DNA from: an uncultured Candidatus Saccharibacteria bacterium
GTDB lineage: Bacteria; Patescibacteriota; WWE3; UBA101185; UBA10185
Length of the DNA stretch: 64,000 nt
Reading direction: 5' to 3'
Assembly: GCA_964496905.1 (NCBI GenBank)
Contig: CAZCAQ010000003.1
Coordinates: 1,701 to 65,700 of the forward strand
Shown here: piece by piece, positions 1 through 64,000 of the stretch
Layout of the letters: every line of letters starts with the position of its first letter
Numbering within the stretch: the stretch's first letter is position 1
Notes under the pieces: generated by a model
Databases searched by the model: none
What the model was told of the DNA's origin: nothing
The model's input: the letters and a program-made list of their open reading frames with translations, nothing else
Program-made: the position numbers and the translations under genes

Positions 1-834
1 GATTTCAATATAATTCAGGAATTTTTTGACAATAATATACCTTATTCTGATTTTAGTGCTATCAGTTTAGTATCTTGGAGTCATGGGAAAGATGTTTTTT
101 ACTCCTTAACTGATGAGGGCCTCATAGTTAAAATGCCAACATACTTAGGTGAGGAGTATATCTATTCTGCGTATTTGTTACAATTCAATACCCAATTTAT
201 ATGTGAGTTGAAAAACCTTTCAAACAAATTCCATTACGTACCAGAAAGTTCCCTAAAGTATTTTCCTGATACCACTATTATTAAAGAGGATAGAGATGCA
301 TTTGATTATATTTACATAATTGAAAAACTTGCGAATATTGATAAAGATTCAAATCATTTAGCACAACATATTCATAAGTTTGAAGCTGCTTTCAGCAATA
401 TCACTTATAGAAAAATTAACCTTCTAGATAATACTACTAGAAGATCCCTCTTAGAATTGTGCATGGAATGGTGTATGGCAAAAAACTTTAATACTGTGGA
501 TACTGCCTCCGAGTTGTACGCCCTAAACACTTACTTTAAGTATTCAACTTCTATTAAAGATTTTTCAGTGGGAATATTTGATGGTGATAAATTGATAGCA
601 TATACTTTAAACGAATTGCACGGTAAGGAATGGGTTATTGGCCACTTTGGTAAATCCTCCTATAGTTACAAGCACAGCTCTTTACTTTCTGAGGTTTATT
701 CAGCTAAGTTACTTTACGAGCAAGGTATCAAATATCTTAACCACCAACAGGATACTGGCATTTTAAGTTTGCGCTCCTTTAAGGAAAGTTTGCAACCTGA
801 GAAATTCCTAAAGAAATACACTATTGAAATTTAG
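1..834 (+). CDS. 5'-truncated DUF2156-like protein (MprF C-terminal aminoacyl-phosphatidylglycerol-synthase-like domain). The frame is open from base 1, so the gene starts upstream of the window.
   Basis: The reading frame of the 133..834 ORF has no stop back to position 1. The C-terminal motif GILSLRSFKESLQPEKF...KY resembles the conserved G-L-x-x-F-K-x-K-F-x-P tail of the MprF/LysX C-terminal domain. No TM segments. Confidence 0.4.
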   Translation, partial: DFNIIQEFFDNNIPYSDFSAISLVSWSHGKDVFYSLTDEGLIVKMPTYLGEEYIYSAYLLQFNTQFICELKNLSNKFHYVPESSLKYFPDTTIIKEDRDAFDYIYIIEKLANIDKDSNHLAQHIHKFEAAFSNITYRKINLLDNTTRRSLLELCMEWCMAKNFNTVDTASELYALNTYFKYSTSIKDFSVGIFDGDKLIAYTLNELHGKEWVIGHFGKSSYSYKHSSLLSEVYSAKLLYEQGIKYLNHQQDTGILSLRSFKESLQPEKFLKKYTIEI

Positions 835-1628
835 GAGGTGGTTTTTCTATAGGCTAGTATCAGCATTTCCGGATACAAAGAGCCTGTCCATTCGTATTTA
901 TCAAGGAAACTCTTTGGGTATGGTGGGTAATACTCCAGTAGCTTTTCATAGCCCATTTTTTTGAAAATCCGATCATAATAGCGACTACCTTTGATATAAA
1001 CAGGAATGCTTACACCTTCAAAATTTGCATAACCTCTTTTTGGGTTAGCGTTAGAATCAAAGTTCTCAAAGAGGTCCTCTATTTCAAGAGAATTAATTAT
1101 ATGCTTTTCTGGAAATACTGAAAAAATTAGGATTCCATCTCTTTTCAAAGTAGTAGTTAAATTAGTAATTGCAGTAGGCATATCACGTATCCAATCGAAA
1201 ACGTGCATCGCTGTCACAACATCGAAGGTATTCTTTAGTTCGTTTTGAAATAGCTCACTTTTGTGATTACCGTATAGAAGACTAATGTCTTTAGGTAGCG
1301 CTAGACTGGCTTTTTGAAGCATTTCTTTTGAATAGTCCATACCTGTTACATTGTGCCCTTGCGTATGAAATGCTTTACATAAAGAACCTACACCGCATCC
1401 AAAATCCAATACACTTAGATGCTTTTTTCCTAGAAATTGACTTTGAGTTTCTATCTGACTAAAAAAAACAGGCCAACCAATATGTATATTAACTGCGGCG
1501 TCTGGTTCAATGTCTTCCTCAGTGATATGAGTATCAAAGTAAGTAGCTAGTTTGTCCCAAAGCCATTCATTTTTCTTTTTGAGGTTATCCATCTGTCCTA
1601 TAGTAAAGCAAGATCTTCCTCCTGTCAA
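831..1628 (-). CDS. Class I SAM-dependent methyltransferase
   Basis: Motif I VLDFGCGVGSL followed by the acidic motif II region (TGMDYS). 4-bp overlap with the downstream gene on the same strand. Confidence 0.75.
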   Translation of the reverse strand: MTGGRSCFTIGQMDNLKKKNEWLWDKLATYFDTHITEEDIEPDAAVNIHIGWPVFFSQIETQSQFLGKKHLSVLDFGCGVGSLCKAFHTQGHNVTGMDYSKEMLQKASLALPKDISLLYGNHKSELFQNELKNTFDVVTAMHVFDWIRDMPTAITNLTTTLKRDGILIFSVFPEKHIINSLEIEDLFENFDSNANPKRGYANFEGVSIPVYIKGSRYYDRIFKKMGYEKLLEYYPPYPKSFLDKYEWTGSLYPEMLILAYRKTTS

Positions 1629-1630
1629 TA

Positions 1631-2500
1631 CTATGGGCTAGTGTTTGATATTTTATGAGCTGCGCTTTCATACAATACCAGACCTATACCCATTAGAAAA
1701 TATGAAATGATGAACATTAAGTCGCTTAATCCAGCTGGTTGCCACATGTCATTTCGTGTTTGATATAGAAATATCCCATCTGCAAAATACTGAAAAATTA
1801 AAGCAAACAAAATAAATAACACACGAGCACGCATTATTCCTCCCAATAGGTTTGTTGAAAGTACGTAAGTACATATAGCTAAAGAAACAAATAAAGTTTG
1901 TCCAAGTGGATAATATATATCAAGGAATCTATTAAGTAGTGGTTCTGTGGGATCAATCCTCCCGTGTATAAAAACAAAATACGATCCAATCAATAACGCT
2001 AAGGTGATAGTTATAGCGTAGAGTTTACCTTTTCTAGTACTTAATGAGAACTTTGCACCTGACGCTACACCAAGATTCCATATGCCCATTAAATACAAAG
2101 GTGCGCTTATCATGTAAAAAATTTCTCCAAAAGCAGGATAAGGATTTTCTATATTGGTTAAGTAATATATCAGTGTGTAACTCAAGTTTCCTAGAAATTG
2201 CATTAGCAATCCTGCAGAAAGATAAATTAATGCTTTTCCTACAACACTATTTTTACCGCCCCAATCTTTAGATACTAAATAACCGAAGACAGCTGCTATT
2301 AAAGCTATTATTCCATATGTATCTGTAAGATAACCGCTTTGTAAATTATCAGCAGGTAAGAAAAAATTAATATACAACCCCCATAAAATAAAAAAAACTG
2401 AAACAAAGGTTAATATAAGCATTTTATTTTTCATATTTACTTTATATGGTAGGTTTATAATGGTTTTTTTGTCAACCACTTGAATCTTTTGCTCAGTCAT
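1631..2500 (-). CDS. Polytopic integral membrane protein, unknown function
   Basis: 289 aa with about 8 hydrophobic helices. Co-oriented and nearly abutting the methyltransferase. Confidence 0.5.
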   Translation of the reverse strand: MTEQKIQVVDKKTIINLPYKVNMKNKMLILTFVSVFFILWGLYINFFLPADNLQSGYLTDTYGIIALIAAVFGYLVSKDWGGKNSVVGKALIYLSAGLLMQFLGNLSYTLIYYLTNIENPYPAFGEIFYMISAPLYLMGIWNLGVASGAKFSLSTRKGKLYAITITLALLIGSYFVFIHGRIDPTEPLLNRFLDIYYPLGQTLFVSLAICTYVLSTNLLGGIMRARVLFILFALIFQYFADGIFLYQTRNDMWQPAGLSDLMFIISYFLMGIGLVLYESAAHKISNTSP

Positions 2501-2519
2501 TTAATAATCTAAACACACC

Positions 2520-3476
2520 ATGAAACACCATATCCTGCCAAACCACAAAACAAAAACACGTGCGACCTTTCTTTCTCAACACTTTTTGGCATTTTACGCA
2601 ATGGCGCTATTTGTGCTCATACACGCGCTCAACTTTATACCAAAAGTAGCCCCAGGAGTTCTAAGTTACGCTTCAAACATAAGTTTTAACGATCTATACA
2701 CAGAAACTAACAAAATTCGCCAGGAACAGGGACTGGCTCAACTAAAGACTAACGATAAGCTCTCTGCTGCGGCTTATAAAAAGGCTCAGCACATGTTTAA
2801 GAATAACTATTGGGCTCATGTTTCTCCCGATGGTACAGAGCCTTGGTACTTTATTCTCAATGAAAATTACGATTATGTTTATGCGGGCGAAAACTTAGCT
2901 AAAAACTTTAATAATTCTCGCGATGTTGTTGAAGCATGGTACAAATCTCCTTCGCACCGCGAAAACCTTTTGAATCCCAATTATGACGAAATTGGCTATG
3001 CTGTTGTAAATGGCGTTTTAGACGGATATCAAACGACTTTAGTGGTTCAAATGTTTGGAAAGTCTAAGCAGCCTAGTTATTCGGCTAGTTCAGATAATGT
3101 TCAGGGTACCGATACGATTCCGTCAGAAAATGAACAAACAGCGCAAATTCCTGTAGAACAGCCAACCGTCGCAGAAATTCCTGAGGATACGGATATCAAA
3201 GAATATGCCCAGCCAAATGTTCCGCAACAAGCCCCGTATCAAGAGGAAATAGTTGTGTACAAGCCATTGCTAACAATTAAAGACGTTACGGCGTTTAATC
3301 AAACGGTTAGCATAGCTTTTGGCGGTTTTTTAGTTTCCTTATTGTCACTCGATTTTTGGTATTCACGCCGAAAAACCATTTTAAAGCCTACGGGTCATAC
3401 TCTTGCGCATATAATGTTTTTAACTATTTTGGTCATAAGTATTTTAGTTTTAATAAAACCAGGAGTAATTCTTTAA
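2520..3476 (+). CDS. CAP/SCP (PR-1-like, YkwD-type) domain protein with Pro/Gln-rich linker and C-terminal TM anchor
   Basis: N-terminal signal/TM, then the CAP signature region YWAHVSPDG...GENLAKNF...AWYKSPSHRENLLNPNYDEIGYA, then a low-complexity linker, then two C-terminal hydrophobic helices. Confidence 0.7.
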   Translation: MKHHILPNHKTKTRATFLSQHFLAFYAMALFVLIHALNFIPKVAPGVLSYASNISFNDLYTETNKIRQEQGLAQLKTNDKLSAAAYKKAQHMFKNNYWAHVSPDGTEPWYFILNENYDYVYAGENLAKNFNNSRDVVEAWYKSPSHRENLLNPNYDEIGYAVVNGVLDGYQTTLVVQMFGKSKQPSYSASSDNVQGTDTIPSENEQTAQIPVEQPTVAEIPEDTDIKEYAQPNVPQQAPYQEEIVVYKPLLTIKDVTAFNQTVSIAFGGFLVSLLSLDFWYSRRKTILKPTGHTLAHIMFLTILVISILVLIKPGVIL

Positions 3477-3500
3477 AAACACTAAAAAAGGATCTTTTTT

Positions 3501-3797
3501 ATGCAACACGGCAAAATCACACACAAACATGATACTTCACAAAAAACCGAAATTGCCCATTATTTAGTTCTTTTTTGTGGATTAATGTTTTTTGCTGTAA
3601 TGGCCTATTTTTACCGTCTTGACCCTTCTGTACAGTTTTTAATGTTTTTTGCCGCAACAGCCTTTTATACTCTTTGGGGAGTAATTCATCATTATCTTGA
3701 AAACAGACTGACTTGGGCCGTAGTTGCCGAATATCTATTTTTCGCTTTCATTGTCTTTTTTCTTGTAGTATTATCACTAGGCACTTTCTGGCACTAA
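3501..3797 (+). CDS. Small membrane protein (3 predicted TM helices)
   Basis: 98-aa ORF, hydrophobic throughout, tightly packed between neighbours on the same strand. Confidence 0.4.
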   Translation: MQHGKITHKHDTSQKTEIAHYLVLFCGLMFFAVMAYFYRLDPSVQFLMFFAATAFYTLWGVIHHYLENRLTWAVVAEYLFFAFIVFFLVVLSLGTFWH

Positions 3798-3804
3798 TAT
3801 CTAT

Positions 3805-4929
3805 ATGAAAATAACAATTGTAATACCTACATACAACGAGGCTGAAAATATTGAGCGCCTCATTCCAATTCTTGCGCAAGAGTTTAAAAAGGCACCTCAA
3901 CACCAGTTTACCGTTTTAGTGGTTGATGCCAATTCTCCCGATGGTACTGCGCAAAAGGTTCGTGAGCTTTCAATACACTACCCATTTGCTCAAGTTTTAG
4001 TTGAGACTGAAAAAAACGGCCTTGGCGCTGCGTATGTTTTTGCATTTAAACATGTTTTGGCAAATATTCCTTCGGACGCTGTTATTGAGATGGATGCGGA
4101 CTTTCAGCACAAACCTTCAGATGTTCTTAAGCTGGCCGAAAAGGCTGACGAAGGTTACGACTATGTAATTGGTTCCCGCTTTATAGAAGGTGGAAGTATT
4201 CCAAAAGATTGGAGCTTGTATCGAAAGTTAATAAGTAAAGGTGGCAATATTTTTTCAAGCATAGTTTTAGGCATTAGAGGCGTCCATGACTATACTTCTG
4301 GATTTAAGCTTACAAAAGTTCAGGGTGTTTTAGATAAAATGGATCTAGATAACATAATGTCAAAAGGCTTTGCTTACAAAATTGACCTTTTATACAAAGC
4401 CAAAAAGGTTGGAGCTCGCATTGGAGAAGTGCCTATTGAATTTGGTTTGCGTGACAGAGGGGATTCCAAAATGGAAAAAAATAATTTTATGGATTCGCTT
4501 AAGGTTGTAATAATGCTGCGTATGAACGAACACCCTTCTTTTTACAAGTTCTTAATGGTAGGTTTTGCGGGACTGGGCACAGATATAATACTATTTAATA
4601 CATTCCGTCTTTTTATGGCTTCGGGATATGCGAGCGCACTTGCGGGGCTTTTTGCAATGTGCGTAACTTATACTCTTAACAATTTTTGGTCGTTTAAACA
4701 TCAAAAAAAAGAATCAAGATGGCTCTTTTTGCGTGACTTTCCAGTTTATGCAATCAGTTCGTACATTCCCATAGTATTTAGAAGTCTTCTTGTTGGTTGG
4801 TCCGAAGAAACTTTTGGCAAAACATTTCTTGTAGACAATATTGCCTTTTTTATAGGAATTTCTTTTGGTCTAATTTGGAACTACACCGTATATAGCAGAG
4901 TAATTTGGAGGAAGAAAAAAGCAGCTTAG
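3805..4929 (+). CDS. GT2 polyprenol-phosphate glycosyltransferase (DPM1/dolichol-P-mannose synthase-like) fused to a C-terminal GtrA-like membrane domain
   Basis: N-terminus IVIPTYNEAENI...VVDANSPDGT...MDADFQH (GT2 DxD). C-terminal about 120 aa FLMVGFAGLGTDIILFNT...NNFWSFKH is typical of the GtrA family. Confidence 0.8.
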   Translation: MKITIVIPTYNEAENIERLIPILAQEFKKAPQHQFTVLVVDANSPDGTAQKVRELSIHYPFAQVLVETEKNGLGAAYVFAFKHVLANIPSDAVIEMDADFQHKPSDVLKLAEKADEGYDYVIGSRFIEGGSIPKDWSLYRKLISKGGNIFSSIVLGIRGVHDYTSGFKLTKVQGVLDKMDLDNIMSKGFAYKIDLLYKAKKVGARIGEVPIEFGLRDRGDSKMEKNNFMDSLKVVIMLRMNEHPSFYKFLMVGFAGLGTDIILFNTFRLFMASGYASALAGLFAMCVTYTLNNFWSFKHQKKESRWLFLRDFPVYAISSYIPIVFRSLLVGWSEETFGKTFLVDNIAFFIGISFGLIWNYTVYSRVIWRKKKAA

Positions 4930-4972
4930 CCAGTTTGGCTTTTTGGCGCTGTTGCGGTAAAATTACCGGGAT

Positions 4973-5734
4973 ATGGACGAAGGAATTAACTATTCTATTG
5001 TAATACCTGCCTACAACGAAGAAGGCGGAATTACGGCTTCTCTGACCCAAGTCATGAACTATATGAGCTCATTTGACCCTCTTTTTGAGGTTATTGTTGT
5101 TGATGACGGCAGTGCCGATTCTACGGCTCAAAAAGTGCAAGATTACGCACAGTATCACCCTGAAATCACTTTAATAAAAAATGCCCACAAAGGTAAAGCA
5201 GCTACTGTAACAGCTGGAGTTCTGGCTGCGCAGGGTAAGTATATTCTTACGGCTGATGCAGATATGGCAACGCCAATTGATGAGCTCAAGCGCTTTGTTC
5301 ATTGGATTGAAGACCATGATTACGACATAGTTATTGCTTCCCGTGAAGGCGCTGGCGCCAAAAGGCAAGGTGAGCCACTTTTTAGGCACGTAATTGGACG
5401 TGTTTTTAACTTGATGGTAAGACTAATTGCAGTTCCACAATTTTCAGATACTCAATGTGGATTTAAACTTTATACAAAAGAAACTGCACATGATATATTT
5501 TCTAGGCTAATAGTTTATAAAGATCAAGATAAAGTTTTAAAAAAGGCTTTTCTTGGTGCTTTTGACGTTGAAATTATTTTTATAGCTTTAAAGCGTGGCT
5601 ACAAAGTTAAATCTGTCCCTGTCACGTGGACATATATTAAGACCACAAGGCTTAATTTTTTGGAAACATCTGCCAAAATGGCAAGAGATGTTGTTAAAAT
5701 TCGCTTAAATGGTCTGAAAGGAGCCTATAAATGA
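4973..5734 (+). CDS. GT2 glycosyltransferase (polyprenol-phosphate sugar synthase-like)
   Basis: YSIVIPAYNEEGGI...VVDDGSADST...ADADMATP motifs. Confidence 0.8.
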   Translation: MDEGINYSIVIPAYNEEGGITASLTQVMNYMSSFDPLFEVIVVDDGSADSTAQKVQDYAQYHPEITLIKNAHKGKAATVTAGVLAAQGKYILTADADMATPIDELKRFVHWIEDHDYDIVIASREGAGAKRQGEPLFRHVIGRVFNLMVRLIAVPQFSDTQCGFKLYTKETAHDIFSRLIVYKDQDKVLKKAFLGAFDVEIIFIALKRGYKVKSVPVTWTYIKTTRLNFLETSAKMARDVVKIRLNGLKGAYK

Positions 5735-7089
5735 ATTTATGTGTAATAGGAACGGGGTATATTGGATTAGTTGGAGCAGCAGTTTTTTCCGAGTGGGGAA
5801 ATAACATTGTAGGTGTTGATATTGATCAGGCAAAAATTGATCAAATTATGTCAGGCGATATGCCTATTTTTGAACCTGGACTTGAAGAAGTTGTAATGAC
5901 TAACATTAAAGAAGGTCGTTTAACATTTACAACTGACTTAGCAACAGGCATGAAAGATGCCGAAATTATTTTTATTTGCGTGGGAACTCCTCAGAGCGAT
6001 AGTGGTGCTGCAGACTTAAATGCTGTAGAAACCGTCGCAAAGCAAATCGCCGCACATTTAGATTCTTACAAACTTATTGTTATAAAAAGCACAGTGCCAG
6101 TTGGAACAAATGAGCACGTTCGGGAACTTATAACCCAAAATTTAAAATCACCTGTTGAATTTGGCGTCGCCTCAAACCCGGAATTTTTGCGCGAAGGTTA
6201 TTCTGTTGATGACATGAGAAACCCAGACAGAACAATTATTGGCTCAGATTCACAAAAAGCACTGGATATACTAAAAAAACTTTATTCTCACTTAACTACG
6301 CCAATTGTCGAGTGTGACTTTAGGTCGGCTGAACTTATTAAGTACGCTTCTAACGCCTTTTTAGCCACAAAGATCTCGTTTATAAACGAAATTTCTCAAT
6401 TGTGTGATAAGTCAGGCGCTGATGTTAGTGTTGTTGCTCAAGGCATGGGTCTAGATACGCGAATTGGGCCCAGGTTTTTGCAAGCAGGAATTGGTTATGG
6501 CGGAAGCTGTTTTCCTAAAGATGTAGCAGCCCTTTATAAAACTTCTACTGACCAAGCTTACGATTTTAAACTTTTAAGAGGCGTTATGGAAGTTAATGAA
6601 CGCCAAAGAAAGTTTTACTTTCACAAAATTACAAAAGCTCTAGGAAAAAACCTTAGCGGCAAAACTTTTGCTGTCCTAGGTTTGTCCTTTAAAGAGGCGA
6701 CCGACGACATTAGAGACTCTGTAGCCCTTGAAGTTGTAAAAATGCTTAGAGGTGCCGGTGCCGACATTAGGGCTTTTGATCCCGCCGCAATGGAAAACTC
6801 AAAATCCCAACTAGGCGATCAAGGGATTTACTACGCTACTTCAATTGAAGATGCCCTAAAAGGTGCTGATGCACTCTGCATATTAACTCCTTGGGATGAA
6901 TTCAAAAATCTTGACGTTTCCACTTTACAAAATCTTTCTACAAAAATGATATTTGATGGAAGAAACATTTTGGACAAGAAGGTAGTTCAAGACGCAGGCT
7001 TAGTTTATTTTGCAATTGGAAAAATAACTAACGGAAGCAAACTTATTGCAGAAAAACCTGCCTCGGCAGTTCTAAATGGAAAAAACTAG
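5731..7089 (+). CDS. ugd: UDP-glucose/GDP-mannose dehydrogenase family enzyme, most likely UDP-glucose 6-dehydrogenase
   Basis: N-terminal Rossmann IGTGYIGLVGA. Catalytic Cys region GYGGSCFPKDV. 452 aa. Confidence 0.8.
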   Translation: MNLCVIGTGYIGLVGAAVFSEWGNNIVGVDIDQAKIDQIMSGDMPIFEPGLEEVVMTNIKEGRLTFTTDLATGMKDAEIIFICVGTPQSDSGAADLNAVETVAKQIAAHLDSYKLIVIKSTVPVGTNEHVRELITQNLKSPVEFGVASNPEFLREGYSVDDMRNPDRTIIGSDSQKALDILKKLYSHLTTPIVECDFRSAELIKYASNAFLATKISFINEISQLCDKSGADVSVVAQGMGLDTRIGPRFLQAGIGYGGSCFPKDVAALYKTSTDQAYDFKLLRGVMEVNERQRKFYFHKITKALGKNLSGKTFAVLGLSFKEATDDIRDSVALEVVKMLRGAGADIRAFDPAAMENSKSQLGDQGIYYATSIEDALKGADALCILTPWDEFKNLDVSTLQNLSTKMIFDGRNILDKKVVQDAGLVYFAIGKITNGSKLIAEKPASAVLNGKN

Positions 7090-8317
7090 CAATAAGCGTA
7101 TTTTAGTTGTAATACCGCAGTTTCCAAAGCTTACTGAGACGTTTATTGAGCGTGACGTTTCAACTTTAGCTGAGTTTGAAAACACAGATATTACTGTTTT
7201 TTCGCTTCAACAAGGTAAGGCCTATTTATCTCCAAATTTAGAAAATCGAGTGGTTTATAAGCGTTTAGGCATTGGAGATGTACTAGTTGCTGTTTTTACT
7301 CAGTGTTTAGTAAAACCCAAAACTACGATAAATGTGCTTAAAATGTCCTTTTTAAAGGATAAGTACGATTCTCAAAACCCTATTAAAAAAGTAATACTTT
7401 TGCTCAAAGGGGCTGTGTATGCTCAGGTTTTTAGCAAATATAATCCACAAGAAATTCATGCACATTTTTTATCCGACATTTCCACTATTTGTATGGCTGC
7501 TGCTGAGTTTTTACAAATCCCATTTAGCCTAAACGTGCATGCAAAAGACGTATTGGTAAATCCTTCCATGCCGGTGGTAAAACTTAAAAAAGCAAAATTC
7601 ACAGCAGTGTGTAATAGGTACGCTTTTAACAGGCTAACGGAAATGGCAAAAGGACACACTAATTCAGTTCATCTTATTTATCACGGTCTTGATGAAAAAA
7701 GGATGGAAGTAGCAGATCTGGCATTAGTTAAACCTAACAGGCCCCTAATTTTTTTGCTCGTTTCTCGCTTGGTTGAAAAAAAAGGTCTGGAATACATGCT
7801 TGAAGCCTCGCGCATTCTACTTAATCGTGGCTTTGATCACGAAGTAGCAATTATTGGTGCCAACGACCCTTCTAGCCCAGTTAACATGTACGAAAAATAT
7901 AAAGCTGAAATTAATGATCTAAAAATGCAAGATGTTATAAAAATTATAGGTGAAGGTAAGGGAGTTCCTTTTGAAGAAGCAAAGCAGTACTACAAAATTG
8001 CCGATATTTTTGTTATGCCCAGTATTTCAGCAGGAAGTGGCGACGCAGATGGCGTTCCTAACACAATAATTGAGGCGGCCCTTTCAAAATTGCCAATTGT
8101 TGCAACCGATGCAGGGAGCATAAAGGATCTTTTAAACCCGCAAAATTCCATTTTAATTCACCAAAAAAGCGCTCAGGACATTGCAGATGCAATTGAAAAG
8201 CTTATGTTGGATCCGCAACTTAGGGATTCTTTAGGAAAGCGCGCCTACTACGATGCCAAAGAAATGTTTTCTTCTGCCCGCAACGTTAATATTTTGCATA
8301 AATTGCTGTTAGAATAA
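7076..8317 (+). CDS. GT4-family (GT-B fold) glycosyltransferase
   Basis: C-terminal E-x7-E-like region GVPNTIIEAALSKLPIVATDAGS. Confidence 0.75.
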   Translation: MEKTSNKRILVVIPQFPKLTETFIERDVSTLAEFENTDITVFSLQQGKAYLSPNLENRVVYKRLGIGDVLVAVFTQCLVKPKTTINVLKMSFLKDKYDSQNPIKKVILLLKGAVYAQVFSKYNPQEIHAHFLSDISTICMAAAEFLQIPFSLNVHAKDVLVNPSMPVVKLKKAKFTAVCNRYAFNRLTEMAKGHTNSVHLIYHGLDEKRMEVADLALVKPNRPLIFLLVSRLVEKKGLEYMLEASRILLNRGFDHEVAIIGANDPSSPVNMYEKYKAEINDLKMQDVIKIIGEGKGVPFEEAKQYYKIADIFVMPSISAGSGDADGVPNTIIEAALSKLPIVATDAGSIKDLLNPQNSILIHQKSAQDIADAIEKLMLDPQLRDSLGKRAYYDAKEMFSSARNVNILHKLLLE

Positions 8318-8321
8318 GTAC

Positions 8322-9518
8322 GTGCGCATTGCTGTATTTGTAAAAGGAACAATATTTCACTCTCAATACGGAGGCCTTGAAACGCAAAACCAGGCTTTAT
8401 GCCAAGGTTTAAGCCAAAAAGGTCATGAAATCCACATTTTTTCACCTAAAAAAGACGTTACAGAAAGCGAAAAAACTTCCAATTCTTTGCATTACCATTT
8501 TGTAGAGTCAAAGTTTAAAATGGGGCTAATTTTAGGCTTTTTTGGCTTTTTAGACAAAAACAATTGGGTAAACAGATCCTATGAAGAATTTGTCAAAACT
8601 GAAAAGTCAGGTCATTTTGACGTTATTATTTCACAAAGTACCGCTGGTATTGGCATTATAAAGCACAAAGAGGATCATAATTTTAAGTCAATTATGGTAG
8701 CCCACGGATCAATTTTATCTGAATACAAAACATATTTAAGAGAAATTAAGCTTACACAATTAAAAAATGCAGTTTTGCTAACTAAAAACACAGCTTTTGC
8801 CTTAAAAAATTTTTTTACTCGCCAAAGAGAATGTGTATTAAATTCGACAAAAATTGTAGCTGTTTCTACTTTTGTAAAAAAAGCCCTAATTGACGAAACA
8901 TTTGCTCCAGAAGAAAAATTTGTAGTTATTAACAATGGGATCGAACTTCCTAATTTTGACCTAAAATTTAAAAATTACAACAAAACTATGTTTTTTGCGG
9001 GAAGGCTGGAAAAATCAAAAGGTGTTGATATTTTGCTTTTGGCCTTAAAAAGTGTTTTTTTAGAGCATCCTGACGCAAAGTTGGTAATTGCTGGAAAAGG
9101 TCCTGAAGAAGAAAATCTTAAGATGCAGGTTCAAACCTTAGGAATTGATAAAAACGTGCACTTTGCGGGATGGGTTGAAAAAGACGCATTAGCCAACCTT
9201 TACAAAGAAGCGAGTATATTTGTACTTCCAACAATACGCCTAGAAGGCTTTCCAATGACCTTAGTCGAAGCTTCGGCCTATGGTTTGGCTTTAGTTGCCT
9301 CTGATATTGGTGGAAATGCAGACGCTATAAAAAACTCAGAAAATGGTTTTTTGATACAAGCAGGAAATATCAACCAGCTGTCAGATACTTTGGCTAATTT
9401 ACTAAGCAATGCTGAACAAATTAAAGCCTTTGGCCTTGCCTCAAGAAAGTCTTTTGATCACAACTTCACTCGCGATATAATGGTAGATAAGTATAACTTG
9501 GTTTTGCAAAAACTATGA
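8322..9518 (+). CDS. GT4-family glycosyltransferase
   Basis: EGFPMTLVEASAYGLALVASDIGG motif. N-terminal GT-B domain. Confidence 0.75.
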   Translation: MRIAVFVKGTIFHSQYGGLETQNQALCQGLSQKGHEIHIFSPKKDVTESEKTSNSLHYHFVESKFKMGLILGFFGFLDKNNWVNRSYEEFVKTEKSGHFDVIISQSTAGIGIIKHKEDHNFKSIMVAHGSILSEYKTYLREIKLTQLKNAVLLTKNTAFALKNFFTRQRECVLNSTKIVAVSTFVKKALIDETFAPEEKFVVINNGIELPNFDLKFKNYNKTMFFAGRLEKSKGVDILLLALKSVFLEHPDAKLVIAGKGPEEENLKMQVQTLGIDKNVHFAGWVEKDALANLYKEASIFVLPTIRLEGFPMTLVEASAYGLALVASDIGGNADAIKNSENGFLIQAGNINQLSDTLANLLSNAEQIKAFGLASRKSFDHNFTRDIMVDKYNLVLQKL

Positions 9519-10708
9519 AAATATTAAGAATTTCTTACGAGTGGCCTCCTCCTTGGATTGGGCTAACTCCACACATTTATGAAGTCACAGCCCACCAGGC
9601 CAAAATGGGGCATTTTATTCACGTTTTTTGTGCTAGGTGGTTTAAAGCCGGTGATTTAGAGACTTTGCCAAACACCAGATTACACACTTTTTTCCGCGAA
9701 CCGCTTCCAGGCACCCTTTTTTTTACAGTTGGGCCGTTGCTACTGCTTTATTACTGGATGTGGAGGTGTTTAAATACTCCAGACATTATTCACATGCACG
9801 GTCATTTTGGATATTGGATTCTTGTGTATAGAAATTTTTTAAGGTCTATTAAAAAAAAGAACTTTGAAACCAGAATCCCGCTTGTGGTTCATTTTCACAA
9901 CAATGCACAGGAGCGTTGGGACAAAATGAAAGAGGCCGGCACTAAAATAAATTGGTATTCGTCAAAAATTTCATATCCCATGGAAATTAGGGCAAATAAG
10001 CTCGCTATTAAGCTCGCCGACGCCTACATTTTTGTAAGTGAAGATATGAAAAAAGCCGCTATAAATTTGTATGGTGCCGATGAGTCCAAATGTTATGTTG
10101 TAGAGTCAGGAGTTAATACCGAAATGTTTACTCCCGTAGATATGAACGAACGCGACAAAACCCGAAAAGAACTTGGGCTAATTTTTACAGACCGTGTAAT
10201 TGTAAATGTCGGTTTTATTAAAGAGCGAAAGAATATTCATTTGCTTGTTGAATCACTTGTTAAGCTACCTCCCGAATACAAGTTAATTTTAATGGGCGAT
10301 GGAGATGCTGATTATATTGAAAAAATTGATGAATATGTGCGTGATCACAAACTAGAAACTAGAGTAATTAGAATTGGCGCCTCTTCCTATAAAGAAGTGC
10401 CCTTTGTTATGCAAATCTCAGATGTTTTTGTTTTACCGTCGTCTTACGAAGGTTTATCTAAAGCAGCACTCGAAAGTTTGGCTTGTGGAGTTCCCGTTTT
10501 GTACTCTGGCTCTACCTTTAGCCAAGAAATTCAAGGATTAACATACTTAAAAGAAATTACTCAACAATCAATTGCCGACAATATTAAACAAATTGTCGAA
10601 TCCAAGCCTTTTGTAGACATTGGCAAAATAAAGGCACTTTATTCATGGGTACGGAAAGTTGATGAAATTGAAAAGGTATATGACAAAGTTAAAAACACTA
10701 CTAATTAA
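9515..10708 (+). CDS. GT4-family glycosyltransferase
   Basis: EGLSKAALESLACGVPVLYS motif. Confidence 0.7.
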   Translation: MKILRISYEWPPPWIGLTPHIYEVTAHQAKMGHFIHVFCARWFKAGDLETLPNTRLHTFFREPLPGTLFFTVGPLLLLYYWMWRCLNTPDIIHMHGHFGYWILVYRNFLRSIKKKNFETRIPLVVHFHNNAQERWDKMKEAGTKINWYSSKISYPMEIRANKLAIKLADAYIFVSEDMKKAAINLYGADESKCYVVESGVNTEMFTPVDMNERDKTRKELGLIFTDRVIVNVGFIKERKNIHLLVESLVKLPPEYKLILMGDGDADYIEKIDEYVRDHKLETRVIRIGASSYKEVPFVMQISDVFVLPSSYEGLSKAALESLACGVPVLYSGSTFSQEIQGLTYLKEITQQSIADNIKQIVESKPFVDIGKIKALYSWVRKVDEIEKVYDKVKNTTN

Positions 10709-12218
10709 GTATCCTTCCCTTATTCTTCTTGTCCTTTACGTCTTAATTCACCTTGTGTTAATTAACGTAAACGTAGCAGAGTGGGGAGATTCATATAGAA
10801 TTTTGCGCGCAGCTTTATACATTGATAACTTAACCTATCCTGACGACGAAAAAAGGCCGCCGCTTTTTTCTGCGTTAATTTCTGTTTTTCCGCAAAACCC
10901 TGATCCCGTTTTGTGGGGGCGTGTAACAGTTTTTGCACTAGGAGTTGCCACCTTTGGATTGTTTCTTAAGCTGCTCAAAAAGTTTTTACTCGACCATACT
11001 GTTTACTCAGTACGAAACTTGTACTTAGGTGGGTTGCTTTTTATGTTTAATCCAGTTTTGTTTTATTGGTCACTAAGAGTTATGAGTGATGTTTTGTTCT
11101 TATTTTTGGTTGTTTTAGCCTTTTGTATCTATTATTTTGTCCACCATCCTGCCAAAAAAGCGGCTTTGCTTGGTTTAGTTGCTGGATTTTCTGTATTAAC
11201 AAGGTTTGAAGGTTACTTGCTTTTTGGCGCGTTTGGTTTGGAATTTGGCATTAGCTTTTTACAAAAAAAGGATTTTAAAAGCATTTTTATGTATGGATTG
11301 GCTTTTATGCTCTTGTTTATCCCTTTTGTGGTATGGAGAAATCCCTTGTCTTCATCATACCTTGAGGAGCCTGGTGGGCGTGTTTATGACATTAACACAG
11401 TGTTTATTTTCTTGTTAGCTTTTTTGTTTTCATTGGGTTTTACTAGCGCACCTCAATTTTTTAGACTCCCTAAAAAATTTGTGCAAACTAATATAGCCTT
11501 AACTGCGTTTTTAAGTGTTTCCTTTATTCTTGTTTTACTCTGGCCCGCGGCTGTTCCAAGGCTTTTAATGCCCATGTTGCCGTTTTTAATTATTTTTGTC
11601 GTCCTAAACATGGTCAGCTATTTTTCACAAGCCAAGAGCACTAAGGACATTAGGGGAGCGATAGTTGGGCTTAGTTTATTAGCTTTGTATGTTGTGGGGC
11701 AGCTTAAGTACAAGCAACAGTTCATGATTGTTAATAAGTACATATTTGTTTTAATAGTGCTACTTTCGATTTTATCGATTTTCTTTATGTTTATTAGAAA
11801 TGCCAGACTCTTTTATGCATCTATTGTTTTATCTGCCTTACTTTGGTCTAGTTCCATAATTTATCTGCACAAGGATTTGTACACGACCTTGATTATAACT
11901 TCAGACTATATGCTTCAAAATTTACAGGGCCACATAAAGTATAACGATACGGCGTCAATAATTGAGTGGACTATTGATCATAGGGATCCACAAAATAAAT
12001 TAACCGGAGACTTTGGCCCACTTTATAACACCAACACGATCGACTATAATAAGCTAATTGGTGAAAAAAAGTACGATTACTTAGTAGTTACTACTGAGGA
12101 AAGGCCTTCTCTTAACTTTGAGCCTGACGCTAACTATTTGGTAGAAGTTTTTAGTTCAGAAAAATATACGAATGGAGCAGTATTTTCGACAAAAATATAT
12201 AAAGTAAACTATGAATAA
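10662..12218 (+). CDS. Polytopic GT-C-like membrane glycosyltransferase (PMT/ArnT-like topology)
   Basis: About 12 TM helices with a soluble C-terminal domain. The ORF-track start 10659 is a TTG; ATG codons lie at 10662 and 10680. The gene overlaps the upstream GT4 by about 30-50 bp. Confidence 0.55.
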   Translation: MKLKRYMTKLKTLLIKYPSLILLVLYVLIHLVLINVNVAEWGDSYRILRAALYIDNLTYPDDEKRPPLFSALISVFPQNPDPVLWGRVTVFALGVATFGLFLKLLKKFLLDHTVYSVRNLYLGGLLFMFNPVLFYWSLRVMSDVLFLFLVVLAFCIYYFVHHPAKKAALLGLVAGFSVLTRFEGYLLFGAFGLEFGISFLQKKDFKSIFMYGLAFMLLFIPFVVWRNPLSSSYLEEPGGRVYDINTVFIFLLAFLFSLGFTSAPQFFRLPKKFVQTNIALTAFLSVSFILVLLWPAAVPRLLMPMLPFLIIFVVLNMVSYFSQAKSTKDIRGAIVGLSLLALYVVGQLKYKQQFMIVNKYIFVLIVLLSILSIFFMFIRNARLFYASIVLSALLWSSSIIYLHKDLYTTLIITSDYMLQNLQGHIKYNDTASIIEWTIDHRDPQNKLTGDFGPLYNTNTIDYNKLIGEKKYDYLVVTTEERPSLNFEPDANYLVEVFSSEKYTNGAVFSTKIYKVNYE

Positions 12219-12906
12219 ACTTTCAATAATAATTCCTGTTTATAACGAGCAAAATACTGTAGTACAGCTGGTGGACATAGTTGATAAGGTTGAGCTTAAA
12301 AATATAGAAAAAGAAATAATAATAGTTAACGATGCCTCCAAAGATGAAACTGCACAAAGAATAAAGGAGATTCAACAGGCAAAACCCCATATTAAAGTAT
12401 TTCACCATGAACAAAACCAAGGAAAAGGTGCTGCGTTAAGAACAGGCATAGCTCAAACAACAGGAGATTATGTAATTATTCAAGACGCCGATTTGGAATA
12501 TGACCCCCAAGATTATGTAAAGCTTATTCAACCAATTTTGGCCAATGAGGCTGAAGTTGTTTACGGCTCGCGTTTTTCTGGAAATTACAAAGATATGACA
12601 AATTTGCATTATTTTGGGAACAAAATGCTAACTTTAGTTACCAATATTTTATACGGCGTCATGCTTACCGATATGGAAACCTGTTACAAACTTACTCCTG
12701 GGGAGTTTATTCGCGGAATTAAAATTGGCTCTGACCGGTTTAACTTTGAACCCGAAATAACGGCTAAAATTTTAAAATCAAAACTAAGAGTAATAGAGGT
12801 GCCAATTAGTTATAAGGGACGATCTCATTCTGAGGGCAAAAAAATAACTTGGCGCGATGGAGTTTCGGCACTTTATACACTAATTAAATTTAGGTTTGTG
12901 AACTAA
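12211..12906 (+). CDS. GT2 glycosyltransferase (polyprenol-monophosphate sugar synthase-like)
   Basis: LSIIIPVYNEQNTV...IIVNDASKDET...IQDADLEYDP. Confidence 0.8.
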   Translation: MNKLSIIIPVYNEQNTVVQLVDIVDKVELKNIEKEIIIVNDASKDETAQRIKEIQQAKPHIKVFHHEQNQGKGAALRTGIAQTTGDYVIIQDADLEYDPQDYVKLIQPILANEAEVVYGSRFSGNYKDMTNLHYFGNKMLTLVTNILYGVMLTDMETCYKLTPGEFIRGIKIGSDRFNFEPEITAKILKSKLRVIEVPISYKGRSHSEGKKITWRDGVSALYTLIKFRFVN

Positions 12907-12907
12907 T

Positions 12908-15016
12908 ATGACAATAAATAGGCAACAATTAACCAGTTTTTACTCAAAATATGCAGATTACTTGTACATTTTGGCTTTAATAGTGTTTTCGGCCTTGGTG
13001 TTTGCAGTTTGTGTAAAAATTAATTTTTTTCGATTAAACAATTTTGACCTGGGTAAATTCGATTTGGGCAATATGAATCAAATGGCTTGGTATACCCTAA
13101 GAGGTAAAATCATGTACCTTACAGATTATTTTGGGTCAAACGTGCCAAGGTGGTCAATGAGCCATGTTGACCCTATTTTACTTTTATTTGTACCGATTTT
13201 TGCACTCTCTCCTCATGTGTTAACACTTGTATTTGTTCAAATCATTTTGATTTTGTCGTGCTCAATAATTATTTTTAAATTAGCCAAATTGCATTTACAC
13301 TCAAGTTTAGCTTCCTTTTTAATAGCTATGGCATATCTGTTTTATCCGGCATTAGGCTTTTTAATGGCTTGGACTGGCTACCATGGTGTAAGTGCCGCTA
13401 TGCCGTTTTTCCTTTTAGCTTTTTATTTTTACGAAAAAATGTACAAAACAGGGGAATTTACGCTAAAGAGGCAAATTATATTTTGGGTAATGATATTTAT
13501 TACATTAATTGGCAAAGAGCAACTTTCGTTGTATGTTGCGCTGTACGGGTTGTTTATTATAGTAATGAGAAAAAACCTTAAATACGGCCTTGCTTTAATT
13601 GCCACAGGAGTTATTTGGTTTGCGATTACTTTTTTTGTAATTATACCTAACAATACGCACTATCGCGTTGAAAGCTATGAAAAATTTGCTCAAGAACTTA
13701 GGCTTGGTGATGATTTGCGCGAAACAATTACGCAAGATAATTACTTTTTAAGTAGATACGCCGATTTTGGAGATTCATATTTTAGTGTGGCATTTGGCAT
13801 GCTATCTCAACCAGATAAAGTTATTGAAGTCTTTTTTGGTGGAGATAAATTTGAAAATTTTAATATGACAATGGCTCCGGTTCTTTATATGCCTTTTGGG
13901 GCACCCGCATACTTTATTTTGGCAGCGCCGGATTTTGCCATGAACTATTTAACAACCGCTCCAGGCCTTTCAACGGCGGAAATTTATAATCATCGAACTT
14001 CAATGATCATTCCAGTGCTGTTTATTTCGTGCATTTATTTTATTGCGTTTATGGGTAGGTACTTAAATCGGTTTGCAAAAATAAAGTTTAGTTATGTTGT
14101 TATTACGCTAAGTTTTGTTTTAGCGCTTTCTAACTTTTATTATTCATTCAAGTTCCAAAACCCAGTCTATACATGGTTTCATCAATCAATTCTAAAAAGA
14201 ATAACAATTGTGGATATAGTTTTTGCTAAAGAAGAAGATCAATGGAAAAAAGACTACAAGACAGCAAAAGTGGGCGATACACTTAGAATTCCGCAAATGG
14301 ATCAAAAAGATCGATCATGTGCATTAAAGCTTGTAAATCAAATTCCTGATGAAGTGTCTATATCGGGACCAGATTACATGGGAGCTCACTTGTCTTTGCG
14401 AGAAACTTATGCCTTATTCCCAGCTTTATATCAAACCGCTGACATAGTTATCGCTGACATATTTTCTCAAAAAGTCTTTAGAGTTTTTGATTTAGACAGA
14501 TCACTTGTTTACGAATATACAGGCGATTTAATTAAAAGCCCAAATTACAAGCTTAAGAGTGCTTGCGGAAATTTGTTTGTTTTTGAAAAAATCGGACCTC
14601 ATAAAAAGGACACCAAATTGCCAATTCAAGAAATTTATAAATATCAGGAAAGGTACAACTTTGACTTATCTCAAGATACTTTTTTGGTTGACTTTGATTT
14701 TCCTAAGCAGGTTACTAAAAATAAAGTTGATAATGCTAGGTTTGTATTTGTAAAAAGAGGTGACGAGAGCCTTGACGGTTATTACTCGTTTATAACGTTT
14801 GTAAATGTTAAAAATGATGACAAATATCAAGTTGCTAATTTGCCTTCGTTTGGCCTTAAATCCTTAAGTGATTGGCAAGAAGACCTATATTATGAAGAAA
14901 AAGTAGACATCGCCCTGCCTGCATTTGTAGACTCTGGCGATTATCGCGTTTTTATTGGAATTACAAATGGCGTTAAAACGCGCAGTGTTTATTTAGGAGA
15001 GGTGCAGGTTAAGTGA
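12908..15016 (+). CDS. Polytopic membrane protein with a large C-terminal extracytoplasmic domain (GT-C-like, DUF2079-type architecture)
   Basis: About 400-aa multi-TM N-terminal half followed by about 300 soluble residues. Confidence 0.5.
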   Translation: MTINRQQLTSFYSKYADYLYILALIVFSALVFAVCVKINFFRLNNFDLGKFDLGNMNQMAWYTLRGKIMYLTDYFGSNVPRWSMSHVDPILLLFVPIFALSPHVLTLVFVQIILILSCSIIIFKLAKLHLHSSLASFLIAMAYLFYPALGFLMAWTGYHGVSAAMPFFLLAFYFYEKMYKTGEFTLKRQIIFWVMIFITLIGKEQLSLYVALYGLFIIVMRKNLKYGLALIATGVIWFAITFFVIIPNNTHYRVESYEKFAQELRLGDDLRETITQDNYFLSRYADFGDSYFSVAFGMLSQPDKVIEVFFGGDKFENFNMTMAPVLYMPFGAPAYFILAAPDFAMNYLTTAPGLSTAEIYNHRTSMIIPVLFISCIYFIAFMGRYLNRFAKIKFSYVVITLSFVLALSNFYYSFKFQNPVYTWFHQSILKRITIVDIVFAKEEDQWKKDYKTAKVGDTLRIPQMDQKDRSCALKLVNQIPDEVSISGPDYMGAHLSLRETYALFPALYQTADIVIADIFSQKVFRVFDLDRSLVYEYTGDLIKSPNYKLKSACGNLFVFEKIGPHKKDTKLPIQEIYKYQERYNFDLSQDTFLVDFDFPKQVTKNKVDNARFVFVKRGDESLDGYYSFITFVNVKNDDKYQVANLPSFGLKSLSDWQEDLYYEEKVDIALPAFVDSGDYRVFIGITNGVKTRSVYLGEVQVK

Positions 15017-16497
15017 AAGACCTTGGCAAGTGGCAAACAATTAGCTTTGCATCTAGGATGATTTCCAAAGTCATTGGAATGATTCCAAGCATTCTAATTC
15101 CAAGAATCTTGAGTGTCTCTGATTTTGGTTTAGTAGGCATAGCTAAATCTCTAGGTAAAACTTTTGGTGTGACTCAAAACTTAGGCCTTGCCTCTGGCAG
15201 TACGCGCGAGATTTCTAACTTTAAAAATACACACGAAGACATATTCAAAATTTTTATCACGTCTGTTGCTATTAAATACTTGCTTAGTTTTCCTATGGCT
15301 TTAGCCTTGTTTTTATTAGCGGAACGCCTTGCAGTTCAATATAACAATCAAGCTCTTGTTATGCCATTAAAAATTTTCGCCATAGTTTTGGTCGTTCAAA
15401 ACATTCAGAGTCTTTTTAATTCTGTTGTACAAGGAATGCAGAGATTCAAGCTTTTGTTTACGTACCAGGTTTTAATAACTATTCCAAATGTAATTTTGTT
15501 TGTTTCCTTAGTTTATTTGTACGGAGTGAATGGTTATTTTTATGCTTCTCTAGCTTTTAATTTAATAGCTTCGTTAATTTTAGGTGTCTTAGCTTTATGG
15601 CCATTAAGGCATAGCTTTAAAATGCCTTCAAAGGCTGAGTTTAAAAAAATTGGAAAAGCAGTGTTTGTAGTAAGCCTTGCAGTTTATGCAGCAAAGATTA
15701 TTTATACGTTTTGGGAAGGTATAGGACCATTAATTTTAGGCAGATCGTTAAGCGCCGAAGAGGTAGGTTTTTTTGTTTTTGCCGCTTTGTATGCAGGTCA
15801 ATTAATGGCAATCTCAGATTCTATTACAGACGTAAATTTGTCTGTTTTCTCAAAAGAGTACTCAATTAATAGTCAAACCTTTAAAGACCTGTTTATGAAA
15901 AACTTTAACAAAATTTATGTCTTAGTCATTTTTATAGCATTAAGTGCAATTTATTGGAGTTTTGAAATAACAACATTTTTTTATGGGGATAAGTATTTAA
16001 ACTCGCTTATTCTAATTCCGCCTATTTTAACTGCATTTGTGTTTTACTCATACATTAATATTATAAAATCAAGCATTTTTGTACCCGCAAAATTAATGCG
16101 CGAACTTATTGTTTCCTATGGTTTATTGCTTGTTATAACGGTCGTAGCCTATTTTGTGCTTAAAAATTTTATGGATCCACTTCAAGCTATGGCAGTTGGC
16201 ATGGCTATTGGAGCGTGCGTCTCATATTTTAGTATAAATATTTTTACACAAATTAAACTTAATTTTTTAGTGTTTAATGGTGCACATTTGTCTGTTTTGA
16301 TTGAGGCAATTTTAATAGTTTTAGGAGCACATTTATTTAGTTCAAAAATTATGGATATAACTACAACTTGGTATATGTTTTTGCCCAAATTTATATTCTA
16401 TGGAATCTTCGCTTTGTTGTTTATATGGCTTACAAAGACATCAGGTTTTTTTGACATAAAGTCTTTAAAAATTTGGAATAAACTAAGCAGCTCATGA
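15013..16497 (+). CDS. Wzx-like oligosaccharide flippase (MOP superfamily)
   Basis: GTG start. 494 aa with about 12-14 TM helices. Typical polysaccharide-biosynthesis-protein layout. Confidence 0.6.
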   Translation: MKDLGKWQTISFASRMISKVIGMIPSILIPRILSVSDFGLVGIAKSLGKTFGVTQNLGLASGSTREISNFKNTHEDIFKIFITSVAIKYLLSFPMALALFLLAERLAVQYNNQALVMPLKIFAIVLVVQNIQSLFNSVVQGMQRFKLLFTYQVLITIPNVILFVSLVYLYGVNGYFYASLAFNLIASLILGVLALWPLRHSFKMPSKAEFKKIGKAVFVVSLAVYAAKIIYTFWEGIGPLILGRSLSAEEVGFFVFAALYAGQLMAISDSITDVNLSVFSKEYSINSQTFKDLFMKNFNKIYVLVIFIALSAIYWSFEITTFFYGDKYLNSLILIPPILTAFVFYSYINIIKSSIFVPAKLMRELIVSYGLLLVITVVAYFVLKNFMDPLQAMAVGMAIGACVSYFSINIFTQIKLNFLVFNGAHLSVLIEAILIVLGAHLFSSKIMDITTTWYMFLPKFIFYGIFALLFIWLTKTSGFFDIKSLKIWNKLSSS

Positions 16498-17438
16498 AAA
16501 ATATACCAAAAGTACTTTTGAGAGTATTCTTAAGCTTATTTTTTGTATACTTAACTTTTGCAACAAGTGATATAAGTTTTGATGAAGTTTCCAAGATTAT
16601 AAAATCGGCAAGTACTTGGTATTTTCCACTTATTTTACTTTTAATAGTTTTAAATTATGCCGTTAGTACCCATAGATGGAAGGATTTAGTTCTTGTTGAA
16701 GAAAGCCAAAAGCCCAAGTACTCGAGTTTTTTAAGCCTCTATTTTATTGGTTCTTTTTTTAATAATTTTTTGGTTACATCAATTGGCGGCGACGCATACA
16801 AAATTTATAAGCTTGGTAAAAGAATAAACGATACACCCAAGGCATTTGCCGCGACTTTTATGGATAGGTTTACAGGTTTTTTGGTTTTGATCGCTGTATC
16901 TTATTTTGGATTTTTGTTCACCTGGGAAATGTGGTTTGATTTTGTTAACTCTTTTTTAAACAATCACACTGCAACTTATGCTGTACTAGGCTTAAGTTTA
17001 TTTGGTTTTTGGATATGTACAGGTATATTCTTTCTTTCGCTTAAAGTTTTGGCCAAAAAAGTAAAATCTGCTCAAAAGTTACTTAATGTATTAAGCTTAT
17101 ACAAAAGCTATAAAAATAAAATTGTCATGGCTTTACTTACTTCTTTATTAGTTCAGATTTTAGCCATATTTAGCCAGTATTTTGTGTTTTCAAGCTTAGG
17201 ATACACTATACCTCTTGGGTTTACACTCTTTGTAATTCCAGTTATTACACTAGCTGGCTTTTTTATTCCTTCTATAAATGGAATTGGCGTACAAGACTAC
17301 ATGTATAAAGAGCTTTTTTTGCTTGTTGGAATTCCACCATTAATTTCTTTAAGTGCCTCAATTTTGTACCACTTCTTAAGATTAACAGTAAGTTTGATTG
17401 GAGGGCTATTATATGCAATGGGTAAAGCAGATAGTTAA
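16494..17438 (+). CDS. Flippase-like membrane protein (UPF0104 / lysyl-PG-synthase TM-region family)
   Basis: 314 aa with about 8 TM helices and a central GGD/AYK-containing loop (IGGDAYKIYK). Proteins of this family commonly partner with GT2 enzymes. Confidence 0.4.
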   Translation: MKNIPKVLLRVFLSLFFVYLTFATSDISFDEVSKIIKSASTWYFPLILLLIVLNYAVSTHRWKDLVLVEESQKPKYSSFLSLYFIGSFFNNFLVTSIGGDAYKIYKLGKRINDTPKAFAATFMDRFTGFLVLIAVSYFGFLFTWEMWFDFVNSFLNNHTATYAVLGLSLFGFWICTGIFFLSLKVLAKKVKSAQKLLNVLSLYKSYKNKIVMALLTSLLVQILAIFSQYFVFSSLGYTIPLGFTLFVIPVITLAGFFIPSINGIGVQDYMYKELFLLVGIPPLISLSASILYHFLRLTVSLIGGLLYAMGKADS

Positions 17439-19089
17439 CAAGTTATTATCCAATCAGAATTTAAAAAAGGTCATAGCGGTTGTATTTTTTGTTGTCATTT
17501 ATGTCTTAGTACATTTTTCATATTTAGGTACAAATGAGCTTAACCCAGATGCCGTCAACTGGCACAAGAGGTCTGAACAATTTGTATTGGCGTTTAAAAC
17601 TAAAGACTTTATAAAAACTAACCAACATTATCACCCAGGAGTCACATTAATGTGGATAATAGGGCCATCGGTAGAACTGGTAAAACAATTTACCAATGCT
17701 GGTGTTATTTATAGTTCCGAAAACTATCAGATTTTTCATTTTGTGTCCAAAACGGCTCTAATGCTTGTAAATTTAGTTCTCTCGTTAGTATTAATGTACT
17801 TTTTGCGCAAGATAATTGGTTTTTGGAAATCATTTGCAGTGGTTTTTTTAATGAATATCGAACCGTTTTTTTTGGGAAATTCTCGCATTTTGCACATGGA
17901 TATTCTATTTTCAAGCTTAGTAGCTGTTTGCTTAACTCTAGCGTTTTATGCTTTTAAAAGCCTAAAGTTAAGATTTTTTGCTTTAAGCGGTTTTTTTGCC
18001 GCGCTTACAGTTTTAACACGAAGTGTTGGAATTGGCATAATTTTATACAATCTGGTTTTTTTTGTTTATACAGCAATAATTACAAAAAGTAGAAAATTAA
18101 TAGCTTTAAGCGGCATTTTTGCATTTTCTGTAGTTTTAACGTGTTTTGCTCTTTTTCCTGCCTTGTGGGTTAAACCTATAAAAACGGTTGATAAAATATT
18201 TTCACGCAGTTATCAGGTTGGCGTTGAGTACGGACACAATCAAATTTTTATGAACCAATACACCGAAGATCCAGGGCTCATGTTTTACTTGGCTGCAATA
18301 ACTCTTAAATCCTCACCTTTTGTTCTATTTGGAATATTCTTAGCGATAGTATTTGGTGTTATTCATTTGCGTAAAATAAATAAGACAACTTTATGGAGCG
18401 ACACACTTTTGTGCAAGAATATTTTGTCTTTTACATTGTTCTTGTTAATTTTTTACGCTGGCTACTTTTTGATACTAAATACGTCAAACAAAAAAATAGA
18501 CAGATATATTTTGCCACTTTTTTTCTTTTTTAGTTATGTTTCAGTTTGGGGCTATTTTTACTTGTTCAAAGCTTTTGACCATGTTGTAGTTAAATTGTTA
18601 GTTGGGCTGTTTTTTGTTGTTTCGATTATTTATCCAATTTATAGATTCTCGCCGTATGAGTTTTTGTATTATTCTCCACTTTTTAAAAATAGCGAAGTTG
18701 CAAACAATGTAATTTCTCAAAAAAACTTTGGGATTGGAATTTTTCACCTAAAAAAATTTATTGACGCTAGATATGGGTGTTCTTTAACTACACCTAAAAG
18801 TCCCAAAAACTTTCAACCTGTTATATATGGTGGTACATATGTTTGCCCTTCAAACGTGAGTGCTTTAAACATAGGACTTAGCGATACAAAAGCCATGAAG
18901 GAATTGCATGGTAATTCACGTACAACAGATTTTAGGTTTAACAGTCCATCAATGTATGACGTCTTGGTATTATCAATAGACGAAGAAATGCCCAAAGAAG
19001 TAGTAGAGGATAATCTTACATATATTAAAGATTCCTCAATTTTTGTTAACGATGTAGAGTTATGGAGAATCTATGTTAGAAAAGATTAA
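17398..19089 (+). CDS. GT-C membrane glycosyltransferase, first of three tandem PMT/ArnT-like paralogs
   Basis: Multi-TM with the loop motif WHKRSEQF...YHPGVTLMW shared with the 20533 paralog. An alternative ATG lies at 17413. Confidence 0.6.
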   Translation: MEGYYMQWVKQIVNKLLSNQNLKKVIAVVFFVVIYVLVHFSYLGTNELNPDAVNWHKRSEQFVLAFKTKDFIKTNQHYHPGVTLMWIIGPSVELVKQFTNAGVIYSSENYQIFHFVSKTALMLVNLVLSLVLMYFLRKIIGFWKSFAVVFLMNIEPFFLGNSRILHMDILFSSLVAVCLTLAFYAFKSLKLRFFALSGFFAALTVLTRSVGIGIILYNLVFFVYTAIITKSRKLIALSGIFAFSVVLTCFALFPALWVKPIKTVDKIFSRSYQVGVEYGHNQIFMNQYTEDPGLMFYLAAITLKSSPFVLFGIFLAIVFGVIHLRKINKTTLWSDTLLCKNILSFTLFLLIFYAGYFLILNTSNKKIDRYILPLFFFFSYVSVWGYFYLFKAFDHVVVKLLVGLFFVVSIIYPIYRFSPYEFLYYSPLFKNSEVANNVISQKNFGIGIFHLKKFIDARYGCSLTTPKSPKNFQPVIYGGTYVCPSNVSALNIGLSDTKAMKELHGNSRTTDFRFNSPSMYDVLVLSIDEEMPKEVVEDNLTYIKDSSIFVNDVELWRIYVRKD

Positions 19090-20536
19090 ACAAAACAAGA
19101 TTATTCTTGGAATATTATTTGTAGCATTAATTTTGCGCCTTATTGGTTTTTGGCACGGATTTCCATTTGTATTTCACCCAGACGAACCCTCTGTAATTAG
19201 GTCCGCACTTGGTATCCGCTTTGATACGAACCCAGGACACTTTGATTGGCCACATCTTCACTTTTACTTAAACTATTTAGTGTATGTAGTCTTTTTAAAG
19301 TTTAGAGCTTTTTTTGCGCTTTTCCCTTTTTTAGAGTTTTTAAAAGACACAGTTATTTGGCGAGATCCAATTATTTTTTATATGCTAAGCAGAATGTTGA
19401 ACGGCGTTATTGGTGCTCTAACTGTTATTCCAATATATTTAGCAGGAAAAGAAATAGCCGGAAAAAAGGCTGGTTTATTAGCCGCAGCTATTTTTGCAAT
19501 TATGCCATTACATGTACGTGTAAGTCATTTTGCTCTAATTGACGTTCCCGCAGTGTTTTATATGAGTTGGGGAGTCTATTTTTCTTATAGAATATTAAAC
19601 AAAGCTTCATATAAAAATTATATTTTGGCAGGATTATTTTTTGGACTTGCTGCATCTACCAAATACAATGGTTTATTTGGAGCGGTTGTATTGGTTGTTT
19701 CTCACTTCATTTTATCTTACAGATCATTTAACCTTAAAAACTTTATTTTAAGGCCAATTTTTGCCATATTGGCCTGTTTATGTGCTTTTTTGATGGGTAC
19801 ACCATATGCCTTATTTGATTTTGAGACATTTTCTAGAGCAGACACTGCCAAAGGCGCATTATGGCAATTTACAAATGTTGGTAGTGTTTCTTTTGTAAAG
19901 CAAATAGAGCAGTTCTTCACCGAGGCATTTACTTCTATTGCAAAAGGTACTGGTATTACTCCCGTTTTAATTATGCTTGGTTTTATATTTGAAACTGGTC
20001 GAAATATACTGGGCAAAAGAAACATTCAGAATTTTTTGTTAACTGCACTGCCTGCACTTTTAATTATGTTTAATGTTGCGGGGTTTAGTAGGCAACAAAG
20101 TCATTATTATTTAATGGCGTATCCATTTATTGCTTTGGCGTTTGGTGTGTACTTAGCTGGCATAGATTTTAAAAAGTACCAAAAACCCGCCTACCTGATC
20201 ATATTTCTAATTCCACTCCTACTGTCATTACACCAGGTTATAAAGCTCTCAGTGACTGATACAAGAGTTTTAGCATATAAACACATAACAACTTATTTAA
20301 AGCCCGGGACAGTCGTACTTTATAATTCAAACGATTTTAGGCCTTTAGTAGAAAAATTGAAAAAAGACTACCAAACAAAAAAGGTCACGCAATATGTTGA
20401 GAGCAAAAAATATCCTAACGCAGTTTGGTTAGTTAAACTTCCCACATCAGAAATTATTGATCAAGATATTGCAATTCAAAAGTACTCAAATTCAATTAGG
20501 AATGGGCCTCAAGTTTATATATACTTCATACAATGA
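19073..20536 (+). CDS. GT-C glycosyltransferase, PMT_2/ArnT (GT39/83-like) family
   Basis: First periplasmic loop GFWHGFPFVFHPDEPSVIRSAL carries the hallmark DE motif of PMT/ArnT enzymes. About 11 TM helices. Confidence 0.7.
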   Translation: MLEKIKQNKIILGILFVALILRLIGFWHGFPFVFHPDEPSVIRSALGIRFDTNPGHFDWPHLHFYLNYLVYVVFLKFRAFFALFPFLEFLKDTVIWRDPIIFYMLSRMLNGVIGALTVIPIYLAGKEIAGKKAGLLAAAIFAIMPLHVRVSHFALIDVPAVFYMSWGVYFSYRILNKASYKNYILAGLFFGLAASTKYNGLFGAVVLVVSHFILSYRSFNLKNFILRPIFAILACLCAFLMGTPYALFDFETFSRADTAKGALWQFTNVGSVSFVKQIEQFFTEAFTSIAKGTGITPVLIMLGFIFETGRNILGKRNIQNFLLTALPALLIMFNVAGFSRQQSHYYLMAYPFIALAFGVYLAGIDFKKYQKPAYLIIFLIPLLLSLHQVIKLSVTDTRVLAYKHITTYLKPGTVVLYNSNDFRPLVEKLKKDYQTKKVTQYVESKKYPNAVWLVKLPTSEIIDQDIAIQKYSNSIRNGPQVYIYFIQ

Positions 20537-22152
20537 TAAAAAAATACAAATATGAACTTTTAATATTCTTGTTTGCCGTTTTAATTAGAATTCCTTATTT
20601 GGGACATGATAGTTTTAACACTGATGTCTGGCGTTGGAAAACACGCACCTACAATTTTAGTAATGGAGTGTTTAGTGGGGATTTTGGCTTAACTTTACAA
20701 AAATATCACCCTGGAGTCACTTTAATGTGGCTTGGATCTGCAGGCATAAAGGTTTACAACTTGTATTACGATACTGTAATAGGTGGCGAGCCCGCCTCTG
20801 ATGATTTAAACACTGTTTTTGGCTTAAATGCCGCTCAAAAATATTTTGTAGTTTTAGCCATTTCGTTTGCGCTTGCATGTTCCTTTTATGTTTTAAGGCG
20901 TCTGTTTGGTTTAAAGTTTGCACTCGTTTCCGTGCTGTTTTTGTTGTTAGAGCCGTTTTACTCGGCTTTAGCACGCGAATATCATTTAGAAGGTCTAATG
21001 TCGACTTTTATGCTTTCTTCGGTTTTACTGGCATTCTACTGGTTTAAAGAAAAAAGCGCTTCTAAATGGGTTTTTGGATTTTCGGCGCTTTTTGCAACTT
21101 TAGCCATTTTAACCAAAGTAACGGCTCTTTTTGTTGTTCCATTTATTTTGATCGCTTACGTGATTTTTACTTATTTTGAGGAAAAAAACTTTTCTGCGAC
21201 TTTTTTAACTGTGTGGAAAAAAAGCCTACTTTGGTTAGCGCTTGTAGCTGTCTTTGTTTTTATGCTGTGGCCAGCTTTGTGGGTTCGGCCCTTAGATGTT
21301 TACGAAGCAGTTTACAACGGAATTTTTGATATTGGCATTGAGGGCGGGCATGCTCAATTTTATTTTGGTAAATATGTGGAAGATCCTGGCTTGTCATTTT
21401 ATTTCGTAGCTCTACTTTTGCGTTCTTCAGTATTTTTGCTTCCTGGGGTAGTGGGCTACTTTTTATGGGCTCGCAAAAAAGCGGATAAAAACGTTCAAAC
21501 TTACGTTTTGTACTTGTTAGCTTTTTCGGTACTTTATTTGCTTCCAATGTTAATATCGTCAAAAAAACTTGATCGTTATATGTTGCCCAGTTTAATTGGC
21601 CTATCACTAATAAGTTCAGTTTTTTATTATTATTTATTGCGCCTAATTAACTGGTCACGTTATATACTAGGCGGACTAGTTGCAGGATGGCTGATGTTTA
21701 TGGTTTATATACATCCTGATTATTTATCGTATTATTCTCCTTTTGGTGGCGGATTAAGCAAAGGTATTTATATTCTTGAGCCAAAATGGTTAATTGGTAC
21801 TCGTAATATTCAAGACTTTTTGCGTACTGATATGGAAAAGAATGGCAAAACTGCCTTTGTTAAAGCGGCTGACTTTAGAAAAATTAAACGCCGTCAAGAA
21901 CTTATGAACAACAAGTTGGTTGTAGCCCTGCCAGAAAAGTATTTTACACAGGCATATCCTTTTGTTGATGAAGTAGGCGCGTGGGCAGTAGTTGATCAGC
22001 TAGCCGACGATGCTAAATATGCCAATTACTTTATTTATCCAGCGTGGGAAGATGGATCTGACAAAGTAACTAAGCACAAGCTTAAGTATCACGATGCTAT
22101 TTATATTCGTGGCGTTCCTGCATACAAGATTTATGAGAGGGTTGGGGATTAA
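20533..22152 (+). CDS. GT-C membrane glycosyltransferase, paralog of 17398
   Basis: Loop WRWKTRTYNF...YHPGVTLMW and an overall architecture parallel to 17398..19089. Confidence 0.6.
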   Translation: MIKKYKYELLIFLFAVLIRIPYLGHDSFNTDVWRWKTRTYNFSNGVFSGDFGLTLQKYHPGVTLMWLGSAGIKVYNLYYDTVIGGEPASDDLNTVFGLNAAQKYFVVLAISFALACSFYVLRRLFGLKFALVSVLFLLLEPFYSALAREYHLEGLMSTFMLSSVLLAFYWFKEKSASKWVFGFSALFATLAILTKVTALFVVPFILIAYVIFTYFEEKNFSATFLTVWKKSLLWLALVAVFVFMLWPALWVRPLDVYEAVYNGIFDIGIEGGHAQFYFGKYVEDPGLSFYFVALLLRSSVFLLPGVVGYFLWARKKADKNVQTYVLYLLAFSVLYLLPMLISSKKLDRYMLPSLIGLSLISSVFYYYLLRLINWSRYILGGLVAGWLMFMVYIHPDYLSYYSPFGGGLSKGIYILEPKWLIGTRNIQDFLRTDMEKNGKTAFVKAADFRKIKRRQELMNNKLVVALPEKYFTQAYPFVDEVGAWAVVDQLADDAKYANYFIYPAWEDGSDKVTKHKLKYHDAIYIRGVPAYKIYERVGD

Positions 22153-22205
22153 TTCTGTTTGTTCAGAATTTATACACTAAACTTCAACGAATTGTTGGCA
22201 TTGAT

Positions 22206-23462
22206 TTGCTTAATACCTTAATTGTTACAGGAGCGCTTTTTGTTGGTTCCTTTTTTTCATACCTTTTACAGTTTTATTTGGGAAGGACGTTGAGTGTTGA
22301 GGGATTTGGTGACTTTACCGTACTTTTATCTGTTGCTGGAATTTTAACGTTTTTTGGCAATGTAATTGGCTATGCCGTTGTTAAAATATATTCTGAGTTA
22401 ACTGCTAAAGCCACTTTTTCAAAGATAAGATGGTTATTTTTTAAAAGCCTTAAGTATTCAGCCTTACTGGGTATTTTTTTGGGGGCTTTATGTATACTTT
22501 TAGCCTCGGTCATAGCAACTGCGCTAAACATTCAATCTAGTCAGACTGTTGTAGCTTTTGGCCTGTATTTAACGCTAGTTTTTGTTCCAATCTATGTAGC
22601 AGTTTATTTTCAAGGAACTTATAGATTTGTCTGGTTTGGTTTTTTTATAGTTTTAAACGCATTTTTACGATTTTTGTTGCCGATAGTATTTATAAAGTTG
22701 GTATCTTCTGACCCTTCATACGTCTTTTTAGGTATTTTACTAAGTCAATTTTTGGTAATACTTATTGGTTATGTGGTTGCTAATAGGGTTGCGCTTAAAA
22801 ATGTACAGTCACAAGCCGACGCGGGTTTACTCAATAATGTTTTTAAAAACAGCATTTTTAATGGGTTAGCTTTGTTTACATTGACGGTTATGATAAGTAT
22901 TGACGTAATTGCTGTTAAGTATTTTTTTGAACCCTATGTTGCAGGGATTTATGCCGGAGTAGTAACACTTGGGAAAATTGTCTTGTTTGGCGCCGGAACT
23001 GTAGCAACGGTAATGTTCCCAAGAGCGGTTTCTGTAAACACTGATTATTATGGATTCATGTCAGTATTTAAAAAATTTGGATTTATTCAAGTAATATTTG
23101 TTATGGGTTCAATACTCATATTTTCATTATTTCCAAGTTTTATTACGCATACACTCTTTGGAGAAAAATTTGTGAGCAGTATACCTTATGTAGCATTTTA
23201 CACAGCTTTTATTAGTTTTTACGTGTTAATAAATTTTGCTATTTTAGCTTTAATAGCTTTGGGTGAAAAAAAGTTCTCTCTTTACATGCCGTTATTTTTA
23301 GTATTTCAGCTTGTGGGTTTTTACCTTTTTCATAAAAGTATCTTTCAAATAATTTGGGTAGATATAGTAAGTATGTTGCTACTTTTTGTTTTTATGTTAT
23401 TTAATATAGTAGTAGTTTTTAAAAGAATGAAAGGTCAGTCCACTTTAAACAATGCTAGTTAG
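22206..23462 (+). CDS. Wzx-like flippase / polysaccharide biosynthesis membrane protein
   Basis: TTG start. 418 aa with about 12 TM helices. Confidence 0.55.
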   Translation: MLNTLIVTGALFVGSFFSYLLQFYLGRTLSVEGFGDFTVLLSVAGILTFFGNVIGYAVVKIYSELTAKATFSKIRWLFFKSLKYSALLGIFLGALCILLASVIATALNIQSSQTVVAFGLYLTLVFVPIYVAVYFQGTYRFVWFGFFIVLNAFLRFLLPIVFIKLVSSDPSYVFLGILLSQFLVILIGYVVANRVALKNVQSQADAGLLNNVFKNSIFNGLALFTLTVMISIDVIAVKYFFEPYVAGIYAGVVTLGKIVLFGAGTVATVMFPRAVSVNTDYYGFMSVFKKFGFIQVIFVMGSILIFSLFPSFITHTLFGEKFVSSIPYVAFYTAFISFYVLINFAILALIALGEKKFSLYMPLFLVFQLVGFYLFHKSIFQIIWVDIVSMLLLFVFMLFNIVVVFKRMKGQSTLNNAS

Positions 23463-24210
23463 TGTAATAGTTCCTGCATATAAACAGGAAAAAACAATTA
23501 AAAAGGATGTTGAGCGCATTTGTGATGTAATGAGCGATATTAGGTTTGATTACGAAGTAATTGTAGTAGTGGACGGTTTTTTAGATAAAACTATGGAAAT
23601 TGCTCAAAAAATTAATAGGCCGCATTTAACCGTTATTGGGTACGAAAAAAATCAAGGTAAGGGCTTTGCTGTTAAATATGGTATGAAAAAATCTAAAGGG
23701 GATTTTGTTGCATTTATAGATGCTGGAATGGAAATAGATCCAAATGGTATCTCAATGATTTTAGAGCACATGCTTTGGTACGAAGCAGATATCATTGTTG
23801 GAAGTAAGCGGCATCCTGCTTCAAAAGTGCATTACCCACCACTTAGAAGATTATATAGCTGGGGATATCATACATTGATCCGCCTACTTTTTAGACTTTC
23901 TATTAAAGACACTCAAACTGGTTTAAAAGTGTATAGAAGAGCAGTTCTTAATTATGTTCTTCCAAAACTAGTAGTTAAAAAATATGCTTTTGATATTGAG
24001 CTTATTGCGGTAGCCAAATACCTTGGATTTGACCGTATTTACGAAGCACCTGTTAAGGTAAGTTTTGACTTTAATTCTGGCAGTCGCTTTACTAAGTTTT
24101 TATTTATGGACCCTCTAATACGCAACATGTTTATTGATACAATTGCAGTGTTTTATCGCATGTATATATTAAAATACTATTTACCAGATAACCTTAAAAA
24201 ATCCAAATGA
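23452..24210 (+). CDS. GT2 glycosyltransferase
   Basis: VSVIVPAYKQEKTI...VVVDGFLDKT...IDAGMEIDP. Confidence 0.75.
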   Translation: MLVSVIVPAYKQEKTIKKDVERICDVMSDIRFDYEVIVVVDGFLDKTMEIAQKINRPHLTVIGYEKNQGKGFAVKYGMKKSKGDFVAFIDAGMEIDPNGISMILEHMLWYEADIIVGSKRHPASKVHYPPLRRLYSWGYHTLIRLLFRLSIKDTQTGLKVYRRAVLNYVLPKLVVKKYAFDIELIAVAKYLGFDRIYEAPVKVSFDFNSGSRFTKFLFMDPLIRNMFIDTIAVFYRMYILKYYLPDNLKKSK

Positions 24211-25223
24211 TAAAATTTAGTATAATAATTCCGGTCCGAACCATAAACGAATTTCTACGTGAAAATATTAGCTACCTAATGAAGTTAGATTATGATGCAT
24301 TTGAGGTAATTATTATTCCTGATAACGAAGAAACATATGATTTTAAAGGTGACGCACGTTTTAGAATCTTAGTGTCTGGCATGATGGGCCCAGGTGAAAA
24401 AAGAAATCTTGGAGCGCATGCAGCAACTGGTGAAATTTTAGCCTTTTTGGATGATGATGCATATCCATCAAAAAATTGGCTAGTTGAGGCCGCAAAAGTA
24501 TTTTCAGAAAGACAAATATATGCCTTGGGTTGCCCTGCTGTAACACCTACTAATGCCAAATTTTTAGAAGAGTGTTCAGGCCTTGTTTTGGAATCGCATT
24601 TAGCCAGTGCTGGTACTTTGTATAGGCATAAACCAAAAAAGGCCCAATTTGTAGATGATTACCCAAGTGTTAACCTGTTTGTAAAAAAAGATGCATTTTT
24701 GGCGGTTGGTGGGTTTATTAAAGAATTTTGGCCCGGTGAAGATACCAAGCTTTGTTTGGACTTAATTGAGAAATTCAATATGGAGATTTATTACGACCCT
24801 AGACCAATTGTTTATCATCATAGGCGGGACTTGTTTAGACCTCATTTAAAGCAAGTTTCACGTTACGGACGTCACCGAGGGCAGTTTGCTCGTATTTTTC
24901 CAAAAAATTCACGCAGACTTTCTTATTTCATACCTTCATTTTTTGTATTGGGTATAATTGTTGGAGCTTTTGCATCATTGATTTCACAGCTTTTGGCAAT
25001 CTTGTACTTTGCTACGCTGTTTTTTTACGGTATGCTACTTTTGGTCACTTTTTTTCAATTAGTCTTTTTGGGAAAAGGTGTAAAGAAAGCTTTATATGTA
25101 TGTGCTGGTATTTTTTTAACGCACATAGTATATGGATTAAATTTTTTAAGAGGGTTTATATTTAAGCCAAAACTGGAATTACGTGCTGTAGATCCAAAAA
25201 CTGGCAATTATACTGGAGGTTGA
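24207..25223 (+). CDS. GT2 glycosyltransferase with C-terminal membrane anchor
   Basis: FSIIIPVRTINEF...DDDAYPSKNW (DxD), then about 4 TM helices at the C-terminus. Confidence 0.75.
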   Translation: MIKFSIIIPVRTINEFLRENISYLMKLDYDAFEVIIIPDNEETYDFKGDARFRILVSGMMGPGEKRNLGAHAATGEILAFLDDDAYPSKNWLVEAAKVFSERQIYALGCPAVTPTNAKFLEECSGLVLESHLASAGTLYRHKPKKAQFVDDYPSVNLFVKKDAFLAVGGFIKEFWPGEDTKLCLDLIEKFNMEIYYDPRPIVYHHRRDLFRPHLKQVSRYGRHRGQFARIFPKNSRRLSYFIPSFFVLGIIVGAFASLISQLLAILYFATLFFYGMLLLVTFFQLVFLGKGVKKALYVCAGIFLTHIVYGLNFLRGFIFKPKLELRAVDPKTGNYTGG

Positions 25224-25224
25224 T

Positions 25225-25482
25225 ATGAAGGGACAAAATGAATTTGCAACACAGCCTGGTGCAAAGGTAAAAATAAAAGTAATCAATGAATTATGTATAA
25301 GTGCAGGTATTTGCATTATTAGGGCTCCTGAAACTTTTGATTTGGATGATGATGGTATTGCCTATTTAAAAGAAGGTACATGGGATGAAGCAGTGGATAT
25401 AATTGAAGCAGCTAAAGCATGTCCAACGACGGCTATTATCGTAGAGGATTTAAACGGGAATCAGCTTTACCCAGCTGTTTAA
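25225..25482 (+). CDS. Small single-cluster ferredoxin (3Fe-4S/4Fe-4S type)
   Basis: Cys pattern C-x5-C ... C-P (CISAGIC ... ACPTTAI) in an 85-aa acidic protein. Confidence 0.7.
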   Translation: MKGQNEFATQPGAKVKIKVINELCISAGICIIRAPETFDLDDDGIAYLKEGTWDEAVDIIEAAKACPTTAIIVEDLNGNQLYPAV

Positions 25483-25546
25483 AAATCATATCTATATGCA
25501 TCTATTAATTACTTGTTTCAACTTTCATATTTGATATACTTTAAAC

Positions 25547-27238
25547 ATGGCTTATAAAATCGCAGTAGGTTACCCGCCTATTGAATCTGCAAAAGGCGTA
25601 CCGCTACTGTCCCAAAACAGGCAATTTCAATACTTTAACGCTCCAACATACATTTATCCTATGGTACCTGCATATGCGGCTAGCATGGCTCAAAGCAAAG
25701 GTTATGAAGTCATTTGGATGGATGGTATTGCAGAAAAGCAATCATATGACGTTTGGCTTTCAGAACTTATGCAAGAAGCTCCAAACTTGCTTATGATTGA
25801 AACAAAATCACCCGTTGTACGCCAACATTGGGCAATCATAGACGACATAAAAAAGAATTGTCCAAACACGCAAGTAATTTTAGTAGGTGATCAAGTAACT
25901 TTTAAACCTCAAGAATCCATGGATAATTGCTCTGTAGATTATATTATTACAGGCGGCGATTATGATTTTATGCTTACTGAACTGGCTGATTCTATTACAA
26001 AAGGTGTAGAGCTCGTTGGCGGTATTTGGGGACGTAAAAACAACACCAATTTTAAATTTTCAGAATTAATGCGTTGGAAGGATTCAGATGTTAATGGTAA
26101 AGAAGCTTACTGGCTCAGTGGACCGCTTGTTCAAAAGCATGATTTAGATACTTTACCTTTTGTAGACCGTGACTTAACCAAGTGGGAACTTTACGCATAT
26201 GCCAATGGTAATTACAAATATACACCTGCAACTTACATGTATTCTGGAAAGGATTGTTGGTATAACAGATGCACTTTTTGTGTTTGGGATCACACAATTA
26301 ATCCTTTAGGAACTTACCGTCGTTTCTCACCAGAAAGGCTTTTTGCCGAAGTAAAACACGTTGTCGACAATTATGGCGTAAAAGAGATTTTTGATGACGC
26401 TGGGACATTATTTATTGGTCCTCCTTTAAAAAAATTCTGCAATTTGCTTATTGAGTCTGGTTACAACAAAAAAGTAGTTTTTGGGTGCAATATGCGCCTT
26501 AATGCCTTAACTCAAGAATATTATGACTTAATGGGTAAAGCTAACTTCCGCTTTATTTTGTACGGTATGGAATCTGCAAATCAATATACCTTGGACATGC
26601 TAGATAAAGGTATGAAAGTCCACCAAATAGAAGAAGGCGTAAGAATGGCCAAAAAAGCAGGGCTTGAGCCCCATTTAACCATTATGCTTGGTTATCCATG
26701 GGAAAGTGAAGCCGATGCCCGAAATACTATTGCACTCTCCAAGATGCTCTTTAAAAAAGGCTATGTAGATACTATGCAGGGCACAATAGTAATTCCATAT
26801 CCTGGAACGCCCTTGTACCAACAGTGCATTGATAACGATTGGTTAACAGTTGATCCACTAGATTATGAAGCCTTTGATATGCGCAGACCAGTCATGAAAG
26901 TTCCTTTTGAAGAACAAAAGCTTTACGACATGATGCAAGAACTTTATTCGTCATTTTTTACTCCTCAATATTTTATGCGCAAAATGCTTTCGATAAGAAA
27001 ATGGGACGATATTAAGTTTTTTTGGTTTTCGGGCAAAAAGCTTATTGGACACTTGCTAGACTTTGACAGTGGCCAAACAAACATAAGTGTTACATCAGTG
27101 GAATTTTGGAAAAACGCAACAAAAAGCATGGTAACCCACTTAAGACCTAAAAAAGAAGATGAAATTATTAAAGAAAATGTTAAGACCAGCGCTGAAGTCG
27201 AGGTAGCTGCACGTAAAACTCTTTCTGAAAAATTATAG
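25547..27238 (+). CDS. B12 (cobalamin)-binding-domain radical SAM enzyme
   Basis: N-terminal Rossmann-like B12-binding domain (VILVGDQVTF...ITGGDYDF). Radical-SAM cysteine triad around DCWYNRCTFCVW, with C-x4-C-x2-C spacing rather than the canonical C-x3-C-x2-C. 563 aa. Confidence 0.7.
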   Translation: MAYKIAVGYPPIESAKGVPLLSQNRQFQYFNAPTYIYPMVPAYAASMAQSKGYEVIWMDGIAEKQSYDVWLSELMQEAPNLLMIETKSPVVRQHWAIIDDIKKNCPNTQVILVGDQVTFKPQESMDNCSVDYIITGGDYDFMLTELADSITKGVELVGGIWGRKNNTNFKFSELMRWKDSDVNGKEAYWLSGPLVQKHDLDTLPFVDRDLTKWELYAYANGNYKYTPATYMYSGKDCWYNRCTFCVWDHTINPLGTYRRFSPERLFAEVKHVVDNYGVKEIFDDAGTLFIGPPLKKFCNLLIESGYNKKVVFGCNMRLNALTQEYYDLMGKANFRFILYGMESANQYTLDMLDKGMKVHQIEEGVRMAKKAGLEPHLTIMLGYPWESEADARNTIALSKMLFKKGYVDTMQGTIVIPYPGTPLYQQCIDNDWLTVDPLDYEAFDMRRPVMKVPFEEQKLYDMMQELYSSFFTPQYFMRKMLSIRKWDDIKFFWFSGKKLIGHLLDFDSGQTNISVTSVEFWKNATKSMVTHLRPKKEDEIIKENVKTSAEVEVAARKTLSEKL

Positions 27239-27289
27239 ACAGTGTAAATATCCAAAAACCCCAAAGTTTTATGATAATATCATTCTGCA

Positions 27290-28300
27290 ATGCAAAGTGT
27301 TTCTTTTTTAATACCAACTCTTAATTCAGCGTCAGTGCTAGATGCTTGTCTAGCATCTATTGCAGCACAAGACTACCCAAAAGAACAAATCGAAATAGTG
27401 ATTGCAGATGGAGGTTCTACAGACGCAACGCTTGAAATTGCAAAGAAGTTTAATGCAAAAATTGTTAAAAACAGTTTAAAAACTGGTGAAGCTGGAAAAG
27501 CAGTTGCGCTTAATGCTTCAACAGGAGAATTAGTCGCGTTTGTAGATTCCGATAATATTTTACCTAACCCAAACTGGCTAAAGGAAATGACTTTGCCCCT
27601 TAGTAGACACTTGGACGCAATTGGAAGCGAGCCTTGGGCATATACCTGGCGTAAGCAAGATGCATTTATAACTAGATATTGTGCGTTAATTGGAATGAAT
27701 GACCCAATAGTACATTTTTTTGGGAATTATGATCGCTTAAACTTACTTACAAATAAATGGACCGAAGTACCACATGAGGAACAAGACATGGGGGAATATT
27801 TATTAGTTACTTTTGACAAAAGAGGAATTCCGACAATTGGTGCAAATGGTACAGTATTTAGGGCGGATATTCTAAAAAAATATGCAAAATCAGATTATTT
27901 GTTTGATATTGATATCTTAGCAACAATATTGGCTGAGACAGGTTCTATTAACTTTATTAAAACAAAAAATGGCATAATTCACACTTTTTGCGAAAGTGAT
28001 GTATCTAAATTTGCACGAAAGCAAAAACGCAGAGTTCTTGATTATACTCATCACGTAAAAGCTGGTAATCGAAATTACGATTGGAAGTTTAAATCACATG
28101 CTATACCCATGTTTATTTTATACTGTATAACTGTATTACCTTTAATTTTTCAAGCGACCAAGGGTTATTTAAAAAAAGCTGATCGAGCTTGGTTTTTTCA
28201 TATATTGGCTTGTGAAATTACACTTTGGGAATATGGCGTTGGCATTTTAAAAAGTAGTGTCAAACGCGCAGAATTTGACAGGTCAAAATGGAAACAATAG
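27290..28300 (+). CDS. GT2 glycosyltransferase
   Basis: VSFLIPTLNSASVL...IADGGSTDAT...VDSDN. Confidence 0.75.
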   Translation: MQSVSFLIPTLNSASVLDACLASIAAQDYPKEQIEIVIADGGSTDATLEIAKKFNAKIVKNSLKTGEAGKAVALNASTGELVAFVDSDNILPNPNWLKEMTLPLSRHLDAIGSEPWAYTWRKQDAFITRYCALIGMNDPIVHFFGNYDRLNLLTNKWTEVPHEEQDMGEYLLVTFDKRGIPTIGANGTVFRADILKKYAKSDYLFDIDILATILAETGSINFIKTKNGIIHTFCESDVSKFARKQKRRVLDYTHHVKAGNRNYDWKFKSHAIPMFILYCITVLPLIFQATKGYLKKADRAWFFHILACEITLWEYGVGILKSSVKRAEFDRSKWKQ

Positions 28301-28312
28301 GCTTTTAGTACA

Positions 28313-29470
28313 ATGAAAAATAATCGACCACATTTGCTCTTAATTTGTCCATTCGCCTCGCCCAATATTGGTGGAGTTGAATCTCACCTTGATAAATTGA
28401 TCAAATATGCACTATCAAATAATTTTTATGTAACGCTTTTAACTTATCAACCATTAACACGGCGTATTAAAGCCCCTAAAGAAGAACATAGCGAAAATCT
28501 AGAGATTTATCGCATCTCTTGGTTTGGTATAGGTCTATTTCCAAAAATTGAGAACTATTTTCCGTTAGTTTTTATATATTTATTTCCAGGATTGTTTATT
28601 GGAGCGTTACACTATTTATTAAAAAATCATAAATCTGTAGATGTAATTCATGCTCATGGGTTAGTTGCTGCGTGTATTACTAAGTTGTGTAACTTTTTCT
28701 TTAAAAAAAGAACAATTGTAAGTACACATGCGGTATATAGTTTTGAAAACCGGGCGTTGCTCTCAATACTTACTAAATGGATATTAATTAGTTTTGATGT
28801 AATTCTTGCTGTCTCTAAAGTTTCGCGCCAAGAATTAATACGAATGGGTTTGTTCGAAACTAAAATAAAAGTGCATCCTAACTGGATTGATACCACAGTT
28901 TTTAGTCCTGAAGCAACTAAACCTACACAAATGCCAAAAAGTTTTAATGTCCTTTTTGTGGGAAGATTGCTTGAAAAAAAGGGTATTTTGCTTTTTTTGG
29001 AAGCAGCTAAAAAAATGCCTAGTGTAGGATTTCATATAGTAGGAGACGGACCTGAGCTTCAAGCCGTAACTGAAGCAAAAACGGCCTGCAGTAATATCTA
29101 TTACTATGGAGTTCTAATGCAGTCAGATCAACAGCAGTTAGCAGATTTAGTGTCACTTTATGCCAATTGTGACTATTTAATTTCGCCGTATACTTATGAT
29201 GAGGGTTTTTCCACAACGCTAATTGAAGCACTTGCGTGTGGTACACCCTTAATTATTACGGACAGAGGATCTCCGCCAACCTTTATCACTAATAAAGTAG
29301 CTCATTTTTTACCAGCGAACTTCACACTCCATGATTTAGTCAAAATAATAGAACAAGTAGCTACTTTTCCAAAAAAGGAGCTTAGTAAAGCCTGCAGAAA
29401 TTACAGTATTAACAACTTTGGATTTAAAAATGCAGATATAATACTGGAAAGCTACTCTCAAAAGAGTTAA
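28313..29470 (+). CDS. GT4-family glycosyltransferase
   Basis: EGFSTTLIEALACGTPLIITDRGS. Confidence 0.75.
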   Translation: MKNNRPHLLLICPFASPNIGGVESHLDKLIKYALSNNFYVTLLTYQPLTRRIKAPKEEHSENLEIYRISWFGIGLFPKIENYFPLVFIYLFPGLFIGALHYLLKNHKSVDVIHAHGLVAACITKLCNFFFKKRTIVSTHAVYSFENRALLSILTKWILISFDVILAVSKVSRQELIRMGLFETKIKVHPNWIDTTVFSPEATKPTQMPKSFNVLFVGRLLEKKGILLFLEAAKKMPSVGFHIVGDGPELQAVTEAKTACSNIYYYGVLMQSDQQQLADLVSLYANCDYLISPYTYDEGFSTTLIEALACGTPLIITDRGSPPTFITNKVAHFLPANFTLHDLVKIIEQVATFPKKELSKACRNYSINNFGFKNADIILESYSQKS

Positions 29471-29479
29471 TATTCATCA

Positions 29480-30382
29480 ATGGCCTTAACACAAAATCAG
29501 CAAGAAAAATTACAAAAAATTCTAAGCAAAACCGGCGACCTGAATTTTAAAAGACGTGTTTTAACAATGCTTGACTATTTAGATATTCAAACTGGTGACA
29601 AAATTTTAGATATGGGTTGTGGCGAAGGTTTTTACAGTATGATTTTTGACCAGCTATATGATTGTCAAGTCATAGCGGTAGACTATGACGACGCAATAAT
29701 GGGCATGGCCAAAGAATGGTTAAAAGGCAGCACCAAAGTAACTTTTGAATTGGGGGATATTTGCAATCTTAGGTTTCCAAATGACTATTTTGACAAAATT
29801 ATTTGTACAGAAGTCTTAGAGCACATTACTGATCACAAAAAAGCAACAAGTGAACTTTATAGGGTTTTAAAACCATCAGGGAAACTGGCCGTGACTGTGC
29901 CAAACAAAAATTACCCATTTATGTGGGACCCCATAAACAAAGTTCGTGAAGGTTTGGGTTTAGGCCATTTTAACCCTTTAAACGGCTTTTGGGGTGGCAT
30001 TTGGGCATATGATCATAAAAGGCTATATTTGCCTCAAGATTTAAAAGAACTATTAGAAAGCGAAAAGTTTACTGTAGAGAAGCTACAAGTTTTAACTCAT
30101 TATGGAGTTCCGTTTAATCATCTTGTTTTATACACAGGTAAAAATATGTATACAAAAATGCCTGTTCCAGATGAAGTAAAAGAAAATATGGAAAAATTTA
30201 ATTGGTCGCAAGAACAAAGCTCTAATGCTAAAGCTAAATCAAGCTTTCTTGGTACTATTATGGTTAAAGCAATAGCCGTAGCTTTTTCAATTATGAAAAA
30301 AGTTGATGCACACAATAATCAGGATTTTCCTCTTGATAAATCAACCATGGCTGTAGCTGCACTTGCCGTAAAGAAGATGTAA
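29480..30382 (+). CDS. Class I SAM-dependent methyltransferase (1 of 3 tandem)
   Basis: ILDMGCGEGF motif I. Hydrophobic C-terminal tail. Confidence 0.75.
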   Translation: MALTQNQQEKLQKILSKTGDLNFKRRVLTMLDYLDIQTGDKILDMGCGEGFYSMIFDQLYDCQVIAVDYDDAIMGMAKEWLKGSTKVTFELGDICNLRFPNDYFDKIICTEVLEHITDHKKATSELYRVLKPSGKLAVTVPNKNYPFMWDPINKVREGLGLGHFNPLNGFWGGIWAYDHKRLYLPQDLKELLESEKFTVEKLQVLTHYGVPFNHLVLYTGKNMYTKMPVPDEVKENMEKFNWSQEQSSNAKAKSSFLGTIMVKAIAVAFSIMKKVDAHNNQDFPLDKSTMAVAALAVKKM

Positions 30383-30383
30383 A

Positions 30384-31016
30384 ATGGATTACAAAACTGA
30401 CTATAAATTCGGCACACTTATTTCTCCCGTATTTACTACAACACTAAATAGGCTCTGTTTTAATAAAAAAGTTTTGGATGTTGGATGCGGTACAGGTGAT
30501 TATATACAATTTTTCGGTAAAGACTCGCTAGGCCTAGATATTTCTCCCGAAAATATTGCAGAAGCAAAAAAAAGAGATCTAAATGTTAAAAGTTTTGACT
30601 TTAACTCGCCTACAAATCTTGATGAAAAATTTGACGTTGCATTTTGTTCACAAGTATTGGAGCATGTTGAATCGCCAATCGCCCTATTAAGGTTTATATA
30701 TAGTTCCTTAAATGAAAATGGTAGCTTACTAATTTCAGTACCAAATGAGCAAAGCATAATTCACCTAAAGTATCCTTATTTTACAAAAAACGGCAATCAT
30801 CTGTATAGTTTTTCGGTAAACAACTTAAAAGAATTATTACTTGTTGCAGGATTTGTACCCACAGAAGTAATTTATGACTACTACACTATACAAATACGCA
30901 AGTTAAAACTAGATTCAGTACTTTGCTTATTAAACTATTTACCGAGTATACTTAAAAATAGATTGGCATGGTCCTATTGGATTATAGCTACCCGATCGCC
31001 AATTAAAAACAGCTAA
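30384..31016 (+). CDS. Class I SAM-dependent methyltransferase (2 of 3)
   Basis: VLDVGCGTGD motif I; DVAFCSQVLEHV motif. Confidence 0.75.
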   Translation: MDYKTDYKFGTLISPVFTTTLNRLCFNKKVLDVGCGTGDYIQFFGKDSLGLDISPENIAEAKKRDLNVKSFDFNSPTNLDEKFDVAFCSQVLEHVESPIALLRFIYSSLNENGSLLISVPNEQSIIHLKYPYFTKNGNHLYSFSVNNLKELLLVAGFVPTEVIYDYYTIQIRKLKLDSVLCLLNYLPSILKNRLAWSYWIIATRSPIKNS

Positions 31017-31036
31017 AGTTACAATTTAGAAAGGAT

Positions 31037-31786
31037 TTGACAATGATTAGTAAAACAAGATGGAAAGAAGCTCAAGAGTTTGAACTTAATGATTGGAAAA
31101 ATGAGGCTGATATTATGCAAAAAGAGTGGGATGAAGCTTTTAAAAAATTTAACGCTTATTTTGGCGAACTTGAACAAAAGCTTGGCGTTACAGAAAATTG
31201 GAAAATTTTAGATATTGGTTGCAATGTAACATGTGTTTCTCGCATGATAAAAGAAGGCGAACATATTGGCGTTGAACCATTGGCCGATGCACTGGACTTA
31301 AACTCTAAAGTTGAAGGCATAACAATTCATAATGGAATGGGTGAAGATATGCCATTTTTAACTACTGGCTCTATAGACCTTGCCATTTGTAGAAATGTAA
31401 TTGATCATACGCATGTTCCTGAAAAAGTCATAGATGAGGTTGTTCGTGTTTTAAAGCCTGAGGGGTACTTTTTTCTTGCGTGCTATGTTTATAATCCTTT
31501 TATAACTTTTGTAAAAAACTTTGGTGAGGCCGTTAAGATTTTGCGAAATGTGGGACACCCTCACACTTACACAATGGAAACTTTAGAAGATCTTGTTAAT
31601 AAAGACTTTAAAATAATAGATCGAAAAGTTATTTACGAAGGAGTAGATCCAAACGATTTTGGTAAAATTGATGAAAACAAAGGCAATTTATCAGCAATTC
31701 AAAAATCGGTAATGTTTGTAAACGACAAAGTATTGCGGAATAAGTGGTTTGTAAGAGAATACTCCCTACTCTGTCAAAGAATATGA
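31037..31786 (+). CDS. Class I SAM-dependent methyltransferase (3 of 3)
   Basis: ILDIGCNVTC motif I variant; VLKPEGYFF motif III. Confidence 0.6.
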   Translation: MTMISKTRWKEAQEFELNDWKNEADIMQKEWDEAFKKFNAYFGELEQKLGVTENWKILDIGCNVTCVSRMIKEGEHIGVEPLADALDLNSKVEGITIHNGMGEDMPFLTTGSIDLAICRNVIDHTHVPEKVIDEVVRVLKPEGYFFLACYVYNPFITFVKNFGEAVKILRNVGHPHTYTMETLEDLVNKDFKIIDRKVIYEGVDPNDFGKIDENKGNLSAIQKSVMFVNDKVLRNKWFVREYSLLCQRI

Positions 31787-32973
31787 AATCGGTTCTTTTT
31801 TTGTTTGCGCAACTTCTTGATTCTTCAGCAGCCGCAAGTGGCGGAGATGTGCTGAGCAAAAAAATCGTAGATTACATGTCACAAGACTCTGACTTTAAAG
31901 TCGAGCTTATTGTGCCAAAAGTAGCACAAACCAGTTTTTCATTGCAAAATGCTCAAATTTGGCCTATTGGGGAGTCTTACCTTGAAAAGCGGTTTTATAA
32001 TTTTAATAAAATTTGGCAAATTTTGCCTTTGTACGTAGCTAGAGCCGTTGAAGCACTTCAAACAATCAACAAACTTTCGGTAGATATAGTGGTAACAACT
32101 GGAGATTTTTTTTGCAATGTTATTCCAGCTTGGTTTTATAAGGTAAAGCATAGTAATACACAGTGGGTAGCTTATGTTTATCATGTTAATTCAAACCCTT
32201 TTACACGGAAAAACTATTTTTTTCGCAGTCTAGTTTCTTATTGCATACAGCGCATCAGCTTTGTCTTTATTGTAAACAGAGCAGATGTGCTTTTTGTGTT
32301 GAACAAAGCCGTTTTTGATTATTTTAAAAAAAGAGGCTATAAAGGCGAATTAATAATTTCCGGAGCTGGAATCGATGTTGCTGCTATTAGTCTAGAAATT
32401 AAAAATATAGGTCAACAGAAAAAAGAAAATAAAATAGTCTTTTTAGGTCGGGTTAATCCTTCTAAAGGAGTTTTTGATCTTCCAGCCATTATGGAGCAAC
32501 TACTACTTAAAAACCCGGCGCTTAAGCTTGATATAATCGGTACTTCGGATAGTGAAACTAAAGCAAAGCTCGAACAGGCATTTGTCGATAAAAGGTGCCT
32601 TACGAAAGTGACTTTTCACGGTTTTTTGCCTAGACCCGACGTTCTGCGCTTAGTTAGCACTGCGCAGGTATTTACATTTCCGTCATATGAGGAAGGGTGG
32701 GGAATAGTGCTATTTGAGAGTATACTTGCGGGTACAATTCCAGTTGTATACGACTTGCCTGTATTTAAAGAACTATTTGCAGACGCTATAAGCTCGGCAC
32801 CGGTAGGAGATATTCAAGTCTTTTCTACAAAAGTTGATGAGGTATTACTATATGAGTCCTCTACATATGGTAGCAAGCTTGATGATTTAATAAAAATTGT
32901 AGAAAAACACGACATGTTACAAGTATATGAAACACAAAAAAAAGTACTACTTAAACTAAAGTCTAACGCTTAA
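31783..32973 (+). CDS. GT4-family glycosyltransferase
   Basis: EGWGIVLFESILAGTIPVV. The start was moved to the ATG at 31783 (MKSVLFLF), which gives the typical ATGA overlap with the upstream stop. The ORF track begins at a GTG at 31744, inside the previous gene. Confidence 0.7.
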   Translation: MKSVLFLFAQLLDSSAAASGGDVLSKKIVDYMSQDSDFKVELIVPKVAQTSFSLQNAQIWPIGESYLEKRFYNFNKIWQILPLYVARAVEALQTINKLSVDIVVTTGDFFCNVIPAWFYKVKHSNTQWVAYVYHVNSNPFTRKNYFFRSLVSYCIQRISFVFIVNRADVLFVLNKAVFDYFKKRGYKGELIISGAGIDVAAISLEIKNIGQQKKENKIVFLGRVNPSKGVFDLPAIMEQLLLKNPALKLDIIGTSDSETKAKLEQAFVDKRCLTKVTFHGFLPRPDVLRLVSTAQVFTFPSYEEGWGIVLFESILAGTIPVVYDLPVFKELFADAISSAPVGDIQVFSTKVDEVLLYESSTYGSKLDDLIKIVEKHDMLQVYETQKKVLLKLKSNA

Positions 32974-32976
32974 CTT

Positions 32977-35900
32977 ATGAAACAAACCATTATTAAATAT
33001 ACAAAAACAATAGTAGTGCCTCTTTTACTTTATAGTGCAGTAACTTTCTTTCTGCTACATAAAACACTTTTATCAGAAGGAATAATCACGGGCAGTGATT
33101 GGGCAATTCCAGCTACTTCACTACAAGCTGAAAATTACTTTTATAGCAGTTTTTCTACTTGGACAACATTAGGTGGACTTGCTGGCGGATTTAAATCTTT
33201 TTTGACCGACATACCAGTAAGCACTTTCTTTTTTGCTTTAAGCAAGGCTGGGTTTTCTGGAGCTGCAATTTCCAAGATCTTTTTATCAGTAACTTATGTC
33301 ATGGCAGGTTTAGGTATGTATTACCATTTAAGGTATCAAAAGCTAGGTTATGGTATGGCCTTTTTAGGTGGTTTATTGTACATAACTGCTCCATTTTTTT
33401 TTAATTTTACAGTAATAGGTTGGATTTACGCCTTGCTGGGCATGGCATTATTTCCAGTTTATTTAACTGTCCTAGATAAGTCAGTTCGCGAGAAAAAGTT
33501 ATATTTGGCTGTAGCTGCTGGTTTAATTTTTACATTGGCTATGGTTCAATCCACATCTTTATTGTGGTTTAGCGTTGGGACAGGTTCTTTGATGCTTAGT
33601 TATATTAGTGACAGAGTTCAAATTAAAAATTATATAAATTCACTTTTGTGCGTCGGAGTTGTGTTAGTTATTACAAACATATTTTGGTTAGTTAATATTT
33701 TTGGTGATGCAACAGTTACAGGGTCGTCAAATGTGTTAAGTAGTGTAAGTACAGGCACGTGGTCTCGGTTATCAGTTCTTAACATCATTAGGGGTTGGGG
33801 CACATTGTTTAACTATTCTTTCGAAAGTGCATTCGAAAAATCTTTAGTGGCTTTCTCGTTTGTTATGCCTATAGTGTTAGCAGCATATTCATATTTTGTA
33901 AAAGAAGGGCTTAAGATCAAAAAACTTACATATTTAACACTATATCTATTCCCGATTGTATTATTTTTTCTAGGACAAGGTGTTGTATCTAGTATTCCAT
34001 TCGGTAATGTTTTTAGAGATGGGGGAAGAATTTCAGTCACAAGCACTTTTAGCTTAGTTGCATTATCTGTATTGGGATTAAATTATCTTAAAAAAAACAA
34101 GTATTACGGACTTTTTCTTGTGCTGTTAGTGTGCCTGTTAATTAACATGCATCCATTTTTGCGAGGTGACATTTGGAAAGATCAAGAGTACGAAAGTGAT
34201 ATTAGACTACGTACGTACGAATATAATAAAGAGTATGACAAGGTTGAGGCCTACTTAGCTCAAGATGGAAAAACATCCAAGGCTTTATATTTTCCAATTA
34301 CATCGTCTATAGAGGATTTCTCTGACAATGACTTTAGAGGCACTTACAAAGAAATGGCATATTTATATGCAAACATGGCTCCGGTACCAGGTAGCGTTTA
34401 TATATCAGACAAGGAAAAAGATGGTATAAATGGTTTTTACCGGTCCCTCTCTGATGAGATTAAGTGGAATTTTGACAAAGTAGAGCCAACTATTTTCGAC
34501 ATGGTGAATTTTAAGTATTTAGTGTTCTATAAAAAATCCATGGTTGCTACTGATTGGGAAGTTTACTCCAAAGTACAAAAAAGTGAGAATTTTGAAGACA
34601 TAACGACAAAGATTCTAGGTGCAGATCACGATGCAATAGCCGTGTTTAAAATTAAAACACCCAGTCAAGAAATTACAAGTCCAAAAAGTGTGTATATTAC
34701 TAATTCCTCTATAACAAAAGATATTCAGATGCAAACATTAATTAAGAAAAATGGGGTTGCTTTATTTCACCCAACACCCCCAATAAAATCAACAAGTGGC
34801 CTAGATATTGTTGAGGCCGAAAGAATTGATGACTACAAATTACTTAACTACACAAAAAAGGCTACTGACATTTGGGGTTGGCCCAGCGTAAACAACGTCC
34901 CTGGAACTTTTAAATATAGATTAGTCTTAACAAAAGAAAGAATTAATGAGTTTAAAGCTGAAGACGGCTTCGATAAAGTCGATGCTTTGTTGTGGCATGC
35001 GCTAAAAAGAACACAGGAGATACAAAAATATCAAAACACAGATCACACTCAACAATTTGAATCTTTTTCGAATAAGTACGAACAAATTAAGACTGAACTG
35101 GGAACAATTCCAGTTACTGAACGTAAACAACCCTTTTATTCTTCAGTAAATAAGGTTGGATTTTATTTAAAAGAACTTCAGAATATTCAAGGTTTTGAAA
35201 ATTATTTTAAAGATTATAAAGTATTTGTGAATGGGCTTAACTTAATTACTTGCGAGGGTATATGTTATGAAAAAAATATTGATTCCAAGACTACAGTTCC
35301 TATTTTTATTGACGAAACAGAAATTACTACACAGCAGCTTGTTTTTGCAAAAGACACAATTGTATTGAATCACATTGAAGAAATTTTAGTAACAGATGAG
35401 GATTACAAAGCTAGTGGCACCTTTATAAAAGATTTTGGCGAGAAGAACAATCTGTTTAGTTATGTAAATATTGCCGAGAGAATTGTATCCTCAGATATTT
35501 TTAAGAACTTATATATATCCCTAGTGGGCGCAAAGATAGTCGAGTTACCAAGTCTTACCAAAGGCAAAACCTATAGAGTTGATTTTGACTACTATACTTC
35601 TGCAACGCCGATTAAGATCGTATTTATTGAGGATCTCTTAATTGCTAAAGAGGACTTTGATGTCAAAAATGGCAAAAATAATTTTAGCTACCAACCTGTT
35701 GTTACTTCTATGACATCAATCTCTCCGGAAGATCTTGATTCTAGAGACGCTGAAAAACTAGCTCATTTTACAGCAAGGTTCGAGCCCACAGCAATGTCAA
35801 AAAGAACATATTTGTTTATATCTGATGGCATAAATAAAACAAATGCCAGTGAGCAAAAAATTCTAAATTTTAAAGTGACAAAAGAAGATAACGGAAGGCT

Positions 35901-36306
35901 CTTTTTAGCAAAAAAAGAGCCAGAAAAAGCTGTCACACAGCAAACCATAAAGTTTGATAAGCAATCACGTACGCGGTATATAGGCAGAATAGAAAAGCCC
36001 TCAGGGAATTTTGCAATAATCTTAAAGCAAAGGTTCCACCCTGGTTGGGAACTTAAATTACTAAATAAAGTACCTGGTCGTAAATCAGTGACCCCCAAAC
36101 ATTATGCCGCAAATGGATATGCAAACGGTTGGATTGTTGATAGCTCTAGTTTTACAAAAAACGAACCACTAAATTTTGTAATAGAATTTAAGCCTCAGCG
36201 TAAAACCGAAGTTTTGATGGTTATTTCAGGGTTGTTTATTGTTGCTTTTATTTATATAGTTTTAAAGGGTATTTATTTAGACTCTAAAAAGCCAAGTACT
36301 AAATGA
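32977..36306 (+). CDS. Very large (1109 aa) membrane protein: N-terminal polytopic GT-C-like domain, about 650-aa extracytoplasmic region, C-terminal TM anchor
   Basis: Hydropathy only. Architecture reminiscent of AftD/Emb-type arabinosyltransferase layouts, but no diagnostic motif was recognised. Confidence 0.5.
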   Translation: MKQTIIKYTKTIVVPLLLYSAVTFFLLHKTLLSEGIITGSDWAIPATSLQAENYFYSSFSTWTTLGGLAGGFKSFLTDIPVSTFFFALSKAGFSGAAISKIFLSVTYVMAGLGMYYHLRYQKLGYGMAFLGGLLYITAPFFFNFTVIGWIYALLGMALFPVYLTVLDKSVREKKLYLAVAAGLIFTLAMVQSTSLLWFSVGTGSLMLSYISDRVQIKNYINSLLCVGVVLVITNIFWLVNIFGDATVTGSSNVLSSVSTGTWSRLSVLNIIRGWGTLFNYSFESAFEKSLVAFSFVMPIVLAAYSYFVKEGLKIKKLTYLTLYLFPIVLFFLGQGVVSSIPFGNVFRDGGRISVTSTFSLVALSVLGLNYLKKNKYYGLFLVLLVCLLINMHPFLRGDIWKDQEYESDIRLRTYEYNKEYDKVEAYLAQDGKTSKALYFPITSSIEDFSDNDFRGTYKEMAYLYANMAPVPGSVYISDKEKDGINGFYRSLSDEIKWNFDKVEPTIFDMVNFKYLVFYKKSMVATDWEVYSKVQKSENFEDITTKILGADHDAIAVFKIKTPSQEITSPKSVYITNSSITKDIQMQTLIKKNGVALFHPTPPIKSTSGLDIVEAERIDDYKLLNYTKKATDIWGWPSVNNVPGTFKYRLVLTKERINEFKAEDGFDKVDALLWHALKRTQEIQKYQNTDHTQQFESFSNKYEQIKTELGTIPVTERKQPFYSSVNKVGFYLKELQNIQGFENYFKDYKVFVNGLNLITCEGICYEKNIDSKTTVPIFIDETEITTQQLVFAKDTIVLNHIEEILVTDEDYKASGTFIKDFGEKNNLFSYVNIAERIVSSDIFKNLYISLVGAKIVELPSLTKGKTYRVDFDYYTSATPIKIVFIEDLLIAKEDFDVKNGKNNFSYQPVVTSMTSISPEDLDSRDAEKLAHFTARFEPTAMSKRTYLFISDGINKTNASEQKILNFKVTKEDNGRLFLAKKEPEKAVTQQTIKFDKQSRTRYIGRIEKPSGNFAIILKQRFHPGWELKLLNKVPGRKSVTPKHYAANGYANGWIVDSSSFTKNEPLNFVIEFKPQRKTEVLMVISGLFIVAFIYIVLKGIYLDSKKPSTK

Positions 36307-37907
36307 TTATATTAGGTGGTTTAGGTGATCAAATCACAACTTTAGTTTGGGGAACCGTTTCTAAGCCTTTTTTTTCATTTTTAAATTCAGGCTTTGCCGA
36401 ATTCCCACAATATGAAAAATTATTTTGGGATTTTTTGCACCCCTTGCAATCAAACCAGCCTTTAACTTGGTTCTTATACTCTGTACTAATTTCTATTCTT
36501 GGCGCAGGCGGTTATAACTTAATTTTACTTATCAATTTGTTATTAAGTTTTGTATGCGCCTTAGTATTGTTTCGCAAATACAGGTTCTCTTTTGTTTATG
36601 CAGCCATTTTCACCTTTTCTGGCTATATGTGGTCACATTTAGGTTTACATCCAGACTTGATTCAACTATGGCCGATTCCGCTATATTTGTATTTTTTGCT
36701 TGAAAAGCAGAATATGTCAGATTTAAAAAAAAGTATTGTTTTAGCTATGCTAGCTTCGCTGACGCTTGCTTTGTCTAATTACTATGGTTATTTTTTGCTA
36801 ATAACTACAGTTTTCTATGCTGTTATTTGTTTATTTACACTGTTACTCCAAAAAAACAAACTCTCGCTCAATCAAGTACGTAATGCGTTAATTTGGGTTG
36901 GTATAGTACTAGTCTTAAGTTCTACTTTTTTGTATCCCTATATCTCGGCAAACTATTTAACAAAAACAGAGAAGGTAACATTAAACACGCGATTAGCTCT
37001 TGATCGCCCGTATGCGGATTTTTTTACATTTAGTTCAAGACCTTGGTATTTTTTTATTCCATCGCCAAACAATCCTGTATATGGAAATTTATCTGAAAAT
37101 GTATTAACCAAGCTTAAAGATACAAACTATTTTTTGGCAGATGATTACTTTACAGCTGAACATGGTGCAAATTTTTTTGGGTTTATGTTTTTGACTTCAG
37201 TTTTGCTGAGTAGCGTTTTTATGTTTATTAAGACCAAAGGGGATGCGCGTGTAAAGATTGCCCAATTATTCATTTTGCTGTTCTTCCTCTTTTTGTATAT
37301 GCTTCCTCCATTTTTTACTCTTTCTGGAATAAAAATTTATACTCCAGGCCACTTAGCATTTACATATTTCCCCATGTTTAGGGTAACGGCGCGGATTTCT
37401 ATAATAATTTTGCCCATATTACTGCTAATTCTGGCAACAAACATAAACTACATCTGGCTCCATTTTGAGCGGTGGAGGAAATCACTAAAAGTAGCCATGG
37501 TTGCTATGCTACTAGTAACATTGATAGAAGTTTTTAGTATGCCTCCATTACCATCAGCACCTAGTGTCCCAGAGGTTTATACATTTCTCAATAAACATAG
37601 TGACACACGGGCAACCTTTTTTGTTTACCCCTATTCCAAAACCCAAGAGGCGCTGTATTTTTTAAGTGAACATGAAAGATTTTTACTCAATCCTCGTGAT
37701 TACAATTCTGCACAAGTTGCTTCCGAACACATTACTCTAAGATTTGCATCTGATGGTGGGTATGAAGATGTATTAAAATTAAACCCAGACTATATTGTTG
37801 TATTTAAAAACATATCACCTAAGGAAAAAGCAAAAATACTTTCAAGTAAGGAGTTTGAACTTGAACAAGAATTTTCGGATGCATATTTACTAAAAGTTGT
37901 AGAATAA
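36303..37907 (+). CDS. Polytopic membrane protein (GT-C-like), unknown specificity
   Basis: 534 aa with about 12 TM helices and a soluble C-terminus. 4-bp overlap with the upstream gene. Confidence 0.5.
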   Translation: MIILGGLGDQITTLVWGTVSKPFFSFLNSGFAEFPQYEKLFWDFLHPLQSNQPLTWFLYSVLISILGAGGYNLILLINLLLSFVCALVLFRKYRFSFVYAAIFTFSGYMWSHLGLHPDLIQLWPIPLYLYFLLEKQNMSDLKKSIVLAMLASLTLALSNYYGYFLLITTVFYAVICLFTLLLQKNKLSLNQVRNALIWVGIVLVLSSTFLYPYISANYLTKTEKVTLNTRLALDRPYADFFTFSSRPWYFFIPSPNNPVYGNLSENVLTKLKDTNYFLADDYFTAEHGANFFGFMFLTSVLLSSVFMFIKTKGDARVKIAQLFILLFFLFLYMLPPFFTLSGIKIYTPGHLAFTYFPMFRVTARISIIILPILLLILATNINYIWLHFERWRKSLKVAMVAMLLVTLIEVFSMPPLPSAPSVPEVYTFLNKHSDTRATFFVYPYSKTQEALYFLSEHERFLLNPRDYNSAQVASEHITLRFASDGGYEDVLKLNPDYIVVFKNISPKEKAKILSSKEFELEQEFSDAYLLKVVE

Positions 37908-37911
37908 ACAT

Positions 37912-39354
37912 ATGAAGAATTTTATGTTAATTTTTTTGAGCGGTTTTTTAGTTTATTTTGGCTCATTCATGTTTGTCTATTTTTCTGGACTTAACACTTT
38001 GCCAATTCAATCCGAAGATACAGTGCCCGCAATGTTTATTCCAGTTACTTTGCTAAAAGAAGGCACTTTTTATGCTGATACATACTACGATATGATGCTT
38101 GATCGGTATCCGCATCCTGATGATAGAAATGGAAAGGATGGGCTAGTTCCGTTTTATATTAAACGCATCCAAAGTAACGAAAGCGCACCTTGCCAAAAGC
38201 TTCCCGCTGGTATGACCGCGACTTGTTTTAAAACGCACTACGTCACCGCATTCACACTAACACCGGGAATACTTGCAACTCCTGTTTATTTGCCTGCACT
38301 GCTAGCTGGTATGCAGATTACTTGGGAAAATCTCATACTGTTATCACACATGGCTGCAGCTTTAATAATGTCATTTTCCGGGGGTTTTATGTACATTCTG
38401 CTTAAAAAGCATTTTTTTCCGCAACCCGATCAAGACAAAAAAGCGATCTTTTTAACCTCAATTTATCTTTTTGCCACAGTTAACTTTGCTATGCTTTCAC
38501 AGTCTTTGTGGCAACACGGAGCATTGCAGCTGTTTACAATTGCGGGGCTGATATTTTTGTTAAATGCGCTAAAAAACCAAAAACCTGCTCATTTTGCACT
38601 TTTTGGATTCTTTTTGTCGCTAGCAGTAATTACGCGTCCAACTGCGGCATTGTTTGCAGTTTTGTTATATTTACTAATTCCGCTCACACTAAAAAAGCAA
38701 GGCATAAAACCCACTATTTACACTTTTTTGGGAGTTTTGCCTGTTGTAGCATTTTTTGTTTGGTACACGCTTGTATATTACGGAGGTTTTTCAAATAATG
38801 GATACGCTTCGCAAATGGGGAACAGCTGGATCTCTCCACTTTGGGAGGGCTTTTTGGGCATTTGGGTGTCTCCTAGCAAAGGCATTTTGATTTACTCGCC
38901 TGTTTTGTTCTTTTCACTAGTTGGCGCATATAAAGCCTTTAAAAACAAATCTTTGGAAAATCGGCCACTTTTTTTGCTCAGCGTCGTAATCATCGTTTTG
39001 CACACTTTAGTAATGGGGAAGTGGAAACACTGGTTTGGAGGTTTTTCTTTTGGTTACCGCCTAGCGAGCGATGTTTTGCCATTTTTTATAATTTTGCTCG
39101 CTTCCTATGTTTTGTCTGATTTGTATGCGCGCACCCGCAAAGTGTTTTATGTATTATTTGCGTTTTCAGTTGGAGTTCAGCTGATGGGAATGGTGTTTTT
39201 TGATGGAATTTGGCACAACGCTTACGATATGGGTTTTAAGGATACTCGCTGGCTTTGGTCGTTGCAGGATTCCGAGGCTGCTTTTAATGTTCGTCGGGTG
39301 TTAGTGAAGTCAGGGTATCTGGAGCGAGCGTGTCCGGAGTGTCTGCCGAATTAG
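37912..39354 (+). CDS. Polytopic membrane protein (GT-C-like), unknown specificity
   Basis: 480 aa, multi-TM. The last about 25 codons are GC-rich and overlap the 3' end of the convergent gene. Confidence 0.5.
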   Translation: MKNFMLIFLSGFLVYFGSFMFVYFSGLNTLPIQSEDTVPAMFIPVTLLKEGTFYADTYYDMMLDRYPHPDDRNGKDGLVPFYIKRIQSNESAPCQKLPAGMTATCFKTHYVTAFTLTPGILATPVYLPALLAGMQITWENLILLSHMAAALIMSFSGGFMYILLKKHFFPQPDQDKKAIFLTSIYLFATVNFAMLSQSLWQHGALQLFTIAGLIFLLNALKNQKPAHFALFGFFLSLAVITRPTAALFAVLLYLLIPLTLKKQGIKPTIYTFLGVLPVVAFFVWYTLVYYGGFSNNGYASQMGNSWISPLWEGFLGIWVSPSKGILIYSPVLFFSLVGAYKAFKNKSLENRPLFLLSVVIIVLHTLVMGKWKHWFGGFSFGYRLASDVLPFFIILLASYVLSDLYARTRKVFYVLFAFSVGVQLMGMVFFDGIWHNAYDMGFKDTRWLWSLQDSEAAFNVRRVLVKSGYLERACPECLPN

Positions 39355-40372
39355 TTTGCAATTTTTCAAATAGTAACTTTGCAGCTTCAACTGCTTTGGT
39401 ATGTTTAGCGTCTACTTTTTTCCTAAATTTTGTATCAGTAAATCTCTTCCTGAGTAAATCCTTATTAGAAGTAACATCATGAAAGGCATCCCCAATATAG
39501 TCCAATAAGTTTCCGTCGTTAATTTTGTCTGCGGCTTCCAGATCTCCACTTAGTAGTGCAAGAGTAGAAAAACAATACAGCGTATCTCTTACTTCTTGCT
39601 TCTCGTAATCATGTTCTTTGCTTATATTAACGATTATTGTAGATATTGTGAAATAAGTGAGCAGTGCTTCCCAAATATAATCTGGTGCATCATTCCTAAT
39701 TGAACTACAGAATGCTTCAACATGTGCTTGCATTTCTTGCGCATATCTTAAGTCAAAAAGAGTCTTTTGGATTTGATCTACTAAGTCATTGTTTTCTTCC
39801 GTTTTTCTCGCCGCATCTCGTACAGCAGACAGCCTATGCTCAACTGTAGCTGAGCCTAACTTCTGCTCTTGCATTCTGTGAACTGCCTCGTGTGTCAGAT
39901 TATATCTTCTGAATTCCTCCAACCCCTCCCCTCGACTTAGGTCCAAAAGTGATCGTAGATACTCTCTGTATATTGGATGTGCATTTGAGAGCTTGTCAAA
40001 ATTAGCTTCATTAAAGGTTTGATACTGCTTTAATAATTCTGAGGATAGTTGTTCTGGTGTAGCACTAATTAAAAAATATGGGTTCTCCTCTGTTCCAATA
40101 ATGACACCTTCAAAATCGTTTGGGTCATGAAATTTCCACCTTGTGAAACTTCCATAAGTGCCTTTAGCTACCGAGGCATCGCTTAAGTTTGCATGTAATG
40201 TTCTATCTGCAACTTCAATTGATTCAGGTGAAACGGTGGCAATAGTTTGAATGGTGTCACTCACTCTAGTATTATAAGATTGGCGTAAGCAATGCACAAT
40301 CAAGTTAAATACAACATCATATGCCTCTCCAACCAGCTGTGGGATTTTCCCAATTGGACAAACAAGCGCCAC
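39284..40372 (-). CDS. Hypothetical soluble protein with an HExxH motif (LTHEAVHRMQE) and a low-complexity Thr/Pro/Asp tail
   Basis: The only minus-strand ORF inside the 45-kb plus-strand locus. 362 aa, no TM helices. Its 5' and 3' ends both overlap neighbouring ORFs, so the start is uncertain. Confidence 0.4.
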   Translation of the reverse strand: MALVCPIGKIPQLVGEAYDVVFNLIVHCLRQSYNTRVSDTIQTIATVSPESIEVADRTLHANLSDASVAKGTYGSFTRWKFHDPNDFEGVIIGTEENPYFLISATPEQLSSELLKQYQTFNEANFDKLSNAHPIYREYLRSLLDLSRGEGLEEFRRYNLTHEAVHRMQEQKLGSATVEHRLSAVRDAARKTEENNDLVDQIQKTLFDLRYAQEMQAHVEAFCSSIRNDAPDYIWEALLTYFTISTIIVNISKEHDYEKQEVRDTLYCFSTLALLSGDLEAADKINDGNLLDYIGDAFHDVTSNKDLLRKRFTDTKFRKKVDAKHTKAVEAAKLLFEKLQTNSADTPDTLAPDTLTSLTPDEH

Positions 40373-41509
40373 TCAATGTCGCGACTTGCTGCGCTTGGGC
40401 ATAACGTTCTTTTTGTTGATCCGCCCATTAATGCGGGCCGCGTGCTTTACAATCAAGTAAAGCGAAATAATTGGAATGCATACCGGCTTGTGACGCAAGT
40501 TAAAAAAGATGCGGAATCTGGGGCAAATGTATACACACCAATAAACTTGGCGCCGTTTCCACAAATAACTTCTAAACTTCATGCAAAAAGAATCAACAAA
40601 TTAGCGAAAAAGCTTTTTGATCCAAATCTCAAAACACTTCTTTGGGTTTATCATGTGCAAATTCCAGAGCTTGCCCATTATCTGGACACATTGCATCACG
40701 ATTTTTTAATTTACGACTGCGTTGATAATTATTCCGGCTTTCCCAATGTGAAAAATCCGCTTAAGGCTTCGGTTTCAAGTTCTCAAATTAGTGAGATAGA
40801 GCAAATGCTCACTACCAAGGCAAATTTAGTCTTTGCAACGGCTCCTGGACTTTACGATAAACTCCAGAAATATAACAAAAACGTGTATTTTACTCCAAAT
40901 GTAGGGGATTACGAAAAATTTAAAAATGCTCGTCAATTAAAGGATCAAACGCCAGATGAGATTAAAGCAATAAAACGGCCTCGAATTGGTTTTACGGGTG
41001 CGCTGGATGATTACAAGTTTGATTACGATTTAATGCGGAAAATTGCAACTGATCATCCAAACTATCAATTTATATTAATTGGTCCTATGGCACTAAAAGA
41101 CCGCGAAGCCAGCGATACTATAGAAAAATTTAAAGACCTGCCAAACATTCATGCGCTAGGTTCTCGCGATTTTAAACAAATCCACCTTTATTTTGCAGGC
41201 TTTGATGCTTTTATGATTCCATACGTTTTAAACGACTATACGGTTGGTGGATGTTTTCCCATGAAATTCCACGAATCCCTAGCTGCTGGTTTTCCAACAA
41301 TTGTCACTGATTTACCAGCTTACTTGCCGTTTGCAGATGTAGCTTATATTTCTAAAACTTACGATGAGTTTTCTCAAAACCTTAAAAAAGCGCTAGAAGA
41401 AGATACTCCTGAGCGTATAAAAGCTCGCCAAGCGGTGGCTAAAGAGAACAACTGGGAAGGTAAAGTTCAAAAGCTTTTATCCCTCATAAACCAACATATT
41501 ACTGTATAA
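40292..41509 (+). CDS. GT-B fold glycosyltransferase (GT1/GT4-like)
   Basis: N-terminal beta-strand YNIICLSNQLWDFP...HNVLFVDPP. C-terminal FPMKFHESLAAGFPTIVTDLP. An alternative ATG at 40376 would remove the overlap with the divergent ORF. Confidence 0.65.
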   Translation: MHNQVKYNIICLSNQLWDFPNWTNKRHSMSRLAALGHNVLFVDPPINAGRVLYNQVKRNNWNAYRLVTQVKKDAESGANVYTPINLAPFPQITSKLHAKRINKLAKKLFDPNLKTLLWVYHVQIPELAHYLDTLHHDFLIYDCVDNYSGFPNVKNPLKASVSSSQISEIEQMLTTKANLVFATAPGLYDKLQKYNKNVYFTPNVGDYEKFKNARQLKDQTPDEIKAIKRPRIGFTGALDDYKFDYDLMRKIATDHPNYQFILIGPMALKDREASDTIEKFKDLPNIHALGSRDFKQIHLYFAGFDAFMIPYVLNDYTVGGCFPMKFHESLAAGFPTIVTDLPAYLPFADVAYISKTYDEFSQNLKKALEEDTPERIKARQAVAKENNWEGKVQKLLSLINQHITV

Positions 41510-41516
41510 TTCCCAT

Positions 41517-42623
41517 ATGCGTATTCTGTACGTTATTAATTCGGGCAATTTTGGAGGCGCCGAAAAGCACATTAAAGACTTGACTCAAGGAATGACCCAA
41601 AAAGGCCATGAAGTCTTTATTTGGTGTCTTGCAGGGCCTATGATTGAGCTTTACAAGGCCGCTGGTGCGCAGGTTACGGCAATCTCTCCCCGTTTTGAAA
41701 TAGACCCTTTTTACGTCCAAAAACTCAAAAAATTCCTAAAAGAGCAAAAAATCGATGTAGTGCATGTTCACGACAAATCGGGTGCAAATGCGCTAATGTC
41801 CGCATATTTGGCAAAAACGCCCGTTCGCGTTAGCAATGTTCATACTCCGCTTTCTCAATGGCAAATAAATCTAATTAAAAAAGCCATAAATTTGGTCGCA
41901 TATTTTTTTGTAACGCGTCTTTTATCTCAACAAGAAATTGCCATTACAAAGGAAGTAAAACGCATAAAAGTGTCTGAAGGCATTCCAGCAAGCAAAATTA
42001 CCGTAATTCCAAATTATGCCGAATTACCCACAAACGCGTCTCACGATAAAAAAGTGCAGTTTTTGCAAAAATGGGTTTTTGTAGACAAACTAGTCATAGG
42101 TGTTGTTGGGCGCACTTCAGCAGAAAAAGGCCAAGATTTGTTAATTAAGGCGTTTTACAAGCTTTCACACGAATTTGATCACATACGTCTTGCAATTATT
42201 GGCGGAGGTCCTTTGCAAGAAAACTATCAAACCATGCTTAAGGAGCTTAAACTTTCAGAAAAGTCCGTAATTACCGGAATTTTCCCTGACGAAGATAAAT
42301 CAACTCTTTTTTCAACCTTAAATATTTTTGTATTTCCATCTCGTGCGGAAGGTTTTGGCTATGTTCCGTTAGAAGCTTTATCTTTGGGAATTCCTGTAAT
42401 TGCATCAGGACTCCCTGTTTTAAAGGAAGTTTTGGGAGAACACGCTATGTATTTTGAGCCGGAAAACGTTGAAAGCCTTCAAGAGCAATTGAGATACGCA
42501 ATTACAAATTATGAGGAACTTAAAAGCCAGCAGGAAGGTACAAACTGGATCATTCAAAAATACGGATTTGAGAAATTTATTAGTTCTTACCTAAATTTAT
42601 ATGAGGAGCTAGCGCGCAAATGA
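41517..42623 (+). CDS. GT4-family glycosyltransferase
   Basis: EGFGYVPLEALSLGIPVIASGLP. Confidence 0.75.
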   Translation: MRILYVINSGNFGGAEKHIKDLTQGMTQKGHEVFIWCLAGPMIELYKAAGAQVTAISPRFEIDPFYVQKLKKFLKEQKIDVVHVHDKSGANALMSAYLAKTPVRVSNVHTPLSQWQINLIKKAINLVAYFFVTRLLSQQEIAITKEVKRIKVSEGIPASKITVIPNYAELPTNASHDKKVQFLQKWVFVDKLVIGVVGRTSAEKGQDLLIKAFYKLSHEFDHIRLAIIGGGPLQENYQTMLKELKLSEKSVITGIFPDEDKSTLFSTLNIFVFPSRAEGFGYVPLEALSLGIPVIASGLPVLKEVLGEHAMYFEPENVESLQEQLRYAITNYEELKSQQEGTNWIIQKYGFEKFISSYLNLYEELARK

Positions 42624-43747
42624 AAGTAGCCTTTTGTGGCAGAACAGACTTGTTTAAATATAAAGGAGGGGATGCCGTACAAATGGAGCAAACGGCAAAA
42701 GAGCTAGAAAAGCTTGGCGTGCACGTTGACATAAAAACTCATTGGGACTTTGACTATGCACAATATGAATTAATTCACATATTCCAGCTGGATTGGGTTT
42801 CGGAAAACTATTTGTATGCAGAGGCAGCGCAAAAAGCGGGTAAAAAAATTGTACTTTCTCCAATTCATCATAATGTAAATGAAGTAAAAGCTTACGATGA
42901 CAATTTTGTATTTGGTTATCGCAGACTTTCGTCCTTGGTATTACGCAATCAATTTCACCGCGATACGCTAAAAATCTTTTACCGAGCTCTTTCCAACCCA
43001 GAAAAACGAATTCCTGCGTTTTACGCAATAACTTATGGACTTAAGAATCTGCACAAAAAAACCATAAAAGCCTCAAGCAAGGTTTTAGTTCAAACTCACT
43101 TGGAAGCCGAAGATTTAAAAAAGGCTTACACCACAGATTTTGAATGGGTTTTAGTTCCAAATGGTGTTGGTGACGTTTTTTTGTCACAACCAGAAATGCT
43201 TAGCAATTTTCTGCCATTTTCTGATTACATTTTAAGCGTAGGCCGTATTGAAGCCCGAAAAAATCAACTTAACATTATTGAAGCGGTAAAAAAACTCCGC
43301 TTACAAACTGGGCAAGACCTTAAACTTGTTTTTGTTGGTCAATTTAGTCTTTCTCATAAAGAGTATACACAGCACTTTAAGGAACAACTTTCGCAAAACC
43401 CATGGATTACTCACATTGAAAAGGTCGACTATGAAAAAATGCCTTCAGTATACAAATTTGCAAAAGTTGCAGTTTCAGCAAGTTGGTTTGAAACAACTGG
43501 ATTAACCAGTTTAGAGGCCTTGTATTGCGGTTCAAATGCTGTTGCATCGGGAAAAAGAGCTAATGAGTTGTTAGGTTCGCAAGTTTCATATTGTGACCCT
43601 TCTAGTGTAGAATCTATTTCAAGCGCCATTTTGACGCAGCTTCAAAAACCAAGACCAGTAATTTCTAAAGATTTTAAAGCACAGTATACTTGGAAGAATG
43701 CTGCTGAAAAAACTCTTAAGGTATATACGGATATAATTGATGAATAA
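42620..43747 (+). CDS. GT4-family glycosyltransferase
   Basis: ETTGLTSLEALYCGSNAVAS. Confidence 0.7.
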   Translation: MKVAFCGRTDLFKYKGGDAVQMEQTAKELEKLGVHVDIKTHWDFDYAQYELIHIFQLDWVSENYLYAEAAQKAGKKIVLSPIHHNVNEVKAYDDNFVFGYRRLSSLVLRNQFHRDTLKIFYRALSNPEKRIPAFYAITYGLKNLHKKTIKASSKVLVQTHLEAEDLKKAYTTDFEWVLVPNGVGDVFLSQPEMLSNFLPFSDYILSVGRIEARKNQLNIIEAVKKLRLQTGQDLKLVFVGQFSLSHKEYTQHFKEQLSQNPWITHIEKVDYEKMPSVYKFAKVAVSASWFETTGLTSLEALYCGSNAVASGKRANELLGSQVSYCDPSSVESISSAILTQLQKPRPVISKDFKAQYTWKNAAEKTLKVYTDIIDE

Positions 43748-46646
43748 TTACGAATTACTTATTGGAATAGCTATTTTTTCAGTGGGATTTTATGCCCTTG
43801 TCAGAGATTTTAAACTCTTTATCTATATTTTGCTCTTTTCAAGCGTTTTAATTCACAAAGAAATGTTTAGCCTGTATATGTGGGACTTTATGCCAATTCG
43901 CTTTTTAATGCTTGCTTTGTCTTTTTATGTAGTTGGGGCCTTCTTTTTAGCACTTTTTACTGCGCTGAGAGAAAGGAATATGCATCAACGACTTGAGTTA
44001 ACTAAAATTTCTCAGTACTTAAGGGATCCTTTTATCATTAGTTTGACTTTGCTCTGGCTAGTAAGAGGTTTTTCTCTAGTGTTTTCAAAAGATATTAGGT
44101 CTAGTGTGGAGCTTTATGCCTTTTTTACATCTATTTATTTGGCATCTCTTTTTATTTACATAAGGTTAAAATCAAGGCCTTTGCACGTTATATTGTATCT
44201 GGATTTTTATATTGCCATTGTTTTTGCACTCTGTATGTTTGGGTTTTTACAATTATTTTTAAGTTCCAATTATAACTTTACTATTGGAGCATTTTGGCAA
44301 ATTCCCGGACATAGCCCACGCGTTGGAAGTCTTTTTTGGGATGTAAATCACTTTGGAGCGTTTATTGCCTCATTATTTTTATACGGATGTGCTAGGTTTT
44401 TGGCAGTTTCAGGCTTAAAACGCAAAATACTTTACGGCATTTTACTTTTGCCAATTCCCATAATTTTGTATTTAACTAATTCACGCAGCTCTTTATTGCT
44501 ATTAATCAGTGCTTCTGCGCTTTTTGGCTTTATTGTATTGTTCAAAAAAATCGGTAACAAAGCTTTTGGCCTTACAGCATTAGTGGCCCTTTTTGCATTT
44601 TTGACCTTTTTTTATACATATTCAGATGAAAACTCTAAAGTTAGCAAGGTTATTCGTAGTAACTTACATTACAGAATTGATTCTTTTGATTCGCACTTTT
44701 TATTGCTATCTGGTGCTTCGGAAGTATTTACAGAAAATCCTATATTAGGAGGTGGCTACGGGAGTTTTTATGCCCAATTTATGGAAACCTCCATTTCATC
44801 AGAATATCTTAGGCGTGATCCAGCTGGTTTATTAACAAAAGTTCCTGCACACACAATTTGGGGTGAGGTAGCTTCTGAAACGGGCATGTTAGGTTTTTCC
44901 GCTTTTCTGTTTTTATGTCTAATAATTACAGCTGTACCTTTTTATAATTTTTTGGTCAGTAACTCGTATAAGGATTATTTAGTTCATGGCGCCATATTTT
45001 CTTCAATAATAGGCTATTTTGTCGCTGGCATATTTTATTCTTATAATTCTGAATTTTTTTGGCTTGTCTTAATTTTATACACAACGTATGGAATAGCAAA
45101 ATTGATTCAAAACATGCCTGTTGTAATTAATAATCCAAATCCAAGCTTTACCTTTGGTTTGTTAAAAAAGGCAGTAATGTTTATTGAAGTTAAAATAAAC
45201 GCAGGATTTATTTTACTTGGACTTTTAACATTTTCATTAATATTTATAAATTTGGGGAAAAACACTTTAATTACATGGGACGAAGCAATATACGGAAAAA
45301 TTGCTAAAAATATTGTTCAAACAGGTGAGTGGTTAACTTTGCAATGGAAGGTAGGTTCCACTTGGTTTGAAAAGCCCCCACTTTACTTTTGGTCAACGGC
45401 ATTTTTTATGAAAATCTTTGGTATAAACGAATTTGCAGTTAGATTAACAAGTGCGCTTAGTGGCTTTGGTTCTATTATGGTTTTAACCTACTTTGCAAAA
45501 AAAATATATGGGCGAAGCGTAGGGTATTTAGCAGGATTTATTCTATTGACCACTTTTCAGTTTTTGTATTACGCACGAACCGGCATGCTTGACGTTACTC
45601 TCACTTTTTTTATTACTACTGCTTTGGTAATTTACTTTCTTGGTGCAAAAATGCTTAGGACATTTGTACTAGCGGGTGTATTTGTAGGATTAGCAGTGCT
45701 AACAAAAGGTGTAGTAGGTTTTTTACCTTTACTAATAATACTAATCTTTGAATTAGTTATGTTGCCAAAAACCAAAAAATTAAGCGAACTAGTTAACGTT
45801 TTTTACATTTTTGTATTCTCAGCAATAGTTTTTATGCCATGGCATGCCTATATGCTGGGTTTATATGGTAATAAGTTTTACGACAACTACATTGTTTATC
45901 ATGTTTTGCAACGTGCTTCAACAGCAATTGAAGGAAAAGGCCAGCCCTTTTGGTGGTATTTTGTAGTAATGAAAGTTAGTATGCGCTTATGGTTTTTGGC
46001 ATTACTGGTAGCGCTTCCTTTTACTACCACTTGTGTGTTATTTAGAAAAAAAATGGAGAAGTTTAACTTTTTGTTTTCAAATAATGAGATACGTGGGTTA
46101 ATATTTACATTAGTCTGGTTTATAGTTGTAGCACTTTTCTTTTCATCAGCGATCTCTAAACTTATTTGGTACATAATTCCTATATATGTTCCAGCTGCAC
46201 TGATTTGCGCATTTACAATAGTTGTAATTTTAAGAAACTTTTTCTCAAAGTTTGCTAAAAATATAGTTGATGAAATGGTTTTTGTAACGATCTTTTTTAT
46301 TTTTATGTTCACTTTTACTTACTTTTATGTTGAAAAAGGTCGCGTTTATACAAGTGACTTAAATTATGCTCAGGCCTTTGTACTTAAGCAGTCAAGTGTT
46401 AAGTATCCAAATGAGACTGTGCTTGTCGATAGAATTGAATCCCCAGTCACATTTTACTATCGCGATGGGCCTTATGCAGAAGTTGATTTTCAACAAATCC
46501 GAGCTTCTCTTAGTAAAAGCTCAGAAAAGCCTACAATTTTTATTACTAATAAAAAAAGATTTGTTCAGCTTGAAAAAGAATTTTTGGGACTTTCCAATGT
46601 AGATCAGGCTGGAGATTTTATACTTGCCTATTATCTTAAACAATGA
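43737..46646 (+). CDS. Fusion protein: N-terminal O-antigen-ligase-like (Wzy_C) polytopic domain + C-terminal PMT_2/ArnT-family GT-C domain
   Basis: Residues about 1-450 are multi-TM with a NSRSSLLLLISASALFG...GGGYGSF region typical of the O-antigen ligase/Wzy_C family. Residues about 480-969 have the PMT/ArnT first-loop signature LITWDEAIYGKIAKNIVQTGEWLTLQW...EKPPLYFW (DE motif). Confidence 0.55.
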   Translation: MMNNYELLIGIAIFSVGFYALVRDFKLFIYILLFSSVLIHKEMFSLYMWDFMPIRFLMLALSFYVVGAFFLALFTALRERNMHQRLELTKISQYLRDPFIISLTLLWLVRGFSLVFSKDIRSSVELYAFFTSIYLASLFIYIRLKSRPLHVILYLDFYIAIVFALCMFGFLQLFLSSNYNFTIGAFWQIPGHSPRVGSLFWDVNHFGAFIASLFLYGCARFLAVSGLKRKILYGILLLPIPIILYLTNSRSSLLLLISASALFGFIVLFKKIGNKAFGLTALVALFAFLTFFYTYSDENSKVSKVIRSNLHYRIDSFDSHFLLLSGASEVFTENPILGGGYGSFYAQFMETSISSEYLRRDPAGLLTKVPAHTIWGEVASETGMLGFSAFLFLCLIITAVPFYNFLVSNSYKDYLVHGAIFSSIIGYFVAGIFYSYNSEFFWLVLILYTTYGIAKLIQNMPVVINNPNPSFTFGLLKKAVMFIEVKINAGFILLGLLTFSLIFINLGKNTLITWDEAIYGKIAKNIVQTGEWLTLQWKVGSTWFEKPPLYFWSTAFFMKIFGINEFAVRLTSALSGFGSIMVLTYFAKKIYGRSVGYLAGFILLTTFQFLYYARTGMLDVTLTFFITTALVIYFLGAKMLRTFVLAGVFVGLAVLTKGVVGFLPLLIILIFELVMLPKTKKLSELVNVFYIFVFSAIVFMPWHAYMLGLYGNKFYDNYIVYHVLQRASTAIEGKGQPFWWYFVVMKVSMRLWFLALLVALPFTTTCVLFRKKMEKFNFLFSNNEIRGLIFTLVWFIVVALFFSSAISKLIWYIIPIYVPAALICAFTIVVILRNFFSKFAKNIVDEMVFVTIFFIFMFTFTYFYVEKGRVYTSDLNYAQAFVLKQSSVKYPNETVLVDRIESPVTFYYRDGPYAEVDFQQIRASLSKSSEKPTIFITNKKRFVQLEKEFLGLSNVDQAGDFILAYYLKQ

Positions 46647-47767
46647 AAGTTGCAATAATTCACGACGATTTTATTCAATATGGTGGTGCAGAACAATTGG
46701 TTCTAGCCCTTTGGGAGATATGGCCCAATGCAGTTTTGTATACAAGTTACGTAACTAATGATTGGGCAAAAATTCTTAAAGAAAAAAATATTGAATATAA
46801 AACGTCATTCATGCAAAAGTTGCCATATAAAAAGAAATTAAATAAATACTACGCTGGGCTTATGCTTTATCCCCTTGCCTTTGAGTCATTTGACTTTACG
46901 GGTTTTGATTTGGTGATTTCATCTTCTTCTAGGTTTGCACATTGTATTGTTACAAAACCATCAACTTTGCATATTTCATATATTAATTCGCCAGGACGCA
47001 TGTTTTGGGAGTTTTGGGATTATTTTGAGAACTTTAGTTTTTCACGCCGAAATATTATTAAAAGGCTCTACATAAATTTGTTAAAAGCAGTGGCTAGTTA
47101 TTATAGAACTTGGGACTATTACTCTTCATTTCGCGCCGATTACCTTATTGCTAATTCATCGATTCCTCATAACCGTATTAAAAAATTTTATGACAAGGAA
47201 AGCACAATAATTTATCCATTTGTTAATACAAAATATTTTGAAAATAAACCAAAATCAAAAGCTAACTTTTTTCTTATAATAACCAGGCTGGTTTCGTGGA
47301 AAAAAGTAGATATAGCAATAGATGCTTTTATTAAGAATGGTCAAAATTTGAGAATAATTGGTGATGGCCCAGAACTTCAACCTTTAAAAGCAAAAGCCGC
47401 AGGTTATAAAAATATAGAGTTACTTGGATATGTGAGTGATGATGTGAAAATAGATCTGCTATGTTCATGTTGTGCTTTAATTAACACACAGCTAGAGGAC
47501 TTTGGTATTGCCCCATTAGAAGCTATGGCGGCTGGAAAACCTGTTTTAGCATACGGAAGAGGTGGCGCGCTAGAAACAGTTATAGAAGGAAAAACTGGTG
47601 CATTTTATTACGAACAAACTCCTCAGGCTTTAAATGCCGCATTGGAGACTTTTGATCCTGAGTCTTATTTAGTAACCGATTGTGTTTATCAAGCTCGGCG
47701 CTTTGATAAAGATGTTTTTCTTAGTAAGATCAAAGCCTTTGTTGATAGTGTATACTTAGGGAGCTAA
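46643..47767 (+). CDS. GT4-family glycosyltransferase
   Basis: FGIAPLEAMAAGKPVLAYGRGG. Confidence 0.7.
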   Translation: MKVAIIHDDFIQYGGAEQLVLALWEIWPNAVLYTSYVTNDWAKILKEKNIEYKTSFMQKLPYKKKLNKYYAGLMLYPLAFESFDFTGFDLVISSSSRFAHCIVTKPSTLHISYINSPGRMFWEFWDYFENFSFSRRNIIKRLYINLLKAVASYYRTWDYYSSFRADYLIANSSIPHNRIKKFYDKESTIIYPFVNTKYFENKPKSKANFFLIITRLVSWKKVDIAIDAFIKNGQNLRIIGDGPELQPLKAKAAGYKNIELLGYVSDDVKIDLLCSCCALINTQLEDFGIAPLEAMAAGKPVLAYGRGGALETVIEGKTGAFYYEQTPQALNAALETFDPESYLVTDCVYQARRFDKDVFLSKIKAFVDSVYLGS

Positions 47768-47774
47768 TTCCAAT

Positions 47775-48413
47775 ATGGACTTATACGATTTTTTAAAAAG
47801 AATACTAGATATTGTGGGTGCGCTTGTAGGGCTCCTTATTTTTTCACCAATTTTTGCGGTTGCAGCTGTTTTTATTAAACTTGCATCTCCGGGAGGACCA
47901 ATTTTTGCGGATATACCATCAAGGGTAAGCAGAGGAAAAGAATTTAAAATGTACAAATTTAGATCTATGATTCCAAATGCGCACAATTGGCTTTTGGAAC
48001 ATCCAGAGTGGCATGAAAAGTACAAAGCCAACAATTACAAAATTTCTCCAGACGAAGATCCGCGCTTTATAAAAGGTGCAAAATTTATGAGAAAATATAG
48101 CATTGATGAGCTTCCTCAATTTTTAAATGTTTTGTTTGGCGATATGAGTTTAGTAGGTCCCAGAGCTTACTATCCTTTTGAATTAAAAGAGCAAAGGGAA
48201 AAGTTCCCGGAAGCTGGTCCCTACATTGACGAAGTCTTTCAGATAAAGCCCGGCATTACGGGTGTTTGGCAAGTTTCTGGAAGATCGAGCATTGGTTTTT
48301 TGGAGCGAATAAAAATGGATGCCGGATATGCAAAAAAGCGCTCAATATTGTATGATTTACTAATAATTCTAAAAACGCCGCTAGCGGTGTTGGCTGCTAA
48401 AGGAGCAAACTAA
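47775..48413 (+). CDS. Small polyprenyl-phosphate sugar-1-phosphate transferase (bacterial sugar transferase family; PglC/WbaP-C-terminal type initiating phosphoglycosyltransferase)
   Basis: Single N-terminal re-entrant helix, then PGGPIFADIPSRVSRGKEFKMYKFRSM ... DELPQFLNVLFGDMSLVGPRA, the conserved core of the family. Confidence 0.8.
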   Translation: MDLYDFLKRILDIVGALVGLLIFSPIFAVAAVFIKLASPGGPIFADIPSRVSRGKEFKMYKFRSMIPNAHNWLLEHPEWHEKYKANNYKISPDEDPRFIKGAKFMRKYSIDELPQFLNVLFGDMSLVGPRAYYPFELKEQREKFPEAGPYIDEVFQIKPGITGVWQVSGRSSIGFLERIKMDAGYAKKRSILYDLLIILKTPLAVLAAKGAN

Positions 48414-48415
48414 AT

Positions 48416-50362
48416 ATGAATCAAGCAAAAGTATGGAAACCAGGACAAACAAGTAATTCTAAGGTAGGTGGTGTCAGTAAATATAAAAGGCATATTGGTG
48501 TAGGTGGGGCTATACTTATAGGTGTACTGTCTGTTTTTGTTTTAGTTACTTATTTCTTCTTTGCACGCCCCGTTTTAGCTTTAAGAAGTAATGTAAAAGA
48601 CCTTCAAGAGGATTTTAACAATAGTAAACAGGCCCTTGTAGAGCGGGATTTGGTTGCTTTTAATGCAAGTTTAGATGAGACTGAAAAAGACCTTGAAGAA
48701 CTAAGGACCACCAGAGACGAAAAGCTTGGTTGGGCTAAAAACTTTCCAAAGCTTAAGATTTACTACAAAGATTCGGAAAACTTTATTAACGCAGGTCAGC
48801 ATGCTGTAAACGCAGGTAGAGAGTTCTCGGTAATTGTTGAACCTTTTTCCTCTGCATTAGGTCTAAAAACAAAAAATACTCAAAACGGTGCCCCAGCGCC
48901 AGAGGGTGAAGACGTTGGCTTAATGGAAGCTTTTTCTGCATGGGTAGCTGCCATGCCTTTGGTTGCTGCAGAATCAGATCCAGTAATTAAGGAATTAACT
49001 TTAATGGGCGATCAGCTAGCTAAGGTTGATGCGCAGAATTATCCAGAAGATTTTAGAGGTTTTCCAGTAAGAGAGACTATTTTACAGTCTCAAAACACAC
49101 TTACGCAGCTTAACGATTACGCACCAGACATTAAAAAAGCACTCGTTATAATCCCAGGACTTCTAGGTATTGGCGGTGAAGAAAAACGCTATATGGTTAT
49201 TATGCAAAATGACAAAGAAGTTCGTGCAACTGGTGGTTTTTGGACATATTTAGCAACCTTTAAGGTAAGTAATGGGCTTTTAAATTCTGACTTTACTTCA
49301 TACAATTCATACTATGTTGATGATGTATTAAATCAAATAGATGCGTATCACACTTTTCCAACTGTACCTCCAACTTACAACAAGCACTTAAAGGTAGAAA
49401 GAATGTTTGCCCGCGACGCAAACGTGTCACCAGACCTTCCAACTTCTGTAGATCAGTTTTTGGAATTTTGGACATTAGCTGCACCACTTTCTCCAAATGA
49501 ATTTAAACCTATTGATGGCGTAATCGTTATTGATACAAAGGTATTGGAAGAACTTTTGGAAATTACTGGCCCAGCTACTGTAAATGGTTTTACATATAAC
49601 AAAGACAATGTTGTACTTGAACTTGAAAAATTGGCAAGCCTTGCTTTAAAAGAGCAAGTTAATAGAAAAAAAGTTTTGGGTGATTTAATGGAACAAATGT
49701 TAATTAACGTGTTTGAGTCCGATAAAAATCTTTGGCCAAAACTCGTAGATAAAGGGTTTAACCTAATTGGTCGAAAGCACATTGCCATGGTTATGATGGA
49801 CCCAGAGGCACAGGCCTTAATTGAAAAACACAACTTTGCTGGTCGTATAGTTGATCCTGTAGTTGGTGATTATGCATATGTAGTCCAAACCAACCTAGGT
49901 GGTGATAAGACTAACTGGTTTGTCACTAAAGACGTCCAGCACGATTTATCACGTGAAAACGGTAAATGGAAAAGAACAGTTACTATCAATTACAAATACA
50001 CAAGGCCTTCAGATGAATTTGCCTCATTTGTAACAGTTTACCGTGAATGGGTAAGGTTATATGTGCCAAAGGGCGCAGAGTTAATTGCCTTGACAGGGTC
50101 CGATGATGAACCTGGTACTGGTGAGGAAAGAAACAAAACTTATTTTCATGGGTTCTTTACATTAGCACCTGATGCCACAAAAACTGTAAAGTTTGAGTAC
50201 TATTTACCTGAGGACACAATTAAAGACGGCGAGTACAAGTTGTACATTCAAAAACAAGTCTCTATAGATAAAGAAAAGCATGTTGTAAATGCAGGTGGTA
50301 AAACTCAAGAAATAATTCTTGATATTTTGGACGGTAAGTTTTCGGCAAAAGTAGCAGAGTAG
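48416..50362 (+). CDS. N-terminally membrane-anchored extracytoplasmic protein of unknown function (architecture resembles DUF4012-type envelope proteins)
   Basis: One TM helix near residues 27-49, then about 600 soluble residues. No catalytic motif recognised. Confidence 0.45.
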   Translation: MNQAKVWKPGQTSNSKVGGVSKYKRHIGVGGAILIGVLSVFVLVTYFFFARPVLALRSNVKDLQEDFNNSKQALVERDLVAFNASLDETEKDLEELRTTRDEKLGWAKNFPKLKIYYKDSENFINAGQHAVNAGREFSVIVEPFSSALGLKTKNTQNGAPAPEGEDVGLMEAFSAWVAAMPLVAAESDPVIKELTLMGDQLAKVDAQNYPEDFRGFPVRETILQSQNTLTQLNDYAPDIKKALVIIPGLLGIGGEEKRYMVIMQNDKEVRATGGFWTYLATFKVSNGLLNSDFTSYNSYYVDDVLNQIDAYHTFPTVPPTYNKHLKVERMFARDANVSPDLPTSVDQFLEFWTLAAPLSPNEFKPIDGVIVIDTKVLEELLEITGPATVNGFTYNKDNVVLELEKLASLALKEQVNRKKVLGDLMEQMLINVFESDKNLWPKLVDKGFNLIGRKHIAMVMMDPEAQALIEKHNFAGRIVDPVVGDYAYVVQTNLGGDKTNWFVTKDVQHDLSRENGKWKRTVTINYKYTRPSDEFASFVTVYREWVRLYVPKGAELIALTGSDDEPGTGEERNKTYFHGFFTLAPDATKTVKFEYYLPEDTIKDGEYKLYIQKQVSIDKEKHVVNAGGKTQEIILDILDGKFSAKVAE

Positions 50363-50376
50363 CGTAAAATGAGAGA

Positions 50377-51135
50377 GTGAAACGCTATAATATTGAAGCT
50401 TTAGTACTTAAAAACATTGGTTACAAAGACGCTGATAAAATTTACACGGTATTATCCCGCGAACTTGGTTTAGTTAGTGTTCATGCAAAAGGTGTACGAA
50501 AAATCAGTTCTAGGCGTGCTGGCAATTTAGATACACTTAATCACGTTAAAATTAAAATTAGCGAACAGGATTCTGGTTGGAAAACTGCCGACGAAGTATC
50601 TTTAATTGAATCTTTTAAGCCAATCAAAGGGTCGTTACTTGCACAATCTCATGCTTTTTATTTACTTGAACTTGCTTACAGGCTTGTTCATGAAGAAAAT
50701 TCCTCCGAAAAGTTGTTTGACCGCATGCTTGTGGCTTTACATAAATTAAGTAAAAGTAAGTCTGAATTGGAATCTTATTTAGTCATTAATTCTTTTGAAG
50801 TTTTTTTGCTACGATTTTTGGGATATGAAATTGAACTAACTGCTTGTGTACAATGTGGTCGTGACTTTGAAGCTGGTTGGGGAGGCTGCAAGCTGAGTTT
50901 TACCCATGGTGGTTTTGTATGTGATCGTTGTTTTGGAGTTGTGCAGGGTGTTTTAGTTGATCTTAAAACGGCTGAGGTACTGCATAGTATTAATAGTGAC
51001 TTTGAGTATAAACCCGTGGGCTTGGCGCGTGAAAATATTTACGCTGCTGACGATGTTTTAAAGATGTATATTAAAAATATTCTTGAAGATGGCTTTAAGA
51101 CGGAAAGGGTTTTTAGGAGTATTAAGGATTTGTGA
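50377..51135 (+). CDS. recO: DNA repair protein RecO
   Basis: N-terminal OB fold IEALVLKNIGYKDADKIYTVLSRELGLVSVHAKGVRK. C-terminal Zn-finger CVQCGRDF...CDRC. Confidence 0.8.
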   Translation: MKRYNIEALVLKNIGYKDADKIYTVLSRELGLVSVHAKGVRKISSRRAGNLDTLNHVKIKISEQDSGWKTADEVSLIESFKPIKGSLLAQSHAFYLLELAYRLVHEENSSEKLFDRMLVALHKLSKSKSELESYLVINSFEVFLLRFLGYEIELTACVQCGRDFEAGWGGCKLSFTHGGFVCDRCFGVVQGVLVDLKTAEVLHSINSDFEYKPVGLARENIYAADDVLKMYIKNILEDGFKTERVFRSIKDL

Positions 51136-51147
51136 AAAGCTGTGCTT

Positions 51148-51477
51148 TTAGGCTTTTGATTTTTCAAGTTTAGCTATTCGAGCTTCGTGATTACTGACTT
51201 TGTGAGAAAGTAAGGTCTGTTCTTGCCTACTTGTTTTAAGTTCAGTTATAAATGTATCTAGCATGTCATACATTTTAGGAATGATTGTCACTTTTTCCGC
51301 TACTTCTTGTAATTTCTGATCCACCCTTAAAAAATTAAGAGCAGTCTCGCCCTTAAATGCGCGTAATTCTTGTGTAAGATCTACTATTGATTTTTCACAT
51401 CCTCCTACTCTTTGTGAGAGATCTAATATAGATCTTTCACACCCTTCTAGTCTTTTTGTGAAATTCAATTGCTTCAT
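51148..51477 (-). CDS. Small coiled-coil protein with internal tandem 14-aa repeat (GCE[RK]SI[LV]DL[ST]Q)
   Basis: 109-aa ORF. The DNA shows two about 42-bp tandem repeat units at about 51380-51463. Confidence 0.4.
   Translation of the reverse strand: MKQLNFTKRLEGCERSILDLSQRVGGCEKSIVDLTQELRAFKGETALNFLRVDQKLQEVAEKVTIIPKMYDMLDTFITELKTSRQEQTLLSHKVSNHEARIAKLEKSKA
51378..51463. repeat. Two tandem about 42-bp imperfect repeats (about 80% identical) inside the small coiled-coil gene
   Basis: atctactattgatttttcacatcctcctactctttgtgag versus atctaatatagatctttcacacccttctagtctttttgtg. Confidence 0.5.
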
Positions 51478-51555
51478 TTAGTTGTTTGTACCATTGTTAA
51501 AAACAACTATCAATATGCCATAGTATGCAAAACTCTATTTTAAATAGACATTGCT

Positions 51556-52770
51556 TTAGTACCGCAAAAAACTGCTGATTTTTCCTCTGGTGCGATCTGC
51601 GCGTAATGTATCGGCGGTTATAACAGTAAATTCCCCAAAAGCATCATTAATTGAGTCTTTAGTTTTAATAATTTTCTCAGTTTTAACATGGTCCGAAAAC
51701 AAATCCAAAGTACGTCCTTTATTTTCCACAAGGTTTGAAATGGAAATACCTACAAGGCGTGTTTCTTTGTTCCACCGCATTTGCTTTATTAGATCGCATC
51801 CTGCTTCGTAAATTTCGGTTTCGCTGTCGGTTGGAAGAAGAAGGGTAGTCCGGTTGCCCGACCAAGCTCTATTGGAATCTCGCAGGCTTACATGGATCGT
51901 TTTCCCCTTCATTTCATAGCGACGCATGCGGCGCGCTGCCATTTCGCACAATCTATGTAGGTTTTTTTTAATTACGCGAGGATCTTTTGTATTTTGAGAC
52001 AGTGTATGCTGATGGCCTATGGATTTTGGTTTTTCGCGTTTGTAGTTTAGTCCGCTTACTGCAATATCTCCTTTGCCAAAACTGGCTTTTTTTAAAAATC
52101 CGCTTTCGGCTATGCCAAATTCTAGATATAGGTTTTCTATAGGAGTTTTTTGCAAGTCTTCGACGGTAAAAACTCCTAGTTTATTGAGGCGGGCTTCAAT
52201 GCGTGGCCCAATTCCGCAAAAATCTCGCAACTTAGTTTTATAAAGTACTTCGGTCAAATTATCTTTATCCACCAAGCACATTCCATTTGGCTTATTTATG
52301 TCTGAAGCAAGCTTTGCCAAAAGCTTGTTAAAGCTAATACCAATAGAACAGGTAATCCACGGGCCAAAAGCGTGGTAAAAATCATTTTTAATAAGGCCTG
52401 CCAAGTTTATAGGATTACTAAAAAATTTGAGAGTATCAGTTACATCAATAAAAGCTTCGTCAATGCTAAAAGGCTCAATTTGATCGGTGTATTTTTGGTA
52501 AATTTGTAGGGTTTGCGCCTGTATATACGAATATTTTGACGCATCTCCCTTAACGGGAATGATTTGCGGGCATATTTTGCGCGCTTCGAACAAAGGCATG
52601 CCTGTTTTTACGCCAAACTTTTTGGCTTCGCGTGAAGCGGCGCAAACCACACCGCGTGATAGTGAGCTTCCCGTTACGCCAATAGGTTTTCCCCGCAAAA
52701 AAGGGTTGGCCTGTTGTTCCACCGAAGCAAAAAAACTGTCAAAATCAATGTGAAAGATAGTTTTTTGCAT
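51556..52770 (-). CDS. dinB: DNA polymerase IV (Y-family translesion polymerase)
   Basis: N-terminus IFHIDFDSFFASVEQQANPFLRGKPIGVTG...SRGVVCAASREAKKFGVKTGMPL. 404 aa. Confidence 0.85.
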   Translation of the reverse strand: MQKTIFHIDFDSFFASVEQQANPFLRGKPIGVTGSSLSRGVVCAASREAKKFGVKTGMPLFEARKICPQIIPVKGDASKYSYIQAQTLQIYQKYTDQIEPFSIDEAFIDVTDTLKFFSNPINLAGLIKNDFYHAFGPWITCSIGISFNKLLAKLASDINKPNGMCLVDKDNLTEVLYKTKLRDFCGIGPRIEARLNKLGVFTVEDLQKTPIENLYLEFGIAESGFLKKASFGKGDIAVSGLNYKREKPKSIGHQHTLSQNTKDPRVIKKNLHRLCEMAARRMRRYEMKGKTIHVSLRDSNRAWSGNRTTLLLPTDSETEIYEAGCDLIKQMRWNKETRLVGISISNLVENKGRTLDLFSDHVKTEKIIKTKDSINDAFGEFTVITADTLRADRTRGKISSFLRY

Positions 52771-53050
52771 TTTTTGGCTCGTTTAGGCTTTTATCCTTTC
52801 TAAAGCCTTCAAAGAAAATTTCGTCCAATTGCCAAGTAAGGTCTTGAGTATTAAAAGTTATGTTAAATGCTTCTTTTTCAGTGGAAACGGCAAAATGCAC
52901 CATTTGGGCCTTTCCTTGGTGAGAGATGTGCGTAAAGTTAACTTCGCTTATTTTGAATTTTTTGCCTCGCCAAGTGATTAAAAGGGGAATAGGGCGTCTA
53001 GCCGTAAAGTGAACTATGGCTTCGATTTGTTCGTTAATCTTTTCAAACAC
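52745..53050 (-). CDS. Small protein (101 aa) overlapping and presumably co-transcribed with dinB
   Basis: 26-bp overlap with the dinB start on the same strand. The position matches YolD/UmuD-like accessory genes of Y-family polymerase operons, but the sequence is not diagnostic. Confidence 0.4.
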   Translation of the reverse strand: MFEKINEQIEAIVHFTARRPIPLLITWRGKKFKISEVNFTHISHQGKAQMVHFAVSTEKEAFNITFNTQDLTWQLDEIFFEGFRKDKSLNEPKNAKNYLSH

Positions 53051-53083
53051 CCCTTATATATAGCCGAAGTAAACCCGAAAGTC

Positions 53084-53109
53084 AATCGGATTTCAGCGTG
53101 AAATCGATT
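53084..53109. promoter_or_regulatory. Inverted repeat AATCGGATTTCA-gcg-TGAAATCGATT, candidate operator upstream of the small-ORF/dinB operon
   Basis: 7-bp perfect arms (GATTTCA/TGAAATC, 3-bp spacer) extendable to about 11 bp, lying 35-60 bp upstream of the 53050 start codon. Confidence 0.35.
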
Positions 53110-53155
53110 TTTCTGTTAATAATTCTAGTGTGTCAGAAATATTTGACCGATGGTT

Positions 53156-53211
53156 AAAAAAGGGAAGGTAAGTTGTAGTGTCTCCTTAAAGAAAACCTTA
53201 CAGCTTACCTT
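53156..53211 (-). terminator. Rho-independent terminator for the 86-aa minus-strand ORF
   Basis: On the minus strand an 11-bp stem (AAGGUAAGCUG/CAACUUACCUU, one G-U pair) is followed by CCC and UUUUUU. It begins 18 nt after the stop codon at 53229. Confidence 0.5.
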
Positions 53212-53228
53212 TGGATTCAGTTGCCGAC

Positions 53229-53489
53229 CTATTTGAGTTTCTTCACCCGCGCCTTAAACTGTCTCTTCTCTGGGTCGAATACGAAATCGTATAGTACATC
53301 GCCGCCAGATCCTGAAACACTAAATGTCGCATACGGCACGTCTGGTGGAGTTTTTGCTACTAACGCATTTAGGGTTGCTAGTTGTTTCGCAACCGCCGGT
53401 TCAATTTGCTCAACTTGTGACATTACCCACTCCTCTAGAAAAAATCTCACTATTTCGCATAGTGGCGACTCGTAGAATAGTTGTAACAT
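53229..53489 (-). CDS. Hypothetical small protein (86 aa, or 64 aa from the internal Met)
   Basis: ORF with a downstream intrinsic terminator. Divergent from glyQS. An equally long ORF is mirrored on the plus strand, so the strand assignment rests on the terminator. Confidence 0.35.
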   Translation of the reverse strand: MLQLFYESPLCEIVRFFLEEWVMSQVEQIEPAVAKQLATLNALVAKTPPDVPYATFSVSGSGGDVLYDFVFDPEKRQFKARVKKLK

Positions 53490-53555
53490 AACACTGCACG
53501 TTCTGCAGAGTCAATAGTAGTTTATCTAACCGCGCTGAGTATTCTTTACACTATG

Positions 53556-53583
53556 TTGACAAAATCCCCCTCTAAACTACAAT
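53556..53583 (+). promoter_or_regulatory. Sigma70-like promoter (TTGACA-N16-TACAAT) for glyQS, predicting a leaderless or near-leaderless mRNA
   Basis: The -10 element ends 9 nt before the glyQS ATG. Confidence 0.4.
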
Positions 53584-53592
53584 GAAAAAGCT

Positions 53593-54996
53593 ATGGATAG
53601 CCAAAAAGACGCTGAAACCATTCAAAAAGTACCAACCCTACAAGACATAGTTTCTTTATGCAAAAGACGAGGGTTTATTTTTCAAAGCTCCGAGATTTAC
53701 GGCGGTCTTGTTAGCACTTATGATTACGGTCCACTTGGGGTAGAACTACTCCGCAATATAACCAATTCTTGGTGGAAAAACTTTGTAACAAATCGCTCTG
53801 ACATGGTAGGGCTTGATACCGCGATCTTTATGTCACCCAAGGTTTGGGAGGCTTCTGGGCATACTCAGAGCTTTGCAGACATAATGATTGACTGTAAAGA
53901 CTGCCAGCTAAGAACCCGTGTTGACCACTTAATTGAGGACTTTTTAGAAAATGCACAAAAAGCGGAAAAAGTTGAAGGGCGCAGCATTGAGGAGCTTTCA
54001 TCCATTATTGAACAAGAACACATTAAATGTCCAAATTGTGGAAAGTTCAATTGGACAGAACCCCGCAAGTTTAATCAGCTTTTTGAAACAAAAATAGGTA
54101 TTTTGGAAAGTTCAGGCGAAAAAACCTATTTACGTGGAGAAATAGCTCAAGGAATGTTTGTAAACTTTAAAAATGTACTAGAAACTATGCGTCCAAAACT
54201 TCCATTTGGTATTGCTCAGTCTGGAAAGGCTTTCCGCAACGAAATAACGTTAGGTAACTTTATTTTCCGCAACTTAGAATTTAATTTGGCTGAGTTTGAA
54301 TACTTTTTTAACCAAGAAACGCAAAATTGGGAAGAACTGTTTGATTATTGGAAAGCCGAAATGTATAAGTGGATTACATCTCTAGGAATTAATCAAGAAA
54401 AACTACGTTGGCGCTTACACACGGACGAAGAGCGCTCTTTTTATTCAACCAAAACCGAAGATCTTGATTTTGAGTTTCCATTTGGCTCTAAAGAAATGTT
54501 TGGGTTAGCTTATCGCACTGACTACGACCTAAAAAATCACATGGAAAAATCAGGCCAAGATATGCGTTACATGGATCCAAATACTGGTGAAAAATACATT
54601 CCATATGTAATCGAGCCTACCTTTGGTATAAATCGCGTCTTTTTAGCGTTACTTTGTAATGGTTATACAATGGATGGAGAACGACTGGTCTTAAAGCTAC
54701 ATCCATCGGTTGCACCTTACAGAGCTGCAGTTTTTCCACTCGTAAAGAATAAGCCAGAATTAGTAGAAAAAGCACGTGGGATTTACGAAGAGCTGCGTGA
54801 AAACTTTTCTGTGGATTGGGATGACCGTGGAAACATTGGGAAGCGATACCTTTCTCAGGATGAAATTGGAACCCCATATTGTATAACTGTTGATTATCAA
54901 ACTTTAGAAGACGAAACAGTTACAGTTCGCGATCGTGATACAACTCACCAAGACCGTATTAAAATTGCCGACCTCAAGAATTTTATTCTTAGGTAA
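53593..54996 (+). CDS. glyQS: Glycine--tRNA ligase, homodimeric alpha2 type
   Basis: FQSSEIYGGLVSTYDYGPLGVELLRNI, class II synthetase motifs. 467 aa. Confidence 0.85.
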   Translation: MDSQKDAETIQKVPTLQDIVSLCKRRGFIFQSSEIYGGLVSTYDYGPLGVELLRNITNSWWKNFVTNRSDMVGLDTAIFMSPKVWEASGHTQSFADIMIDCKDCQLRTRVDHLIEDFLENAQKAEKVEGRSIEELSSIIEQEHIKCPNCGKFNWTEPRKFNQLFETKIGILESSGEKTYLRGEIAQGMFVNFKNVLETMRPKLPFGIAQSGKAFRNEITLGNFIFRNLEFNLAEFEYFFNQETQNWEELFDYWKAEMYKWITSLGINQEKLRWRLHTDEERSFYSTKTEDLDFEFPFGSKEMFGLAYRTDYDLKNHMEKSGQDMRYMDPNTGEKYIPYVIEPTFGINRVFLALLCNGYTMDGERLVLKLHPSVAPYRAAVFPLVKNKPELVEKARGIYEELRENFSVDWDDRGNIGKRYLSQDEIGTPYCITVDYQTLEDETVTVRDRDTTHQDRIKIADLKNFILR

Positions 54997-55016
54997 TTAA
55001 ACCTTGGAGACAATCC

Positions 55017-56402
55017 ATGCAAAGTATCGTCGCTCAAGCGCAAGAATTTTCTAAAACTTATCACAAAAAAACCACTAGACTTAATGGTGAAAATTATTAT
55101 GTTCACTGCAAACATGTTGCAGAGATTCTAGAATCTCAAAGGCTGGTTAATGAAAATATTTTAGCTGCAGCTTATTTGCATGAAGCCGTAAAAGATAATC
55201 CTAAAATTTTGGATGAAATAAGCAAGCAGTTTAATAAAAACGTTTTTGATATTTTGCGTGTATATAATGAAATTTCCGACAAGCATTTGCGTATTCAAGA
55301 GGCTGATCCGCATCAAGTGGAAAATACAATTAAAACGTTGTTAAATTTATCTTTAAATACTTCAGTACTATCTTTGCGTTTAGCTGATAAAGTAGAAAAC
55401 CTTAGAACTTCTGGTGTTTTTACTACTGATGAGCGGAAATCCATTGCTCTGCGTGCTACATTACTTTATGCGCCATTATCGCGTTTTTTAAATTTAGGTA
55501 AGTTTGTCAGAGATTTGGACGATACAAGTTTTAAGATTTTGTCACCTCAGCAATATGCGCAGCTAAATACTAAACTTATTGAACTTGAACAAGATGTTAA
55601 AGCCTTTTTTGAAGAGGCAAATGTGTTTTTAAAAGAAATTTTGGTAGAACAAGGTGTATCTGCAGATATTCATTACCGTATGAAAGGTATTTACTCAACT
55701 TTTAAAAAGCTTAAAAAGTATGACGCATCTTATGAGCACGCTTTTAAAAGCATTCCTGATGTTGTAGCATTTAGAGTCTTGGTGAATGATGTGGAACACT
55801 GCTACAAAGTCTTGGAAACTCTTAACTCTATTTGGGATCTAAATGAACATCACTTTTCAGATTGGATTAGCAATCCAAAACCAAATGGGTATAAATCAAT
55901 CCACGCAGTTTATAACGTTACCGAAAAATTTTTGGCTGAATTTCAAATAAAAACTCACGAAATGCACGACTTTAACGAATTTGGAGGCGCTTCGCACGCA
56001 ATTTATAAATTAGGTGACAATTTTAAAAAACTGCTTGATGAAGATCCAACAATTTTAGAAAAACTATCTGCCAAAGACGCCATAGCTAATTTAGCCGACT
56101 TTAGTTCCAAGCCAATTGGAAAAAAGATTTATGTCTTTACTCCAAAACAAGACATTATTGAGCTTCCCCTTGGTGCCACTGTTATTGATTTTGCTTATGC
56201 GGTACACGAACATGTTGGAAGAGATTTTGTTGGCGCGCAGGTAAATGGTTCTATTGCTCGAGCAAATACTGTTTTAAATGATGGAGATTCTATTGAGATT
56301 AAGTTTTCCAAAAAGCCAAAGTTACCCAGCAGGGATTGGCTGGATTTTGTCGTTACGCCCAAGGCGAAAGGGTATATTAAGAAGGAATTACGGCTGAAGT
56401 AG
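55017..56402 (+). CDS. Short RelA/SpoT-family (p)ppGpp synthetase/hydrolase (HD + synthetase + TGS; no ACT domain)
   Basis: HD region YYVHCKHVAEIL. Synthetase region AFRVLVNDVEHCY...NGYKSIHAVY. TGS KIYVFTPKQDIIELPLGATVIDFAYAVH. Confidence 0.8.
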   Translation: MQSIVAQAQEFSKTYHKKTTRLNGENYYVHCKHVAEILESQRLVNENILAAAYLHEAVKDNPKILDEISKQFNKNVFDILRVYNEISDKHLRIQEADPHQVENTIKTLLNLSLNTSVLSLRLADKVENLRTSGVFTTDERKSIALRATLLYAPLSRFLNLGKFVRDLDDTSFKILSPQQYAQLNTKLIELEQDVKAFFEEANVFLKEILVEQGVSADIHYRMKGIYSTFKKLKKYDASYEHAFKSIPDVVAFRVLVNDVEHCYKVLETLNSIWDLNEHHFSDWISNPKPNGYKSIHAVYNVTEKFLAEFQIKTHEMHDFNEFGGASHAIYKLGDNFKKLLDEDPTILEKLSAKDAIANLADFSSKPIGKKIYVFTPKQDIIELPLGATVIDFAYAVHEHVGRDFVGAQVNGSIARANTVLNDGDSIEIKFSKKPKLPSRDWLDFVVTPKAKGYIKKELRLK

Positions 56403-56408
56403 TGGTTT

Positions 56409-56437
56409 TTGACTCAATCAGTGGCCTATAGTATAAT
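56409..56437 (+). promoter_or_regulatory. Near-consensus sigma70 promoter TTGACT-N17-TATAAT
   Basis: Perfect -10 element, 5/6 -35 match, 17-bp spacer. A strong SD (AAGGAGG) lies 5 nt before the 56473 ATG. Confidence 0.5.
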
Positions 56438-56472
56438 TAACGCATTGAAATCTTAAGGCCAAGGAGGAAACA

Positions 56473-56880
56473 ATGGCCACCTTTGTGTTTGTGGTTTTAT
56501 TTGGGGTTTTGTCCAGTTGCGGATCCGTTGCTGCGCAAGCTGTACCGACCGTGCAACCAATACAGCCTGTGTTTGATCCAACACCGACCCCTGCCCCTCC
56601 CGACGGTGGTGTATACATAGTCAGTGGCGATGTGTTTTCAATTGGTTTTGGTCCTTATACGTATAGTTCTTTGTATTGGGAGCAGGACGGAACCAACCCT
56701 GGTGTATACGGTAGTGCTAACTTGGTTACAATACCCTGTGGTGAATACTTTGGCGTATTTGTGGTAGGTACTTATGGTAGCCGAGCAACTTGTGCCGAGG
56801 CTATAGTACGGGTTTATTCAGAAAGTGGCATGGTTTATGCAGTACGGAATAAATCATTAAATGTTACTATTCTGAAGTGA
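56473..56880 (+). CDS. Small secreted/lipoprotein-like Cys-containing protein (135 aa)
   Basis: Signal peptide MATFVFVVLFGVLSSCGSVAAQA (lipobox-like LSSC or an AQA cleavage site). Pro/Thr linker. Two Cys in the mature part. GC content visibly higher than the surrounding genes. Confidence 0.55.
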   Translation: MATFVFVVLFGVLSSCGSVAAQAVPTVQPIQPVFDPTPTPAPPDGGVYIVSGDVFSIGFGPYTYSSLYWEQDGTNPGVYGSANLVTIPCGEYFGVFVVGTYGSRATCAEAIVRVYSESGMVYAVRNKSLNVTILK

Positions 56881-56899
56881 CCTGTTCAGCTCTTAGTTT

Positions 56900-56922
56900 C
56901 GTTCTCGACATATGTCGAACGA
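56900..56922. promoter_or_regulatory. 14-bp perfect palindrome TCGACATATGTCGA (with flanking CGTTC/GAACG), candidate protein-binding site or weak hairpin
   Basis: Located 25 nt after the stop of the small secreted-protein gene. No U-tract follows. Confidence 0.3.
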
Positions 56923-57063
56923 TCCTTTGAGCTTGACCCAAAAATATAATCTCTATGTTTTTAGGCCAGGCTCAAAAAACACTCTTCCATTTTTTATTTA
57001 GCATCAAATTTCCCTTTGCATTCAACCTTTCGGGTATTATTTGTGTTGACGTCAGTCCATAAA

Positions 57064-57098
57064 TGGTGTTTTATGGTAGGTAATGGTGAAGATTGGTG
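57064..57098 (+). promoter_or_regulatory. Four direct repeats of TGGT(G/A) at exact 10-bp periodicity, candidate MraZ operator overlapping the mraZ promoter
   Basis: aATGGTGtttt-ATGGTAggta-ATGGTGaaga-TTGGTGaaat. A putative -35 TTGACG lies at 57046 and the -10 TTTTAT at 57069. The geometry matches the repeated TGGGN-type boxes bound by MraZ in E. coli. Confidence 0.5.
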
Positions 57099-57144
57099 AA
57101 ATCCCAAGTTACATTACACTGCCTTGTCTCAGAAGCATATGAAA

Positions 57145-57558
57145 ATGTTTCTGGGGGAATATTTTCCCAATGTTACAAACGGATCTCGCCTAGCTTTACC
57201 AAAAAAACTTCGTGATCAAATTACGGGAGATGAAGTAATTTTATCCCGTGGCTTTGAAAAGTGCATTTTTTTGTACGACCGCTCAGATTGGATGAGTGAA
57301 GCGGTCAAGCAGGTTGATAATCCAATAAGCGATCCAAAAACCAGAGAACTAAAGCGTTACATGTATTCGGCAGCTGCGGAATCTAATATTGACTCGCAAG
57401 GTCGAATTGTTATTCCGACAAGTTTAAAAGATTACGCGCACATTGATTCAAAAGTTTGCGTAATTGGCGCAGGCGATCACGTTGAAATCTGGGATCTAGA
57501 TGCTTGGAACACCCACCTACAAAAACTATCTGAAAGTTTTGCCCAGTCAGGGGAATAA
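57145..57558 (+). CDS. mraZ: Transcriptional regulator MraZ
   Basis: MFLGEYFPNVTNGSRLALPKKLRDQ matches the MraZ N-terminus (the B. subtilis protein begins MFMGEY). The ORF track begins at an upstream TTG (57124); ATG codons lie at 57139 and 57145. Confidence 0.8.
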   Translation: MFLGEYFPNVTNGSRLALPKKLRDQITGDEVILSRGFEKCIFLYDRSDWMSEAVKQVDNPISDPKTRELKRYMYSAAAESNIDSQGRIVIPTSLKDYAHIDSKVCVIGAGDHVEIWDLDAWNTHLQKLSESFAQSGE

Positions 57559-58466
57559 TGCAGTATCACGAACCAGTTCTGTTAAATGAGGTTTTAGACT
57601 TTTTGCACGTTGAAAACGGAAAAAAATATATTGACGCAACTTTAGGCGATGGCGGACACACCTTAGAAATTCTAAAAAGAGGCGGAAAAGTTTTGGGCAT
57701 TGATTACAGCCAAGTTAGCCTAGAAAACGCTACAAAGCGAATAAAGGCCGAAAAACTTGAAGAAAACTTTATACCTGCCTTTGGAAATTTTGATCAAATT
57801 TACGAAATTGCTCAAAAAAACGATTTTGCCGACATTAGCGGGATTTTATTCGATTTAGGCTACAGTTCAACTCAACTTGAAAACGAGCACGGAATGAGTT
57901 TTTTAAACGACGAACCGCTCGACATGAGAATTGATAAAAACCTTGGAGTCACAGCAGCAGACCTAGTAAATGCGCTTTCGGAAAAAGAGCTTGAAAAGTT
58001 ACTTCGCGACTATGGCGACGAAAGAATGGCAAAAAAGTTTGCGCACGAAATAGTTAATTACCGTAAGTTAAAGAAAATTGAAACCACAAAGTGTCTTGCA
58101 GACATCATAAAGGCTTCAGCTCCTTTAAGTTATGATAATTCGCGGATTCACCCTGCAACTCGCAGCTTTATGGCGCTACGAATTGCCGTTAATAACGAAC
58201 TTGAAAACCTGAGAAATGCACTGCCTCTGGCTGCACAGCTGCTAGTGGAATCTACGCTGCCTGGCGGGCGAATGTTGGTCATAAGCTTTCATTCGCTTGA
58301 GGATTCCATAGTTAAGTCTTTTGGCAGGTCTGTGCAGCCCGAACTAACCGTTTTAACTAAAAAGCCGGTAGTTCCCTCTGAAAAAGAGGTAAGGGCTAAC
58401 AGTCGCGCCAGAAGCGCGAAACTGCGTGTTTTTGAAAAGCAATTAATAGAAACAATTAACAATTAA
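57558..58466 (+). CDS. rsmH: 16S rRNA (cytosine1402-N4)-methyltransferase RsmH (MraW)
   Basis: MQYHEPVLLNEVLDFL...YIDATLGDGGHT. ATAATG overlap with the mraZ stop. Confidence 0.85.
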   Translation: MQYHEPVLLNEVLDFLHVENGKKYIDATLGDGGHTLEILKRGGKVLGIDYSQVSLENATKRIKAEKLEENFIPAFGNFDQIYEIAQKNDFADISGILFDLGYSSTQLENEHGMSFLNDEPLDMRIDKNLGVTAADLVNALSEKELEKLLRDYGDERMAKKFAHEIVNYRKLKKIETTKCLADIIKASAPLSYDNSRIHPATRSFMALRIAVNNELENLRNALPLAAQLLVESTLPGGRMLVISFHSLEDSIVKSFGRSVQPELTVLTKKPVVPSEKEVRANSRARSAKLRVFEKQLIETINN

Positions 58467-58811
58467 ATGAGAAAAACTTACTGCCAACAAAATAATAAGA
58501 CCACAACAACCATAAGATCTACTTGTCCAAAGAGTAAAGCAATTTTTGCGCTGTGTATGTGTGGTTTTATTGCAAGTCTTTTTTCGCAAGTTGTTGTTTC
58601 AAACCAATATGCGGTAAAAGGGGCTCAACTTGAAACATTACTCTCAAAACAAACAGTGCTAGAAAAAGATATTTATGCGCTTGAACTCAAAATTTCACAA
58701 CTTTCATCACTTTCATATGTTGAAGCGCAAGCTAAACGCCAAGGATTTACTCAAGCAGGCAGTGAAGTGGTTTACCTCCAAAATCCTTCGTTTGCACTTA
58801 ATCTTAGATGA
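58467..58811 (+). CDS. ftsL: FtsL/DivIC-like cell-division protein
   Basis: Position between rsmH and ftsI. Single TM helix followed by a coiled coil. Confidence 0.5.
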   Translation: MRKTYCQQNNKTTTTIRSTCPKSKAIFALCMCGFIASLFSQVVVSNQYAVKGAQLETLLSKQTVLEKDIYALELKISQLSSLSYVEAQAKRQGFTQAGSEVVYLQNPSFALNLR

Positions 58812-60568
58812 GAAAAAAACAGGTTTCATATAACTTTGATCGTTCCGACGTAATTTTGGTCGCTTTTATTTTTTTTGCCTTTTTATTTATATATAGACTT
58901 TTTTCGCTCCAGGTACTTAATCACGATACTTATCAAGCAAAAGCTCAAAGTCAATATCAAAACCTTCAAACTATTCAAGCCACTCGTGGCAATATTTATT
59001 CCCGAGACGGATTTCCATTAGCTGCGAGCCAAAAAGCATATCTTTTATACTTTGAGCCAAAAAAGGTAGGAAGTGCCGAAAAAACAGCTGAAGCAACTTC
59101 TAAACTAATTTACCCAAATGATGAGAAAAAACGTATAGAGGCAAAAAATCGCTTTTTAGAGCTTTTAAAGCTTGATTTGTTTTGGGTTGCGGCTGAGCAT
59201 AATATTTTGCCAGAAACCAAACAAAGCCTAGAAAAACTAAAGCTTGCCGGTGTTGGCTTTGAAGACGAGCCCATACGCTTTTATCCCGAGAAATCATTGG
59301 CATCTCACGTTTTAGGGTATGTTGCTAAAAACGAAGCTGGTGAGATTCAAGGGTATTTTGGAATAGAAGGTTACTTTAACCGTGATTTGCAAGGGCGCCC
59401 AGGTCGAGTAATCCAAGAATACGACGCCGTCGGTAGCCCTATTTTGGTAGGAAAATATAAAAAAATCGATCCACTAAACGGCACAGACATAGTTTTAACT
59501 CTAGACCGTTCAGTTCAATATATTGTTGAAAAAAGTTTGGCAGAAGGTGTTAAAAAATATGATGCTCATGCTGGGACAATTATTGTAATGGATCCTTTAA
59601 GTGGTGAAATTTTGGCCATGGTCAATTTTCCAGCATTTGATCCTTCGGATTTTAATGACGAGGGAGATGATAAGCAGGAATTTAAACCTCAACGTATAAA
59701 CTTTGCAGTTTCCGAAACATACGAACCAGGTTCGGTAATTAAGCCCTTAACTGTTTCAACAGGCATTGACACAGGAGCTGTTACAAAAGACTCTCAATTT
59801 AACGATGCAGGGCCTGTGGAGTACTCTGGTTACACAATTGATAATTGGGATGGTAAGCATCATTCAACTCAAAATATGACTCAACTTTTGCAAAAATCTA
59901 ATAACATTGGATCTGCGTGGGTGGCGCATCAAGTTGGTGCTAAAAATCTGTTTGGCTATTTTGGCAATTTTGGTCTTGGTTCAGTTACTGGTGTTGAACT
60001 TGAGGGAGAAGACACGGGTTCATTAAAAAACCCTAAAAATCTTGCTGATATTGACTTGGCAACTTCTGGCTTTGGTCAAGGTATTTCTGCAACGCCTTTA
60101 CAAGTACTAAATGCTTTTAATGTGATTGCAAACGATGGCGTTTTACAAAAGCCACGAATTGTTAAGGAGATACGCGATAATGGTAGAACAATTCCCTTAA
60201 AATCCAAGCCAGTAAAAAGAGTTTTGTCCGAAAAAACTGCAAAAACAGTGGAGGCTATGCTTATTGACGCGGCAGCAGGAGGTGAAGCCAAGTTTTTTGT
60301 TTTAAAAAATTATAAAATAGCCGGAAAAACTGGAACCGCGCAAATTCCAAAAGACGGAAAATACGATCCAACCGAAACAAATGCAACTTTTGTTGGTTAT
60401 TTGCCTACAACCAAAAAGTTTTCAATGATAGTTCGCTTAAATAGACCCAAAACGAGCGTTTATGCTGCAGAAACAGCAGTTCCTTTATGGATGAGTGTTG
60501 CCGAAGATTTGATTCAGTACTATGGCATTATGCCTGATCTTTCAAACACAGGTGATAGCCAGTTGTGA
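58808..60568 (+). CDS. ftsI: Penicillin-binding protein (class B transpeptidase, FtsI/PBP2-like)
   Basis: SxxK (GSVIKP), SxN (KSNNIG) and KTG (GKTGTA) motifs. N-terminal TM anchor. Confidence 0.8.
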   Translation: MRKKQVSYNFDRSDVILVAFIFFAFLFIYRLFSLQVLNHDTYQAKAQSQYQNLQTIQATRGNIYSRDGFPLAASQKAYLLYFEPKKVGSAEKTAEATSKLIYPNDEKKRIEAKNRFLELLKLDLFWVAAEHNILPETKQSLEKLKLAGVGFEDEPIRFYPEKSLASHVLGYVAKNEAGEIQGYFGIEGYFNRDLQGRPGRVIQEYDAVGSPILVGKYKKIDPLNGTDIVLTLDRSVQYIVEKSLAEGVKKYDAHAGTIIVMDPLSGEILAMVNFPAFDPSDFNDEGDDKQEFKPQRINFAVSETYEPGSVIKPLTVSTGIDTGAVTKDSQFNDAGPVEYSGYTIDNWDGKHHSTQNMTQLLQKSNNIGSAWVAHQVGAKNLFGYFGNFGLGSVTGVELEGEDTGSLKNPKNLADIDLATSGFGQGISATPLQVLNAFNVIANDGVLQKPRIVKEIRDNGRTIPLKSKPVKRVLSEKTAKTVEAMLIDAAAGGEAKFFVLKNYKIAGKTGTAQIPKDGKYDPTETNATFVGYLPTTKKFSMIVRLNRPKTSVYAAETAVPLWMSVAEDLIQYYGIMPDLSNTGDSQL

Positions 60569-60580
60569 TAATATTTTATT

Positions 60581-61171
60581 ATGGATGCAGTTGAAAAAAA
60601 ATCTTTAAGAGATGAGCTTTTTAAAGAGCATCCGTCTACAAGTGGCCCTTTTCCAGTGGCGCATGCCCATTTAAGAGTATTTGGGATTTTAGCACCGTAT
60701 TTAATTTTGTCCTTTTTACCTTATTTTGGTTATTCAATGGTTGCTTTAGCTTTGGTGCCTATAGTTTCATTAATTAGACCAGTTGTTTCCACTTATCTTG
60801 GCAGTAGTATTTTTGAGTCTTTTGTTCAAATTAAAGTTGTAGATGCAAAGACCATGTCTAAACCAAAACTGGCAAAATTCATTTTGAGGGAAGTTTGGAT
60901 TTTGGGTTCAGTATTACTTTCTTTATTGTTAGGTGCCGGCTTTGTTTTTTTCGCATCGGTATTTTCTAAAGTCACTCATTCTCCCGAAGGCCTTAGTACT
61001 TTATATTTGCTTTGCGCAGCTACATTTTTGGCTTTGCCTTTTGTTTATATTTTGTTTGATAAAAACAATCAAACATTATTTGATAAGTTGTCTGGCGTGG
61101 TGGTTATATCTACAGCACCTCATTTTAAGGTTGACTACCCTGTAACTTTAGTTACCAATGACGTTGTATAA
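60581..61171 (+). CDS. Membrane protein of unknown function
   Basis: 196 aa with about 4 TM helices. An imperfect hairpin (TTGTGTCTATTT/AAATAGAACACAA) lies about 15 nt downstream. Confidence 0.4.
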   Translation: MDAVEKKSLRDELFKEHPSTSGPFPVAHAHLRVFGILAPYLILSFLPYFGYSMVALALVPIVSLIRPVVSTYLGSSIFESFVQIKVVDAKTMSKPKLAKFILREVWILGSVLLSLLLGAGFVFFASVFSKVTHSPEGLSTLYLLCAATFLALPFVYILFDKNNQTLFDKLSGVVVISTAPHFKVDYPVTLVTNDVV

Positions 61172-61244
61172 CGAAATACCTTGTGTCTATTTAAAATAGA
61201 ACACAAATTCTTGTGAGTTTTGCGTTTTTTGGTATTTTCTATGC

Positions 61245-61610
61245 ATGTTTACAAACATAAGCATTGGTAAATTTGGAGAACATGTAGCCCAACGCTATTA
61301 CGAACGCAAAGGATTTAAGCTTTTATACAAAAACTTTAGATTTAAAAATTACGAAATAGACCTTGTTTTTGCTGATAAATGTCGTTTAATATTTGTTGAG
61401 GTTAAAACACGGCGTTATTCGGGTTATACACAAGCTGAGCTTGTTTCCAACAAAAAACTTTCTTCTCTTAAAACAGCAATTTACTTGTATTTACAGCAAC
61501 ATGGACAAAATACTCTGGAAAATTGGGAACTTGACCTTTTTGCTCTAGATATAGAAAACAAGAATAAGCCTCGTCTTACTGTGTTGCCACTTCTTCAGGG
61601 GTTTGGGTAG
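61245..61610 (+). CDS. yraN: YraN-family (UPF0102) predicted endonuclease
   Basis: GKFGEHVAQRYYERKGFKLLYKNFRF...EIDLVF...FVEVKTRR. Confidence 0.7.
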   Translation: MFTNISIGKFGEHVAQRYYERKGFKLLYKNFRFKNYEIDLVFADKCRLIFVEVKTRRYSGYTQAELVSNKKLSSLKTAIYLYLQQHGQNTLENWELDLFALDIENKNKPRLTVLPLLQGFG

Positions 61611-62601
61611 TTGGGACTGTCGCGGGTTGGGGTTCAACTCCTGCTAATGCATCTTTAAATCTTTGTTGAAAAGGCTCAAATGTATCATTAATTGGAGCAA
61701 GCACCCATGCTCCGCCATATTCCGACATTGGAGGAGTGAAAAGGTAATCATAATCTAGGTAGAGTGATGTTGCTTTGTACTTATCTTTATCCTTGTACAA
61801 ATCCCATAAATACACAACATCAGTTGGGTCAAGGTTTGTATCCATTCTAGAGTTCGTAGCGACTTTAAGCATTTCTTCTGGTTTCATATTTTTAAACATG
61901 CTTGAAGGTTGCGTAACAGCGGTTAGCATTCCTTTTAGTATTAAATGTTGGCGTTTCATTCGGCCCCAATCGCCGTTATCATTATCGCCCTTTCTACTAC
62001 GCGAAAAGATTAATGCCCGTTCTCCGGTTAAAGTCTCGGGACCTTGGTTAAAGCTAACTGTTTGGTATTCAAATGTTTCGTCAACAGGGTACTGCGAATC
62101 AGTAAAAGTGGTTTCAATATTCACTGGAACGCCTCCCATGGCATCAACGACCCATTTAAAATCTTGAAAATCGGTCAAAATGAATTTTTCTGGTTTAACC
62201 CCAGTTATTGCACTTAAACCTTCTTGAAGAGCTGGCCACCCGCTTTGAATGTATGTCGCGTTTATACGTCCGCCATCCCACCACAAATCCCTGGGTACTG
62301 AAGCCATAACAACCTGGTTAGTTTTTTTATTTAGTGCTACTACAATCATTATGTCGGTTCTAAAGCCCTCGGCTTTGCTTCTTCTATCCACGCCTAATAA
62401 GGCCACACTTACTATGTCACTTTTAGCAAAAGGCGAATTAGAAGATGTTGTGTCTGTTTCATCATTTTTTTCACCGTTTAAGGTATTTGGGAGTTTGCGT
62501 GTAATATCATTAGTTTGGTTCAAATTGGCATAAACATAGTAAATACCGCCAAAAATAGCAAAAAAACCTAAAAACGCCAAAATGTACTTAAAAAACCTCA
62601 T
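61576..62601 (-). CDS. LytR-CpsA-Psr (LCP) family cell-wall glycopolymer ligase
   Basis: N-terminal TM. LCP core SVALLGVDRR...GFRTDIMIVVALNKKTNQVVMASVPRDLWW. The 3' end overlaps yraN convergently by 35 bp. Confidence 0.8.
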   Translation of the reverse strand: MRFFKYILAFLGFFAIFGGIYYVYANLNQTNDITRKLPNTLNGEKNDETDTTSSNSPFAKSDIVSVALLGVDRRSKAEGFRTDIMIVVALNKKTNQVVMASVPRDLWWDGGRINATYIQSGWPALQEGLSAITGVKPEKFILTDFQDFKWVVDAMGGVPVNIETTFTDSQYPVDETFEYQTVSFNQGPETLTGERALIFSRSRKGDNDNGDWGRMKRQHLILKGMLTAVTQPSSMFKNMKPEEMLKVATNSRMDTNLDPTDVVYLWDLYKDKDKYKATSLYLDYDYLFTPPMSEYGGAWVLAPINDTFEPFQQRFKDALAGVEPQPATVPTTQTPEEVATQ

Positions 62602-62648
62602 AAAGGAATTTTATCTCAACATTGCATATTGCACTAGGTTTTTGATTT

Positions 62649-63068
62649 ATGTATCATAAATACATGAGTAAAAATATTTTGGTAATAGAAGATGATATCC
62701 AGTTTTACACTTTATATGGTACTGAACTTCAAACCCGCGGTTATAAGGTTAGTAACGTATCAGACGGTTCTTTAGCTGTTCAGGCTATTAAAGATCAACA
62801 GCCTGATTTAGTACTTTTGGACTTAGTTTTGCCAGGACGCAATGGTCTAGACATTTTGCGTGAAATAAGGTCTCAGCAGGAATTTGAAAATCTTAAGGTA
62901 GTAATTCTCACAAACTATGGTGGTGAAGAAAATGTAAGCACCGCTCTTGAACTTGGCGCAACAGACTATGTAATGAAATATAAGATTGTTCCATCTGAGC
63001 TGGCTGATAAACTTGCTTCGCTTTTTGGTGATAGTGATAGTTCAGCCGTCAAAATGACTAATATGTAA
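62649..63068 (+). CDS. Single-domain response regulator (CheY-like receiver)
   Basis: ILVIEDD...LVLLDLVLPGRNG (phospho-acceptor Asp)...YVMKY (conserved Lys). Likely start MSKNIL at 62664. Confidence 0.75.
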   Translation: MYHKYMSKNILVIEDDIQFYTLYGTELQTRGYKVSNVSDGSLAVQAIKDQQPDLVLLDLVLPGRNGLDILREIRSQQEFENLKVVILTNYGGEENVSTALELGATDYVMKYKIVPSELADKLASLFGDSDSSAVKMTNM

Positions 63069-63069
63069 A

Positions 63070-64000
63070 ATGGCCAGCTTTATCTGGATACTGCCCATAC
63101 TCGCCATTGTAATTGTTGCACTTGTTTTTGTAATTTTTCAGCAAAAAAACTCTAAAAATCTTAAAATTGCTCTTGAGAAAAAAGAGCAAGAATATAAGCA
63201 TCAGTCATACGAAAATTTACTTTTGGATTTAATTCATCAACGTTATGGTTATGTAATTGATATTAATAAGGTTTTGGATACTATATTGGATTCATTGTCG
63301 TCGGTAACTGGCTATACTGCTGTATCTTATCTTTTAATTACTCCTAAAAAAATGAGATTTAGGTTTCATATGCATGAACAAGTTTCAAAAGCCTATTTGG
63401 AGTTTATAAAAACACGGCTAATTTCAAATACACTGTCTGATTCAACGCTCCAAGTTCAAATGCACTTGGAAGAGACAGTTTCTGGAAACTTGATTAATGA
63501 CAATGTTACATCAAGACCTAATTCGTTTATTGATATTCCACTAGTATTAAATGATAAAGTTGAAGGTTTTGTGACCGTATCTTCTCAGCATGTAAATTTT
63601 TACAATTCGTACGATACAAGTCTAGTGAAAAAGTCAGTAAATAGAGTTTTAACTGAGGTTACAAGGTTAAAGGATTTAGTTGATACTGAAAAAACAAAGC
63701 TTGAGGTTATGGTCGATAAAATGGATTCAGGCGTACTACTTATTGATGAGGATTTCTCTATAGTTGCAATAAATACTACTTGTGTTGAGTTACTAAACCT
63801 AAAGAACAAAGAAGATACAACAATTTTTGAAATAGTAGGGTCTTTTGACCCAAAACTAGAGTTGGATCAAGCTTTAGCAGAAACTTTAAAAGGTGAAAAA
63901 CACAGAGAATTTAAGAATGTTAAGTTTAGAGATAAGTTCTTTGACATAAATATTATTCCTATAAAAAGCTCAATTACGCGCAAATCTTTGGGTATAGTTA
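63070..64000 (+). CDS. Sensor histidine kinase, N-terminal part (TM + GAF-like + PAS); 3'-truncated by the window end
   Basis: ORF MASFIWILPILAIVIVALVFVIF... starts 2 nt after the receiver stop. The PAS-like region MDSGVLLIDEDFSIVAINTTCVELL is reached before the window ends. Confidence 0.45.
   Translation, partial: MASFIWILPILAIVIVALVFVIFQQKNSKNLKIALEKKEQEYKHQSYENLLLDLIHQRYGYVIDINKVLDTILDSLSSVTGYTAVSYLLITPKKMRFRFHMHEQVSKAYLEFIKTRLISNTLSDSTLQVQMHLEETVSGNLINDNVTSRPNSFIDIPLVLNDKVEGFVTVSSQHVNFYNSYDTSLVKKSVNRVLTEVTRLKDLVDTEKTKLEVMVDKMDSGVLLIDEDFSIVAINTTCVELLNLKNKEDTTIFEIVGSFDPKLELDQALAETLKGEKHREFKNVKFRDKFFDINIIPIKSSITRKSLGIV

Follow-up and report, generated by a model that had tools for sequence, protein, structure and literature searches.

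A lineage-conserved glycosyltransferase locus of candidate division WWE3, probably serving cell-envelope glycoconjugate assembly

The locus analyzed here probably, with a likelihood of roughly 60%, represents the main cell-envelope glycoconjugate factory of an uncultured bacterium of the candidate division WWE3 (Patescibacteria), conserved in the lineage and working in two compartments. The enzyme families, their order, and their lineage-wide conservation were observed directly. The locus occupies approximately 46.6 kb, where complete or single-contig WWE3 genomes measure 0.88-1.11 Mb. About 5% of the DNA of a small genome is taken up by one conserved cluster, in agreement with an earlier note on this DNA that saw a large investment. 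Families were assigned through Pfam, NCBIfam, and PDB sequence searches over the ORFs of the locus, and most of the content listed in that note was recovered: nine GT4 and six GT2 enzymes, one of the latter fused to GtrA, two Wzx-like flippases, a flippase-like UPF0104 protein, Ugd, three methyltransferases, a ferredoxin/B12 radical-SAM pair, and an initiating phosphoglycosyltransferase (PGT). No paper describing the locus was found in a literature search, consistent with its having been called uncharacterised; on this subject, Kantor (2013; PMC3812714) remarked no more than that WWE3 is glycosyltransferase-rich. The kinds of enzymes are known, and their assembly was not previously described.

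Extent and conservation of the locus

Within the window, a stretch of 64,000 nucleotides, positions 3805-48413 contain 34 genes on the + strand, rather than the approximately 36 consecutive genes counted before. The run is also not uninterrupted, as one minus-strand ORF (g32, 39284..40372) lies between two + strand genes. Many start and stop codons overlap and no + strand intergenic gap exceeds 64 bp, except for the 937-bp spacer between g31 and g33 that contains g32; this tight spacing fits one or two long operons. The locus has a GC content of 35.5%, compared with 35.9% for the window as a whole. The bounds 3805-48413, as originally drawn, were too tight on both sides. At the 3' edge, a DUF4012 gene (48416-50362) stands beside the PGT in related loci, and the functional unit reaches its end at 50362. 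At the 5' edge, a CAP protein and a small transmembrane (TM) protein (2520-3797) were fixed in the relatives examined.

The gene order of the whole locus was kept in relatives at protein identities of 37-47%, and the locus was not split among them. Among 71 related GTDB loci, nearly all have the order GT4-PGT-DUF4012-RecO as far as their sequence reaches. Judged from these comparisons, the 5' arm (g3-g18) and the 3' arm (g31-g39) appear to be fixed in the lineage, and the middle (g19-g30), which was cassette-like across the relatives compared, appears to be a swappable tailoring cassette. All genes described below are on the + strand except g32, and related loci are denoted by L numbers.

Cytoplasmic enzymes, flippases, and tailoring genes

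The 5' edge is formed by g3 (2520..3476), a membrane-anchored CAP/SCP-domain protein (Pfam CAP, 7.7e-21) whose position is kept in L001, L010, L083, and a 715-kb contig. Its linker is S/T/P-rich and poorly conserved. Between this gene and the first GT2 lies an ORF for a small membrane protein of 98 amino acids (3501..3797), which was also called in L001/L002, with a weak match to DUF5656, and has an 84-aa counterpart at the same place in L010.

Two of the six GT2 enzymes had been read as DPM1-like polyprenol-phosphate-sugar synthases; the searches raised this to as many as four (g4, g5, g11, and g19), whose closest relatives appear to be polyprenyl-phosphate sugar synthases, one of them full-length and of the DPMS/GtrA type. 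Specifically, g4 (3805..4929), a predicted polyprenyl-phosphate hexose synthase, combines a GT2 domain (Glycos_transf_2, 2.7e-25) with a TM domain (GtrA_DPMS_TM, 3.7e-14) and matches the Pyrococcus furiosus DPMS (5MLZ) over its full length (6.6e-43, PDB sequence search). The short g5 (4973..5734; Pfam GT2, 1.1e-31) is another candidate synthase, closest in the PDB to DPMS (5MLZ, 2.6e-17), ArnC, and GtrB, with ArnC as its top NCBIfam match (1.2e-20, under cut-off). The soluble, 231-aa candidate g11 (12211..12906; Pfam GT2, 1.3e-35) matches AglJ in NCBIfam (1.3e-33, under cut-off) and DPMS in the PDB (1.6e-18, residues 3-224), and the short g19 (23452-24210) has DPMS as its top PDB match (3.8e-13). 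The remaining two are g20 (24207-25223), which carries two C-terminal TM helices and has an MftF-like top match in NCBIfam (3.7e-27, under cut-off), and g23 (27290-28300), with orthologues in L006 and L007.

The 5' arm also encodes Ugd (g6, 5731..7089), which matched all three UDPG_MGDP_dh domains (1e-66, 2e-37, and 7e-32) and is the predicted source of UDP-glucuronic acid, followed by three cytoplasmic GT4 (GT-B) enzymes, g7-g9 (7076-8317, 8322-9518, and 9515-10708; Glycos_transf_1/Glyco_transf_4, 1e-23 to 1e-42). Of the Wzx-like proteins, both with 12 TM helices, g13 (15013..16497) is a Wzx-type (MOP) flippase above the Pfam cut-off (Polysacc_synt_3, 1.1e-22). The second, g18 (22206..23462), falls just under it (Polysacc_synt, 8.8e-6), but its orthologues in L010, L083, and the 715-kb contig match PF01943, and those in L010 and the 715-kb contig also match PF13440. 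The flippase-like g14 (16494..17438) belongs to LPG_synthase_TM/UPF0104 (Pfam, 1.3e-35; TIGR00374, 5.1e-17, above the NCBIfam cut-off).

In the variable middle, the 85-aa ferredoxin g21 (25225-25482; Fer4_13, 3.7e-9) precedes the radical-SAM protein g22 (25547-27238; Radical_SAM, 5.1e-15), which has a B12-type N-terminal domain with a weak B12-binding match. NCBIfam matches of g22 to HpnJ (1.2e-41) and BchE (7e-22, residues 34-479) were under cut-offs, and it shares 76% identity with the copy in L006. Besides the GT4 enzymes g24 (28313-29470; orthologues in L006 and L007) and g28 (31744..32973; Glycos_transf_1, 8.2e-24), this region encodes three class-I SAM-dependent methyltransferases, g25-g27 (29480..31786, with starts at 29480, 30384, and 31037; Pfam Methyltransf_11/23/25), which have orthologues of 50-72% identity in L006 and L007.

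The 3' arm contributes four GT4 enzymes. Orthologues of g33-g35 (40292-41509, 41517-42623, and 42620-43747; Pfam) occur at 36-71% identity in L006, L008, and L009, and also in many GTDB loci, and g37 (46643..47767; Glycos_transf_1, 1.4e-25) was present beside the PGT in all related loci that cover its position. The PGT itself, g38 (47775..48413), is a 212-aa polyprenyl-phosphate phosphoglycosyltransferase predicted to be the initiating enzyme (Bac_transf, 6.3e-52; NCBIfam EPS_sugtrans, 4.7e-65 across the catalytic domain). Its invariable partner g39 (48416..50362; DUF4012, 2.3e-20) has one N-terminal TM helix and a large extracytoplasmic domain; DUF4012 is enriched in CPR and Gram-positive bacteria (PMC6744442). 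An LCP gene lies 11 kb downstream. The minus-strand g32 encodes a soluble ORFan of 362 amino acids, also called by the Logan gene caller in L003, with no family or PDB match in the searches. The minus-strand ORFs that L008 has at this g31/g33 junction are only weakly similar to g32, which is absent from L006 and L011 and is probably outside the pathway.

Polytopic enzymes and the fused protein g36

About ten polytopic GT-C/PMT/ArnT-like proteins had been proposed. Pfam, transitive homology, profile-profile comparison, and predicted structure supported eight (g10, g15, g16, g17, g29, g30, g31, and the C-terminal half of g36), and a ninth (g12) is probable. In each, an acidic residue just after TM1 is invariant, and the N-terminus is K/R-rich and on the cytoplasmic side.

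The divergent GT39/83-like g10 (10659..12218; 10 TM) has no Pfam match itself. Among its 266 homologues, about half of those listed bear PMT_2/PMT, and it aligns to the ArnT-like half of g36 (hhalign, 95.3%), with E41/D44 past TM1 and the motif E64-K65-RPPL invariant. The PMT_2/PMT-type enzymes g15 (17398-19089; 0.0037), g16 (19073-20536; 3.8e-13), and g17 (20533-22152; 5.4e-7) carry DE or D past TM1; g15 and g16 align to the same half of g36 (hhalign, 98.4% and 98.2%), and g15 and g17 are paralogues (BLAST, 6e-47). The probable member g12 (12908..15016) is a polytopic protein with a C-terminal soluble domain, assigned to DUF2079 (Pfam, 6.1e-31), which we take to be a member of the Pfam GT-C clan. 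Residues D47/D52 immediately follow its TM1, its hhalign matches to the other GT-C proteins were weak, and a PDB search found no relative.

The 1109-aa g29 (32977..36306) belongs to a family without a Pfam entry and was modelled as a GT-C enzyme. Its N-terminal domain is polytopic and is followed by extracytoplasmic domains of alpha/beta and beta-sandwich (CBM-like) fold and by a C-terminal TM helix; the top match of the model among solved structures was AftD, and the architecture is AftD-like. The adjacent g30 (36303..37907; 534 aa) is related to the g29 membrane domain (hhalign, 97.2%, E 2.9e-11, 278 columns), has an invariant D9, and its orthologues follow those of g29 in L006, L007, and L011. 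The 3' arm begins with g31 (37912..39354; 480 aa), supported by PMT_2 (0.0032), the LA_3751/LA_3752 putative glycosyltransferase family of NCBIfam (4.3e-15, under cut-off), alignment to g15 (hhalign, 81.8%), and an invariant E35-D36; orthologues in L006, L008, and L009 are 48-61% identical.

The 969-aa g36 (43737..46646) is a predicted bifunctional membrane enzyme, with a WaaL-like N-terminal half (Wzy_C, GT-C_B) and an ArnT/PMT-like C-terminal half (GT-C_A). Matches included Wzy_C (1.6e-11), PMT (2.2e-16), and PMT_2 (6.1e-18) in Pfam and ArnT in both NCBIfam (2.4e-30) and the PDB (7.6e-21; 1.8e-42 when profile-based). The AF2 model (pLDDT 91.6, pTM 0.92) matched ArnT (5e-14) and WaaL 7TPG (8e-6) in Foldseek. 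More than 120 full-length homologues share the three domains, and among 100 of them R250, R313, H320, and H372 were invariant in the N-terminal half and D515-E516, E545-K546, R614, and D619 in the C-terminal half. This fusion is new as a family and mostly confined to WWE3/Patescibacteria. It lies within 10 kb upstream of the core in about 35 of 40 loci; its absence from the 10-kb upstream flank in five related genomes, one of them the complete RAAC2 genome, is a point against a single lineage-wide factory. Fusion of a ligase with the glycosyltransferase producing its acceptor sugar has a precedent, as does a ligase site of two arginines and a histidine (PMC10920833), and for g36 a coupled action resembling that of WadA, a bimodular ligase, is proposed.

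Proposed pathway, alternatives, and known systems

Product, donor, and acceptor roles were all assigned by inference from sequence. In the cytoplasm, g38 would prime undecaprenyl phosphate, and the nine GT4 with two or more GT2 enzymes would lengthen a lipid-PP-linked oligosaccharide, with glucuronic acid provided via Ugd. Sugars may be tailored by the three methyltransferases and the HpnJ/BchE-like B12-type radical-SAM protein with its ferredoxin, and a Wzx flippase would export the glycan. In parallel, up to four DPMS/GtrB/ArnC-like GT2 enzymes (g4, g5, g11, and g19) would charge polyprenyl phosphate with single sugars, with the GtrA-like domain of g4, the UPF0104 protein, or both as the putative flippases for these. 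Outside, eight or nine GT-C enzymes would add branches or extend chains from these lipid-P-sugars, and the CBM-like domains of g29 may retain the glycan during its growth, like those of AftD and Emb. The WaaL-like half of g36 would transfer the lipid-PP-linked glycan by ligation or polymerisation, and the ArnT-like half would place a lipid-P-derived sugar on the same acceptor or product. Ligase, polymerase, and protein O-oligosaccharyltransferase are all conceivable roles for the WaaL-like domain; neither a chain-length regulator (Wzz/PCP) nor a dedicated Wzy was found in the locus, and polymerisation therefore stays putative. Candidate proteins for the final handling or for wall attachment are DUF4012 and the LCP protein encoded nearby.

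Corynebacterial and mycobacterial LM/LAM synthesis starts from a glycosyl- or glucuronosyl-diacylglycerol anchor, the product of GT4 enzymes, which GT-C enzymes extend outside. The arms could likewise be two adjacent, separate pathways, with a glycolipid-anchored, LM/LAM-like lipoglycan made by the 5' arm (Ugd, three GT4, the polyprenyl-P-sugar synthases, flippases, and five GT-C) and an undecaprenyl-PP-linked wall polysaccharide by the 3' arm (PGT, GT4s, WaaL-like domain, and DUF4012). The AftD-like g29 accords with this, as does the variable middle that divides two arms, each of them a conserved block. The 5' arm lacks a PGT and might be devoted to a separate lipid-anchored product, and in the window the 3' arm lacks a Wzx; an extra Wzx within the 3' arm of L009 and L011 would make it self-sufficient there. 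However, across the lineage, at 37-47% identity, the arms stay next to each other and neither their order nor their shared strand changes. In the window, the 3' arm would depend on a Wzx encoded in the 5' arm, and no acyltransferase or anchor-specific enzyme was identified in the locus. We consider such a division unlikely.

General protein O-glycosylation appears distinctly unlikely. Here the WaaL-like domain would act as a PglL/WsaB-type O-oligosaccharyltransferase that passes the lipid-PP-linked glycan as a block to S-layer, pilin, or other surface proteins, and the PMT/ArnT-like enzymes would modify Ser/Thr directly from polyprenyl-P-sugars, as do actinobacterial Pmt and streptococcal Pgf. 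The Pfam family Wzy_C includes both ligases and O-oligosaccharyltransferases, g16 and the C-terminal half of g36 retain the PMT-type D-E motif past TM1, and g4, g5, and g11 match the PgfS model under its cut-off. The envelope of CPR bacteria is Gram-positive-like, bears pili, and contains no LPS (PMC6744442; PMC3812714), which rules out a lipid A acceptor, and a glycosylated S-layer has been raised as a possibility (Kantor, 2013; PMC3812714). In favor, too, is the fixed place of g3, with its S/T/P-rich linker, at the 5' edge. Nevertheless, no target protein was identified, and S/T/P make up only 32-34% of the g3 linker. The presence of an LCP ligase and of DUF4012 speaks for wall polymers, the CBM-like domains of g29 suggest a glycan rather than a peptide acceptor, and a glycan that takes nine GT4 enzymes should be long or polymeric.

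An ordinary Wzx/Wzy capsule or exopolysaccharide locus beside unrelated membrane proteins, with the GT-C richness an annotation artefact, is highly improbable: PGT, Wzx, Wzy_C, GT4, and GT2 are standard parts of such loci and several polytopic proteins have no or sub-threshold Pfam matches, but independent routes tie these proteins to GT-C, which largely refutes it, all keep the invariant acidic residue past TM1, and their genes are interleaved with DPMS-like synthases and syntenic across the lineage.

For the preferred two-compartment factory, the pairing of cytoplasmic GT-B and GT-A with many extracytoplasmic GT-C enzymes fed by polyprenyl-P-sugar synthases, much as first proposed, was supported. 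Its likeness to mycobacterial LAM/arabinogalactan synthesis held for g29 and AftD, but not for a decaprenyl-P-arabinose route, of which the locus contains no gene; on the side of protein O-mannosylation, a MIR-domain PMT is absent. The contrast drawn with ordinary O-antigen or capsule loci was too sharp, since the PGT, Wzx, and Wzy_C core of conventional loci is present here too and multi-component transmembrane glycosylation is well known. Three- or multi-component systems modify O antigens in Gram-negatives, and the same scheme acts on wall teichoic acids, lipoteichoic acids, and wall polysaccharides in Gram-positives (PMC8035078; PMC11127046). The two-compartment logic of the WWE3 locus is this known scheme, scaled up.

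Gene content and boundaries

The glycan locus is real, conserved, and previously uncharacterised; two of its components are new as families, and it does not represent a new principle. It very probably makes one or more envelope glycoconjugates by combined Und-PP and Und-P routes, and the preferred reading, with a probability of roughly 0.6, is that it works as a single envelope-glycoconjugate factory.

All open reading frames (ORFs) of the window, which has a GC content of 35.9%, were scanned against Pfam, and the unclear ones were also scanned against NCBIfam. The gene inventory of the earlier note was confirmed by these scans. It comprised nine GT4 (starts 7076, 8322, 9515, 28313, 31744, 40292, 41517, 42620, and 46643) and six GT2 glycosyltransferases (starts 3805, 4973, 12211, 23452, 24207, and 27290), Ugd at 5731 with all three of its domains, three class-I methyltransferases (29480, 30384, and 31037), a single-cluster ferredoxin of 85 aa (25225-25482), a Wzx protein at 15013, a UPF0104/TIGR00374 flippase-like protein at 16494, and a Bac_transf phosphoglycosyltransferase (PGT) of 212 aa at 47775. 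The families closest to the radical-SAM protein in NCBIfam were the B12-domain enzymes HpnJ (1.2e-41) and BchE, both under the curated cut-offs, and its cysteine motif reads Cx4Cx2C as opposed to the canonical CxxxCxxC. The second Wzx-like protein (22206, 12 TM segments) had a sub-threshold match of its own, and its orthologues matched Polysacc_synt. Scans of the window for Rfam families and tRNAs were negative.

The boundaries of 3805 and 48413 proposed earlier were too tight. The run of closely packed plus-strand ORFs extends from 3805 to 51135, the conserved unit reaches at least the DUF4012 gene (48416-50362), and in the relatives examined the first GT2 gene always comes after genes for a membrane protein with a CAP domain and for a small TM protein (2520-3797). 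The CAP/SCP protein itself (2520-3476), fixed at the 5' edge, is anchored in the membrane at both ends and has a poorly conserved linker with 32-34% S/T/P; it is conceivable as a glycosylation substrate, for which the signal is weak. Further upstream, an ORF cut by the window start (133-834; 286 aa in the Logan copy L001) carries only the LPG_synthase_C domain, the catalytic domain of aminoacyl-phosphatidylglycerol synthases, and after it come genes for a minus-strand methyltransferase and for a protein of six TM segments that has no family (831-2500). An LPG_synthase_C gene was also found near the locus in the relative L083. Downstream of the locus, at a distance of about 11 kb, a gene for an LCP (LytR-CpsA-Psr) ligase (61576-62601, minus strand) lies beside the mraZ-rsmH-PBP genes (57124-60568), and relatives keep this neighbourhood of glycan locus, RecO, GlyRS, and dcw genes.

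The run was also described as uninterrupted on one strand, which did not hold, as it is broken by a minus-strand ORF (g32, 39284-40372) that encodes a soluble ORFan of 362 aa and extends on each side into the conserved end of the adjacent gene. Searches for a family, PHROG, or PDB match to g32 were negative. A spurious frame was rejected, given that 362 open codons at about 38% GC would arise by chance with a probability of about 1e-10 (own estimate), that an independent gene caller also called the ORF, and that weak collinear relatives occur at the same junction. Specifically, g32 shows a weak, collinear similarity to a pair of minus-strand ORFs at the corresponding junction of the closest relative, between the polytopic protein g31 and the GT4 g33; a third relative has an unrelated plus-strand gene there, and other relatives have no spacer. 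The junction ORFs listed beside g32 are at 5490-6498 in L008 and 3197-4123 in L009. At this junction there seems to be a hot spot of fast-evolving cargo.

Conservation among relatives

Logan assemblies of several sequencing runs contain exact copies of proteins encoded in the window, and those homologues that carry a name belong to candidate division WWE3 or Patescibacteria. When GTDB was scanned with a DUF4012 profile, 71 loci were identified, including those of RAAC2 (complete, 878,109 bp), an 897-kb genome that is complete and curated, and a single contig of 1.11 Mb. Most titles read WWE3, Patescibacteria, or, for many MAGs, "uncultured Candidatus Saccharibacteria". The order GT4-PGT-DUF4012-RecO was found in every GTDB locus covering those positions, and about 35 of the 40 loci with a full flank had a gene for a WaaL/ArnT fusion protein no more than 10 kb upstream; it was absent from the upstream flank in L037 (RAAC2), L038, L052, L058, and L062. 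In RAAC2 (CP006914.1, RAAC2_WWE3_1, 123810-145627), where the GT4-PGT-DUF4012-RecO core is present and the fusion does not occur within 10 kb upstream, the fusion may lie elsewhere or be absent. In many of the GTDB MAGs with the title "uncultured Candidatus Saccharibacteria bacterium", a core locus of the WWE3 type is present at 50-68% identity, and their labels seem loose. A contig labelled Bacteroidales (L082) had a single match of 138 bp that is probably spurious.

The 3' arm, which runs from g31 (37912) through the GT4 genes g33, g34, and g35, the fusion g36, the GT4 g37, and the PGT g38 to the DUF4012 gene g39, was found at 36-77% identity in L006, L008, and L009, within the extent of each locus. 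The order of the 5' arm was held in all three relatives that were compared, with orthologues of the polytopic protein g10 being 37-47% identical: CAP, GT2/GtrA, GT2, Ugd, three GT4, g10, GT2, DUF2079, Wzx, UPF0104, three GT-C, and Wzx. The earlier note had named a split of the locus in relatives as evidence against it, and such a split was not observed. For example, the distant relative SRR32167788_54593 has both arms and the g29/g30 pair of large membrane proteins on one contig, on the same strand, and in the same order, over a span of about 65 kb of which 13.6 kb is unseen. The arms might also be read as two adjacent pathways, with a lipoglycan route at the 5' end and a wall-polysaccharide route at the 3' end; this alternative is unlikely.

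The middle of the locus, between the arms, is cassette-like. A radical-SAM enzyme is present in the window and in L006, accompanied by the ferredoxin in the window and by an extra sulfotransferase in L006 (3338-4234, on the opposite strand). L007 (3861-5424) and L084 (3828-5398) carry a GHMP kinase and a SIS_2 isomerase, which form a heptose-type pair, as well as an unknown protein of about 730 aa. In L008 and L009, both g29 and g30 are absent. The radical-SAM enzymes of the window (25547-27238) and L006 (920-2629) are 76% identical, compared to 34-60% for neighbouring orthologues, which suggests an unusually strong constraint or a recent cassette exchange.

Membrane glycosyltransferases and their donors

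The fusion protein g36 (43737-46646) has more than 120 full-length homologues at 38-72% identity, all with both Wzy_C and PMT/PMT_2. Those that are named are annotated as WWE3, Patescibacteria, or, in one case, Saccharimonadales, usually under the product name "glycosyltransferase family 39". Its N-terminal half (g36N) matched Wzy_C over residues 237-391 (1.6e-11; 44.7 bits against a gathering cut-off of 31.7). The C-terminal half (g36C) matched PMT_2 (6e-18), PMT (2e-16), and, in the PDB, ArnT 5EZM (7.6e-21, or 1.8e-42 with a 100-sequence profile), with an NCBIfam ArnT match of 2.4e-30. Among 100 aligned sequences, R250, R313, D315, H320, and H372 are invariant in g36N, while D515(E516), E545, K546, R614, D619, K657, and H703 are conserved in g36C, where D515-E516 is invariant or nearly so. 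In the AF2 model (pLDDT 91.6, pTM 0.92), g36C resembled ArnT (Foldseek, 5e-14) and g36N resembled WaaL 7TPG_B (E 8.3e-6, probability 1.0, target-normalised TM-score 0.60), with a weaker similarity to RodA. The Wzy_C score above the gathering cut-off and the WaaL-like fold agree with the O-antigen ligase family for g36N. The spacing of R250, R313, H320, and H372, invariant Arg and His residues in a long outer loop, resembles that in WaaL (GT121), in which two Arg bind the Und-PP diphosphate and one His activates the acceptor (PMC10920833); the two proteins share Wzy_C and, in the model, the fold of 7TPG.

A ligase domain fused to a glycosyltransferase is also found in WadA (GT121+GT25), a bimodular protein whose partner domain adds the last acceptor sugar (PMC10920833). 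By this analogy, g36 looks like an all-membrane counterpart of WadA that would join a lipid-PP-glycan transferase to a lipid-P-sugar transferase, its partner being a membrane GT-C_A of the ArnT/PMT type in place of the soluble GT25. ArnT proper was rejected for g36, which scored 105.7 bits in NCBIfam against a cut-off of 567 and has no arnA/B/D-type domains around it in the locus. The CPR lack lipid A and no LPS pathway has been reported in WWE3 (PMC3812714), and therefore the acceptor of g36N is expected to differ from lipid A-core. Judged from its sequence, g36N is a candidate ligase, polymerase, or O-oligosaccharyltransferase. The last activity would fit general protein O-glycosylation by the locus, which is quite unlikely. 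The sequence relatives of g36C and of the polytopic proteins g16, g17, g15, and g10 do include the GT39 protein O-mannosyltransferases besides ArnT (GT83), and the D-E and EKPP motifs are kept; however, the locus has no MIR domains, and neither the aminoarabinose genes ArnA/B/C/D nor lipid A. All ArnT/GT39-type NCBIfam scores were far under the equivalog cut-offs.

A hydropathy scan identified 12 polytopic proteins in the locus. Among the three encoded at 17398-22152, g16 and g17 matched PMT/PMT_2 directly in Pfam (3.8e-13 and 5.4e-7, respectively), and g15 is a paralogue of g17 (BLAST 6e-47) with an hhalign probability of 98.4% to the g36C profile. The protein g10 (10659) had no Pfam match, while 266 homologues were found in Patescibacteria, with PMT_2/PMT in about half of those listed, and its hhalign probability to g36C was 95.3%. 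A family match and an acidic motif in loop 1 (D37-E38 in g16, D51 in g15, and E41/D44 in g10) were found for g36C, g16, g17, g15, and g10 as members of GT39/GT83, with the PMT/PMT_2/ArnT match of g15 and g10 being by paralogy, homologues, and hhalign probabilities of 95-98% only. The protein g31 had a weak PMT_2 match, an hhalign probability of 82% to g15, and a match under the cut-off (4e-15) to the Leptospira LA_3751/LA_3752 family of putative glycosyltransferases. The protein g12 (12908) is a DUF2079 protein (Pfam, 6e-31) in which Asp47 and Asp52 directly follow the first TM segment (TM1). Its hhalign probability to GT-C proteins was at most 31%, and a PDB profile search gave no link. It was counted as a probable GT-C because of the acidic motif and the presumed placement of DUF2079 in the GT-C clan of Pfam. 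In all GT-C candidates, an invariant acidic residue occurs soon after TM1, and the N-terminus ahead of TM1 is rich in K/R. An acidic residue after TM1 is a hallmark of GT-C enzymes (PMC8035078, PMC11127046).

The largest of these proteins, g29 (32977-36306, 1109 aa), had no match in Pfam or NCBIfam, and a scan of genome contigs with g29 as the sole query found no relative. A word-indexed protein search returned only two homologues, and the family became visible because an exhaustive HMMER search was used, which returned 519 cluster representatives, 122 of them below 1e-30, mainly covering residues 10-520. Residues 1-395 include seven to eight hydrophobic segments, and a helical bundle spans residues 2-395 of the AF2 model. 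The N-terminus is K-rich, which places it on the cytoplasmic side, and Asp41, part of a GGDW motif that immediately follows TM1, is invariant in alignments of 80 and of 60 members. When 60 members were compared to Pfam, only stray weak matches to PMT_2, PTPS_related, and GT-C_AftD were found, and therefore the family is not catalogued. The best structural match was AftD, at a sequence identity of about 10%, followed by STT3B, AftA, Pmt4, AglB, PglB, ALG12, ArnT, AftB, and PimE. Membership in the AftD family (PF11847) was rejected, as g29 itself had no Pfam match, one of the 60 members matched GT-C_AftD weakly (0.0066), and the identity was 10%. The polytopic N-terminal domain, the acidic residue in loop 1, and the similarity to solved GT-C structures agree with GT-C_A, and the model predicts g29 to be a GT-C of AftD-like architecture outside the AftD sequence family. 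Its candidate donor is a polyprenyl-phosphate-linked sugar, as supported by the DPMS-like synthases in the same locus.

An hhalign comparison (97.2%, E 2.9e-11) relates the neighbouring g30 (36303-37907) to the membrane domain of g29. The invariant Asp of g30 is at residue 9, with no TM1 ahead of it. The start codon of g30 overlaps the stop of g29, which ends in a TM helix (residues 1072-1104, site 36190-36306), and the two may be a working pair or the products of a split. A precomputed Pfam table labels a homologue of g30 (L007, 13287-14867) as DUF6311; a Pfam-A scan at E <= 0.01 found no such match. Of the approximately ten polytopic GT-C proteins proposed earlier, eight are GT-C_A and a ninth, the DUF2079 protein, is probable.

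Among the GT2 proteins, g4 (3805) matched the dolichyl-P-mannose synthase (DPMS) 5MLZ of Pyrococcus furiosus over its full length, including the TM domain (6.6e-43). The nearest solved relatives of g5 (4973), g11 (12211), and g19 (23452) were DPMS 5MLZ, then ArnC and GtrB, and their best NCBIfam matches were AglJ (1.3e-33 for g11), ArnC, PpgS, and PgfS, all under the equivalog cut-offs. These relationships make the three proteins candidate lipid-P-monosaccharide synthases, and g20 (24207) and g23 (27290) look like ordinary membrane-associated GT2 proteins. The resemblance of GT2 proteins to polyprenol-P-sugar synthases, as noted earlier, was therefore upheld, with their number being four and not two. 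The candidate flippases are the GtrA_DPMS_TM domain fused to g4, the TIGR00374 protein g14 (16494), and the two Wzx-like proteins. The locus thus encodes predicted GT2 polyprenyl-P-sugar synthases (g4, with g5, g11, and g19 as candidates) with eight to nine GT-C proteins interleaved among them, as in transmembrane glycosylation systems.

The PGT and Wzx are also parts of the Wzx/Wzy pathway, and DUF4012, which is enriched in the CPR and Gram-positive bacteria, has been found in an EPS cluster of Bifidobacterium (PMC6744442). No Wzz/PCP or tyrosine kinase domain was found by Pfam in any ORF of the window, and there is no dedicated Wzy, the sole Wzy-like element being the Wzy_C domain of g36. 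An ordinary capsule locus with misread membrane proteins is very improbable, as homologues, hhalign, and fold matches tie the polytopic proteins to GT-C and largely refute it.

Proposed working and known systems

The gene families and their arrangement were observed directly, and the chemistry of the single factory is inferred from established knowledge of these families. On the cytoplasmic face, the PGT would prime undecaprenyl phosphate, and the GT4 and GT2 enzymes would lengthen a lipid-PP-oligosaccharide with glucuronic acid supplied through Ugd. The sugars would be tailored by the methyltransferases and the radical-SAM enzyme, and the glycan would be exported by Wzx. In a parallel route, the DPMS-like GT2 proteins would charge polyprenyl phosphate with single sugars, for which the GtrA-like domain of g4 and/or the UPF0104 protein would serve as flippase. 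Outside the membrane, the GT-C proteins would add these lipid-P-sugars as branches or chain extensions, with the CBM-like domains of g29 holding the glycan and g36 coupling the transfer of the PP-linked glycan to the addition of P-linked sugars. The product of the LCP gene (61576-62601) is a candidate for wall attachment.

A broader joint reading is doubtful as a whole. It proposes that WWE3 build the bulk of a wall or surface polymer outside the membrane through at least nine GT-C enzymes that work in relay and are fed by several polyprenyl-P-sugars, on a primer delivered by a single bifunctional WaaL-ArnT enzyme. This mycobacterium-style line would have arisen or been retained independently in the Candidate Phyla Radiation, with an uncatalogued GT-C family (g29/g30) and a radical-SAM-modified sugar that is C-methylated or ring-contracted. 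Given that the locus is a fixed feature even of genomes below 1.1 Mb, its polymer would be indispensable to an episymbiotic way of life.

The CPR/Patescibacteria account for a large share of bacterial diversity, with minimal genomes, a life attached to other cells, and a barely known envelope chemistry. A lineage-wide locus of 46-65 kb, or about 5% of the genome, would put an elaborate surface glycan among the functions that WWE3 cannot give up. The parts open to testing include the WaaL-like/ArnT-like fusion enzyme, found mostly in WWE3/Patescibacteria; the uncatalogued AftD-like GT-C family with its hundreds of members; and the exchangeable tailoring cassette, a possible basis of surface types that differ between strains and of specificity for hosts or phages. 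With this locus, polymer synthesis by GT-C enzymes outside the membrane, for which mycobacteria are the best-known case, would reach an unrelated phylum, and candidates for new CAZy families would be added, with relevance to both CPR biology and GT-C enzymology. No description of the locus, the fusion, or the g29 family was found in the literature, which offered only general remarks.

Gram-positive slg and archaeal Agl clusters share a PGT-initiated lipid-linked glycan, methyltransferases, a Wzy_C-type transferase, and AglJ/AglD-like dolichyl-P-sugar synthases with the locus. However, they span 15-25 kb and include zero to one GT-C besides the oligosaccharyltransferase, and no S-layer gene was identified at the WWE3 locus. 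Nearest in scale are the mycobacterial and corynebacterial arabinogalactan and LM/LAM pathways (Ppm1, AftA-D, EmbA-C, MptA-C, and PimE). These include AftD, the top structural match of g29, though at 10% sequence identity. No UbiA-type prenyl/PRPP transferase or DprE-like oxidoreductase domain, as expected of DPPR synthase and DprE1/DprE2, was found by Pfam in the ORFs within the window, so that no arabinose route is encoded among the window genes, and the locus is also without mycobacterial galactan or mycolate machinery. Its PGT/Wzx/WaaL-like module has no such use in the mycobacterial pathways, and WWE3 belong to an unrelated lineage, the CPR, with genomes four to five times smaller.

The closest functional scheme is three- or multi-component transmembrane glycosylation, in which a GT2 forms a polyprenyl-P-monosaccharide, a small flippase turns it over, and a polytopic GT-C, marked by an acidic motif behind TM1, transfers the sugar to a glycan on the outer side of the membrane. 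Such systems, including GtrA-GtrB-Gtr*, CsbB-GtcA-YfhO, GtsABC, CsdAB/CD/EF, and GacI-L, act on O-antigen, WTA/LTA, and Gram-positive wall polysaccharides, and the SCWP of B. anthracis joins Wzx/Wzy assembly with a transmembrane glycosylation system (PMC8035078, PMC11127046). Synthases, GT-C proteins, and candidates for the flippase, the three types of parts, are present in the locus, where the candidate flippases, a GtrA-like domain fused to a synthase and a UPF0104 protein, differ from those of the known systems. While each of the known systems consists of one triplet or pair, often scattered in the genome, and contributes a single side-chain sugar, the locus gathers up to four synthases and eight to nine GT-C proteins in one conserved stretch of 46 kb, a number that implies extracytoplasmic synthesis on the scale of a polymer backbone.

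Follow-up and report, generated by a model that had tools for sequence, protein, structure and literature searches.

HpnJ, the hopanoid glucosamine-to-cyclitol enzyme, is a non-methylating radical SAM protein with a lipid-bound aminosugar as its substrate (PMC9204698). It acts downstream of a GT2 glycosyltransferase, HpnI, on lipid-bound glucosamine (PMC9204698, PMC13459092), and its chemistry is known from a knockout only (PMC9092360, PMC13459092). Calditol synthase (Cds) works after glycosylation of its lipid (PMC9092360), and for Cds and PtmC, which are proposed to convert a hexose to a cyclopentitol, the radical SAM step also follows the attachment of sugar to lipid (PMC9092360, PMC13459092); the likeness of these two to the protein described below is an analogy only. 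AprD4 is a non-methylating radical SAM 1,2-diol dehydratase that acts on a sugar and does not bind cobalamin, and it shows, as does ArsL, that the fold alone is insufficient for cobalamin use (PMC12931638). The characterised members of the cobalamin-dependent (class B) radical SAM enzymes are mostly methylases, no feature of sequence or structure sets the non-methylases apart (PMC12931638), and the C-methylases Fom3 and MoeK5 fall together with HpnJ in similarity networks (PMC9204698). The motifs for base-off cobalamin binding are a Gly on β4 and a Gly-Glu at the start of α5, while DxHxxG is not required in the class (PMC9204698).

Gene content of the locus

The stretch analysed here (the window) is 64,000 nucleotides of DNA from an uncultured Candidatus Saccharibacteria bacterium. 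Seven co-directional ORFs on the + strand, at 25225-31786, encode a ferredoxin, a radical SAM protein, a GT2, a GT4 and three methyltransferases. A sequence-only reading had already named these genes, and ORF and Pfam analysis agreed with each identification; all seven lie where it had placed them and the gene calls of an identical public contig concur. The genes are closely packed. The stop codon of the preceding glycosyltransferase gene, GT2b, is at 25221-25223 and the ferredoxin ATG is at 25225, leaving a gap of one base, and a GGAGG ribosome-binding site is found 5' of this ATG. Translation of the ferredoxin is coupled to that of GT2b. No enrichment of terminator-like or promoter-like sites was found in the locus.

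The ferredoxin (25225..25482, 85 aa) matched Fer4_13, Fer4_15 and Fer4_19, all above the Pfam cutoffs. It has three cysteines (C24-ISAGI-C30 ... C66-P) in a CxxAxxC...CP arrangement with Ala in the second-Cys position, which is kept in 44 of 46 ferredoxin homologues. We take this Ala variant, as in the ferredoxins that partner P450s, to denote a [3Fe-4S] cluster; judged by sequence type, the protein is a single-cluster [3Fe-4S] ferredoxin, in agreement with the earlier assignment.

The genes upstream are also on the + strand. A flippase-like membrane protein with seven hydrophobic segments (16494..17438) matches the Pfam family LPG_synthase_TM and NCBIfam TIGR00374 (62 bits, cutoff 43). In a genuine hpnI-J-K cluster, a gene with a domain of this same family follows hpnK, the pairwise match between the two proteins being weak (E 4e-4). 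The GT-C glycosyltransferase at 19073..20536 (Pfam PMT and PMT_2, eight hydrophobic segments) is a candidate for a transferase working outside the cytoplasm with a polyprenyl-phosphate sugar as donor; it is followed by a second GT-C-like membrane protein with a weak PMT_2 match (20533..22152) and by a Wzx/MOP-like flippase candidate with 12 hydrophobic segments and a weak Polysacc_synt match (22206..23462). GT2a (23452..24210; Pfam Glycos_transf_2, 86.6 bits) is a soluble GT2, whose best PDB match is DPMS (5mlz, 3.8e-13, residues 1-172), at a modest 53 bits, followed by GtrB and ArnC, and to which NCBIfam PpgS aligned over 4-206 of its 226 profile positions. In sequence it resembles these polyprenyl-phosphate sugar synthases (DPMS, GtrB, ArnC and PpgS), but it has no transmembrane helices, whereas GtrB and DPMS do. 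GT2b (24207..25223; Pfam GT2 families) is membrane-embedded, with a GT-A domain followed by three C-terminal transmembrane helices and with the invariant motifs DDD (82-84), GED (177-179), HHRR and QxSRY. Its AF2 model (pLDDT 89.6, helices at 238-318) gave PcManGT (6yv7), BcsA and hyaluronan synthases as the top Foldseek matches, and comparison with HpnI showed no specific similarity (E 0.056).

Candidates for all three gene kinds of the three-component systems, which combine a GT2 (GtrB/CsbB or ArnC), a flippase and a GT-C (GtrC, YfhO or ArnT), are present here, but GT2a is only modestly similar to DPMS and lacks transmembrane helices. Editing of a sugar on its carrier is established in the Arn (ArnD) and decaprenyl-phosphoarabinose (DprE1/E2) pathways, and we know of no three-component polyprenyl-phosphate sugar system with a radical SAM enzyme.

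Downstream of the radical SAM gene, again on the + strand, are GT2c (27290..28300; Pfam GT2), with one C-terminal hydrophobic segment, and the accessory glycosyltransferase GT4a (28313..29470; Pfam Glycos_transf_1 and Glyco_transf_4). The accessory proteins MT1 (29480..30382; Methyltransf_11, 80.7 bits), MT2 (30384..31016; Methyltransf_23, 88.6 bits) and MT3 (31043..31786 by gene call; Methyltransf_11, 46.9 bits) all score above the Pfam cutoffs as class I SAM methyltransferases, and MT1 carries a C-terminal hydrophobic anchor (254-272). Because the PDB matches of all three are generic, the top one for MT1 being PEAMT at 51 bits, their substrates are not assignable. The ORF of MT3 opens with a TTG at 31037, and the gene called in the identical contig begins at the ATG at 31043. 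A further glycosyltransferase gene, GT4b (31783..32973 by gene call, + strand; Pfam Glycos_transf_1), has a start that overlaps with the stop codon of MT3.

The radical SAM protein and its nearest families

The HpnJ-like radical SAM protein (25547..27238, + strand, 563 aa) has a B12-type N-terminal domain. The Pfam alignment that the sequence-only reading had suggested as a check succeeded for Radical_SAM (PF04055; 56.5 bits, cutoff 29.5) and fell short for B12-binding (18.2 bits, cutoff 32.1), a cutoff that close homologues pass with 34-40 bits. The AF2 model (pLDDT 80) resembles radical SAM structures with a partial TIM-barrel, an N-terminal Rossmann-type cobalamin-binding domain was recognised, and the family profile aligned to the cobalamin domains of OxsB, TsrM, TokK and CysS, in the case of OxsB extending over the radical SAM core as well. 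As far as fold and profile go, the proposed B12-type architecture is upheld. No hydrophobic segments were found in the protein.

The cluster-binding cysteines (C237-WYNR-C242-TF-C245) are invariant in 31 of 31 homologues; the Cx4Cx2C spacing had been read correctly and the triad is retained on alignment. This spacing is one residue longer than the canonical one, which both HpnJ (Cx3Cx2C, CRSRCTFC) and AprD4 have, but, contrary to the earlier reading, it is no exception in the class: OxsB and GenD1, whose substrates are of sugar type, share it (PMC9204698, PMC4340712). The segment FDDAGT (282-287) in the SAM-motif region is also invariant. A DxHxxG-like B12 motif, for which a search had been advised, occurs in none of the 31 homologues, an absence expected for the class. 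G114 at the end of β4 is invariant even in a wide alignment of the family, and α5 starts with G137-D138 in place of Gly-Glu. The proposed cobalamin dependence of the radical SAM step is plausible. The protein is a member of a very conserved family, uncharacterised so far, with 65-77% identity across Patescibacteria and with inteins inserted at the cluster cysteines.

Among curated models, the best match was HpnJ (TIGR03471), with 143.1 bits over nearly the whole model length, as against an equivalog cutoff of 577.6 bits and 843.9 bits for a genuine HpnJ. BchE (TIGR02026) was second (77.9 bits, cutoff 481, not reached). Lower scores were obtained with the models of PhpK (58.7 bits, cutoff 600), MgmA (45.7 bits, cutoff 360), the RiPP C-methyltransferase rSAM_ocin_1 (45.7 bits, cutoff 282) and KedN5 (19 bits, cutoff 700), with the ladderane-type 'lipid biosynthesis B12-binding/radical SAM' model of NCBIfam (52 bits) and with the NCBIfam AprD4 model (38 bits), while the GenK, Fom3, MoeK5, HpnR and TsrM models gave no match at E <= 0.01. 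Genuine HpnJ and the present protein are colinear over almost all of their length (25% identity, E 4e-33), and among the annotated plasmid proteins searched the best matches were HpnJ and a Lawsonia HpnJ-like protein, with BchE far behind. The two proteins are alike in their two-domain layout and in being encoded beside a GT2 gene and a flippase-like LPG_synthase_TM gene; they differ in that the hpn cluster lacks a ferredoxin and the locus here has one. The bit score, the identity and the other cysteine spacing rule out an HpnJ orthologue, and no hopanoid genes, HpnK-like deacetylase, hpnI or squalene-hopene cyclase were found in the 64-kb window. The closest solved fold is that of AprD4 (PDB 6fd2), at 14-15% identity, with a sequence match that starts at profile position 177 and covers the radical SAM core only.

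Synteny across related loci

The synteny set comprised 80 related loci from WWE3, Microgenomates, Chloroflexi, one actinobacterial MAG and one archaeal MAG; upstream counts refer to the 62 loci with at least 3 kb of upstream sequence and downstream counts to the 49 with at least 6 kb downstream. The conserved order is flippase-like protein, GT2a, GT2b, ferredoxin, radical SAM and GT2c. No gene accompanies the radical SAM gene more constantly than GT2b (57/62), and a GT2b orthologue (32% identity, E 5e-48) adjoins P0128, a radical SAM relative at 40% identity. GT2a is present in 45 of the 62 loci at about 50% identity, and homologues of the ferredoxin and of the flippase candidate, the cassette's first gene, precede the radical SAM gene in the same orientation in 38 and 36, respectively. 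GT2c, at about 50% identity, is frequent rather than universal (21/49). Homologues of the GT-C protein (about 38% identity) are found upstream in 17 related loci and those of the second GT-C-like protein (about 42%) in 17-18, and more distant radical SAM relatives are also placed among GT2, GT4, YfhO and PMT_2 genes. As 38 of 62 loci share it, the pairing of ferredoxin and radical SAM gene goes beyond chance, and the ferredoxin is presumed to be the dedicated electron carrier of the enzyme. The role as reductant is an assumption, because the potential of [3Fe-4S] ferredoxins is often not very low.

The methyltransferases behave differently. A homologue of any of them occurs in 15 of the 49 loci, of MT1 in seven, of MT2 in eight and of MT3 in a single related locus, the Chloroflexi locus L077, which is also one of five with a downstream GT4a homologue (49% identity in L077). 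By this distribution, the three methyltransferases are lineage-specific accessories, and none of them is a conserved companion of the radical SAM gene; together with the GT4s, they would be tailoring genes added to the core in particular lineages. The sequence-only reading was right that three class I methyltransferases stand in this glycan locus, but they are accessories of it; taken as a whole, its observation is confirmed and its interpretation is partly supported. Genes of the radical SAM family are accompanied by those for membrane glycosyltransferases and a small ferredoxin, not by the methyltransferases, and the closest relative known does not methylate a lipid-bound sugar but rearranges it.

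Possible chemistry of the radical SAM step

The explanation that we favour, tentatively, places the radical SAM gene at the centre of an envelope-glycan cassette that is conserved and has been shared horizontally, in which a membrane-anchored sugar undergoes ferredoxin-supported radical tailoring before export, by a non-methylating rearrangement of the HpnJ type. The lipid linkage of the substrate is an inference from the neighbouring genes only. GT2a, GT2b or both would transfer a hexose or hexosamine to a membrane lipid acceptor on the cytoplasmic face. The ferredoxin would reduce the [4Fe-4S] cluster held by C237, C242 and C245, and cleavage of SAM would yield a 5'-deoxyadenosyl radical that abstracts hydrogen from the lipid-bound sugar. 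The sugar radical would then be remodelled from pyranose to carbocycle, through a skeleton rearrangement like that of HpnJ or calditol synthase, and the product would be flipped and passed to the GT-C transferases of PMT_2 type whose genes lie just before the cassette. The HpnJ scores and colinearity, the synteny counts and the nature of the partner proteins speak for this explanation; the protein's place outside HpnJ proper, the lack of HpnI-like, HpnK-like and hopanoid genes in the window and the grouping of Fom3 and MoeK5 with HpnJ speak against it.

A broader claim, which we regard as rather doubtful, is that the family builds a carbocyclic or skeleton-rearranged, lipid-carried sugar outside the hopanoid and archaeal lipids, as a Patescibacteria-wide envelope component made through a cobalamin-dependent step in hosts without cobalamin synthesis. 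If true, a rearranged sugar would be a widespread and strongly conserved component of the Patescibacteria envelope, common to some Chloroflexi, and envelope synthesis in organisms that do not make cobalamin would need the vitamin from hosts or neighbours.

The sequence-only reading had proposed a cobalamin-dependent C-methylase of the GenK/Fom3 kind, and hence C-methylated sugars. In such a model, ferredoxin electrons would serve both SAM cleavage and regeneration of cob(I)alamin. This reading ranks a close second and is a real possibility, if not the expected outcome. In related loci, B12-type radical SAM paralogues occur in arrays of three or four, as is typical of serial methylation pathways. 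The class B architecture, the alignment to the four cobalamin domains, the invariant G114 and the Gly-Asp at the Gly-Glu site are all consistent with it. Further, GenD1, which shares Cx4Cx2C, is a sugar C-methylase (PMC4340712), Fom3 and MoeK5 group with HpnJ (PMC9204698), and most characterised members of the class methylate and are not separable from those that do not (PMC12931638). Against it, alignment to non-methylating classes, which had been named in advance as counting against a methylase, is what was found: HpnJ and then BchE score best, the curated methylase models reach at most 59 bits, HpnR and TsrM are unmatched, and the closest structure is a non-methylase. In seven related loci, a conventional NDP-hexose C-methyltransferase already follows the radical SAM gene directly, the class I methyltransferases of the locus are not conserved partners, and cobalamin binding is putative, the Pfam B12-binding score of the protein being below cutoff.

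Unlikely, in our estimate, is a cobalamin-independent enzyme like AprD4 with a vestigial Rossmann domain, which would dehydrate, deoxygenate, epimerise or oxidise a sugar with the [3Fe-4S] ferredoxin as electron donor or sink. The B12-binding score below cutoff and the change of Gly-Glu to Gly-Asp would agree with this, as would the earlier surmise that such hosts probably do not make cobalamin, and a [3Fe-4S] ferredoxin would be well fitted to accept electrons in an oxidation. However, the AprD4 match covers the radical SAM core only and the NCBIfam AprD4 score is low, the family's N-terminal domain can be aligned with true cobalamin domains (OxsB, TsrM, TokK and CysS), close homologues exceed the B12-binding cutoff, and the cassette has no conserved AprD3-like partner reductase. 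Highly improbable is modification of the lipid part, that is, of the carrier or of a membrane lipid tail, in the manner of HpnP/HpnR, of ladderane-type enzymes or of archaeal tetraether synthesis: the ladderane-type model did match, the class includes several lipid-modifying enzymes (PMC13459092) and the partners are membrane proteins, but HpnR is unmatched, hydrophobic segments are absent from the radical SAM protein, no lipid-synthesis genes were found in the cassette, and the conserved neighbours (GT2s, flippase and GT-C) all handle sugars.

Architecture of the radical SAM protein

The 563-residue product of the gene at 25547-27238 (+) matches the Pfam Radical_SAM family with 56.5 bits and the B12-binding family weakly, with 18.2 bits, which is below the cutoff. 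Database proteins that match it number more than 5,000; the best 120 matches are full-length and 66-77% identical to it, and those with a named source belong to candidate division WWE3 and other Patescibacteria. The three cluster cysteines have the Cx4Cx2C spacing reported by the sequence-only reading (C237-WYNR-C242-TF-C245) and are invariant in an alignment of 31 homologues, as are FDDAGT, placed where SAM is usually bound, and the long motif LLSQNRQFQ in the N-terminal part; DxHxxG is absent from all 31. The same reading had called this spacing unusual, a description that cannot be kept, since Cx4Cx2C also occurs in OxsB, which carries out a ring contraction (PMC9204698), and in GenD1, which C-methylates a sugar (PMC4340712). 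Its presence in both enzymes makes it neither unique nor informative on the chemistry.

In the AlphaFold model of the protein (pLDDT 80) the N-terminal domain is of Rossmann type, with five strands, and a radical SAM barrel comes after it. The closest solved structures (scores in brackets) are the sugar diol dehydratase AprD4 (24.6), the methylases TsrM (22.3), MgmA (20.8), CysS (19.9) and TokK (16.8), and the ring-contracting OxsB (16.0). The wider-family profile covers the cobalamin domains of OxsB, TsrM, TokK and CysS, and for AprD4 the radical SAM core only. Structures have defined base-off cobalamin motifs with a glycine on β4 and Gly-Glu at the start of α5 (PMC9204698). In the window protein the β4 glycine is G114, invariant even across the wide alignment, and α5 starts with Gly-Asp where the motif has Gly-Glu. 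The fold and the cobalamin-domain alignments thus assign the architecture to the B12-type class. Cobalamin binding is possible rather than assured, since related folds in AprD4 and ArsL lack the cofactor (PMC12931638). Among the annotated genes of the 64-kb window none for uptake or salvage of cobalamin was seen. The sequence-only reading's point that a B12-dependent reaction would be remarkable in so reduced a genome stands as a hypothesis, and if cobalamin is needed, the cassette defines a concrete nutritional dependency.

Several homologues of 650-970 residues (P0122-P0126, P0239 and P0253) carry inteins, each a Hint domain with a LAGLIDADG endonuclease, exactly at the cluster cysteines, for instance ahead of the third cysteine in P0125 (CTF / intein / CVWD) and ahead of the first in P0123 (GRD / intein / CWW). 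Such placement indicates a strongly constrained site. The window gene itself is intein-free. In four other full-length relatives (P0141, P0145, P0154 and P0156; 30-35% identity to the window protein) all three cluster cysteines have been lost, and these may be catalytically dead paralogues. At one related locus (L080) the radical SAM gene lies in two ORFs, from a frameshift or an assembly error.

Position beside HpnJ

Among NCBI curated models, the window protein scores highest against HpnJ, the hopanoid radical SAM enzyme proposed to convert glucosamine to a cyclitol (143 bits over nearly the whole model; cutoff 577.6), followed by BchE (78 bits; cutoff 481), PhpK (59 bits; cutoff 600), MgmA (46 bits; cutoff 360), a RiPP C-methyltransferase (46 bits; cutoff 282) and KedN5 (19 bits; cutoff 700); the HpnR and TsrM models give no match. 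The genuine HpnJ encoded on a Mycetohabitans megaplasmid reaches 844 bits on the HpnJ model; its alignment to the window protein is colinear, with 25% identity (E 4e-33), and its cysteine motif is the canonical CRSRCTFC in place of Cx4Cx2C. Among annotated plasmid proteins the best matches are a Lawsonia HpnJ-like protein and HpnJ, with BchE far behind, and the others belong to a RiPP cluster and to glycan loci in Desulfovibrionaceae. Looking up sequence clusters for named or cultured carriers yielded no informative names. A search of 1.8 billion cluster representatives returned 185 matches below 1e-30. The spacing before CxxC is Cx3, Cx4 or Cx9-17 in relatives at 30-40% identity and canonical in HpnJ-like proteins at 27-30%. 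On these scores, identities and cysteine spacings, the window protein is assigned to a distinct subfamily beside HpnJ and is not regarded as an HpnJ orthologue. Transfer of an HpnI/HpnJ pair into the WWE3 lineage is rejected, as the neighbouring glycosyltransferase GT2b has no similarity to HpnI, the radical SAM protein falls well short of the HpnJ cutoff and similarity between the flippase-like proteins is weak.

Databases name the homologues generically ("radical SAM protein", "B12-binding domain-containing") or with mis-transferred labels ("BchE", "YgiQ"). Our searches found no literature on the family and none in which a radical SAM enzyme acts on a polyprenyl-linked sugar. The family is without a characterised member, and its nearest relative, HpnJ, has never been examined in vitro. 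The window protein is a B12-type, HpnJ-like radical SAM enzyme, and its genetic setting is new and conserved.

A conserved membrane glycosyltransferase unit

Relatives of the protein are encoded in at least 447 GTDB species-representative genomes. Eighty related loci, of WWE3, Roizmanbacteria, Collierbacteria, Gottesmanbacteria, Moranbacteria and comparable groups, were fetched, and the window proteins were compared with their ORFs. The complete WWE3 RAAC2 genome (CP006914.1) is one of those with the cassette. Across WWE3 and allied groups the radical SAM protein keeps 65-77% identity, and in other phyla more than 50%, the carriers at 52-56% identity being Chloroflexi, one actinobacterial MAG and one archaeal MAG. 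Patescibacteria have few conserved non-housekeeping enzymes, and this family is unusually conserved and widespread there.

Upstream of the radical SAM gene and on the same strand, the 62 loci with at least 3 kb of upstream sequence keep GT2b (24207-25223) in 57 cases, GT2a (23452-24210) in 45, the ferredoxin gene (25225-25482) in 38 and a 12-TM flippase-like gene (22206-23462) in 36. Downstream, GT2c (27290-28300) is found in 21 of the 49 loci with at least 6 kb. A Chloroflexi locus (L077) keeps nearly the whole order of the window, including GT4, MT1, MT3 and GT4, with a class I methyltransferase in the ferredoxin's place, and even P0128, a radical SAM relative with just 40% identity, has a GT2b orthologue (32% identity, E 5e-48) as the next gene downstream. 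These counts and loci define the conserved unit as flippase, GT2a, GT2b, ferredoxin, radical SAM enzyme and GT2c. Gene fusions gave no evidence of partnership: the long homologues are intein carriers or double radical SAM proteins, with zero glycosyltransferase fusions.

GT2a, a soluble protein, finds its best matches of known structure in dolichol-phosphate mannose synthase, GtrB and ArnC, and the NCBIfam PpgS alignment spans most of its length. GT2b has invariant DDD, GED and QxSRY motifs. In its confident model three membrane helices come after a GT-A domain, and the closest folds are cellulose synthase, hyaluronan synthases and PcManGT, a mannosyltransferase of the membrane. Two PMT_2-type GT-C genes lie just upstream (19073-20536 and 20533-22152) and are kept in WWE3 loci, and in other loci a PMT_2-TPR gene is nearby. 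The window locus also contains a flippase-like gene of the LPG_synthase_TM family (16494-17438), and a member of this family likewise follows hpnK in the genuine hpn cluster. The radical SAM enzyme, with its own ferredoxin, is genetically locked to membrane-associated GT2s, a flippase and GT-C transferases. The tie to membrane glycosyltransferases points to an uncharacterised radical step in the making of the envelope of these episymbiotic bacteria.

The 85-residue ferredoxin matches the single-cluster families Fer4_13, Fer4_15 and Fer4_19, all above cutoff, and has exactly three cysteines (C-ISAGI-C ... CP). This three-cysteine pattern, CxxAxxC...CP, is kept in 44 of 46 homologues and is the established signature of [3Fe-4S] ferredoxins. 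At one locus (L019) two copies of the ferredoxin gene lie upstream of the radical SAM gene. A 310-residue protein with no Pfam match is encoded between the ferredoxin and radical SAM genes at L006:7100-8032 and five similar WWE3 loci, and a hydrophobic, likewise Pfam-less protein of 167 residues just downstream of the radical SAM gene at L020:11616-12119 and eleven similar loci.

More distant radical SAM relatives sit among GT2, GT4, YfhO, PMT_2 and nucleotide-sugar genes, some with three other B12-type paralogues, and HpnJ-like genes occur in glycan loci of Lawsonia and Solidesulfovibrio plasmids. The metagenome contigs L084 and L085/L086 carry four B12-type radical SAM paralogues among GT2, GT4, YfhO or PMT_2, and nucleotide-sugar genes; one paralogue per locus falls in the clade of the window protein (339-371 bits) and the rest score 50-105 bits.

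Proposed chemistry and accessory genes

We infer the function of the radical SAM family as follows. GT2a and/or GT2b would attach a hexose or hexosamine to a lipid acceptor on the cytoplasmic side of the membrane, the ferredoxin would reduce the [4Fe-4S] cluster, and the 5'-deoxyadenosyl radical would abstract a hydrogen from the sugar. The resulting radical would then either undergo rearrangement of its carbon skeleton or accept a methyl group from methylcobalamin, and the edited sugar would be flipped and then transferred outside by the GT-C enzymes. The rearrangement route has been proposed for HpnJ and for calditol synthase, both of which act once the sugar is on the lipid (PMC9204698, PMC9092360, PMC13459092). 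We tentatively and slightly favour it, because HpnJ is clearly the nearest curated family, because the radical SAM enzyme comes after a GT2, as HpnJ does, and because other enzymes already supply methylation capacity in related loci, seven of which have a conventional NDP-hexose C-methyltransferase. The preference is small, since the HpnJ reaction lacks in vitro study, since Fom3 and MoeK5 cluster with HpnJ (PMC9204698), which speaks for C-methylation as a possible though somewhat less probable outcome, and since non-methylating members are, according to reviews, unrecognisable by sequence or structure (PMC12931638). Of the original interpretation, in which a B12-type radical SAM enzyme yields C-methylated sugars, the B12-type architecture stands, but the nearest curated family is HpnJ, above the methylase models. 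A compact five-gene cassette, called soluble, with its own ferredoxin offers a practical route to this chemistry.

The seven ORFs of 25225-31786 are all present at the coordinates originally given, on the + strand, with identical calls on the public contig of the same sequence, and Pfam confirms GT2c, a GT4 (28313-29470) and three class I methyltransferases, MT1 (29480-30382), MT2 (30384-31016) and MT3 (31043-31786), downstream of the radical SAM gene. The methyltransferases are ordinary class I enzymes by Pfam, solved structures gave only generic matches from which no substrate could be assigned, and it is a reasonable guess that they O- or N-methylate the glycan. A C-terminal hydrophobic segment in MT1 (residues 254-272) suggests that this methyltransferase is anchored in the membrane. 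The synteny counts exclude these enzymes as conserved partners of the radical SAM protein: a homologue of any of the three, mostly about 30% identical, is present in 15 of the 49 loci, and MT3 in one. Such methylation would be specific to the window lineage and a few others, and the methyltransferases and the GT4s (the second at 31783-32973) are accessories of the conserved unit.

Radical SAM arrays with methyltransferases do recur, on the Lawsonia plasmid and at one metagenome locus. The 27-kb plasmid NC_008012 of Lawsonia intracellularis, a cultured pathogen, encodes GT2s, GalE, a HAD/GHMP kinase pair, five class I methyltransferases, an HpnJ-like radical SAM protein (376 bits to the HpnJ model) and a second radical SAM protein, and so parallels, in an unrelated phylum, the window's combination of a radical SAM gene and several methyltransferase genes. 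Collierbacteria-type loci have an NDP-hexose C-methyltransferase (Methyltransf_13/14) directly downstream of the radical SAM gene (L070:11661-12908 and six similar).

The window from about 3.8 kb to 51 kb is a single co-directional glycan locus. Its genes are tightly packed, with the ferredoxin ATG one base from the GT2b stop and GGAGG in front of it. The signal scan found no enrichment of promoter-like or terminator-like sites, and tRNA and Rfam scans gave zero matches. Within the locus, 43737-46646 encodes a 968-residue polypeptide joining Wzy_C (O-antigen ligase/polymerase-like) and PMT/PMT_2 (GT-C) domains, and 32977-39354 and 17398-19089 encode four large proteins with no Pfam match (1109, 534, 480 and 563 residues), which may be unrecognised GT-C-like or polymerase proteins; two of the four were scanned for hydrophobic segments, of which the 1109-residue protein has nine and the 563-residue protein eight. 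Outside the locus, at the left edge on the - strand, lie an LPG_synthase_C-like protein and a fourth class I methyltransferase (133-834 and 831-1628). The right end (53593-62601) carries housekeeping and cell-wall genes for a class II tRNA synthetase, RelA/SpoT, MraW, a penicillin-binding transpeptidase and a LytR-CpsA-Psr protein, the last of which could attach the glycan to the wall.

Follow-up and report, generated by a model that had tools for sequence, protein, structure and literature searches.

A fast-diverging accessory gene for an HExxH-motif protein lies in a variable slot between two envelope-glycosylation transcription units of WWE3 bacteria

An opposite-strand open reading frame (ORF) located between a membrane-protein gene and a glycosyltransferase (GT) gene is a real gene, found in a 64,000-nucleotide stretch of DNA from a WWE3 bacterium (hereafter the window). 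It keeps a conserved position, diverges fast, is patchily present and has a normal composition. We consider it, with a probability of roughly 0.55, to be an old accessory gene restricted to a WWE3 subgroup, fast-evolving, sometimes lost and probably encoding a zincin-like metalloprotein. The junction in which it lies is a variable slot at the boundary of two envelope-glycosylation transcription units.

Results

In its longest form, the ORF occupies 39284..40372 on the minus strand, starts with GTG and comprises 362 codons; an earlier note on this DNA had correctly placed an ORF at 39270-40376, with limits slightly too wide. The ORF is also, as that note stated for about 45 kb, the sole minus-strand ORF between 2520 and 51135 when only ORFs of 150 aa or more are counted. 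Translation probably begins at GTG 40264, the start used by public gene calls (product P0001), which aligns with the ATG of the homologue P0123, and the upstream extension is probably untranslated. This start leaves a 27-bp spacer ahead of the GT start at 40292. The longest form overlaps that start by 81 bp, and initiation at the other candidates, 40297 or 40303, would likewise run into the GT ATG. Since translation most likely begins at GTG 40264, there is no 81-bp divergent overlap, and the 80-bp overlap that had been called implausible is an artefact of choosing the longest ORF. The features of the locus are listed in Table 1.

Table 1. Features of the ORF and of its surroundings, in window coordinates.
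Feature	Coordinates	Strand	Details
Membrane protein	37912..39354	+	480 aa, polytopic, weakly PMT_2/GT39-like and LA_3751/LA_3752-like; upstream neighbour
Convergent overlap	39284..39354	+/-	71 bp; + membrane C-terminus, - Thr/Pro/Asp tail; from conservation in 20 homologues
Accessory HExxH protein, probable CDS	39284..40264	-	326 aa; GTG 40264, stop TAA 39286-39284; from ORF list and public gene call
Motif L123-x-H125-E126-x-x-H129-x-x-Q132-E133	39866..39898	-	most strongly conserved stretch in the family
Upstream extension of the longest ORF	40265..40372	-	36 codons; no counterpart among homologues
Symmetric -10-like element	40270..40276	+/-	TATTAT 40270-40275 (+), TATAAT 40276-40271 (-); from promoter scan and 8-locus comparison
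GT4-type glycosyltransferase, TuaH-like	40292..41509	+	405 aa; downstream neighbour

At local base composition, the probability of 326 codons without a stop is about 6e-11, hence the ORF is not open by chance. Its codon score reaches +0.13 to +0.17 bits per codon in frame versus about -0.35 in the other frames, a value within the host range but near its lower limit (mean 0.244, sd 0.054). Furthermore, its GC1/2/3 values of 0.50/0.36/0.31 follow the order of host genes (GC1>GC2>GC3) in the coding frame only, and its sequence is identical in two independent assemblies (L001 and L002). The frame-specific codon signal, the improbable stop-free length and the positional homologues described below show that this is a genuine gene and not a spurious ORF.

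The membrane gene and the GT gene are directly adjacent (gap <160 bp) in about 45 WWE3 loci, and in about 18 others they are separated by 0.8-3.3 kb of diverse cargo, which in other WWE3 lineages is unrelated to the ORF and includes GT2, PMT_2-like, methyltransferase, PIN and MerR/DUF4325/SEC-C genes. Because the slot is variable, adjacency is its commonest state and some close relatives (L005, L087 and L090) lack the family, the ORF is accessory. Homologues were found in the same slot, on the minus strand, in three subclades. The L007/L008 copy is split into 144 and 193 aa, with the motif HEIQHHYQE; both halves are still open, the second has an AAGGA-N6-GTG start context, and this copy could be decaying. 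The L085/L086/L092 homologue (P0123) is 312 aa long and the L088/L089 homologue 298 aa, both with LLHEEKHVQQD. All share with the window ORF its position, its strand and a colinear similarity that includes the motif, and they overlap the membrane gene by 71, 59 or 17 nt, each equal to 2 modulo 3. Between subclades, the ORF products are only 16-22% identical, versus 59-61% for their membrane proteins and 66-71% for their GTs, and the motif L-x-H-E-x-x-H-x-x-Q-[E/D] is kept throughout. A first metagenome scan using a single membrane protein gave no match, and a second one returned one further P0123-like copy, that of L092.

Two different minus-strand proteins of L003 lack the similarity needed to place them in the family: L003_312 matches it only in the antisense-derived tail, and L003_318 is weakly similar, in colinear order, at its C-terminal end (hmmsearch E 0.027; hhalign probability 14%). 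Since their homology is not demonstrable, cargo may have been replaced in the slot in place of vertical descent.

Mosaic recombination across the locus was observed between L085 and L088 and as SNP clusters in L001. L085 and L088 form the only close pair of ORFs and differ by 7 nonsynonymous and 1 synonymous changes, too few to demonstrate purifying selection; the count is uninformative because the ORF sits inside a near-identical recombinant block (~6580-9780 in L085 coordinates). The reading of a recent transfer of the ORF alone was dropped.

Both neighbours are intact. The membrane gene is the last of the upstream unit and its C-terminus is complete; the GT gene is the first of the downstream unit, its start matches homologue N-termini (...KYNIIC), and this N-terminus is the same in loci without the ORF. 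The proposal that an insertion had remodelled both neighbours is therefore not upheld. In 8 of 8 loci examined, whether the ORF is present or not, the GT ATG is preceded at a distance of 7-16 nt by a TGTATAAT-like box, and a scan placed a promoter-like site on the plus strand at 40247..40275. The geometry of the -10 element predicts transcription start sites at ~40282 (+) and ~40264 (-), and this 18-bp spacing matches that of described bidirectional promoters (PMC10268837). The element may thus be a putative bidirectional promoter core shared by the GT operon and the ORF. The GT4 gene would open its own unit from the conserved -10 box, the membrane gene would close the preceding one, and divergent transcription from the near-symmetric element would produce a leaderless or near-leaderless ORF mRNA.

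At the other end of the gene, the 3' overlap with the membrane gene, the Thr/Pro/Asp-rich tail (...NSADTPDTLAPDTLTSLTPDEH) and the GC-rich patch that had been reported are all present. GC content at 39280-39360 is 0.506 versus a window mean of 0.359, which falls in the top 1.2% of 81-bp windows (sd 0.059). Across 20 homologues, ORF-less loci included, the membrane protein retains its C-terminal sequence (...FNVRRVLVK..ERACP.CLPN), which is the selected frame within the overlap. The antisense stop of the ORF falls in the invariant F458-N459 codons, and in L088, compared with L085, one synonymous substitution within the membrane gene (CCG->CCT) cuts the ORF tail by 14 aa. The tail is antisense read-through: having no stop codon of its own, the ORF continues in antisense through the membrane gene's conserved 3' end as far as the Phe-Asn codons. 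Because of this antisense reading, both the tail and the GC-rich patch are by-products of the membrane gene sequence. A sequence scan detected no terminators between the convergent genes.

The predicted product is an acidic, mostly helical protein of roughly 326 aa, soluble as had been claimed (GRAVY -0.55, pI 5.0, maximal 19-residue hydropathy 1.37). It carries the LTHEAVHRMQE motif already reported, with H125-E126-x-x-H129 at 39878-39892 (-); HExxH occurs in only 1 of the 46 other genes of the window. Alignment of the window, L007, L085 and L088 sequences (A3), which represents only three independent lineages at ~20% identity, shows L123, H125, E126, H129 and Q132 to be invariant, and pairwise BLAST aligns the window protein with the 144-aa L007 half across the motif segment at E=3e-5. 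In this alignment, no invariant E, H or D that could act as third metal ligand was found downstream of HExxH: the only downstream invariant residues are Q132 and Q179. The [E/D] at +8 is conserved and lies too far along the helix to share a metal ion with the first His. Secondary structure prediction gave a beta-hairpin at 52-67 followed by helices, with HEAVH (125-129) in a helix at 113-136, at low confidence. AF2 models were poor (pLDDT 39 and 50), and their Foldseek matches were generic helical proteins with TM<0.25.

Database searches placed the protein in no described family. With the single sequence as query, neither a word-indexed search of 5.8 billion proteins nor a full phmmer search of 1.84 billion representatives retrieved anything besides that protein, and a profile built from four family members added only P0123. 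Pfam (E<=10), NCBIfam and PDB sequence and profile searches revealed no peptidase family and nothing meaningful. Weak matches to Mn-catalase (E 0.16) and giardin (E 0.04) were treated as noise, and a ferritin-like di-metal reading was ruled out as there is no second conserved ExxH. PADLOC-DB defence models yielded 0 families at E<=1, and PHROGs, phage, plasmid and IMG/VR searches gave no match. In the databases searched, relatives thus appear to be limited to the positional homologues, none of which is characterised.

Regarding a foreign origin, the ORF has a GC content of 0.38-0.39, equal to its neighbours, and a host-like codon pattern. Only short imperfect repeats at chance level were found when looking for flanking direct or inverted repeats or a target-site duplication, the 937-bp interval holds no recombinase ORF, and no integrase or tRNA was seen.

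Discussion

The earlier note regarded the ORF as acquired cargo. Its accessory nature and variable slot stand, but recent acquisition does not, given homologues in the same slot, orientation and frame in three subclades whose flanks are only ~60-70% identical. As marks against acquisition that note had named the same place in relatives, a conserved sequence and normal composition; place and composition are as there described, and the sequence is poorly conserved. In the history that we favor, the ancestor of the subgroup probably already had the gene, which has diverged far faster than its neighbours and has been lost several times.

An unlikely alternative is a recent arrival of mobile cargo, for instance a toxin, an effector or a defence protein, that disrupted the operon and altered both flanking genes. 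It would fit the only minus-strand gene in ~48 kb, the close relative L005 without the gene, the adjacency of the neighbours in most WWE3 loci, the PIN toxins and the MerR/STAS-like/SEC-C cluster that fill the slot in other lineages, and the fast evolution typical of conflict genes. It does not fit the shared slot and frame between flanks ~60% identical, the host-like GC and codon pattern, the lack of flanking repeats, integrase and tRNA, or the conserved full-length termini of both neighbours; moreover, the suggested defence or effector role found no support in PADLOC, PHROG, phage, plasmid or IMG/VR comparisons. Decay is still harder to reconcile with the data. A non-functional, unexpressed remnant, open by chance or recency, would account for the lack of homologues beyond a tiny clade, the low-normal codon score, the split L007 copy, the 7:1 ratio in L085/L088 and the repeated losses. 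Against this, ORFs of ~300 codons last in at least three lineages despite ~80% amino acid divergence in AT-rich DNA, one such ORF would hardly arise by chance, the motif is conserved, the coding signal is clear and frame-specific, and even the two L007 halves are open, the second with its AAGGA-N6-GTG start context, which makes a remnant quite improbable.

What the protein does is a separate matter. We infer that it is most likely a cytoplasmic, zinc-dependent hydrolase of zincin-like type, a plausible identity. It resembles zincins, and especially small cytoplasmic gluzincin-type enzymes, in being soluble and acidic with HExxH on a predicted long helix after a beta-hairpin, but differs from them in the lack of a significant Pfam, NCBIfam or PDB peptidase match; no conserved third ligand was identified, and its Q at +7 is not typical of the classical families. 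The lack of a peptidase match and of an invariant third ligand in the alignment, together with long predicted helices, fold matches to helical repeat or bundle proteins and a gene that always lies inside the glycan locus, lend some credit to a non-catalytic HExxH in a helical protein with a structural, regulatory or scaffolding role, such as modulation of the adjacent glycosylation machinery, and with a structural metal or none. We regard this as possible though doubtful, since the L-x-HExxH-x-x-Q-[ED] block, a usual active-site signature, is the sole one surviving at 16-22% identity, and HExxH is rare among the other genes of the window.

The motif also resembles that of DUF4157 (PF13699), the 'PVC-metallopeptidase' domain associated with eCIS toxins, in which it continues as HExxHxxQQ. 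The present family has H-E-x-x-H-x-x-Q with Q at +7 and often Q, E or D at +8, and L085 reads LLHEEKHVQQ. DUF4157 contains HExxH (PMC8213781). The ORF differs, however, in its glycosylation-locus context, in domain position and in surrounding sequence. PF13699 was unlisted for 5 of 5 slot proteins (hmmscan, Pfam E<=10), and the called neighbours, which are glycosyltransferases, methyltransferases and membrane proteins, include no contractile-injection or phage-tail-like genes and thus no eCIS or toxin association. A very divergent DUF4157 member is accordingly the least probable of the readings that we weighed.

ImmA/IrrE (M78) and the Lit peptidase (U49) are cytoplasmic HExxH proteases, also accessory, that occur in mobile-element or defence settings. 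The ORF is likewise a single-gene, accessory, patchy and fast-evolving soluble HExxH protein, but it has no Pfam or PADLOC match, no Xre-type partner and no prophage or element context, and its composition is host-like. It is conceivable, although improbable, that the family is an undescribed, conflict-driven zincin-like protease of one WWE3 subclade wired into the envelope-glycosylation locus, in that the symmetric -10 of the GT promoter would drive its transcription and the gene converges on the membrane gene. If so, its target would be either the glycosylation machinery or an invader; it might be, for example, a Lit-like abortive-infection protease or a regulator switching surface glycan synthesis, and such a role would explain both the extreme divergence and the repeated loss.

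As in O-antigen- and capsule-type slots, conserved flanks here surround lineage-variable cargo or none, with mosaic recombination; by contrast, the cargo that recurs here in one subclade is an opposite-strand ORFan that is not a glycan enzyme, has no stop of its own and overlaps the upstream gene. The apparent anomaly of an insertion with overlaps and a GC-rich patch is explained by start-codon choice and antisense read-through. What is documented, and is of modest importance at present, is a slot of varying content where two operons meet in a WWE3 surface-glycan locus. The protein family lacks annotation, as does a large part of the CPR proteome. Should the protein turn out to be a working metalloprotease with a link to glycan biosynthesis or to conflict with phages, it would offer a small, tractable entry to the envelope biology of uncultivated Patescibacteria.

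A genuine minus-strand gene

The flagged gene is the sole minus-strand ORF of at least 150 aa between positions 2520 and 51135. Its product carries LTHEAVHRMQE, ends in ...NSADTPDTLAPDTLTSLTPDEH and is acidic and hydrophilic (pI 5.0, GRAVY -0.55), with no transmembrane segment by hydropathy (maximum 19-residue value, 1.37). A stop-free run of 326 codons has a chance of about 6e-11 at the local base composition. Under a codon log-odds model derived from the 46 other genes of the window, the ORF frame scored +0.13 to +0.17 bits/codon and the remaining five frames about -0.35; host genes averaged 0.244 (sd 0.054, minimum 0.118), placing the ORF near the lower end. Its GC1/GC2/GC3 (0.50/0.36/0.31) are host-gene-like, and its overall GC (0.38-0.39) equals that of its neighbours (0.405 and 0.388). 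Furthermore, the plus strand of 39355-40291 is free of ORFs of 60 aa or more, and the ORF sequence is identical in L001 and L002, two loci from independent Logan assemblies. We conclude that the ORF is a genuine gene.

The window differs from the near-identical L001 at 17 positions over 15.3 kb, none within the ORF. Thirteen of the 17 lie in two tracts of the downstream glycosyltransferase (GT) gene (40906-40954 and 41323-41425), a clustering suggestive of short recombination tracts in the population.

Overlaps with the neighbouring genes

The 3' end of the ORF overlaps the final 71 bp of the upstream membrane gene, across a patch (39280-39360) with a GC content of 0.506 versus a window 81-bp mean of 0.359 (sd 0.059; top 1.2%). 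In an alignment of 20 homologues, the membrane-protein C-terminus (...SE..FN.RR.LVK....ERACP.CLP.) is among the best-conserved stretches, with F458, N459, R461, R462, V465, K466, A473, C474 and C477 invariant, and it is equally conserved at loci devoid of the minus-strand gene, indicating that the selected frame in the overlap is the plus frame. The patch is just the conserved coding end of the membrane gene. Lacking its own stop codon, the ORF runs antisense to the invariant Phe-Asn codons, whose TT(T/C)-A reads as TAA or TGA on the opposite strand. In homologues, the stop position follows synonymous codons of the membrane gene: it falls at "gtt aag" in L085 (overlap of 59 nt); in L088, which is nearly identical, an antisense TAG arises from a synonymous CCG->CCT change at a Pro codon and shortens the protein by 14 residues (298 versus 312 aa). 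The Thr/Pro/Asp-rich tail is thus a dispensable read-through product and not a domain.

At the 5' end, the longest form overlaps the GT start (40292) by 81 bp, a divergent overlap that the earlier note had deemed implausible and that arises from choosing the longest ORF. The GTG at 40264, used in public gene calls (P0001, 326 aa), aligns with the ATG of the L085 homologue (MSDTIQTIATVSPE... versus MVETLRQPVPSI...) and leaves 27 bp between the divergent start codons; equivalent spacers measure 31 bp (L085), 42 bp (L007) and 52 bp (L003). The GT N-terminus (MHNQVKYNIIC...) agrees with homologues at ORF-less loci, hence the GT was not remodelled, and the membrane gene retains the full conserved C-terminus seen at ORF-less loci. 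The proposed remodelling of both neighbours is therefore not borne out, although the gene, motif, tail, overlaps and GC-rich patch had been correctly described.

In 8/8 loci examined, ORF present or absent, the GT ATG is preceded at 7-16 nt by a TGTATAAT-like box, suggesting that the GT heads its own transcription unit and that the interval between membrane gene and GT, hereafter the slot, is a boundary between operons. In the window, two -10-like elements overlap on opposite strands, the -7T of each coinciding with the -11A of the other. The predicted transcription start sites, ~40282 (+) and ~40264 (-), would be 18 bp apart, the commonest geometry of bidirectional promoters (PMC10268837). 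Since the GTG begins at the latter position, such a promoter would yield a leaderless ORF mRNA. Only 10 of 46 window genes are preceded by a Shine-Dalgarno-like motif, and TATAAT-like boxes occur ~5-15 nt 5' of several start codons (e.g. 41517, 27290, 60581, 25547, 43737); together these suggest that mRNAs with a short leader or none are widespread in the source WWE3 genome, and internal promoters numerous.

A recurrent accessory-gene slot in a glycan locus

The ~45 kb around the ORF encodes GT4 glycosyltransferases, methyltransferases, PMT_2/GT39-like proteins, large membrane proteins and a Wzy_C/PMT fusion, and is an envelope-glycosylation locus. Annotations of the membrane-protein homologues assign them to candidate division WWE3 or Patescibacteria. 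Among 122 loci retrieved, the membrane gene-GT gap is below 160 bp at about 45 WWE3 loci and reaches 0.8-3.3 kb at about 18, with lineage-dependent cargo. This comparison shows a recurrent accessory-gene slot and upholds the view of the ORF as an accessory gene in a variable position.

Features of the window and of compared loci (L-numbers)
Feature	Location	Strand	Details
HExxH ORF, longest form	39284..40372	-	GTG start, 362 aa
Membrane gene	37912..39354	+	480 aa
GT gene	40292..41509	+	GT4
Very large membrane proteins	32977-36306; 36303-37907		1109 aa; 534 aa
-10-like element TATTAT	40270-40275	+	overlaps minus-strand TATAAT
-10-like element TATAAT	40276-40271	-	overlaps plus-strand TATTAT
ORF homologue	L007/L008	-	split, 144 + 193 aa; ...FMLEHEIQHHYQE...
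Junction of split ORFs	L007:7977-7984	-	frame change
ORF homologue	L085/L086/L092	-	P0123, 312 aa; ...VLLHEEKHVQQDQE...
ORF homologue	L088/L089	-	298 aa
L003 slot ORFs	7376-8314; 8518-9474	-	~315 aa each
Cargo: GT2 glycosyltransferases
Cargo: additional PMT_2-like membrane protein
Cargo: methyltransferases
Cargo: PIN-domain toxins (VapC-like)	L042:7259-7720; L040:8638-9141		downstream of GT2 gene
Cargo: Mor/TPR-like protein
Cargo: MerR-HTH + DUF4325 (STAS-like) + SEC-C cluster	L030:7410-9928	-	WWE3 MAG JAAZNV010000006.1

The four L030 genes encode a MerR-HTH protein (247 aa, C-terminal region without assignment), a DUF4325 STAS-like protein (98 aa), a 280-aa protein with a terminal SEC-C motif and a protein of 184 aa that has a single predicted TM segment and matches SLATT_1 weakly; together they resemble an inserted cassette of regulatory or defence-like genes. 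Three small upstream ORFs of L042 share similar C-termini (...RQWL.x.GY.V...) and could represent antitoxin-like proteins or copies of one small domain. The very large membrane proteins preceding the membrane gene contain no Pfam domains. The gene directly upstream of the membrane gene varies strongly among close relatives (DUF6311 in L003; unalignable between L085 and L088), and this position is a second variable point of the locus.

Ancestry of the ORF family

Searches of 5.8 billion and 1.84 billion proteins with the single sequence returned only the ORF protein itself; homologues came to light when the slots of the nearest relatives were inspected. All are colinear with the window protein and lie on the minus strand between orthologous membrane and GT genes. 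Their overlaps measure 71, 59 or 17 nt, and the shared remainder, 2 mod 3, speaks for a junction of common origin. Identity among the ORF proteins is 16-22%, versus 59-61% for the flanking membrane proteins and 66-71% for the GTs. The family occurs in 3/3 subclades of the membrane-protein and GT trees and is absent at L005, L087 and L090. The most economical history would place the ORF in the ancestor of a WWE3 subgroup, followed by very fast divergence and several losses. L085 and L088 form a mosaic over L085 coordinates 4000-12000: unalignable upstream of ~6080, 74-81% identical at 6083-6482, ~93-100% at 6583-9782 save a dip at ~8480-8580, and 72-99% further downstream. This mosaic indicates that homologous recombination is frequent along the glycan locus; with the SNP clusters between the window and L001, it makes lateral replacement of the ORF, instead of ancestral presence, conceivable as well. 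The insertion envisaged in the earlier note, if taken as recent, is at odds with positional homologues in three subclades and with host-like composition: the patch is indeed GC-rich, but the ORF's GC is not atypical, and its codon score, though low, lies within the host range. No mobile-element hallmarks flank the ORF.

The second ORF of the split L007 homologue has a GTG start with AAGGA 6 nt before it. The split, identical in L007 and L008 (possibly not independent data), could be a recent frameshift or a true two-part translationally coupled gene. In L003, the closest relative with cargo, one slot protein (L003_312) shares the antisense tail of the ORF and has an HExxH of its own (FFHELAHAND), and the other (L003_318) lacks HExxH. 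Apart from the tail and a weak colinear match at the C-terminus, homology of either protein to the ORF family is not demonstrable; the two could be replacements or extremely diverged tandem paralogues.

A possible zincin-like metalloprotein

Pfam searches at E<=10 with all five slot proteins returned nothing meaningful, nor did NCBIfam, PADLOC, PHROGs and PDB sequence and profile searches; phage, plasmid and IMG/VR searches gave no match. Nothing in these databases links the family to a described one. The suggested defence or effector role is not supported, with no match in PADLOC, PHROGs, phage, plasmid or IMG/VR searches.

Invariant residues across the family (326-aa numbering) are L123, H125, E126, H129, Q132 and Q179, and every member has an acidic residue at +8 from H125. 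As HExxH occurs in only 1/46 other window genes and forms the sole block surviving ~80% divergence, it is likely a functional site. Secondary-structure prediction places a beta-hairpin at 52-67 and long helices after it, HExxH falling within helix 113-136, a layout compatible with a zincin without proving one. AF2 models were poor (pLDDT 39 from a single sequence; pLDDT 49.9, pTM 0.54 from a two-sequence alignment), their Foldseek matches were generic helical proteins, and no conserved third metal ligand was identified in the family alignment. We commit to a zincin-like metalloprotein at roughly 35-40%, the main alternative being a non-catalytic helical protein. The extended motif HExxHxxQ is reminiscent of DUF4157. 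HExxH itself is present in both families (PMC8213781 for DUF4157); the Pfam model of DUF4157 does not match the ORF family, and the genomic context of the ORF is different. Overall, the ORF is an ordinary, though unannotated, lineage-specific accessory gene whose unusual overlaps are accounted for.
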